From positions 39,246,001-39,310,000 of the forward strand of contig OZ286477.1 of the NCBI GenBank assembly GCA_965644265.1: DNA of 64,000 nucleotides, read 5' to 3'. The notes below the pieces were generated by a model. It was not told the origin of the DNA, did not search any database, and saw only the letters and a program-made list of their open reading frames with translations. Of this stretch, positions 1 to 64,000 are shown one piece after another. The DNA is from Glycera tridactyla. Lineage: Eukaryota. The translations under genes and the position numbers were made by a program. Within the stretch, counting starts at the first letter, position 1; each line of letters opens with the position of its first letter.

Positions 1-253
1 TCATCTGTTCCGATTTACACAATTAAAATCTGCAGGAAGCAAGAGATAAAAGTAGACAACTGGCTCAGCATGCGATAGTGAACATCATAACGATTGCTTA
101 TAATTCCATCTTGGAGGAAACGTTTGAAACAGCAGTAAACACCCGCAGAGTAAAATGATATAATGGAAAAATATAAAACCAACTAACGCTTCGTCACAAC
201 AGTGCCTGGAGGAGTAATACCTGGAAAAGATAGCTAGTAAGTTTGTTAACATT

Positions 254-420
254 TCAAATCAGAAAACAGCTCCATGGGATAGTAAATGTGGTTGCTGTGA
301 GGATTGCATGACTCGGCAATGACCATGGCTGGTTGTGTGAAAAGGCCCAAAAGTTCAATAAGATGAATGTATAGTAGTATGACATTTCAATAACCCACGT
401 CCTATTAGTGAATATGGCAC
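254..420 (-). mobile_element. Possible CR1/L2 3' remnant
   Basis: FWAFSHNQPWSLPSHAILTATTF resembles the FFS-R---WNSLPS-V--A motif. Weak. Confidence 0.3.
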
Positions 421-1717
421 AAGAGGAATTTTGAAAGTCATTCAGAGATTGATTGATAGACCATTCTGAAGAGACAGAATTTATATTTGGAGGAGAGTTA
501 TTGGCCTCTGACGAATAAAATATTTCGTCCAATGACGTGGAATGAGGTGTCCTTCAAAAAAACGTAAAATGACCTTCAGTTCTTCAGTTCATAGAGATGA
601 ACTGACTATTCTTAATATCAAAATCAATGGTGGCTAACAATGTGCAATTGCTCACACTAACATTGATTGTCATTTTACAGAGCTGATCTCTAAAAAGATA
701 GATGGATAACTCTTCATTTTTTCATCTTCAATATATTGTACATGTATATATATATATATATATACAATTGCCCCTTATGGGAGGGCTTTTACGATACACC
801 CAAATATGGTCAGTTTCACTTGAGTCACGTAAGAATCACAGCAATCACCATTAACAGAATGAGTCATCACGAGTAACCAATGGCTAGGGAGGGTATCAAC
901 AGACAGAAGGTTGACTACGTTTTATAAAGAAAAATGATGTCCACCTGCTAGTCCATTAATGAGATCCCGTGGTCCCTTGATATGGATTGCCTGCCCGTCA
1001 CGGTGGATATACTTAAGATAATATACTAAATAGAGAAAGGCAAGAAGATGCCATGATGCAGAACTACATCAGGCAGCTGTAGCAGCACACCAATCAGGCA
1101 TTGCTAGGATGTTTCTCAAATAAAAGTAATACATTGGATCATCCACGCTGAAAGTGACATCTTGTGTACAACAAAAGAAATCACAAAGATTCAAACATTA
1201 GCAGATAACCTTTGTACTTGCAATGCCAACCATCTACAGAGGAAGAAAGTCACAGACACATAAGCAAATACTTCTTGGTATTCATTGAAGTCATCGACTC
1301 AAGAGGTATTGAATGAAAAAGCTACATTGATTTGTTGATTTATTGATGTTTGAGAGTTCTTCACAATACATATTTGATGATATGCTCTAGTATCATCACA
1401 GCTCGTGTCAATGGACAGATTGTTCTCTCATGATGATTTTGTACAACTTTCGTAAGAAGAAGTAGACAGTGAGAGATTGATTTTCCTTTTGTCATATACA
1501 CATCAATTCATGATGTTAATGCATTTGAAATTGACTTCAATCAGTATAATATTGCATATAATGTCATTTGAACCTATTTTCAAATCGATTAAATATCATC
1601 CAACATTGAAACAATCTATATACAGTCGAACCTGCTCAAAAGATAACCTCATCATCATCGCATTCTGGGGAACACTGAGCCTTTCTTAGGTTGCAACTAC
1701 TTAACAAGATATGGTTA

Positions 1718-2207
1718 TGTGATAGTATAACGAGAATCACCAACCTGAGCGGTACCAACGATGATATCACACGCGAGGGAGTGTCGGCGTCGCAATATCA
1801 CGAAGGGTCGCAGGCCCCGAGGGATCTTGCACGCCAGCGCTCACGGGCGCTCACGAGCGTGCGATATCATCGTTCTTACCACTCAGGGTGGTGATTCTTG
1901 TTTTTATGCCACACTCAAACTAGTTTCTTTGATCTGATTCAGTTATTTTCTTGTTATTATTGAAATCTTCTTCATCCTACTTTGTGGAAGGAGCCATGAC
2001 AACAGGCATCCACCATCTTTGTTTACCTACAATTTCCATTGGTACCCTATCTGTCAGCACATCACCTCATATTCCAACTGAAGCTAGGGTACCAGTATGG
2101 TAAGTGAACAATGAAAATAGTTCCAGCAGTACTCCCCGGTCGGGGGAAATTTCACGTGATATCACATACCACTTTATCACATAGAACACTGCGCAAGTGG
2201 GGCATAA
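1718..2207. mobile_element. Non-autonomous dispersed element, family A copy 1: about 200-bp hairpin (1718-1914) plus about 290-bp body
   Basis: Arms agaatcacc(a/c)(a/c)cctgag(c/t)ggta...aacgatgatatc are inverted; apex c(GCA)g. The body is homologous to 8100-8350. Confidence 0.7.
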
Positions 2208-5200
2208 TTCTGGTTATCCAATGTCTGCACAAGATTCGAGTTATCTGGCCTTTTCGGTAATCTCAGCTTTCTTCTTAGGACACCTGTTGGTAGACGAAAT
2301 GCTCAGTGGTGTCTAAGTTTGAATCTACTCATCTTGATGCTATATTTTCTCGTAGGTTTTGTCCTCTTATCACAATGTGTACATGCAGATAGTTTCATTG
2401 CCATCTATAATACATAACAGGGTTGCCTTTCGCCCATCATGCATAAAAACAGTTGGCATTTCCTGCTTACTTCATGCCTGATCCAATCTCGACCTATTAA
2501 CCTATGATTACTGACTACTTATTCATAATTCTGGCAGACTCTACTTCTCTCCTGTGCATCATTTCCTGGATTGGCTGACTGTACATGTGCACCAGGTTGC
2601 ACTCCTTCCCCTTCATTCGCTCTTAAGTAGATTGACGGATTGCTACAATGCTAGCTGATTGTTGACTGAGTATTCTCAGAATTATGACTGCCCTGCCTGC
2701 AGTCAACTTTTGTCTTCCTGCGTATCATTCGAAACTATATTATCATTGTTACCAGACAAATACACATAAATGTACATAGTCGAACAATGGTCATGTGGTA
2801 AGCTATGAAAGAGACTGATCTCTATGGACAGGTGGCATGTGTAGAATGATTGTCAATAATATAGAAAGATTTATATGATGAGGTGGCCTCTGTAGACAGG
2901 TTCGATCGTATATAGATACATACATATATATAGAGAGAAAAGTATAAAAAGATATATATTCCATGAAAACTTCACTCAAATGTACATCTGAACAATGTTG
3001 TGCCACTACTGGGACAGAAACATCTGCCTAAAGTGCGTAACACCATCACCAAGCTCCTCCAACAAGTGCACAGGGATCTCTATCGAACATCCACCACAAA
3101 TAGCTAATGAAAACAAACTGATAACCATGCAGTCCTATAAAACCTGTCTAGCATTCACAAGTGGGATCGCCCCCATTTGTGTTTTATCTGATGACCAATT
3201 ACTATGCCTTCCCAGCTTCATCATCCGACATTTATGTAGTGTATATCTAGAAAGCATTCCTCGGCAATGCTTTGATGAGATGAAATATTTCCAAACCACA
3301 ATTCACCAGAGAATGCCAAGACTAAACAAGCAATTCACAATAATGTAATCTTCCCAGGTGACCCATGCCAAGAGAGAGAGGAATGTCCAGGAAGGATAGA
3401 AGGAACATAAAAAAAATCACCAGAAATGCCAAGTGATACCACACGCATGTGCAATATTAAACCAGAATGCAAGCTTTTTGCATCAAAAAACATATCAAAT
3501 TACTGCAAAATTCCTGCCCTGCTGTAAAATACAATGAGTATGTCTTCTTGCAAAAATGATGATCCTGAATGTTACATAAAGGTGTCAAGATGCTGATGCC
3601 AATGATCGGAAGAATATACAATATTTCATCCATCTGGACAATCACAGTACATGCTCCATAATTGTCCTCCGGAAGATCTGAAGATCATGATTTCACAAGA
3701 AGGGTGAGAGTACCTAATGGAACTGAAATGATCACATGCTGTCAATCACCGAATACATGAGATATCTAATGGTTAATCACCAGTGCATGCTGTCGTATGA
3801 CCCTCATCTTCATCAGATGTAATGGGTGAGCAATACTTATCATTACTTTTTAGTTGGGTAAACATGTAAAATGTTAGTAGGGGGCATTGGACAAATAAAT
3901 ACATGATTTATCGGGTAGCTAACATCATTCCTTTGGTAAGTTATTACTTACTACTGTGATATACGCTGACTAGACCATAAAAACCTACATATAAATCATA
4001 TACCATTATATACTTCAGAACAAAAATCTATGTCACAAGAACACAAATTCCCGAGCTGGCTGTTGACACTGAAAGCTTGGACTGTAGATCGTGAGGATAG
4101 AGTGACATATGTTCTCCAGTGCTATTACTGAATATTCACTCAACAACCAACTCCCAAGAGAACTGAGTTTAACTCTGCACATGTTCGTTTCATGAGCAGG
4201 TGTGTTTCATGTGCAAAACAATGCGATGGCAATGACTGTCACTATCACCCCGACACCTCCAGCAAAATCAATGAAACTAAATGAGGGTCATAGATTGATT
4301 GCTCTCTTCATATCTGCTTGACTCTCTCTGTAACGGAAATGGTGACAGATCCCGAATCTATCATGAAAAATGATTAGATACAAGCCATGACATCGTCAAA
4401 ATAGCAGCTGTCACAAGTCACCCATTACATATAAAGACAGAAATTCCACTTTCAGATATATTCATTCAAGACTTCTAATTTTACGCAGGTTATTTGCCAC
4501 AGGTACGGTGTGATACTAAATCATGATTGTGAAATAATCGCCAAATTCATCATGCATCACATCTCCTTCCAATTTCTCGCACGCCACCTATGCCAAATAG
4601 GGTACATCGGATCGATGGAATCGATGGAGTCATTATCAAAGTATGAAACTGCAGGTGTGATAGCCACACACATGTAATCTAATTGGATGTGATTCTCAAC
4701 AGTTTTGATAACCTCAACACATGAGCATCTGAAGTCAGAGGAAAGTTTCTCATTTTGAAGGAGATTGATTGCCACGATTACATGAATATCTGACCAACAG
4801 TGCTGCCGGAAGAATGAAACATTCCACACAATTGCTTGAAGTGAATAGCACCATACAACATGATTATATTGCAACTATAAATAAAGTGGTCTGATCCAAT
4901 AGGAATGGGTAGTTTGTTTCAAGAATTCCCAGCGTTTGACACGTATAATAGACTGGGAACAAAATATCTAGTAACAAGTCATGTGTCACCTTCCTGAGCG
5001 CATATTTTATTTGTATGGAATCGCGATTCTCAGGTGATGTCAACAGCATTCGGGTTAACCTATGTCATACCAAATGCATTCATGTGATGTACCATATTAA
5101 GACACAGTAATGTGAGAAACCACCATCGATGAGTTTTGACACTTCGGATAAATCTATGTCAAAATTGAACGGATATGCATATACACGCCATGAATCTATG

Positions 5201-6186
5201 TCAAAATTGAACGGATATGCATATATGAGCCATATCGGTCCCAGGCTTTTGAATGGACCTCTGCATGATTCAAGTATTTATAAATAGATTGCATGAACCA
5301 TGTATCGAATACCACATGGTCTCCATTCGGATTTTTTGTTTTATAACTTTTATTTGAAATCGTCATCATCAATTATACACATATACAGAGGTGTACTTCT
5401 CCAGAGTAGCGATAACGGATCATTGAATTCGATGTTCCAAATTATGAAATAATATCATAACTCTATTGACGCATATATATGTATAACTTGTACAAGATGA
5501 AGGATAATGTATACTTTTAGTACAATGCTTTGCTGATGTACAAGACCAAGATGGTCCATCAATGTACAGCTGTACGAGCATATCTGTGGTCTTGCATGTC
5601 TAGGTATATTGATGAGCAACTCCGTGAGAAAAAAGAAGATGGACTCGAACGATATTCGCCCTAAAACCCCAGAGAACTGCACCATCAGGAGGAAGCAAGC
5701 TGAAAGCAAGTGGGGAGACCAATCGACGAAGTCTGCCACTGTTTCCAAGAAAAGTGTGATACCTCTTTTTAGTGGAATATGTGTTAGTACACTCTCCTCA
5801 TCATTCCAATTGAAGCCGAGATATGGTATCAATTTGAAGATGTATACCATTCTTATTTGACCGGATTAAAAGTATTACAGGTCACACGTATAATCAACTT
5901 GGAGAATGCCTATTCACAATGCATATAAGAATAATTTTGAACGTATATGATCAAAAGTTGTGTATTGTATAGAAAATATTGAGGCATATGAAGAAAAGAT
6001 TTGGATGAATCATGAAAGCTTCCTTTCATCTGAGTACTGTAAATCTGTCCTTACTGGATATATTGAGACATCAATTTCTGTATATCAAGGAATGATGAGG
6101 ATGAGTGTGAAAGGTTCCTGTTGTACCAGAAATGTAATGCAAGTGAGACAAAAATTGTGCGATGAGAGACACTGAATTTGTTCATG

Positions 6187-6500
6187 TCATATGTAGTTAT
6201 TAAAGCAATCAGCAGGATCTTGTGAAGCTCCTAGATCTACAGAATAGTGAAGCTGATTTAATTTGAAAACGACGAACGCGCATTCTTCGATATATTCAAA
6301 GTCATTTGGATCAGATGCTGATTTTCCAAGTATCTCAGTGTTTTCCACAAAAATCATTGATGTAAGGTAATAGTTGCACACTCTGTGAAAATGGTATCTG
6401 AAATCAGTCTTAAAAAGTGCATGGACTGCATTCATCATCGAAAATCTGAAATACATCCCGATGTCCTGCATGGCAAATCAGCTTTTGGATTGCCAAACAT
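6187..6500 (-). mobile_element. Degraded L2/CR1-type LINE ORF2 fragment
   Basis: Translation QDIG...AVHAL...ILGKSASDPNDFEYIEECAFVVFKLNQLH resembles the L2 ORF2 segment RNIG...LVHA...GLP...LQxIQNxAARLI...H. Matched by eye only. Confidence 0.45.
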
Positions 6501-7115
6501 AATTATAACAAATTCACTGGCTATGATTCGAAGATGTCCATCACACTAAAATAAAATGTAGTGGTCGCTTTCCATCAATCATACGTTATCCAATATTTGA
6601 TATTCGATAATATTGGAGATGTCTCATCATTTTCAACTATAGCAGAGCATGCCGACCGCATTGCAAATCTGATTTTTTTTTTTAAGAATTCATGCTTATT
6701 TGGGGTGGTGGATCGCTGACGTGAGTTAACACGAGATGATAATAGTTTTCTTGTCATCTAATTAGTTCAAGATCATAGAACATCTTAAAGTAAAGCATTG
6801 GTAGCGTTTTGATTTATTGGATATGTAGTTTGGTTCGAAATTGATAGCGTCATGATTTTGCTACGATGTAGATGGCACTACGAAAGGCGAATATAGAAAG
6901 ATGCGAAACGTTGGGAACTCAACCTAGTTTCTGTTGATTTTCGGGAAAACCCCGAAAATGTCAAGAATGTTGATTTCTGTACCCCTGTGAAGCTTGAGTG
7001 TATGACATGAACAAATGTGCCTACCGACTATCTCTCTAGTGGGGGACCATCATTGACAAAGGTTTTGTATTTTTGATTATTTCATTCTGTCATGATGGTA
7101 CTTTCTCACGTGTTC

Positions 7116-7400
7116 TCACAAAAGCCAGAACCTGGCGGAGTCAACCAGATATGAACACATGCCATATCCATACTTTTTCAGGTTAATTGGGGCAAGGTAT
7201 GTTGTGTTCGGGTTGATGGGGGGTTTGATATATTGTGAAATAATCTCAGATGTTGCTATGATGAAGAGAAATCCAGTTTGGTAGCTGACACACTTGAAGT
7301 GCACATAAGATAAGCCCACCATGAAATCATGTCGGTATGGGTGGATTGTGAGAAATCTGAGAATTCTTATGTTAGTTCATGTTATGCACAGATGTAGTAA
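7116..7400 (-). mobile_element. Degraded L2 LINE 3' ORF2 fragment
   Basis: VHFK...YIKP...NLKKYGYGMCSYL..ARFW resembles the L2 C-terminal segment RIxFK...LKTYGxRAFSYAAPRLW. Matched by eye only. Confidence 0.5.
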
Positions 7401-7930
7401 ATCTCTCAAACGGATTTTCATGATTGAAATGACCATTCAAACAATGGATAAAACCAATGTGATTCATCCTCGACAGAAATAGGAGCAGTCAACTTTTCAA
7501 ATTTGCAGCAAATATTCATTTCTGATTGTGTCCAGTCCAAATGCCAAAGTACTTTCTAATAATATATCACAGATTCGAGCAAAACTGGAAATTGACTTGA
7601 TTATAGATTTGATTTGATTTGATCATATTGTTCAGATCATTAGTGATGAAGAATCTAGATTTTGCACTTTTCTCCTAATTTCAACATCCTTGTGAGAGGT
7701 TTACTGCAGCGGGAATGCCAAGGACCATGTGCTGAAAAGCGCTTTGATACAGAACAACATTAGCCAAACCCCCTCGTTTACACACCATTAATTTTTACGT
7801 TTACGTGGGGTGCCTGGGCTGATGGTTTGGTACAAAAGAGAGCAACATAGGGTCAAACAACTGAGGATCATGTACATCATCTATCACACAGCATATGAAA
7901 AAACAACTAATGCACTCATGTGGGTTGGGT

Positions 7931-8350
7931 ACTATAGCAAGATTCCCCAACCTGGGTGATATGCATGATGATATCACGCACATTGGATCGTAGGTGGAGC
8001 AGGTCCTGGGGGATATCCCTTCAACTAAAATCCTGAGGATATGATAGCATCATTCAAATCACCCAGGTTGGGATATCTTGCATTTATGCCACTATCGAAA
8101 TACATCCTCCCTACTTAAACAAACTTTCTTCTCATTTCTGAAATCTTCTCAGTCCTACTTTGTGAACATGCCTCGACAACTAGTGTTTGGCCATGTTTGT
8201 TGCCATTGCATGCCTACTGGTACCCTATCTGACAGTACGTGAGTATTACATGAACATCAGCTGGAGTACCAGTTGGGTGGTGACCAGTGAAAGAAGTCCT
8301 TGCAATATTCCCCAGGTCGCACAGTATTTTGAGTGATATCACCTACCACG
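7931..8350. mobile_element. Family A copy 2 (diverged): hairpin 7931-8092 plus body
   Basis: Shares tgaaatcttc..tcctactttgtg, ggtaccctatctg.cag and gtgatatcac.taccac with copy 1. Its own arms are complementary (ccaacctgggtgat / atcacccaggttgg). Confidence 0.65.
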
Positions 8351-10400
8351 CATAATTAAGATGGCATTTGATGAATAGCAATTATGGGGAAATAGCTCCA
8401 TTGGGTACTGCCCTGTTATTTTCATAGGGAGGAAGCTTCGAGTGAATGACCACTACCCACACAAGCAATGGTCCAATAGGGCCAACACCTAAATTCACCA
8501 ACTTAAGGATGAAACCAAATCAAACATCCCACCGAGACATGAATATGGCTCAGTGTTAGGCATATGAAATCCACGTGGTTTCAATGGCCTATTCAATTCA
8601 AATCAATGCAATGGGAGGGATCATTCAAGACCCCTCTGTCTGGTTCCCTGCAGGAGGTGGAAGATTCACAGACAATAAGATGTCCAGTCTCGCTTGATGG
8701 AGACCAGATACCATGCTGGCGGATCAGATAGAAATGTCAAAGACCTATAACACCTCTCCTGTTGGAGTAGTAAATTTCGCAGATGGTATGCCTTCTCCAC
8801 AAAGGATATTTATCCAAAGTGTCATGGGCACGTAATCCTGCTAATGATCCCTTTGAGAACCTCGAATACCAGAACAATCCAACCAACCAGCTTATATATG
8901 ATGCTGGTTCTCATGTGTGTTTGTTGTTGCCAGAGGCTACCACTAGGAAATCAGTCCAAAAAAGGTCCAATCGGACGTATGTGTCAAATCTCGATATTTG
9001 ATCTGTTCTGCTGGGCATCTGAAAATGCGGGCTTGATGAGGACAATGCAAGAAGGCAGGTCAATGTTTTTGCCATTAGGACCCCATGTACCTCACTTCGC
9101 AGACAAAATATCTGGATCGGGTATCTACAGGAAGACACAAGGTGTATCAAACAACTGCAACTTCAACAAATTCAAGACTAATCAAATTCCATTCATAACT
9201 AACAAGTGTAAAAGTGCTTTCTATGACGTATGTGAACAATCTGTATATCATATGCATAAGCATGAAAGAATGTTAATTTCTTGTTTATAATATTGACATT
9301 ATGAAACACATCCCTAGTACCATGTTAACCTCTCAGCAAGGGGAAACTCTTATATACAAAGTATTCACTTAATATGGGGGAGAGACTGAAGCTTCTCAGC
9401 AATTCACCGTGGTCCACATGTTTGATCGATACTCCAATCATCTACGCTAACTGGGAAGCATCGGGGTACATATAAAACTTTATCATATTGAGTTTTAAGG
9501 TGCAGCTTGCCAATACCCACAAAACTGTTCATTATCGATAGAGATGTAGATGTAGATAGACTAAATAATCATTGCGTATTCAGAAATATATTCAAATGAA
9601 ATATATAATCACGAATTCAAATAAAATTGAATTGCAATTGCCCATTTGATTGCATTGTAAGACTCTTGGCAACTTTGCATCATGTTGTCGAGTCATATTA
9701 ATCACTGACTGATGTGAACATTCTGAAATTCTATGAGATAGAATTCCCTCACTATATTGAGGTTTTCTCTGGCTCATTTCAATGTCGACTGAATGCTCAG
9801 ATTTTTTCGACAGGATGTGATCATGAGCTTGTCGATGGTTGCATTTGGTAATTCCAAATGGAAATGTTTTGTATGTAGATATCGGAGATCAACAAAATCA
9901 TTTATGGTAAGCAAAATTATTTTCTGTCTCAGTGATGCAATGAAACATTTGATATGAGATCAGTACCGGGTCCTTCTTACCGTGTAATACCATATTCACA
10001 GATGAGTTAATGGGAAAAAAGATGAGAGAGCAATCCGTATTTATATCTTCGTCAGACTGACACTATTCGAACTCAATTATCCAGTGATACTTTCGAAACA
10101 TCAGCGTGGAACTATGAATTTCAGCCAATTTGGGAATTGTCAGCCATTTTACTTGCCCTTTTTTGAAGAAATAATAATTCACTTGTATCTTATCATCTGC
10201 TCCACCACATCAGGTGATTTTGTGAAGCCCTTGATAGGCTTTTGAATGAGTGACTTTTCAAAAAGTATCTTCATTGATGATACACTGTTTCACATAGTGC
10301 TTACATTTAGAGAACCGGTCCTCTGATAATTGAATCTCATCACTTCACTGCTTAAGGCTGCATTGGATCAGATCAATCACTGAAGAACAAATTCCATGGC

Positions 10401-10465
10401 TCAGTCCCATGTCTTTCCAAGACATCTGTGACCTGCGGGGTCTCGTTTCTCATGGTATATCCTAT
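10401..10465 (-). CDS. Possible terminal coding exon (DRIYHEKRDPAGHRCLGKTWD*)
   Basis: Nearest phase-1 acceptor I found with an open frame (aatacactcatacag|AT AGG). The pyrimidine tract is weak and alternatives are not excluded. Confidence 0.28.
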
Positions 10466-10927
10466 CTGTATGAGTGTATTCAAAATATGACAACTAGATA
10501 CGCTAGTTGATGAATCACTGCATCGCAAGATACTCTAGGTCCAAGATAAATCGTCCAACGAATATAAATAGACATCAGGATCAAGGATATAGGGATACTT
10601 CTACATTGAACATCTATACCAAGATAACAGATAGAAGAAGACAGACTCCAAATATCTGAGGAATGATTGAAACTACTGATTGTTCGACACTATTTATTTT
10701 ACTACTTACAGAATATTTGTTATTCACTATTCGTACTGATGAGATACTTAAAGAATAACAATGTACATCATGTGCAGTTTTAGGAAGTTCCAACTGCAGT
10801 TATGCAATTCATCAGCAATTATGTTGTGAGATAACTAGCTTGTTCAAGACTAGATAGAAGAGGGTCAATTCAGATAAAGACATCCATAGATACTAAGTGC
10901 ATCCAACAACAAGATATAAAAACTTAC

Positions 10928-11046
10928 CGAGAGCATCGTCTGGTTCCATCATATCATCATTCTCGTACATTGTAGCAACCCGAGATGGCGGTCTGATCAT
11001 CCAAGTTGGCTGCTTCGGAGTTTCATAGATATTTGGTGATTTACCT
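10928..11046 (-). CDS. Cytoplasmic-tail exon (119 nt, phase 2 to 1), GKSPNIYETPKQPTWMIRPPSRVATMYENDDMMEPDDAL
   Basis: Acceptor ctgctttcttcccttaacag, donor CTC G|gtaagt. Open in the phase left by the TM exon. Confidence 0.82.
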
Positions 11047-11706
11047 CTGTTAAGGGAAGAAAGCAGCAGAACAAAGTCAGTAATTTCCAGTTCGAAACAA
11101 TTGAATTTTTACTATATGAAAACGATTGTAGTCATACTCTAAGCAATTTGGAGTGCTCTATTCATGAACGATGATTGGTATCATGCTAGAATGCCATATC
11201 ACACCTTCTCATTCACTCACACATGCGCTCAAACCACACATCAACTCATTTGGGTTAGGATGATGGTTGGACAGTAAACGGTGACGTGTGTCTTTTTGAT
11301 TTAATTTGATTTAATACTTCATTTTAATCCGTCATGTTGTAGAGTATACAAATATACACTGCCTCCAGTCAGCTAATGTCTCACTGACGTTTCGCATTTC
11401 ATTCCTTTCTCACGAGTTTTCCCTGAGTGAGAAGAAATCTTCACCTGCATGCTTTCGTATGAAAGTGAGTGAACTACAATTTGCGAAGGTACATCATGCA
11501 GTCAATGGTCCAAAATATTGGGATTGATTTATTAATCAGAATCACACGGGTCTTCAGAATTCAACGGCAGACCTGTCAAAAAGGGATTGTGCCTGTTGGA
11601 TTCTCTGCCCTTTGTTAACTCGACGACTGACCAGAAAGTGCACTTGTCCTAGAATGGTTTCAGAGCTGGAATGGCTAGAATGGTTTCTGAGCTAAAATGG
11701 TTCATG

Positions 11707-11707
11707 G

Positions 11708-11771
<64 letters not shown>
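11707..11771. repeat. (CT)n(CA)n compound microsatellite
   Basis: Seen directly. Confidence 0.97.
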
Positions 11772-11773
<2 letters not shown>

Positions 11774-12894
11774 CCATCCAACGTTTCACTGCAAAACTGC
11801 CCCATATCAGGCTCAGAGGAAGCTTGACCAATATAAGTAGAAACTGTCATATTGGACCCACTCCAAAAATAATAGGCCAACACACCCACACAAAAGACCG
11901 CATCCCAGAAGATTCAGATAAATATTCACAGTACTAGGGGAGTGGATGGTGGTCAATAGATGGTGCGTATTTGGACTTATATCTGACACGAAATATTTCC
12001 ATATAATTTTCACATTATGACTGGGTAAAAGTTTAATTTGAAGTAAGATCATCCCGATTGGTATCAATTACAAACCGGAGGTCATTTGTATCATTATTCC
12101 ACAAAAAACGCACTCTCTCTTCACCAATTCTACGTGGTTTATAAGATTAGGTCAAGTGTTCCATGTCGAGGAATTAACAGCCCTTCAGTAGCGAGTTAGG
12201 TACAGACACTCCAGTTCTCAGCTGAGCAGCACTGTTTACAGCAGTGGCATAAAGGTAGTGATGGTGATTGTAGAGTGCTCAGGCCATGCAGATAATTCTG
12301 TGTCCATGGTTGTATACTCCCCAGGGAGATGAGAAAGGTACAAGTTTGAACGGGCCTGCCATGGAATGTATTTCTAAAGTCGGTTGAACATACCAGGGAC
12401 TAAATTCTTGATTTTGCAGCAAATTTTCATTGCATAGTTGATCTCAGCTACACTATTATTTGACTCAATATAAAATCAGAATAGAGTCTTTCTTGCAAGA
12501 ATCTTGTATATGGTTTCTGTAACATTTTGAGAAAATGTATTAAGAGATGGCATTGTTGAAGGAAGTGTTTGTCAGTAAATTTTATCTCGTCGAAATTACC
12601 TCGAGTTTATAATGCTATTACTAACACAATGAATGTATTATACTAAGGATATACCGGACAAGGTTGCAGCATTTTGCAACTAAATGTATTTTTCGTTTTA
12701 GATTAAAGTTTATTACAATTACACCGAACTTTAAACCATCACACTTACATTTATATTTAGTAACGAGCTCAAATGCGGGTTCCGTCTAAGGCCATCGGGG
12801 TAACTACTATTTGTTAATGAGTAATCTAAAAGACATTCATATGTACTTGATGGATGAGTCTGATTATATCAACACCTTCACCTGCATGCGATCA

Positions 12895-12923
12895 TTGATT
12901 GATTGATTGATTGATTGATTGAT

Positions 12924-12985
<62 letters not shown>
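12895..12985. repeat. (TGAT)n microsatellite
   Basis: Seen directly; shorter runs occur near 14578, 25421 and 50226. Confidence 0.97.
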
Positions 12986-12987
<2 letters not shown>

Positions 12988-14199
12988 GTCAGCATGCAGT
13001 CTGATTGGAGCAAAAGATTTACCTTTTGCAGGATGGGCATGCACGAACATGAATGGGGAGGGAATTGTGCTAAGTTGCTGCGCATTTGGATGTTGGATTT
13101 CCAGTACCTTCCCGGGAATACATCACGGGTATATTTGCACACTACATTGAGATTTCCTAGGAGATAGTGATTGGTCATTAGGATCACGTGGTTGATTTGT
13201 CAGGGCTCTACGGGTTTATTATCCATCCACATGCGAGAAACTACCACCCCCATACCCCACTTGTGAGAGGATATGATCAAAACTAGATGTGGCCAATGTG
13301 CAAAAGCAGGCAGCATTGACAGTGACATGCATTCATACACACCGGACTACTATCCGTCGGCCTTGTGACCTGTAGTGAAATAAACCCTCATATAGCAATT
13401 CAAAGAACAGTTGAACAAGTAGGACAAGTCAATAATAGTGAGAAAATCTCCGGCGGGAAATTAGAAAGTGGCTGCTTGAGAAAGGTGGCTGCTCAGTACA
13501 GTGGCTGCTTAGAACAGCTTAGACTGTATATATATCGAAAAAAACTGCCTCGCCTCAACTGATACAATAAGGAGAAGCAGCAATTCCCTTCAAGAATGGC
13601 CAAAAGATAACTCTAGTCACTGATTGTCTAGCTGATTGTGATCCCAAATTTTATGATTTTTTGACATAAATCTGTTGTCTATTTCAGATATCAATAGCAA
13701 ATTTTATTTAGTATGACAGCGTTATATGCGTATGTCATGGGTTGCTTACACATTTTTTCAGCAAATATAGAGTATCGATAGAGCATATAGAGTATCGATA
13801 GAGCATGATGATTTTTCAACATACTGGTCCTGATACATACTGGTATGGTTTGATACCAAGTCAAGAAAATCATGTTTCATTTCATCAAAAGTTTGTTGGT
13901 AATCTGATGATATTTTCTCTCCACCAGTATTCGGAGACAATCTGTGGTTTCTTTCTAGTTGGACTGTGACCTAATGGTAGCCATTGGTTCATCAATCATA
14001 TAGTATAATGAGTTTTCATGCGAATGGAGTATGTTATCTATTTAATGGATAGTGCCTCTTGTGAATTCGATACCCAATCACTGAGAGGACTATCGCTCTT
14101 TCAGGAAAGGATGGTTGCTAATTGGTCCTCTGATACGTACAATACCCATTTCAAGTTGATATAGAAAATCACACAGTGCCGAAAAATCTAATGAAGTGA

Positions 14200-40159: not shown

Positions 40160-40680
40160 AATCATCCATCATCATCGTCCTCCCTGGCATTGTCATCACT
40201 GACATCGTAAATGTCATCGTTATCATCATCATCACCATTGGCATCATCGTCATTACTATAGTCGTTGTCGTTCCAGACGTCGTCATCGTCGTCGTCATCG
40301 TCTTTAAAGTTGCCGTCATCGTTGGTCTTGCAATCGTCGTGTCAAATGTTGTCCATCCTCAACATCATCGCCGTTGTCCTCATCATCGTTGCAATCGTCA
40401 GCCTCAGTAACGTATCCGTCATAGTTGTCGGCGGTGTTTTCATCGTTATTTGCTATAGGTTGTCCTCCTTGACAGCACTGCTGTCATCACTGCTGTCGAT
40501 CACAAGTCGAAATCATCGTCATCCCTGCCGCTGTCAGTGCCGTCATCGTTGTCGTTATCAGTGTGATCAACTTCGCTGTACCTGTCGTCGCCTTTGCTGC
40601 CGCCATTTCCGTTGTCCCGACCTTGGACATCGTCAGTGACATCGTAGTCATCGTCATGGTCATTGTCAGTCATCATTGGC
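40160..40680. repeat. Degenerate (ATC/GTC)n trinucleotide tract in an intron
   Basis: Seen directly; it lies between the 41150 donor and the 40133 acceptor. Confidence 0.88.
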
Positions 40681-41149
40681 AATTTTATAATTAGTGCATA
40701 TTCAGCATGAGTTGGCAGCTGGAGGGCGTCTCATTATTTCAGCCAGTATCACATGACTAGTGCCACCCTATCACAGGTATGCATGCTGCTGTCAAGCAAC
40801 GTCGGCCATCGGAATTCGTTGATGAACATATCTTATGCCATGGATTTCAGATCCTCTGGTTCCCCGAAAGTAATTATTTGCTATAATATTGTGCACCTTT
40901 TTCATCTCAGTATTTCGAGTCAGTCTCCAGAGTCGGGAAAGACATAAGAGACATCATTTTGCCTACAACTCAATTTTTGTCACATTATCTCTTTATTGAT
41001 GAAACACTTCAAAATACTGCCTTACGGTGAATTTATAAGATAAGGTTGTTGACTGTGTCTTGGAAGCTTGGATCTTATCTTAAGATCATTATCATTTTGA
41101 ATATGTATCATTTATATAAGGTAGGAACCATCAAAAGAAGCCGACTTAC

Positions 41150-41248
41150 CCGACAAACATTCGCAAATACCACTGGCACCACAGTAGCTGTTGTTGACTC
41201 CAGACAGACACCAAGTATTGTTCGTACAGACAGTGACATCTACCCGAA
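41150..41248 (-). CDS. Small exon (99 nt, phase 1-1), first five Cys of an EB-like module
   Basis: Acceptor ttctgcatttcag|TT CGG GTA; encodes VRVDVTVCTNNTWCLSGVNNSYCGASGICECLS; donor TCG G|gtaagt. It joins in frame to GYKAEGDGTEC of the next exon. Confidence 0.88.
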
Positions 41249-42128
41249 CTGAAATGCAGAATAAAGACTTGGTTAGAATCGTGTCACAATTACCGGCCAT
41301 CATTGGGGCCAGCGAAGAGGTAGACATAATGGGAATAAAATGTGGATGAAATAGACCTGATCTGTGATCATACTTCGCTGAACACCTCCCTAGAAATGTC
41401 ATCCTTTTGAAAAGATTTGATCACTTTGCCAAGTAATCTAAATGCTGTTTCTATCTTTATGTCAGATCTTTCTACTCAGAAGTCAGGCCGATTGGCTAGC
41501 CATCAAAGGCTGTGGAATTAGCTTTCTTAAACTGTATGCCAGTTTGAGACATTCATACTCTGTTATTGATCATGGATATAGTTTTTTTCATTACAAAAGC
41601 ACTACAGTGGATGATTGATTCGTGTTCTCCGAATTTTGATTCTGGAGCTGCAAGGCAACGACCACTCCAGCTCTCGAGGAGAGAAATGGAGGCAACGAAA
41701 ATAATGAAAATGCATGAATCTGAAACTGTATGGGTATTTATCACTACTCGACTAATCAATTAAATTGATCACATATGATTTAGATAACATCATAACCAGA
41801 ACAGATCAATGTAATGGAGCGATCACATGACAAGGATATGAGAGTGGGAAAAATTGAACTTGACTAATCTATCAAATTGTGTTTTTATTATCTGGGTGTC
41901 AGAGTTTAGCATGGTCCAGTTAAACAGACATCGCTGCCACTTGCAACTATCCGTGACCCAATTCGAAGAAAAGTTTAAGATCATATTATGATAATGGACG
42001 AAGCTGGAATCATCAATCTATCTTCAGCGCGTATATCAGTGATGTTTTCTCCAAACCAGCAGCTATTGCCTGGATGATTGAGGCATTATAATAAATTCTG
42101 AGATTGATCGATTGATTGAATTGGGCTC

Positions 42129-42676
42129 AACGTCTCTTCCAACCAGACAGGATTTTTCGAGACTGAAGTTATGGGTTGGTTCCCGAACATATCATCACGA
42201 AAGAGATGGAACAAAATCTATTCTTTCATTTTTCTTCTTCAGAATTCCCTTGTTGAGAGAGATGAAACAAAAGAAAAATTGGCTGAAGAGAAGAGCACTT
42301 CTGTTGGGGAAATTCCCCATCTCTTTGCGAAATTCAATTTTGAATCGACATTGATACAATTATCCTGAGAAGGTCGGCCCTCAGCTTTATGATACCTTGT
42401 ATCAAATCCCAAGATGGAATGGCCAAATTTGTTCCTCAGGAAACTCGTAGATTGCACACTTCAAACGGGTCCATTGACACCAGCTGTTGTTGTATTCTTA
42501 GAAATTATCTCCTGGAGAATGGTGGGAGAATTGATGTGAGCATCAGGCATCATTAATGTGATCTCTGACCAAGATACGATATCGTTTCAAGATGCATTTT
42601 ATCCGGTATCTTGATATGAGTTCAAAACATCCACTGGTAGGTCTCAAAAAAGTCCTGTCTGGGATGAAGAGACGTT
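42129..42676. mobile_element. MITE-like element with about 35-bp imperfect terminal inverted repeats
   Basis: aacgtctcttccaaccagacaggatttttcgagac versus gtctcaaaaaagtcctgtctgggatgaagagacgtt; no TSD recognised. Confidence 0.6.
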
Positions 42677-44705
42677 TCACACGCCTCGATCAATTCTTGC
42701 AGCCTTCCAAAATGTAGCGTTCAGTGCATTGGTTTAACCTCAATCGAATATCACCCGAAGTTAGTAGCTTATCTAACTTGGTCTTGTACATTTTTATAAC
42801 ATTTTGAATATGTAATATTAGTTGCTACAAACTAGTGATGTTACTGGTATGGGGTAGTTACATAGGTTTATGGATGGCTGGTTCACTTCATACATCAGTG
42901 GAATATATCATCCCACAGAAAGCATCATAATGGAATACAATATTTCGATACTGGAGTGATTGATCGGAAGATTTGCCATCTTGATCACTTAGTTCAAAAT
43001 AAAATGTTGGAAGCTATTGTGACGAGCAATTAGCAATCTCTTCACATTCCATATGCCTTTAGGTGAAAACACAAAGAGACTTCATCTATCCAGAACCTAC
43101 TTTCAGGCATTGCAAATATTCACAACCCTGCGATCATTCAAATCATCTCTCTTAGAAGTTGCACAAAATATTGTACAAGGGCATGAGAGGGCATGGAAGT
43201 TATCAATGTGGTCTTCCACAGGTACTGCATAACTCATGAAACTGCATTCAGCCACTCTTTCTCCCTTCGATTAACTACAACGTTAGAAAACTATGTTTTA
43301 AATGGTGCATATATCAGGGGTTTTGCTCACGGAAATGCCCAATGGTGGACTTCACATTTCAGAAATATATGTGAATTTTTCAACCCAGTCTTTTGAGTGG
43401 CTGTTGGGAACTATGAACTCCATTATTACATTACTCACTACAATTAGGATGTTTTATTCAAATTTTCACACTCTATCCATCACCAATTAGACTTATGTAA
43501 GTTATGATGTGTACTAACAATGATTATCGACATATTTGAAATATGTACCTCATATATATGGCCATGACTATTGGAGACAGCAGACATTCAAAGCTTGGAC
43601 CATACAACACACACACAACACATATCATCTCATAGAACCAACATGCTATCAACATCTCATCAACTACAGAATGTCGTGGCGGAATAGAGATTCCTTCGCC
43701 AATACACACATTCACACATATTTCCTCAGAATCTCAGATTAGCATCATATATTAGACACAGCAGGAATATCAATGACTCGGATGATATTCTCATGATTGC
43801 AGAAAATGCAAAAACCTATTACAGGATCATGGGTCAATGAATGTTACAATAGTTGTTAGTTACAAGAAATGGGAGGGTAGGGGAGGATGTATGATATTTG
43901 GGACAACACGACAAACAACAATGAAAACAACAATATCACACCTGCAAGCAGAAAATGGATATTATCGAAGCAACATACCATGAACTATACAAACTAGATA
44001 TCATCTCTCACACTCTGTTTGTGAATACTTTGTTAGCCTGTGACCTGTCAAAATAATGATATTCGATCAATACAAACCAAAGTATATCAGGTTAATATAG
44101 ATTTATACAGCTCAAGATAAAATGGATAATATAACAGTGAATGTTTCATGATGTACATAATCATGCTTAAATCGAATACAGGACATAAATAGAGCAGGTT
44201 TCAAAAGAAATATGACAAAGTATTTTTTTCACAGGAAAGCATCACAAACGAAGAGAGTACAATCTTCTGATACAAATATTATTGAACTTCATGGCTAAAA
44301 TCCATGATGAGTGAATGTATACAAGGTCAAGAATTAATACCAATGAGAATGAAAACAGTTCATCCAGAGATACTCACCCAATGATCAACGTGAAAGGTGC
44401 TCCTGTGCTTCTTTCGCCAGTAGTAAGAAATGTGAAATCACGGCTTGTGGCGACGTGCATACGAGCTTCGAGAAATAGCGCTTACAATACGAGTCGATCG
44501 CGTAACAGGTATCAGTTTTTCACGCGCATTTGTGTCTCGCGAGTTTCCAACAACGCTTACAATATTCCTAAATCGTGTCTATTCTGAATAATGCTCAGGG
44601 TTCATTTTTATATCATAGGATTACTTTTCTACGGTTATGCATGATTTTACACAGCTTCCCAATCAATATGAGTGCATGAAATGTATCAGAATTGATAATA
44701 CTAAC

Positions 44706-45728
44706 CTGTTTCACAAGCACTCTTGTTGGCCGCTATTTGGTACCCGCTGACGCAGGTACAGGTGTCGTTGAAGCAGATGCTGTTCGCGAATGCAATGGCG
44801 CATTCATATGTGGAGATGCATGCATCCTCTCCCAATACCCGTAACCGACAGTCTCCATTCTCCTCCACATGTGTGGGTATACACGAACATGTACTGTTAG
44901 TAGAACATGTTCCCGTTATAAAGGAACAGTTAGTACAAATACTTCCGATTATATTCACTGTACAGTCCGAATTCGATGCACAGGAATCACCTAACTCCCT
45001 CTCGACGCACTCTCCCACACCCGTTTGTTTATAACCGGATGCACATTGGCAAGTATCATTCAGACAAGTACTATTTCCGATTGCTGTATTGCAGTCACTT
45101 TGAGTGTTGCAAATATCGCCTATTTCACGTAAGTTACACACTGAACCCGCAGTGTTATTGATGTATCCCATTAAACAGTCGCATACACCATTAGAACAAT
45201 GACTATTATTAATAGCGGCGCTGCAATCATTATCAATATGGCAATTACTATCACCTATCTGTCGTAATGTACATGTTGAATTATCATTTGTGACGTAAAA
45301 CCCGTCGTCACAGGAACAGGTCCCGTTGACACATAGAGAACTTGATACCGCATCGGCGCACTCAGAACTACTATAACAAGTGTCACCTATCGTTAATAGC
45401 ACGCACTGCGAGCCGTCCGTGTCTGTTTGGTACCCGGATTGACATTGGCATATGTTGTCAACGCATTCGCTATTTGGAATGGCATCGGCGCAGTCGGTGG
45501 TGAGCGCGCATGTCGAATTATCCCCGATAAAGCGGAGGGTGCACGACGAATTGCCATCGTTGGCATAGAAGCCACTATTGCAGTAGCATGCGCCCGAAAT
45601 ACAGGAACTGTTGGCAATTGCCGATGTACAGTCAATCTCCGTGGAACAATTCCCGATTCCGATCTGACGTAATAAGCATACGTCACCCTCGGACGTTGCC
45701 TGGTAACCAAGGACGCAAACACACGTGC
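44706..45728 (-). CDS. Exon (1,023 nt, phase 1-1), about 7-8 EB-like modules
   Basis: The frame of ORF 44701..45402 stays open upstream to acceptor ttttcttgtttcag|GC ACG TGT (GTCVCVLGYQ...), which completes the half module ending the previous exon. Donor GAA ACA G|gttagt at 44706. Confidence 0.92.
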
Positions 45729-46240
45729 CTGAAACAAGAAAACAAACTAGCGCATCATTTGTTGTTCATCACGAAAAAATAGCATTACTTAACTTAATAC
45801 ATATATCTAATGGAATATGAATACAATTGCTGTGTCTACCACGGGGAAGGACATAACCGCCGGACAATAGACAAAACTATTCGTGAGCCAATGAAAGATC
45901 AACCCTATCTGAATTATTTCGAAATTGACAAATTTGCTGTGGATGACTCCATAAAAAAATTGGCAATAATGTATTTCAAGATAAACCTGATAACTCTGCA
46001 GGCCATATACGCTATATTAGCTTGAAATAGTTTCATTGAATCCGGAACGATAGGTATGAAAATAATATTCATGGGTCTCACACATAGTTGTGGCACAACT
46101 GGCCACTTCAAATGCTGGACCACAATCGTCTTAGGCGATGTCAGGCTGCTGACTTGGGTAACATCTCATGTCGTTAATGCAAATCATGTCGATTTCAGAA
46201 TTGTATCCAACACCTGCCATGATATTGAAGCTTGAAGAAC

Positions 46241-46833
46241 ACACTTACCACTGACCCCCAATGAATGGATGTATTGATGGATGAAAGAACATGGCCTCTT
46301 ATATGAGACATGTTTTGATGCCATCACTATCACTATGGTTGCCATGGTAACCATGGCAACCACAAATTACAATCAATTATTCCATATATGTCACTAGCGC
46401 CATGTCTTGTGAAGATTTACACAAATAATTCGCCCTTGATTTCGTGGAATGTCTTAACAGAGATCCTATGAAACATGTAACTTTTTGAATTCCTTCATGT
46501 ACTTGATGATATTGCACATCATATCCTCAAAAATATGCAATTTTTCAAAATTTGGTGACCTAAAATTCCAATCTAGCAAAAAATAATCAACAATTCAAGA
46601 AGTTACACCATTAACTTTTCATGAGAAATGCTCTTTAATGAAAAGGAATGATCATCATGAGTGCAGGTACATAGGAGACATGGCGCCAGCTCAAAATGTG
46701 TGATTCTAAATTAAATATCAGGTAACCTAGTTACCATGGCAACCGTTGCCATGGTGTCAGATACTGTATATGCTGAACGTCAAAGCCTTTCATTGTGTTA
46801 ATATAATGATACCATTCATTGGTTGGTAAGTAT
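46241..46833. mobile_element. MITE-like element carrying GTTGCCATGG(T/C)AAC palindromes
   Basis: Ends acacttaccactgacccccaatgaatgg / ccattcattggttggtaagtat are inverted; internal palindromes at 46337-46361 and about 46730-46754. Confidence 0.55.
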
Positions 46834-47096
46834 TGACAGTCTTTTCAAATACTGAATATTTGTCAAGTTGGATTTTCAGCCGCGGTATCACTGCAATTGC
46901 ATTTATGACATGAGATGATCTAGACGATGATTTTATTGTCACAGACTTCATTTGGTACTCTAGTGTGTACGGTGTAATTCGAACACATGATCGAACATTG
47001 TGTCTGATGCTAATTTACACCTTTGACACCTTCGACTTGTTGACTATGCTCGATCTTCACAAGCTCCGTTTCATGTCCAGTATATACTGCAGGTGT

Positions 47097-47272
47097 ATGC
47101 TGCTGCGAGCATATATAAGTTCCTGATAAAGTGAGTCAAGTGGTAGGACTCTATTTTTTGTCAACCTAGAGAAGCCCAGTAGATTATGTTGCTGCAAGCA
47201 TATATAAGTTCCTGATAAAGTGAGTCAGGTGGTAGGACTCTATTTTTCGTCAACCAGGAGAAGTCCACTAGA
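47097..47272. repeat. Tandem duplication of about 90 bp
   Basis: gcatatataagttcctgataaagtgagtca.gtggtaggactctatttt occurs twice. Confidence 0.85.
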
Positions 47273-50200
47273 TTGGGGTAGTGTACTGTTATACTGATGT
47301 TGCACAGAATGACGGAACAAAATAAAGAAATGACCTATACTACTATTTGTCTGTTCATTCTTCAGCTGTCCAGGTCCCTGATATATTTACAGAATGGGGT
47401 AAACACCGGTACACCATATAATACATGGTGCATTTCACAGTTTGTTTGTCAATGCAAACTATGAATTATCTGAGTGTACGAGGTTAGCATTGGCTCTACC
47501 CATCACCTATACATCTCTACCTGTGCATTATAATTTGCAGACATGAAATGGTACTTATGTTTGTGATATCAGATGTTGAGTGTTATTTGTGCAGTGAAGT
47601 GATCTTTTCAAATTGGAAGGTGGGTTATCCAATCGTACAGAGGGTGATGACTCTTCAATGTCGATGTATATAGTCCGATATGCACTCCAATCAATTATGA
47701 AATTAACTGTTGAAAGATGAACTTCTATTTATTGCGTACGTTGTGACATTATCAACAGAAATATCACAGTTTCATGGGATAATTACGACTCCTCCTGACA
47801 TCTCAAAAAGTAACGGAAATCATAGTTCTCAGCTGCTGAAATTGTAGGAAATTCTTGAATGGTATGGTTGGAAGGATTCTGTAGAACCAGAACCCTTCAC
47901 GTTTATCTCCCGAAACTCAAATACCACCAATGTGTTTTCTATCTCACTTCAATATATTGTTTTTACTTTTGAATCAGCTGGAAGTACCACTGCTGTCTAT
48001 CGACAAAGAATGAGTATACCCATGCACTGCAAACAATAAATGTGTCTCAAGGTGACAACAAAACATGAAAAGAAAACAAATACAATGAATCAGGAGTATG
48101 AATTAAACCAAAACCCGAACCATGTGCTCGTTCAATAACACATGCAACTGAAACCATAACCAACTTAACTCAAACTGGAAGTGTGTGAATGAGTAGAAAA
48201 TAAACGGTGCATGGGAGTCGTTCGTAGCAGCTGATGAGCAAACAGTGAGCACGCAGTGAAAGACAATGAGTGATAGTTAGTGGAATCTGATGTCACTCCA
48301 AGATGTACCGTCAGCTGCTGTACCAGGTGTGATGACCAAATGCAGTGATGGAGTCAGTTGAGGTGGCTTCCTGTACACGTGAGCACGTGAATGTGGTGAA
48401 ATCGCACGCAGGTGGGGGCTACCCACCTCAGGTGATGGAAATATAACATATACTCTCTTGTATCCCTCATGTTTCCACATTCAAGTGGTATGTTATGAAA
48501 AATATAACATATGCTGTCTTGTATCCCTCATGTTTCCACATGCAAGAGCGGTATATTATCCCATCAGTGTATCTCATGTATATCCATAGTATAGAGTATA
48601 TGAATAGTGTATGTATATCCAAGTGGTATTATATGTGTAATTCCTGGCAACCATCTGGCTGGTGTTTGATGGGAATCGATACAGGTTTGTATTGATTCCA
48701 AACACATGAATGTGTATGTGAAATCTTCACATTAACTCAATGGAATTGGAACTTCCACACGTGCCAATTTGCTGTGCATAGCTGTATCGATGAGATGTAT
48801 ATGGGTATTGAGTTATTCAGTGTGGAAGCTTCAGGGATGATAATGCCATTCTGCTAAATCATCTGAGGTGAGGCAACGTACAATTTTGATTATATTTTCA
48901 TTTCTCATGTCTATTCATTTCCCATCAATATCCGGGCTACATGCCTGGACAATTTTGCTGCTCATGAAGTCATGTTGAATTGTCAGAGCGATATGCTCGT
49001 TTAACAATCTCTTACAGAAATATTATCAGCGCTGCTCCAATCACCAACTTCCATATGTTTACATTATCTTCTAGTTTTCACAGGAAATATCAGTTTAGCA
49101 AATCAGTCAATTGATTCATATACTCTAACCCTTATGAACAAGATTCTATATCAATGCCATGAGATGAACAAAAGTTCAAGTTTTTTTATTCACAAGGATA
49201 GAAATCCTCTCCTCTTCTGAAAGTGTGACTTCATGTTTCTCTGTGACGGAGATATAGATTCAGATATGAACGAGGTACATCATCCCGGGGACTTCCACTT
49301 TCATTGTTTGGCCTTGCAGATTAGTCCTGGTGAATAACATAGTTGGTATCTCAAAATCCGGTATGGCATATAGATTGTTCGATCGTGGAAATACACATTG
49401 TGCATATCGTCATATACCACAGGAGCTGCAATTTGCAGCACTTGTACCTGGTTCAAATCCAATGATGCATGTTCCTACACGATTCGTGTTGATTCATAAT
49501 ATCACTTTGCACTACCATGCCTCCATTCCTTGAAGTATCCCATGGTGTTATGAAATTCCACACTCGTTCTAATGTTATTAACTGCATCCTGACAGCTTAC
49601 ATCGACAAATGTCTTTTGTTTTTTTTTGTTCCAGGAAAGCATTGTTGACATCTCCATTTTGGGGTATAGAGAAGAATAGCCTTGCGCCCACATTCCTCAT
49701 GTATTTTCTGCCTGCTTGCTAGCATAGGCTGGGGATTCATTTTACATATGGTCACCGCTGAGGCAGGCATACATGTCACTATCAACTGTACAGTAACTGT
49801 TTCTGCAGACATCTGCTCGATCTCTGTTTGCTTGCTGCTCCATCTTGCAGCCAGTTTCTGCAGTAAGCATGGTGCATTGTCAAATAAGGAATTCAGTATT
49901 GCAACTCCCAATGAGGAATGCACTGAGTTGTGTAGACATGTCCCACACATATTGATGCCTTATTTATGACCGCATCCTCACAGTATGAAGGCACAAGTCA
50001 TTGTGGGGTTTTTCCCATGACCAAAATCTGGTGCCGTGAGTTCCGGGGAGGGCTCCATCACTTATATTTCAAAATATGCACCCAATTAGCTGTACACATT
50101 TTGTGCGGATGATATGGGTCTTGGTGGTATTGATTTTCCTGTTGTGAGAGTACCCATAGCCGGAGGGTCACATCATGGACTAGAACCTCCGTGCCATTAC

Positions 50201-51221
50201 AATAATGTCCGACTCTGTGTAGTAATGATTGATTGATCGATTGATCGATTGATTGACTGTTCCGATTGATCACTGTCCAGTACCACTGGCAGAGCCTTCC
50301 CAGTGATGTCGTTAGCTATTCCTGGGTGACAGGTCTATTCTAGGCAAGGCACATCCCCCTGCCTTCAATTGAGATCACCCCCCTCTCTTGCGCTTGCATA
50401 CGCATGTATTATTATGAGATAGGGTGTCAGTGCGGATGATTTGTGGTCACTTATTATAGCGCCATGGCTATCTTAGGACCATTGTTCGCAGGGGACACCA
50501 CTCGAGCGATCTGTGTATATATGTACTTGTATGATTCAGCATATGGTCATACTCTCTGCACCAGTTTGATACCCTCATCAATCATGTCACAGTCAATGGG
50601 TGTACAGTCACAGGTCAGTTCAGATATTAGATTACCTATATTTATAATGGTATACATGATGTTAAACGTTTTTTCCATCACCACATGTGCACGTGTTAGT
50701 GGTGCAGTTGTTAGTATTTGCTGTTTGGTTATCTACATCTCTTATGTAGTGTGATTACTATCTCACATAGATGGAGTTGGCTGTGGTGAAGCTAATATCA
50801 ATCTATACATCCACAATTCCCATTCACGCCAGAATATTGATTGGTGCTTGCTACACCATAACAGCCTAAGTTACTTGACTATCCATTGTCAGATTGGTTA
50901 CTCGGCCATGTGTGAACACCAGGCCAGCTTCCAGAGTGTTATGTGACGCCATGCAGTGGGCATGGGAGGAGATCACTTAACTTGACACTCCTCGTTCTTC
51001 ACCCTGGGTTGTAAGTAGAACCCACTTTTGGTTGTGAGTTTAACCCACTTCTGATCTTTCATATGAAATGTGGAGTGTTAGAAGTACATTGGGATAGATA
51101 CAAGTGTCGATGATCCATATTGTGTTACAGGATGAGATGCTTAGCCATAGCCTTTTCACTACCACCGTTAATAGTGCATGGATGATATGACCTATTCGTC
51201 ATTATATAGAAATGCTTTCAC

Positions 51222-54200
51222 CTGCATCCACTCGATATCCACTTGAGAAGCATTCACTGCCATCAATTGCTGAGTTGCAGTCACTGTCCACCATGCAGCC
51301 ATCTCCAATCTGCCGTAAACTGCAGGTCGTGTTGCCATCAGTAGCATAAAATCCATCATCACACTGACATGTATCATTGTTGCAGGAACTATTCACAACA
51401 GCGTCATGACAATCTTCATCTGTGGTACATGTTGGATCTCCTATATGACGTAAATCACAGGAACTGTTGTCATGGCTCACTTGATATCCACTGATGCATG
51501 CACATGTACCACCAAGGCAAATACTGTTGGTTACAGCATCATAGCAATCTGTATCACTCATACAGTTGGGGTCACCTATCATTCTGAGGGTGCAAATCGT
51601 ATTGCCCTGTTTAGCATAGAATCCAGAGTCGCAGGTACAAGTGTTATTGACACAAGAACTGTTAGCAACAGCACTAAAGCAGTCGATATCTGTCAAGCAT
51701 GTTGCACTGACTATCATTCTGGGACTGCAGCTAACGTAATCATCTGAAGCCTGGTATGTTATGGTGCACTGGCAAAACCCATCATCTGAGCACTCACTAT
51801 TGGGTATGGCTGAGTTGCAGTCCATATTTATCAAACATTGGTCTCCAATCATCCTCAATGTACATGTCATATTATCATCAGTGGCATGAAATCCCACATC
51901 ACATCCACATGTCCCATTATAGCAGGAACTATTGGAAACTGCATCAAAACAGTCCTGGTCATTCAAACAGGTTTCATCTCCAATTTTCCTCAAGATGCAA
52001 CTAGAGTTGTCATCTGATTCTTTGAATCCGGACAAGCAAGTACATTCTCCATCCTGACATTGTGACTGGGCAACTGCTTGAGAACACTCGTTGTCAGTAT
52101 CACAACTGTTTCCTATCTGTCTCATGATACACGTTGTGTTGTCCTCGGTGGGATAAAACCCAGCATCACACAGACATGTGTTATTCACGCATGAGCTGTT
52201 CATCACAGCTTTAGAACAGTCAGTCCAATTATGACATGTTTGATCACCAATTTTACGAAGATTGCATTCAGTATTGTCATCATTGACATGGTAACCAGTC
52301 ATGCATTCACATATGCCAAATTGGTTGCATTCACTGTAAGTGACTGCAGAACTACAATCAGCATTGTTAACACAACCAGAAACACCGATGGTGTACTTGG
52401 CACATGTAGTATTAGCCTCGGCTGCATAGAATCCGGAGTTGCACAGGCATGTGCCATTGTTGCAGGAGGAATTTGAAATGGCATCAAAGCAATCCATGTC
52501 TGTATTGCAGGTGTCATCCCCAATCTGCCGCAGAATGCAAGTCATGTTGATCCAATTGACATTGAAGCCAGATTTGCAAAGGCAAATTCCTTCCCCTGAG
52601 CAGATGGTATGATTGATTGCAGCATGACAATCAATATCCTCCAGACAATTCGAGTCTCCGATTACTCTCATTGTACATGTTGTACTATTTCCATCAGAGG
52701 GATAAAACCCATCCATGCAAGAGCAAGTCCCATTCACACAGAAGCTATCCAGAACAGCATCTGCACATTCAGCATCAATGCTGCATAAGTCGCCAAGTTT
52801 CCGCAATTCACAAGATGTCAAATTATTGCTGACTTGGTAACCTGATTGACAAACACACTCACCTAATATACACTTGGAGTTGGCTACGGCTTCGTTACAA
52901 TCGGCATCTGTGGCACAGTTACTATCGGAAATTTTGCGCAATGTGCAGGTCGTATTAGATGAGGTTGCATAGAATCCTAAGTCGCACTCACATGTACCAT
53001 TCACACAGGAACTGTTCCTCACTGCATCAGAACAATCCTGATTCACAGAACAAGTAGTGTCACCTATCTCTCTGAGAATACAATCATCTGCATTGTCATT
53101 GACTTGATAACCACTGTTGCAGACACACATGCCTGCAGTGGAGCATTCACTATTAGGAACTGCAGAATTACAGTTGGGATCACTTTCACAGTTATTATCT
53201 CCGATTTTGTACAATGTACATGATGTGTTAGCATCACTGGCATAGAAGCCACTGTCACAGAGACAGGTTTGGTTGACACATGAGCTATTGAGGACAGCAT
53301 CCATACAATCTGAATTAATAATGCAGCTATCATCACCAATTTTACGTAGTATGCAGGTAGTGTTGTTCTGATCGACTTGATGGCCGCTCATGCAGATACA
53401 CTCGAAGTCAGTGCATTGACTATTCGAAACAGCATCATCGCAGTCAGAGTCAGTCACACAATTATTGTCACCAATCTTTCGCAGTGTACATGTTGTGTTT
53501 TCATCAGTAACATAGAATCCACTATCACAGGCACATGTACCATTAACACATGAGCTATTACTCACTGCATCTGAGCAATCAGTAATGTATTCACATGTTT
53601 GATCACCGATGAGTCTCAGGGTGCACGTTGTATTGTCTTCATTCACTTGGTATCCACTCAGACAGGTACAAATCCCAGATTGTGAGCATGCACTCTCAGC
53701 TACTGCTGATACACAATCTTCATCCATCATACAGGTATCTCCAATCATCCGAACAATGCATGTGGTGTTATCGTCACTGCTATAGAATCCATCATCGCAT
53801 ACACATGTATTGTTGATACATGAACTGTTACTAACTGCACTTGAACAGTCAGTGTTGCTGATGCATGTTGAATCACCTATCTGTCTCAGTGTACATGTCG
53901 TGTTTGAGCTACCGACCAAAAAGCCACTCTGACAGGCACATACACCTGGAGACTGACATTCACTGAAACTGACAGCACTACTACAATCTGAATCAATCTC
54001 ACAGTTAGTATCACCAATCTTGTGTGAAGTACACACTGTATTGTTATTGGTACTATAAAATCCACTGTCACACAAACATGTGTTGTTAGTACATGAGCTG
54101 TTAAGCACTGCATCAGCACAGTCTGTGTCCATAGAACATGTATTATCCCCAATCTTCCGTGAAATGCATGTGGTATTGTCATCACTGACTTGATATCCAC

Positions 54201-57200
54201 TCAAACAAGAACAAATGTTGTCAGAAGAACATTCACTATCTAGTACAGCAGCACTGCAATCAATGTCTGTCACACAGTTGTCATCACCGACTTTCCGCAG
54301 AGTACAGGAAGTATTTTCATTTGTTGTATAGAATCCATCATTGCAAACACAAGTATCATTTTGACAAGAACTGTCGTTCACTGCATCATAACAGTCACTG
54401 TTTATAGAGCATGTTGCATCTCCGATCTTTCTCTGGATACACTCTGTGTTGTTATTGTATACTTGATATCCACTCACACAGGTGCAGCTATTATTCATGT
54501 TACAGAAACTATTCTGAACAGCATCACTGCAATCTGAGTTGAGGACACAGTTAGAATCACCAATTTGTCTTAATGTGCAGGATGTATTGCCATCTGTAGC
54601 AAAGAATCCGGAATCACAGTCGCACGTCCCTTCTACACAAGAACTGTTGGTCACTGCATCAAAACAGTCACTATTGGTGATGCATGTGTCGTCCCCTATC
54701 TGCCTTCTAATACAGTTTGTGTTGTTATCATGAACTTGAAATCCCGATATGCACTGACATGTACCATTATCAGAACATTCACTATCTTCAACAGCTGAAC
54801 TGCAGTCGGGATCTGTCAAGCAATTTGCACCACCTATTTGCCTCAATAAGCATGTATCATTGTCACTATTGGTGTAGAATCCAGTATCACACATGCATGT
54901 GTTGTTAATACATGAGCTATTCATGACAGCATCATAACAGTCTGCAGCTGTATCACATGTTGAATCACCTATTTTACGCAGAATACAGCTAGTATTATCC
55001 TGAGATACCTGATAGCCAGATATACAAACACATTGATCATCCAGACATTCAGAATTAGGAACTGCTGAACTGCAATCATCATCCAACATGCAGCTCTGGT
55101 CACCGATCATCCTCAAGGTACATGAAGTATTTCCATCAGTGACATAGAATCCAGTGTCACACAAGCATGTACCATTTGCGCAGGAACTGTTACTTATTGC
55201 ATCTGAACAATCTGACTTGATTGCACACGTTTCATCACCAATTTGTCGTAGAATGCATTCCGTATTTGTTGAAACCACTTGATATCCACTTAGACACAAA
55301 CAAATTCCGTCAATGCCACATTCACTGTTTCTAACTGCATCCTCACAATCCAGATCACTGAGACAGTTTGAATCACCAATTTGTCGCAATGTGCAAACCG
55401 TATTGTTATTGGTTGGGTAGGAGCCGGAGTCACACAAACAGGTGTTATTCAAGCAAGAACTATTAGTAATTGCATCGAAACAGTCACTAGGCTCACTGCA
55501 AGTAGCATCTCCTATGAGTCGACGTGTACATGTGGTGTTGTCAAAGCTCACTTGAAATCCAGATATACATTCACACACTCCAAAGGTAGAACACACACTG
55601 TTATCAACAGCAGCATTGCAGTCTTCATTATTATCACAGTTGGCATCACCAATCACCCTATGGGTGCAGGTTGTATTGTCATTTGTGCTGTAAAATCCAC
55701 TATCACACAAACATGTGTTGTTTGTACATGAGCTGTTAAACACTGCATCAGCACAGTCCTGGTCGATAGAGCATGTATCATCCCCAATCTTGCGTAGAGT
55801 GCATGTGGTATTGTCATCAGTAACTTGATATCCACTCAAACAGGAACAAATGTTGTCAGAAGAACATTCACTATCTAGTACAGCAGCACTGCAATCAATG
55901 TCTGTCACACAGTTGTTGTCACCGATTTTCCGCAGAGTACAGGAAGTATTTTCATTTGTTGTATAGAATCCATCATTGCAAACACAAGTATCATTTTGAC
56001 AAGAACTGTCGTTCACTGCATCATAACAGTCACTGTCTATAGAGCATGTTGCATCTCCGATCTTTCTCTGGATACACTCTGTGTTGTTATTGTATACTTG
56101 ATATCCACTCACACAGGTGCAGCTATTATTCATGTTACAGAAACTATTCTGAACAGCATCACTGCAATCTGAGTTGAGGACACAGTTAGAATCACCAATT
56201 TGTCTTAATGTGCAGGATGTATTGCCATCTGTAGCAAAGAATCCGGAATCACAGTCGCACGTCCCTTCTACACAAGAACTGTTGCCAACTGCATTAAAAC
56301 AGTCACTATTGGTGATGCATGATTCGTCCCCTATCTGCCTTCTAATACAGTTTGTGTTGTTATCATGAACTTGAAATCCCGATATGCACTGACAGGTACC
56401 ATTATCAGAACATTCACTATCTTCAACAGCTGAACTGCAGTCGGGATCTGTCAAGCAATTTGCATCACCTATTTGCCTCAATAAGCATGTATCATTGTCA
56501 CTATTGGTGTAGAATCCAGTATCACACATGCATGTGTTGTTCATACATGAGCTATTCATGACAGCATCATAACAGTCTGCGGCTGTATCACATGTTGAAT
56601 CTCCTATTTTACGCAGAATACAGCTAATATTATCCTGAGATACCTGATAGCCAGATATACAAACACATTGATCATCCAGACATTCAGAATTAGGAACTGC
56701 TGAACTGCAATCATCATTCAACATGCAGTTCTGGTCACCGATCATCCTCAAGGTACATGAAGTATTTCCATCAGTGACATAGAATCCAGTGTCACACAAG
56801 CATGTACCATTTACACAGGAACTGTTACTTATTGCATCTGAACAGTCACGATTGATTGTACATGTATCATCACCAATTTGCCGTAAGATGCATTCCGTAT
56901 TTGTTGAATCCACTTGGAATCCACTTAGACACGAACAATTTCCATCAGTGCTGCATTCACTGTTTTTAACAGCATCATCACAATCTCCATCACTGAGACA
57001 GTTCGAATCACCAATCTGCCGCAATGTGCAAACCGTATTGTTATTGGTTGGGTAGAAGCCGGAGTCACACAAACAGGTGTTATTCAAGCAAGAACTATTA
57101 GTAATTGCATCAAAACAGTCACTAGGCTCACTGCAAGTAGCATCTCCTATCAGTCGACGTGTGCAGGTGGTGTTGTCAAAGCTCACTTGAAATCCAGATA

Positions 57201-60200
57201 GACATTCACACACTCCAAGGGTAGAACACACACTGTTATCAACAGCAGCATTGCAGTCTTCATCATTATCACAGTTTGCATCACCAATCACCCGAAGGGT
57301 GCATTCTGTATTCTCAGCAGTTGGAAAGAATCCAGTATCACAAACACAAGTACCATTATAGCATGAGCTGTTAGAAACAGCATCTGAACAGTCTGTAGTT
57401 ATATCACAGGTAGGATCCCCAATTTTCCGCAAGTAACAGGAAGTTAAATCATTGGTTGCCTGGTAACCAGAATGGCATGAGCACTCACCTGCCTTGCAGT
57501 AAGAGTTGGGTATCGCAGCAGCACAGTCTTCATTTATTGCACAATTTGAATCACCAATCTTGCGTAGAGTACAAGTTGTGTTTGCAGCTGTTGCATAGAA
57601 TCCGATATCACAGTCACAAGTGCTCTCAACGCAGGAGCTGTTTCCAACGGCATCAAAGCAGTCTTGATCTTCTGAACAGGTGGTATCTCCAATTTTCCTC
57701 AAAACACATCCATCTGCATTTTCATTCACCTGATATCCACTTGTGCAGGTGCAAGTCCCATTTTCTGTGCATTCACTATTAGAGACTGCAGAACTACAAT
57801 CTGAATTTGTCTCACAATTATCATCTCCGATTTTGAATAAAGTACATGTGGTGTTCAAATCACTGGCATAGAATCCCGAGTCACATGTGCATGTGTTGTT
57901 CACACAAGAGCTATTCATAACAGCATTTGTGCAATCTGTATTGACTGTGCATGTGCTGTCGCCTATCCTTCTCAAAATGCAACTGGTATTATCAGCACTA
58001 ACTTGATATCCACTCAGGCACGTACATTCTCCAGAAGCCGAACACTCACTGTTAGAAACAGCATCATCACAGTCTGAATCTAGTACACAATTACTATCAC
58101 CGATTTTCCTCAGTGTACATGTAGTGTTAGCAGCTGTGACATAAAATCCACTGTCACAAGTACAAGTGCTATTAACACATGAACTATTACTCACAGCATC
58201 AGAGCAATCTAGGTCAGAATCACATGTTGAGTCACCGATTTGTCTTAAAGTACATGTAGTATTATCCGAACTGACTTGATATCCACTGGAACAAGTACAT
58301 ATTCCCGAGATGGTGCATTCACTATTTGCAACAGCTGATGTGCAATCACTGTCAGTAAGGCAGTTATCATCCCCTATTTGTCTTAGGATACAAGTTGCAT
58401 TGTCGATACTGTTGTAGAATCCACTATCACAAGCACAAGTATCATTGATACATGAACTGTTGGTGACTGCATCAAAACAATCACTATTGCTGGAACATGT
58501 TGCATCCCCTATTTTACGTAAGGTACATGTTGTATTGTCCGCGCTAACTTGATATCCACTGATACAAGCACATGTCCCGCCGTCTGTACATTCACTGTTA
58601 TCAACAGCAATGGCACAATCCGAGTTGGTCTCACAGTTGCTGTCTCCAATAACTCGCAACACACAGGTGGTGTTCCCATAAGCACTATAGAATCCAGTGT
58701 CACAGACACAGGTTGAGTTCACACATGAGCTATTGGACACAGCATCGCTGCAGTCAGACAGCGAGGTACATGTACTGTCACCAATCTTACGAAGAACACA
58801 ACTGGTGTTGTCATTATTTACTTGATATCCACTGATGCAGGTGCATTTACCTTCCTCTGTGCATTCACTATTACTGACAGCATTACTGCAATCTGAATCA
58901 CTCGCACAGTTGCTGTCTCCAATCTTCCTCAATGTACAGGTTGTGTTGGCATCAGTTGCATAGAATCCACTGTCACATGAACATGTGTTATTTACACATG
59001 AACTATTGGTCACTGCATCAAAACAGTCTCTATTACTCTCACATGTAGAATCACCAATCTGTCTTAGAATACATGTGGTGTTATCAGGGCTAACCTGAAA
59101 TCCACTTTGACAGATGCACGTCCCAGAGTCTGAACATTCACTGTTTGCAACTGCGGATGTGCAGTCGCTGTCAACCAGACAGTTGGCATCACCGATTATC
59201 CTGAGTATACAGGTGGTTTTATCGAGGCTGTTGTAGAATCCACTATCACAAGCACATGTGTCATTGATACATGAACTGTTGGTGACTGCATTGAAACAGT
59301 CACTACTGCTGGAACATGTTGCATCCCCTATTTTACGTAAAGTACATGTTGTATTATCAGTGCTCACTTGATATCCACTGATGCAAGCACATGTCCCATC
59401 TTCTGTACATTCACTGTTATCAACAGCAATGGCACAATCCGAGTTGGTCTCACAGTTGCTGTCTCCAATAACTCGCAACACACAGGTGGTGTTCCCATAA
59501 GCACTATAGAAACCAGTGTCACAGACACAGGTTGAGTTCACACATGAGCTATTGGACACAGCATCGCTGCAGTCAGACAGCGAGGTACATGTACTGTCAC
59601 CAATCTTACGAAGAACACAACTGGTGTTGTCATTATTTACTTGATATCCACTGATGCAGGTGCATTCACCTTCCTCTGTGCATTCACTATTACTGACAGC
59701 ATTACTGCAATCTGAATCACTCGCACAGTTGCTGTCTCCAATCTTCCTCAATGTACAGGTTGTGTTGGCATCAGTTGCATAGAATCCACTGTCACATGAA
59801 CATGTGTTATTTACACATGAACTATTGGTCACTGCATCATAACAGTCTCTGTCACTCTCACATGTAGAATCACCAATTTGTCTCAGAATACAGGTGGTGT
59901 TATCAGGGCTAACCTGAAATCCACTTTGACAGATGCACGTCCCAGAGTCTGAACATTCACTGTTCGCAACTGCGGATGTGCAGTCACTGTCAACCAGACA
60001 GTTGGCATCACCGATTATCCTGAGTATACAGGTGGTGTTATCAGGGCTGTTGTAGAATCCACTATCACAAGCACATGTGTAATTGATACATGAACTGTTT
60101 GTGACTGCATTGAAACAGTCACTATCACTGGAACATGTTGCATCCCCTATTTTACGTAAAGTACATGTCGTATTGTCATTGCTCACTTGGTAGCCACTCA

Positions 60201-63125
60201 CACATGAGCATGTGCCAGTTGATGAGCACTCACTGTTAGCAACTGCATCTGAGCAGTCAGTGTCAGATAAACAGTTGGAATCACCAATCATACGCAATGT
60301 ACATGTACTATTCCCATTAGTGCTATAAAAGCCACTATCACATACACACGTTGAGTTAACACACGAACTATTAGTTATAGCATCACTGCAGTCGGTGTTG
60401 ACACTGCATGATGAGTCACCAATCTTGCGTAGTTCACACTTACTGTTATCATTGCTCACTTGGAATCCGCTCATACATACACATGTACCATCTGCTGAGC
60501 ACTCACTATCCGATACAGCATCACTGCAATCGCTATCTTCATCACAATTATCATCACCGATAACGCGGAGCGTGCATGTTGTATTATCCGCTGTGGCGTA
60601 GAATCCACTATCACATGCACAAGTAGCATTTATACAGGAACTATTAGCAACTGCACTTGAACAATCCGAGTCCAGCGCACATGTGGAGTCCCCTATCTTC
60701 CGTAAAACGCAGGTTGTATTATCCTCACTCACTTGAAATCCACTCAGACAGGCACAAGTGCCTGATGACGTACATTCACTATTAGCAACGGCGTTGTGAC
60801 AATCACTACTGACGTTACAATTACTATCTCCAATCACACGTAGAGTACATTGAGAGTTCCCTCCTGTGGCGTAAAATCCACTATTACATTGGCATGTGTT
60901 ATTTACACAGGAACTATTCATAACCGCGTCATAACAATCGCTATTAATAGCACATGTTGTATCTCCAATTTGACGGAGGATACATGTGGTGTTATCCAAA
61001 CTGACTTGATATCCACTGATACATGCGCAACTTCCATTTTCACTGCATTCACTGTTAGCAACGGCATCTTGGCAATCTGAGGTGCTTTCACAGTTATCAT
61101 CTCCGATTTTTCTCAGTGTACATGAGGTGTTTGCTTCAGTGACATAGAACCCACTGTCGCATGCGCAGGTGTTATTCACACAGGAACTGTTCATCACGGC
61201 GTCAGAACAATCAGCATCCATGTTACATGATGCATCTCCTATCTTCCTCAGGTCGCATGTCGTATTATCATCACTAACTTGGTATCCACTCACGCACGCG
61301 CAGACTCCACCATCACTGCATTCACTGTTAGCAACCGCATCTTCACAGTCCGAGTCCATTTCACAGTTAGCATCCCCGATCTCACGGAGTGTACACACGG
61401 AGTTGTCATCAGTAGCATAAAATCCGCTATCACATGCACAGGTGTTATTGACACAGGAGCTATTTATCACTGCGTCTGAACAATCAGTCAGTACGCCACA
61501 AGTGGCATCTCCGATTTTTCGTAACGTACATGTGGTGTTATCCTCACTAACTTGATATCCACTCAAACACGCACAGGTCTCACCATCTGTGCATTCACTG
61601 TTTGCCACAGCCGAGCTACAATCCAAATTGGATTGACAATTGGATGATATTGTCCGAAGGATACATTCTGTGTTATCATCACTGGGGTAGAATCCAGTGA
61701 TACAGAGGCATGTGTTATTGCTACAAGAACTGTTACCAACGGCGTCGGAACAGTCTAAGGTCGTATTACATGTGCTGTCGCCGATTTGACGTAGATTACA
61801 TGACGTAAAATCGTCGCTGACGTGATACCCAGAGAGACAGACACACTCACCTGAGCTACAGTGCGAGTTGGCGACCGCCTCGTTACAGTCCTCATCCTGT
61901 TCACAGTTACTATCACCAATTTGACGTAACGTACACGTCGTGTTGTCATTGGTGGCGTAGAAACCTACGTCACAGGCGCACGTCGCGTTCACACAAGAAC
62001 TATTAACCACTGCATTGGAACAGTCCGTGTTCGAATCACATGTGTCATCGCCGATTTTCCGTAACGTACATGTAGTGTTATCCTCTGATACCTGGTATCC
62101 AGACACGCAGGTACATACGCCTCCCGTACATTCGCTGTTGGCGACTGCATCGCTACAATCGCTCGTCACGTTACAGTTTTCATCGCCAATTTGGCGTAAG
62201 GTGCAAGCGAGACCGGCGTTGGTTGAATAATAGCCAGAAATACAGACGCAAGTGCCATTGGCGCATTGACTCGAGACAACAGCGTCAGAGCATTCTTCAC
62301 TCGACTCACATTGCGTTGTTCCCATGGTTACAAGCACACAGTAGGTGCGATCATCACTAACAAGGTAACCATGGTTACATGCACATGTTGAATTTGTACA
62401 GTTGCTATTGGCAACTGCATCTGAGCAATCTGATTCTGATGAGCATGCATCTTCGATTGTACGAAGTAAACATTCCGTTAGATTGGTGTTTACTTTGAAC
62501 CCGCTTTCGCACTCACAGATATTGTTCACACATGTACTGTTGACAACGGCGGCACTGCAATCGACATCCGTTGTGCATGTTGCATCACCAATTTTACGTA
62601 ATGTGCACATTGTACCATTTTCGTTGCTATGGTAACCGTCATCACAGACGCAAGAGAAGGCCTCGCAAATACTGTTAGTAACAGCCGTGGAGCATTCTAA
62701 GTCATAATGGCATCCATCCCCTATCGTTCGCAGGACACATGTGGTGTTATCTTCATTCGCGAAATAGCCGACGTTGCATGTGCACACTCCTTCCGCGCAG
62801 TTGCTATTGGCAACCGCGTCACCACAATCACTATCCACCACGCACGTGTCGTCACCAATACGGCGTAATGTACACGTCTTGACGTCATCCTGGTTATATC
62901 CGGAGAGGCACTCGCACGTCGTGACGTTACAGTAGCTGTTGCTAACGCCGAATTCACACTGAGTGTCATTTTGGCATGTCTGTCCGAGGTAGCGAGGGTC
63001 GCATGTGGTTCCCGTGCCGTCGCTGATGTAGAGAAACTGACACTCGCACGAACCGTCCGTACATTCGCTGTACGTGACGGCATCGTTACAGTCGTCGTAC
63101 GTCGTACACGAATCACCGATCACCC
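51222..63125 (-). CDS. Giant exon (11,904 nt, phase 1-1) of a Cys-rich membrane protein; about 87 six-Cys EB-like modules alternating 45 and 46 aa
   Basis: 4003-aa ORF of LR(K/Q)IGDxxCxxxxDCxxAVxNSxCxxxxCxCxSG(F/Y)xxxxxNxxC repeats. Acceptor ttttctttgcctttcag|GG GTG ATC at 63125; donor GAT GCA G|gtgaaa at 51222 (a weaker in-frame donor lies at 51243). The ORF residues outside these sites are not repeat-like. Confidence 0.93.
54060..57305 (-). repeat. Intra-exonic tandem duplication, period 1,635 bp (12 modules), 2 copies
   Basis: ttgatatccactcaaaca at 54190 and 55825, and gcatcaccaatcaccc near 55643 and 57278, give the same offset. Long stretches are nearly identical, including third codon positions. 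Boundaries approximate. Confidence 0.88.
58400..60200 (-). repeat. Intra-exonic tandem duplication, period 819 bp (6 modules), about 2.2 copies
   Basis: actatcacaagcaca at 58423, 59242 and 60061; near-identical blocks in between. Boundaries approximate. Confidence 0.9.
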
Positions 63126-63242
63126 CTGAAAGGCAAAGAAAACCAACGTCATCTGATGCGGTAAACACGTGACGCACATTATTCTGTGACGTCATTTGAA
63201 ATTTTCGTTTCATGCAAAAACGTCATTTTGACTTGCGAGATT

Positions 63243-63454
63243 GAGTCATTTTCAATTCTTTGATCACTATTGAGAAATATCATTTCTCGATACCAAGTTG
63301 TGATGCGGCGGAAATTTGAATCATCATGTTAGAATTGAGAGAAAAAAGAGTTCCACAAGATTCAAACGTAAGAACTCCTATTTTCATTGCACATCACCTC
63401 AAAACGTACTGGCATGTGAATTTTGAACACTCAAAATGAATTGAAAATGACTTC
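63243..63454. mobile_element. Short MITE-like inverted-repeat element
   Basis: gagtcattttcaattctttga versus tcaaaatgaattgaaaatgacttc. Confidence 0.45.
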
Positions 63455-64000
63455 ATCATATGACAGACAAATAGGAGGGAATCTGATAATTAATGAGTCA
63501 TTAATTTCATGTGAATTCATGAGTTAGTGTTGTGTTTCGCATCACGATGACAATGGTTGCTACACATCGCTTGGTATTCCTGGAAAATCAACAAATATGG
63601 GACACAAACCTCACTCCAGTTCTCATGAGCTCCATTTCTAAAGAGATCATCGACATTCAGCAATCAGAGAGGATTATCCATACGATAATTCTGATAAAGA
63701 AAGACTATCAATTATTCCTATAATACGACAGAGAAAGACAGTTAGAGGTGCTAAACCTACAAGCAAGAATTATAGAAATGTCACTAATCTAGACTTTCGA
63801 ATGCGGCATGCTATGTGAGGCATTTCTGACAGATTAGGAAAGATTTCAGATGAGCTATAGTGAGATGTCGTCGACGATACTCGTATGTTACACGAGTTTG
63901 AATAGAGTTTGAATTTTGAAATGGAAATTGAATTTGAATGAAACCAGAAGTGTCGATGAATTTTAAAAAAGCGGTTTTTAAAATGTTGTTTTATCTTTCA

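What the first reader, a model, noticed from the sequence alone, without database searches (positions are those of the whole stretch)
10928..63125. Hidden giant (at least about 7,000 aa) Cys-repeat type-I membrane protein assembled from separate ORFs and sub-ORF exons
Seen in sequence: four separate ORFs in the track plus five exons that are not called as in-frame ORFs join through canonical GT-AG sites with matching phases into one frame of about 6,985 codons. Order: about 100 six-Cys modules, about 70-80 four-Cys modules, three six-Cys modules, stalk, TM helix (LAVIGIATVCMIALIAGFIYYKYKH), cytoplasmic tail. The modules are rich in Asp/Asn and in N-x-S/T sequons (NSS, NNT, NTT). Established: the six-Cys spacing resembles the EB module, known mainly from nematode Cys-rich proteins. 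Inference: a very long, disulfide-stabilised, heavily glycosylated surface rod, such as a glycocalyx, adhesion, gamete-recognition or mechanosensing molecule. I do not recognise this architecture from any named gene.
Basis: partly seen in the sequence, partly recalled or inferred. Interest (0 to 1): 0.85.

Follow-up and report, generated by a model that had tools for sequence, protein, structure and literature searches.

The report
Giant EB/DUF7107 repeat membrane protein gene
The window holds almost all of one real animal gene whose nine exons encode a cell-surface protein of at least 6,985 amino acids: about 104 EGF-like (EB) modules and about 80 small four-cysteine modules on a single membrane anchor. 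It is an uncharacterised variant of a poorly known invertebrate family, and there is no RNA proof of the splicing yet.

Summary
Observation confirmed to the codon. Nine minus-strand exons (63125-51222, 45728-44706, 41248-41150, 40133-39405, 35246-28317, 20416-20377, 19438-19404, 18616-18541, 11046-10928) join through GT-AG sites with matching phases into 20,955 nt = 6,985 codons without a stop.

Content:
- 101 EB modules (Pfam PF01683).
- About 78 four-Cys 27-aa modules (Pfam DUF7107), plus a few on mucin-like linkers.
- A three-module EB cassette next to the membrane, a short stalk, a Cys-loop ending in PW, one TM helix and a basic/acidic tail.

The N gap (26069-27063) lies inside the 7.9-kb intron between the 6.9-kb exon and the first mini-exon. 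No reading frame crosses it.

No RNA run was listed, so splicing is unproven by reads. Two other genomes nevertheless show the same order: cassette exon, 40-nt mini-exon, 35-nt Cys-loop/PW segment (followed by the TM helix in the one contig long enough). That supports the least secure joins. The tail exon and both gene ends remain inferred.

Function is unknown. The best reading is a long, disulfide-locked, N-glycosylated surface filament or tether. The scan had already found a paralogous 77-module EB receptor elsewhere in this genome. This gene differs in its giant exons and its DUF7107 block. Verdict: new variant of a known kind, moderate interest.

The parts
51222..63125 (-). Exon A, 11,904 nt, phase 1-1. 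It holds 88 EB modules in an alternating two-type (a/b) 91-aa super-repeat. An alternative weaker donor at 51243 would remove 7 codons.
44706..45728 (-). Exon B, 1,023 nt, phase 1-1, 7 EB modules. The A/B junction falls inside a module, between Cys4 and Cys5.
41150..41248 (-). Exon C, 99 nt, phase 1-1. It encodes the first two thirds of one EB module, which exon D completes.
39405..40133 (-). Exon D, 729 nt, phase 1-1, 5 EB modules.
28317..35246 (-). Exon E, 6,930 nt, phase 1-1. It holds about 78 four-Cys DUF7107 modules (C-x5-C-x5-C-x4-C, 27-aa period), then a few such modules on Ser/Thr-rich linkers, then three EB modules. The donor is weak (TCTG|GTATAC).
28324..28806 (-). Membrane-proximal three-module EB cassette at the end of exon E. 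Relatives P0002 and P0036 conserve it.
28255..28257 (-). In-frame stop reached if the exon E donor is not used. An AATAAA lies 220 nt further on, at 28030-28035.
26069..27063 (.). Assembly gap (N), inside the intron between exon E and S1.
20377..20416 (-). Mini-exon S1, 40 nt, phase 1-2. It encodes a 12-residue stalk (TSDPNSEASTAA). Relatives L001 and L002 have an exon of the same length and phases.
19404..19438 (-). Mini-exon S2, 35 nt, phase 2-1. It encodes the juxtamembrane Cys-loop CEGFIGCAPWV. The motif C-x-G-[FL]-[VI]-x-C-x-P-W occurs once in the six-frame translation of the window and is shared with L001 and L002.
18541..18616 (-). TM exon, 76 nt, phase 1-2. It encodes the helix LAVIGIATVCMIALIAGFIYY followed by KYKH(R). 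Acceptor and donor are both strong.
10928..11046 (-). Cytoplasmic tail exon, 119 nt, phase 2-1. It carries the Tyr motifs NIYETP and MYEND and an acidic end. It ends at a donor, so at least one more exon is expected and was not found.

Best explanation
The window carries all but the two ends of one protein-coding gene of an invertebrate. Earlier notes of this scan call the animal probably an annelid; I did not test that.

The product is a single-pass type-I membrane protein of at least 6,985 residues. From outside to inside it has:
1. About 101 EB (EGF-like, six-Cys) modules in an alternating two-type array.
2. About 78 DUF7107 four-Cys mini-modules joined by 9-residue Pro/Thr linkers.
3. A few such modules on mucin-like linkers.
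4. A conserved three-module EB cassette.
5. A 12-residue stalk and a Cys-loop ending in Pro-Trp at the membrane.
6. One TM helix, a basic stop-transfer and a short tail with two tyrosine motifs and an acidic end.

Shown here: the exons, the frame, the domain families, purifying selection, sequon enrichment at fixed module positions, and conservation of the membrane-proximal exon structure in other genomes.

Inferred:
- About 950 cysteines form roughly 470 intramodule disulfides, so the ectodomain is a protease-resistant, semi-rigid, N-glycan-coated filament. It would be a few tenths of a micrometre long, taking about 2.5-3 nm per EGF-like module from what is known of tandem EGF rods.
- The filament projects from an apical cell surface. 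It works as a structural tether or spacer between the membrane and an overlying matrix (cuticle, glycocalyx or mucus), in the manner of Drosophila Dumpy, C. elegans MUA-3/MUP-4 or transmembrane mucins.
- The tail could couple it to adaptors or the cytoskeleton.
For: Gene model:
- Nine AG/GT-flanked exons with matching phases give 6,985 stop-free codons.
- The A/B and C/D junctions complete single EB modules.
- No rival phase-compatible Cys-containing exon was found in any intron.

Real coding:
- dN/dS is about 0.14 between EB modules.
- pN is well below pS, with saturated third positions, in DUF7107 modules.

Domains:
- Pfam finds EB and DUF7107 far above the gathering scores over the whole length, and no other family above its curated cut-off apart from cEGF on the C-terminal half of the EB modules.
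- Fungal, bacterial and metagenomic DUF7107 proteins have the same 5-5-4 Cys spacing.

Fold:
- The AF2 model of three EB modules has pLDDT 96.6, and its best PDB neighbours are tandem EGF arrays.
- The AF2 model of four DUF7107 modules has pLDDT 80 and shows a turn plus beta-hairpin in each module.

Membrane anchoring:
- In L001 (a Logan contig) a homologous cassette exon is followed by a 40-nt mini-exon. Next comes an exon that starts CRGLVQCRPW, runs into a TM helix and ends in phase 2 after FFYKK.
- In L002 (GCA_022702875.1) the cassette exon is followed by a 40-nt exon and a 35-nt exon encoding CAGFVSCHPWA.
- Lengths and phases are identical to S1 and S2 here.
- The independently annotated Elysia marginata protein P0001 aligns across last EB module, stalk, APW, TM and basic stretch.
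- L003 shows a 973-aa EB array in one exon, 38% identical to exon A, directly before the cassette exon.

Glycosylation: 231 sequons against 122 expected, at three fixed positions in the EB module.

Topology: the extracellular-type modules lie N-terminal of the only strongly hydrophobic segment, and K/R/H residues follow it.
Against: - No RNA evidence exists. No run was listed, so no junction has been seen in a transcript.
- The exon E donor is weak (score -1.3), and an in-frame stop plus an AATAAA follow it. A secreted form may therefore exist.
- The exon E acceptor is weak (score 2.0). The D-to-E join has no comparative support, because the relatives found lack a DUF7107 block between EB array and cassette.
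- The tail exon rests only on splice-site quality, phase and composition.
- The signal peptide and the last exon or exons are missing.
- An exon hidden in the N gap cannot be excluded.
- Function is by analogy only. No ZP, SEA, vWA or other matrix-anchoring domain was found, and tissue and expression are unknown.
Confidence: 0.7

Rival explanations
1. The gene ends at exon E. The weak donor at 28317 is not used, translation stops 20 codons later at 28257-28255, and the product is a secreted giant matrix or mucus protein. The TM and tail exons would then be used only in a minor isoform or not at all. A mixed version is also possible, in which splicing competes with polyadenylation to give both secreted and membrane forms.
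For: - The donor TCTG|GTATAC scores -1.3 on a generic model.
- The in-frame stop lies 60 nt downstream and an AATAAA 220 nt after it.
- The next exon is 7.9 kb away, across a gap and a 2-kb minisatellite.
- No reads are available.
Against: - Relatives place an equally weak donor at the same point after the last Cys of the cassette. A 40-nt exon, the C-x-G-x3-C-x-P-W segment and (in L001) the TM helix follow it.
- S1 and S2 here have exactly those lengths, phases and motif. The motif occurs only once in the window.
- An AATAAA within 220 nt is expected by chance in roughly one case in seven at this base composition (my estimate).
Confidence: 0.12
2. There are two or more adjacent genes rather than one. 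An EB-array gene (exons A-D) and a separate DUF7107 gene (exon E plus anchor) would have been joined wrongly by the model.
For: - The exon E acceptor is the weakest (score 2.0).
- Relatives in L002-L004 go from EB array straight to the cassette without a DUF7107 block.
- An ATG lies 3 codons into exon E.
Against: - Exon D ends at a strong phase-1 GTAAGT donor with no stop, so it needs a downstream phase-1 exon. Exon E is the next exon and is phase-1 compatible.
- The start of exon E has no signal-peptide-like hydrophobic stretch.
- Both parts lie on the same strand with no intervening candidate exon.
- Exon E itself ends in EB modules of the same family.
Confidence: 0.08
3. The gene model is the same, but the protein works as a signalling adhesion or engulfment receptor of the Draper/CED-1/MEGF10 type (EGF-like array, TM, tyrosine-motif tail) rather than as a structural tether.
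For: - The tail has two tyrosine motifs (NIYETP, MYEND) next to an acidic stretch.
- Relatives are auto-named draper-like or MEGF-like.
Against: - The visible tail has no NPxY or YxxL/I motif.
- The ectodomain is an order of magnitude longer than in those receptors.
- The names are automatic. The EMI/NIM N-terminus cannot be checked because the 5' end lies outside the window.
Confidence: 0.1

Closest known systems
Elysia marginata 'multiple epidermal growth factor-like domains protein 6' (P0001, 3,748 aa; automatic name)
   Same: - A giant array of EB modules (Pfam PF01683), about 63 by my pattern count.
- A short stalk, Ala-Pro-Trp at the membrane edge, one TM helix, a basic stop-transfer and a cytoplasmic tail.
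- It aligns with exon A (24% identity over 84% of the query, E 9e-38) and across the last module, stalk and TM.
   Different: - Half the size.
- No DUF7107 block.
- No Cys-loop before the PW.
- The tail is not alignable.
- Uncharacterised, and not a true MEGF6.
Unannotated relatives in GCA_022702875.1 / GCA_022702835.1 (L002, L003) and in Logan contigs (L001, L004)
   Same: - EB array in a large single exon, 38% identical to exon A.
- A membrane-proximal EB cassette.
- A 40-nt stalk exon.
- A 35-nt C-x-G-x3-C-x-P-W segment, followed by the TM helix in L001.

   Different: - No DUF7107 array between EB array and cassette.
- The cassette is a separate exon with an extra module.
- In L001 the Cys-loop and the TM helix share one exon.
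- The organisms are unknown to me and only fragments were seen.
Paralogue noted earlier by this scan (s1-352407: 77 EB modules, one per exon, TM, conserved tail)
   Same: Same genome, and the same kind of protein: a giant EB-repeat single-pass membrane protein.
   Different: - That gene has one module per exon, whereas here 88 modules sit in one 11.9-kb exon and about 80 in one 6.9-kb exon.
- No DUF7107 block was reported there.
- I could not compare sequences.
Drosophila Dumpy (my knowledge; DPY module in PDB 1oig)
   Same: - A gigantic membrane-anchored apical-matrix protein built from hundreds of small disulfide modules (EGF alternating with the mini-module DPY).
- It serves as a tension-bearing tether between epidermis and cuticle, the functional analogy I favour.
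- There are weak sub-threshold hits of the four-Cys module to Dumpy_DPY.
   Different: - The DPY hits are below Pfam's cut-off (21 against 27 bits).
- No ZP domain and no PIGSFEAST-type repeats.
- The modules here are EB and DUF7107, not EGF and DPY.
- This is not a family member.
Pfam DUF7107 (PF23416) proteins of Myxococcota, phages and fungi (for example Basidiobolus ranarum KAK9696768.1, P0003)
   Same: - The same C-x5-C-x5-C-x4-C module with an acidic D-x-D-C start, repeated in tandem.
- Scores far above the gathering threshold.
   Different: - Those proteins are short (about 100-1,500 aa) and have up to about a dozen modules, joined to OmpA, endonuclease or CWB2 domains.
- Here there are about 80 modules inside an animal surface protein together with EB modules.

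Membership tests
EB module proteins (Pfam PF01683) | Match to the EB profile above the gathering score (24.3 bits) | tested here: met
   Scores are 220-245 bits per 1,000 aa of exon A. Exons B and D score 91 and 86 bits, and the end of exon E 58 bits.
EB module proteins (Pfam PF01683) | Six-Cys pattern of an EGF-like module with a C-x-C pair | tested here: met
   A six-Cys pattern finds 102 modules with a 44-46-aa period. All Cys are invariant in a 21-row alignment. The AF2 model has pLDDT 96.6 and its nearest PDB folds are tandem EGF arrays.
DUF7107 (Pfam PF23416) | Match above the gathering score (24.6 bits), and the same Cys spacing as other members | tested here: met
   Scores are 267, 206 and 106 bits for three parts of exon E. 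The 5-5-4 spacing is identical in P0003, P0006 and P0008, which also score as DUF7107.
Dumpy-type apical matrix giants | DPY module (PF21164) above its threshold | tested here: not met
   The best score is 21.3 bits against a cut-off of 27. The match to PDB 1oig has E 0.058.
Dumpy-type apical matrix giants | ZP domain before the TM helix | tested here: not met
   Pfam found no ZP hit in any coding piece I scanned. That covers exons A, B, D, E and the tail exon; exons C, S1, S2 and TM were too short to scan.
MEGF6 / canonical multi-EGF proteins | Canonical EGF or cbEGF Pfam domains and an EMI domain at the N-terminus | tested here: inconclusive
   Only partial cEGF (PF12662) hits fall on the C-terminal half of the EB modules, and no canonical EGF family is listed. 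The N-terminus lies outside the window.
Draper / CED-1 / MEGF10 engulfment receptors | NPxY and YxxL/I motifs in the tail; EMI/NIM at the N-terminus | tested here: not met
   The visible 40-residue tail has NIYETP and MYEND but no NPxY or YxxL/I. The rest of the tail and the N-terminus are not visible.
MUA-3 / MUP-4 matrix receptors; transmembrane mucins | LDLa, vWA and SEA domains; long PTS mucin domain | tested here: not met
   Pfam found none of these. Only four short Ser/Thr-rich linkers occur near the end of exon E.
Lophotrochozoan giant EB-array single-pass proteins (unnamed; Elysia P0001, L001-L004) | EB array, then membrane-proximal cassette, short stalk, Pro-Trp at the membrane edge, TM helix and basic stretch | tested here: met

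The most novel reading that the evidence does not exclude
This is a lophotrochozoan counterpart of Dumpy. It would be a membrane-anchored, sub-micrometre, tension-bearing fibre that ties epidermal cells to the cuticle or apical matrix. It would have been built independently from different bricks: EB modules plus about 80 copies of DUF7107, a mini-module seen here otherwise mainly in Myxococcota, phage and fungal proteins. A weak splice donor followed by a poly(A) signal may switch between shed and anchored forms.
Probability: 0.2. Interest if true: 0.7.

Novelty: new variant of a known kind. Interest (0 to 1): 0.5.

Why it matters
Giant Cys-repeat surface proteins are routinely broken or missed by gene prediction. 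This one appears in none of the protein collections I searched. If the model is right:
- It is among the largest single-pass membrane proteins of an invertebrate.
- It gives DUF7107, a domain of unknown function, a first animal context, with about 80 tandem copies beside EB modules.
- It offers a contrast in gene architecture within one genome. Here 88 modules sit in one 11.9-kb exon, while a paralogue has one module per exon. That bears on how repeat arrays expand.
- The conserved 40-nt and 35-nt mini-exons and the Cys-loop/PW motif give a practical signature for finding and correctly annotating this family.

Its function is open. It is a candidate for the molecule that links annelid epidermis to its cuticle or glycocalyx.

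Tried and rejected
- Reads: the look-up of sequencing runs on 28317-33000 listed no run, so read laying could not be used.
- The 438-aa ORF 21485-22801 as a 'stalk': rejected. It is produced by a 60-nt minisatellite (33.5 copies, 20594-22592), the other frames are full of stops, and it is not needed for the frame.
- Direct join of exon E to the TM exon: in frame, but superseded once S1 and S2 were found and shown to be conserved.
- Phase 1-1 exon scan between exon E and the TM exon, and in all other introns: nothing credible.
- Search for exons after 10928: no convincing terminal exon.
- The search for homologous proteins with exon E (2,309 aa) and with 436 aa of the four-Cys array: no hit. 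With exon A: only Elysia P0001.
- Similarity of the tail to Elysia or mite tails, and tblastn of those tails on 1-20000: none.
- PDB sequence search: none for EB, and only weak Dkk4 and DPY matches for the four-Cys module.
- Foldseek and VIA-align for the DUF7107 model: no significant solved fold, only knottin-like or Dkk-like rows.
- Literature: no paper mentions DUF7107, none of those listed for 'EB module' deals with giant EB-array proteins, and the relatives' accessions are not cited anywhere.
- Pfam on six other ORFs in the flanks and introns: nothing.
- One alignment (A1) of overlapping windows was mis-registered and was discarded.
Full report
**1. What is in the sequence**

The window has about 40% G+C and one N run, 26069-27063. 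On the minus strand there are stop-free stretches of 4,006 codons (63222-51205) and 2,354 codons (35319-28258). Shorter Cys-rich stretches lie at 45765-44704, 41420-41115 and 40161-39376. Their translations are regular arrays of Cys-rich modules.

**2. Exon chain**

I read the boundaries base by base and scored them with a simple splice model. This gives nine exons, all AG...GT:

| Exon | Coordinates | Phase |
|---|---|---|
| A | 63125-51222 | 1-1 |
| B | 45728-44706 | 1-1 |
| C | 41248-41150 | 1-1 |
| D | 40133-39405 | 1-1 |
| E | 35246-28317 | 1-1 |
| S1 | 20416-20377 (40 nt) | 1-2 |
| S2 | 19438-19404 (35 nt) | 2-1 |
| TM | 18616-18541 | 1-2 |
| tail | 11046-10928 | 2-1 |

Joined, they give 20,955 nt = 6,985 codons with no stop.

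- The A/B and C/D junctions each fall inside one EB module and complete it. The B/C and D/E junctions keep normal inter-module spacing.
- Scans of every intron found no other phase-compatible Cys-containing exon.
- Two weak points are the exon E acceptor (score 2.0) and the exon E donor (TCTG|GTATAC, score -1.3).
- Exon A has a second possible donor at 51243. It is weaker, but it would give a more typical four-residue loop and 7 fewer codons. I cannot decide between the two.

**3. The gap**

The N run lies inside the 7.9-kb intron between exon E (ends 28317) and S1 (starts 20416).

- No coding frame runs into it. The 27064 side is CATT-type simple sequence and the 26068 side is non-coding in appearance.
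- The phases of exon E and S1 fit without anything from the gap.
- In two related genomes the homologous exons are separated by introns of only about 250-460 nt with no exon between them.
- A hidden exon cannot be formally excluded.

**4. Is it coding?**

- Between EB module pairs more than 70% identical in DNA, mean pN is 0.14 against pS 0.51, and the median dN/dS is 0.14.
- Between four-Cys modules, pN is 0.31 against pS 0.63 for the closer pairs. Codon positions 1 and 2 are 54% identical and position 3 only 37%.
- All Cys columns are invariant in both module alignments.

This is an intact gene under purifying selection, not a pseudogene or a chance ORF.

**5. What the modules are**

EB modules:
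- Pfam assigns exons A, B and D and the end of exon E to the EB module (PF01683), with E values from 3e-66 to 5e-74 per 1,000 residues.
- A six-Cys pattern finds 101 modules before exon E. Three more sit at the end of exon E by inspection of the translation, and Pfam gives one significant EB stretch there.
- In exon A two module types alternate as a 91-aa super-repeat.
- A three-module AF2 model is very confident (pLDDT 96.6, pTM 0.81). Its best PDB neighbours are tandem EGF arrays such as EMR2, NELL, fibrillin, uromodulin and Pfs25, at weak E values.
- No solved structure matches by sequence.

Four-Cys modules:
- Exon E carries about 78 modules of C-x5-C-x5-C-x4-C with a 27-aa period.
- Pfam places them in DUF7107 (PF23416): 267 and 206 bits for two 1,000-aa pieces.
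- Other DUF7107 proteins have the same spacing and the same acidic start. They include a Basidiobolus ranarum protein with an endonuclease domain, a CWB2 protein and metagenomic proteins.
- In the ESM Atlas the nearest clusters are Myxococcota, phage and fungal DUF7107 proteins. That collection is poor in animals, so this says little about the family's range.
- A four-module AF2 model (pLDDT 80) shows a turn plus a beta-hairpin per module.
- No solved fold matches significantly. There are only Dkk-N and knottin-like rows, and the DPY module at E 0.058.

Overall, Pfam reports EB and DUF7107 throughout. The only other hit above a curated cut-off is cEGF on the C-terminal half of the EB modules.

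**6. The membrane end, and independent support for the small exons**

With no RNA run available I looked for relatives of the last 250 residues of exon E in the 1.8-billion-protein library. The best hits were P0002 (E 3e-13) and, further down, P0036. Both share the peculiar three-module cassette. I fetched their contigs.

- **L001.** The cassette exon ends in phase 1 just after its last Cys, at an equally poor donor. A 40-nt exon follows. Then comes an exon that begins CRGLVQCRPW, continues into a TM helix, and ends in phase 2 after FFYKK.
- **L002.** The cassette exon ends in phase 1. It is followed by a 40-nt exon and, 3.3 kb on, a 35-nt exon encoding CAGFVSCHPWA in phase 2-1.
- **This window.** S1 (40 nt) and S2 (35 nt, CEGFIGCAPWV) have the same lengths and phases. 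The last base of S2 plus the TG of the TM exon gives the Leu that starts the helix. The motif C-x-G-[FLIV]2-x-C-x-P-W occurs exactly once in the six-frame translation of the window.
- **Elysia.** The independently annotated Elysia marginata protein P0001 was the only hit for exon A (E 9e-38). It aligns with my spliced C-terminus across last EB module, stalk, APW, TM and basic stretch.
- **L003.** It shows that these relatives also carry large single-exon EB arrays: 973 aa, 38% identical to exon A, E 1e-148.

I take the chain E-S1-S2-TM as well supported (about 0.8).

The tail exon is less secure (about 0.65). It has the best acceptor, a strong donor and the only tail-like composition among 15 phase-compatible candidates. 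The TM exon of L001 also ends in phase 2. No relative covers the tail.

The tail exon ends at a donor, so at least one further exon is expected. I found none. Exon A starts in phase 1 in mid-array, so the signal peptide, and perhaps more modules, lie beyond 64000.

**7. Properties bearing on mechanism**

- The chain is 13.6% Cys (about 950 residues), 10.5% Asp and 8.2% Asn.
- It has 231 N-x-S/T sequons against 122 +/- 9.5 in composition-matched shuffles. They are concentrated at three fixed EB positions: before Cys4, before the C-x-C pair, and before Cys6.
- The DUF7107 linkers are rich in Pro and Thr. Four Ser/Thr-rich linkers precede the cassette.
- The TM helix is the single most hydrophobic segment, and K-Y-K-H-R-G-K follows it. 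This fits an N-out, C-in topology.
- The visible tail has two Tyr motifs (NIYETP, MYEND) and an acidic end. Their use is speculative.

**8. Interpretation**

- **Shown:** one giant modular type-I membrane protein gene of the EB-array family, with an inserted DUF7107 array.
- **Inferred:** a disulfide-locked, glycan-coated filament of a few tenths of a micrometre that projects from a cell surface.

I favour a structural tether or spacer role towards an apical matrix, by analogy with Dumpy, MUA-3/MUP-4 and transmembrane mucins (my knowledge). It is not a member of those families: the DPY score is below threshold, and there are no ZP, SEA, vWA or LDLa domains.

Rivals:
- A secreted form ending at the stop after exon E. 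The weak donor, the stop 60 nt on and the AATAAA at 28035-28030 also allow a splice-versus-polyadenylation switch.
- Two genes split at D/E.
- A Draper-like signalling receptor.

**9. Novelty**

- The species' own protein was found in none of the collections I searched.
- The nearest relatives carry only automatic names.
- I found no paper on DUF7107 or on giant EB arrays.
- The kind itself is not new. Giant EB-array single-pass proteins exist in Elysia and in the unannotated contigs. This scan had already reported a 77-module paralogue on another piece of this genome. I could not compare sequences with it.
- New here: the size, the block of about 80 DUF7107 modules in an animal surface protein, and the packing of 88 and about 80 modules into two giant exons.

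I class it as a new variant of a known kind.

**10. Limits**

- No transcript evidence.
- Both gene ends are missing.
- The gap is unread.
- Splice scores come from a generic model of mine.
- The organism is not identified by me. Earlier notes say probably annelid. My nearest named hits are molluscan and annelid.
- Module counts could be affected by two recent intra-exon duplications of about 97% identity, where assembly errors are possible.

Noticed in passing
window 20594-22592: A 60-nt minisatellite of 33.5 copies, with 120- and 240-nt higher-order periods and strong GC skew. It lies in the intron 178 nt upstream of mini-exon S1. It creates the spurious 438-aa ORF 21485-22801 and a low-complexity Pfam DUF6812 hit.
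   Followed up: partly
window 58422-60201 and 54072-57297: Two recent tandem segmental duplications inside exon A. One has an 819-nt unit (6 modules, about 97% identical) and the other a 1,635-nt unit (12 modules, about 96-97% identical). Both keep the frame. They could reflect copy-number variation or assembly collapse or expansion.
   Followed up: partly
window 28030-28257: An in-frame stop (28257-28255) follows the weak exon E donor, and an AATAAA lies at 28035-28030. Together they are a possible alternative 3' end that would give a secreted isoform.
   Followed up: partly
window 27661-27932; 14737-15165; 24527-24653: Other intronic tandem repeats: 58/79-nt units next to the gap, a 74-nt unit of 5.8 copies, and a GAT/GAC-rich 21-39-nt array. 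Microsatellites are (CA)n at 11720-11771 and 20139-20200, (TC)n at 25085-25159 and (ATTG)n at 12894-12986.
   Followed up: no
L003 814-3735; L002 2158-6454; L001 972-2311: Public contigs from two unannotated assemblies (GCA_022702835.1, GCA_022702875.1) and two SRA runs carry homologous genes. These have a 973-aa single-exon EB array and the same cassette, 40-nt exon and 35-nt segment layout. L001 has a mucin-like Ser/Thr region upstream instead of a DUF7107 block.
   Followed up: partly
window 16755-16901: Another first-stage note reports a long hairpin here, inside the intron between the TM and tail exons. I did not examine it.
   Followed up: no
exon E modules compared with P0006 and P0008: The animal four-Cys modules closely resemble metagenomic and bacterial DUF7107 repeats (for example C-T-S-D-D-Q-C-P-G-D-L-V-C-V-D-G-E-C-V-F-P). 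Whether this reflects common descent, transfer or convergence of a very simple module is open.
   Followed up: no
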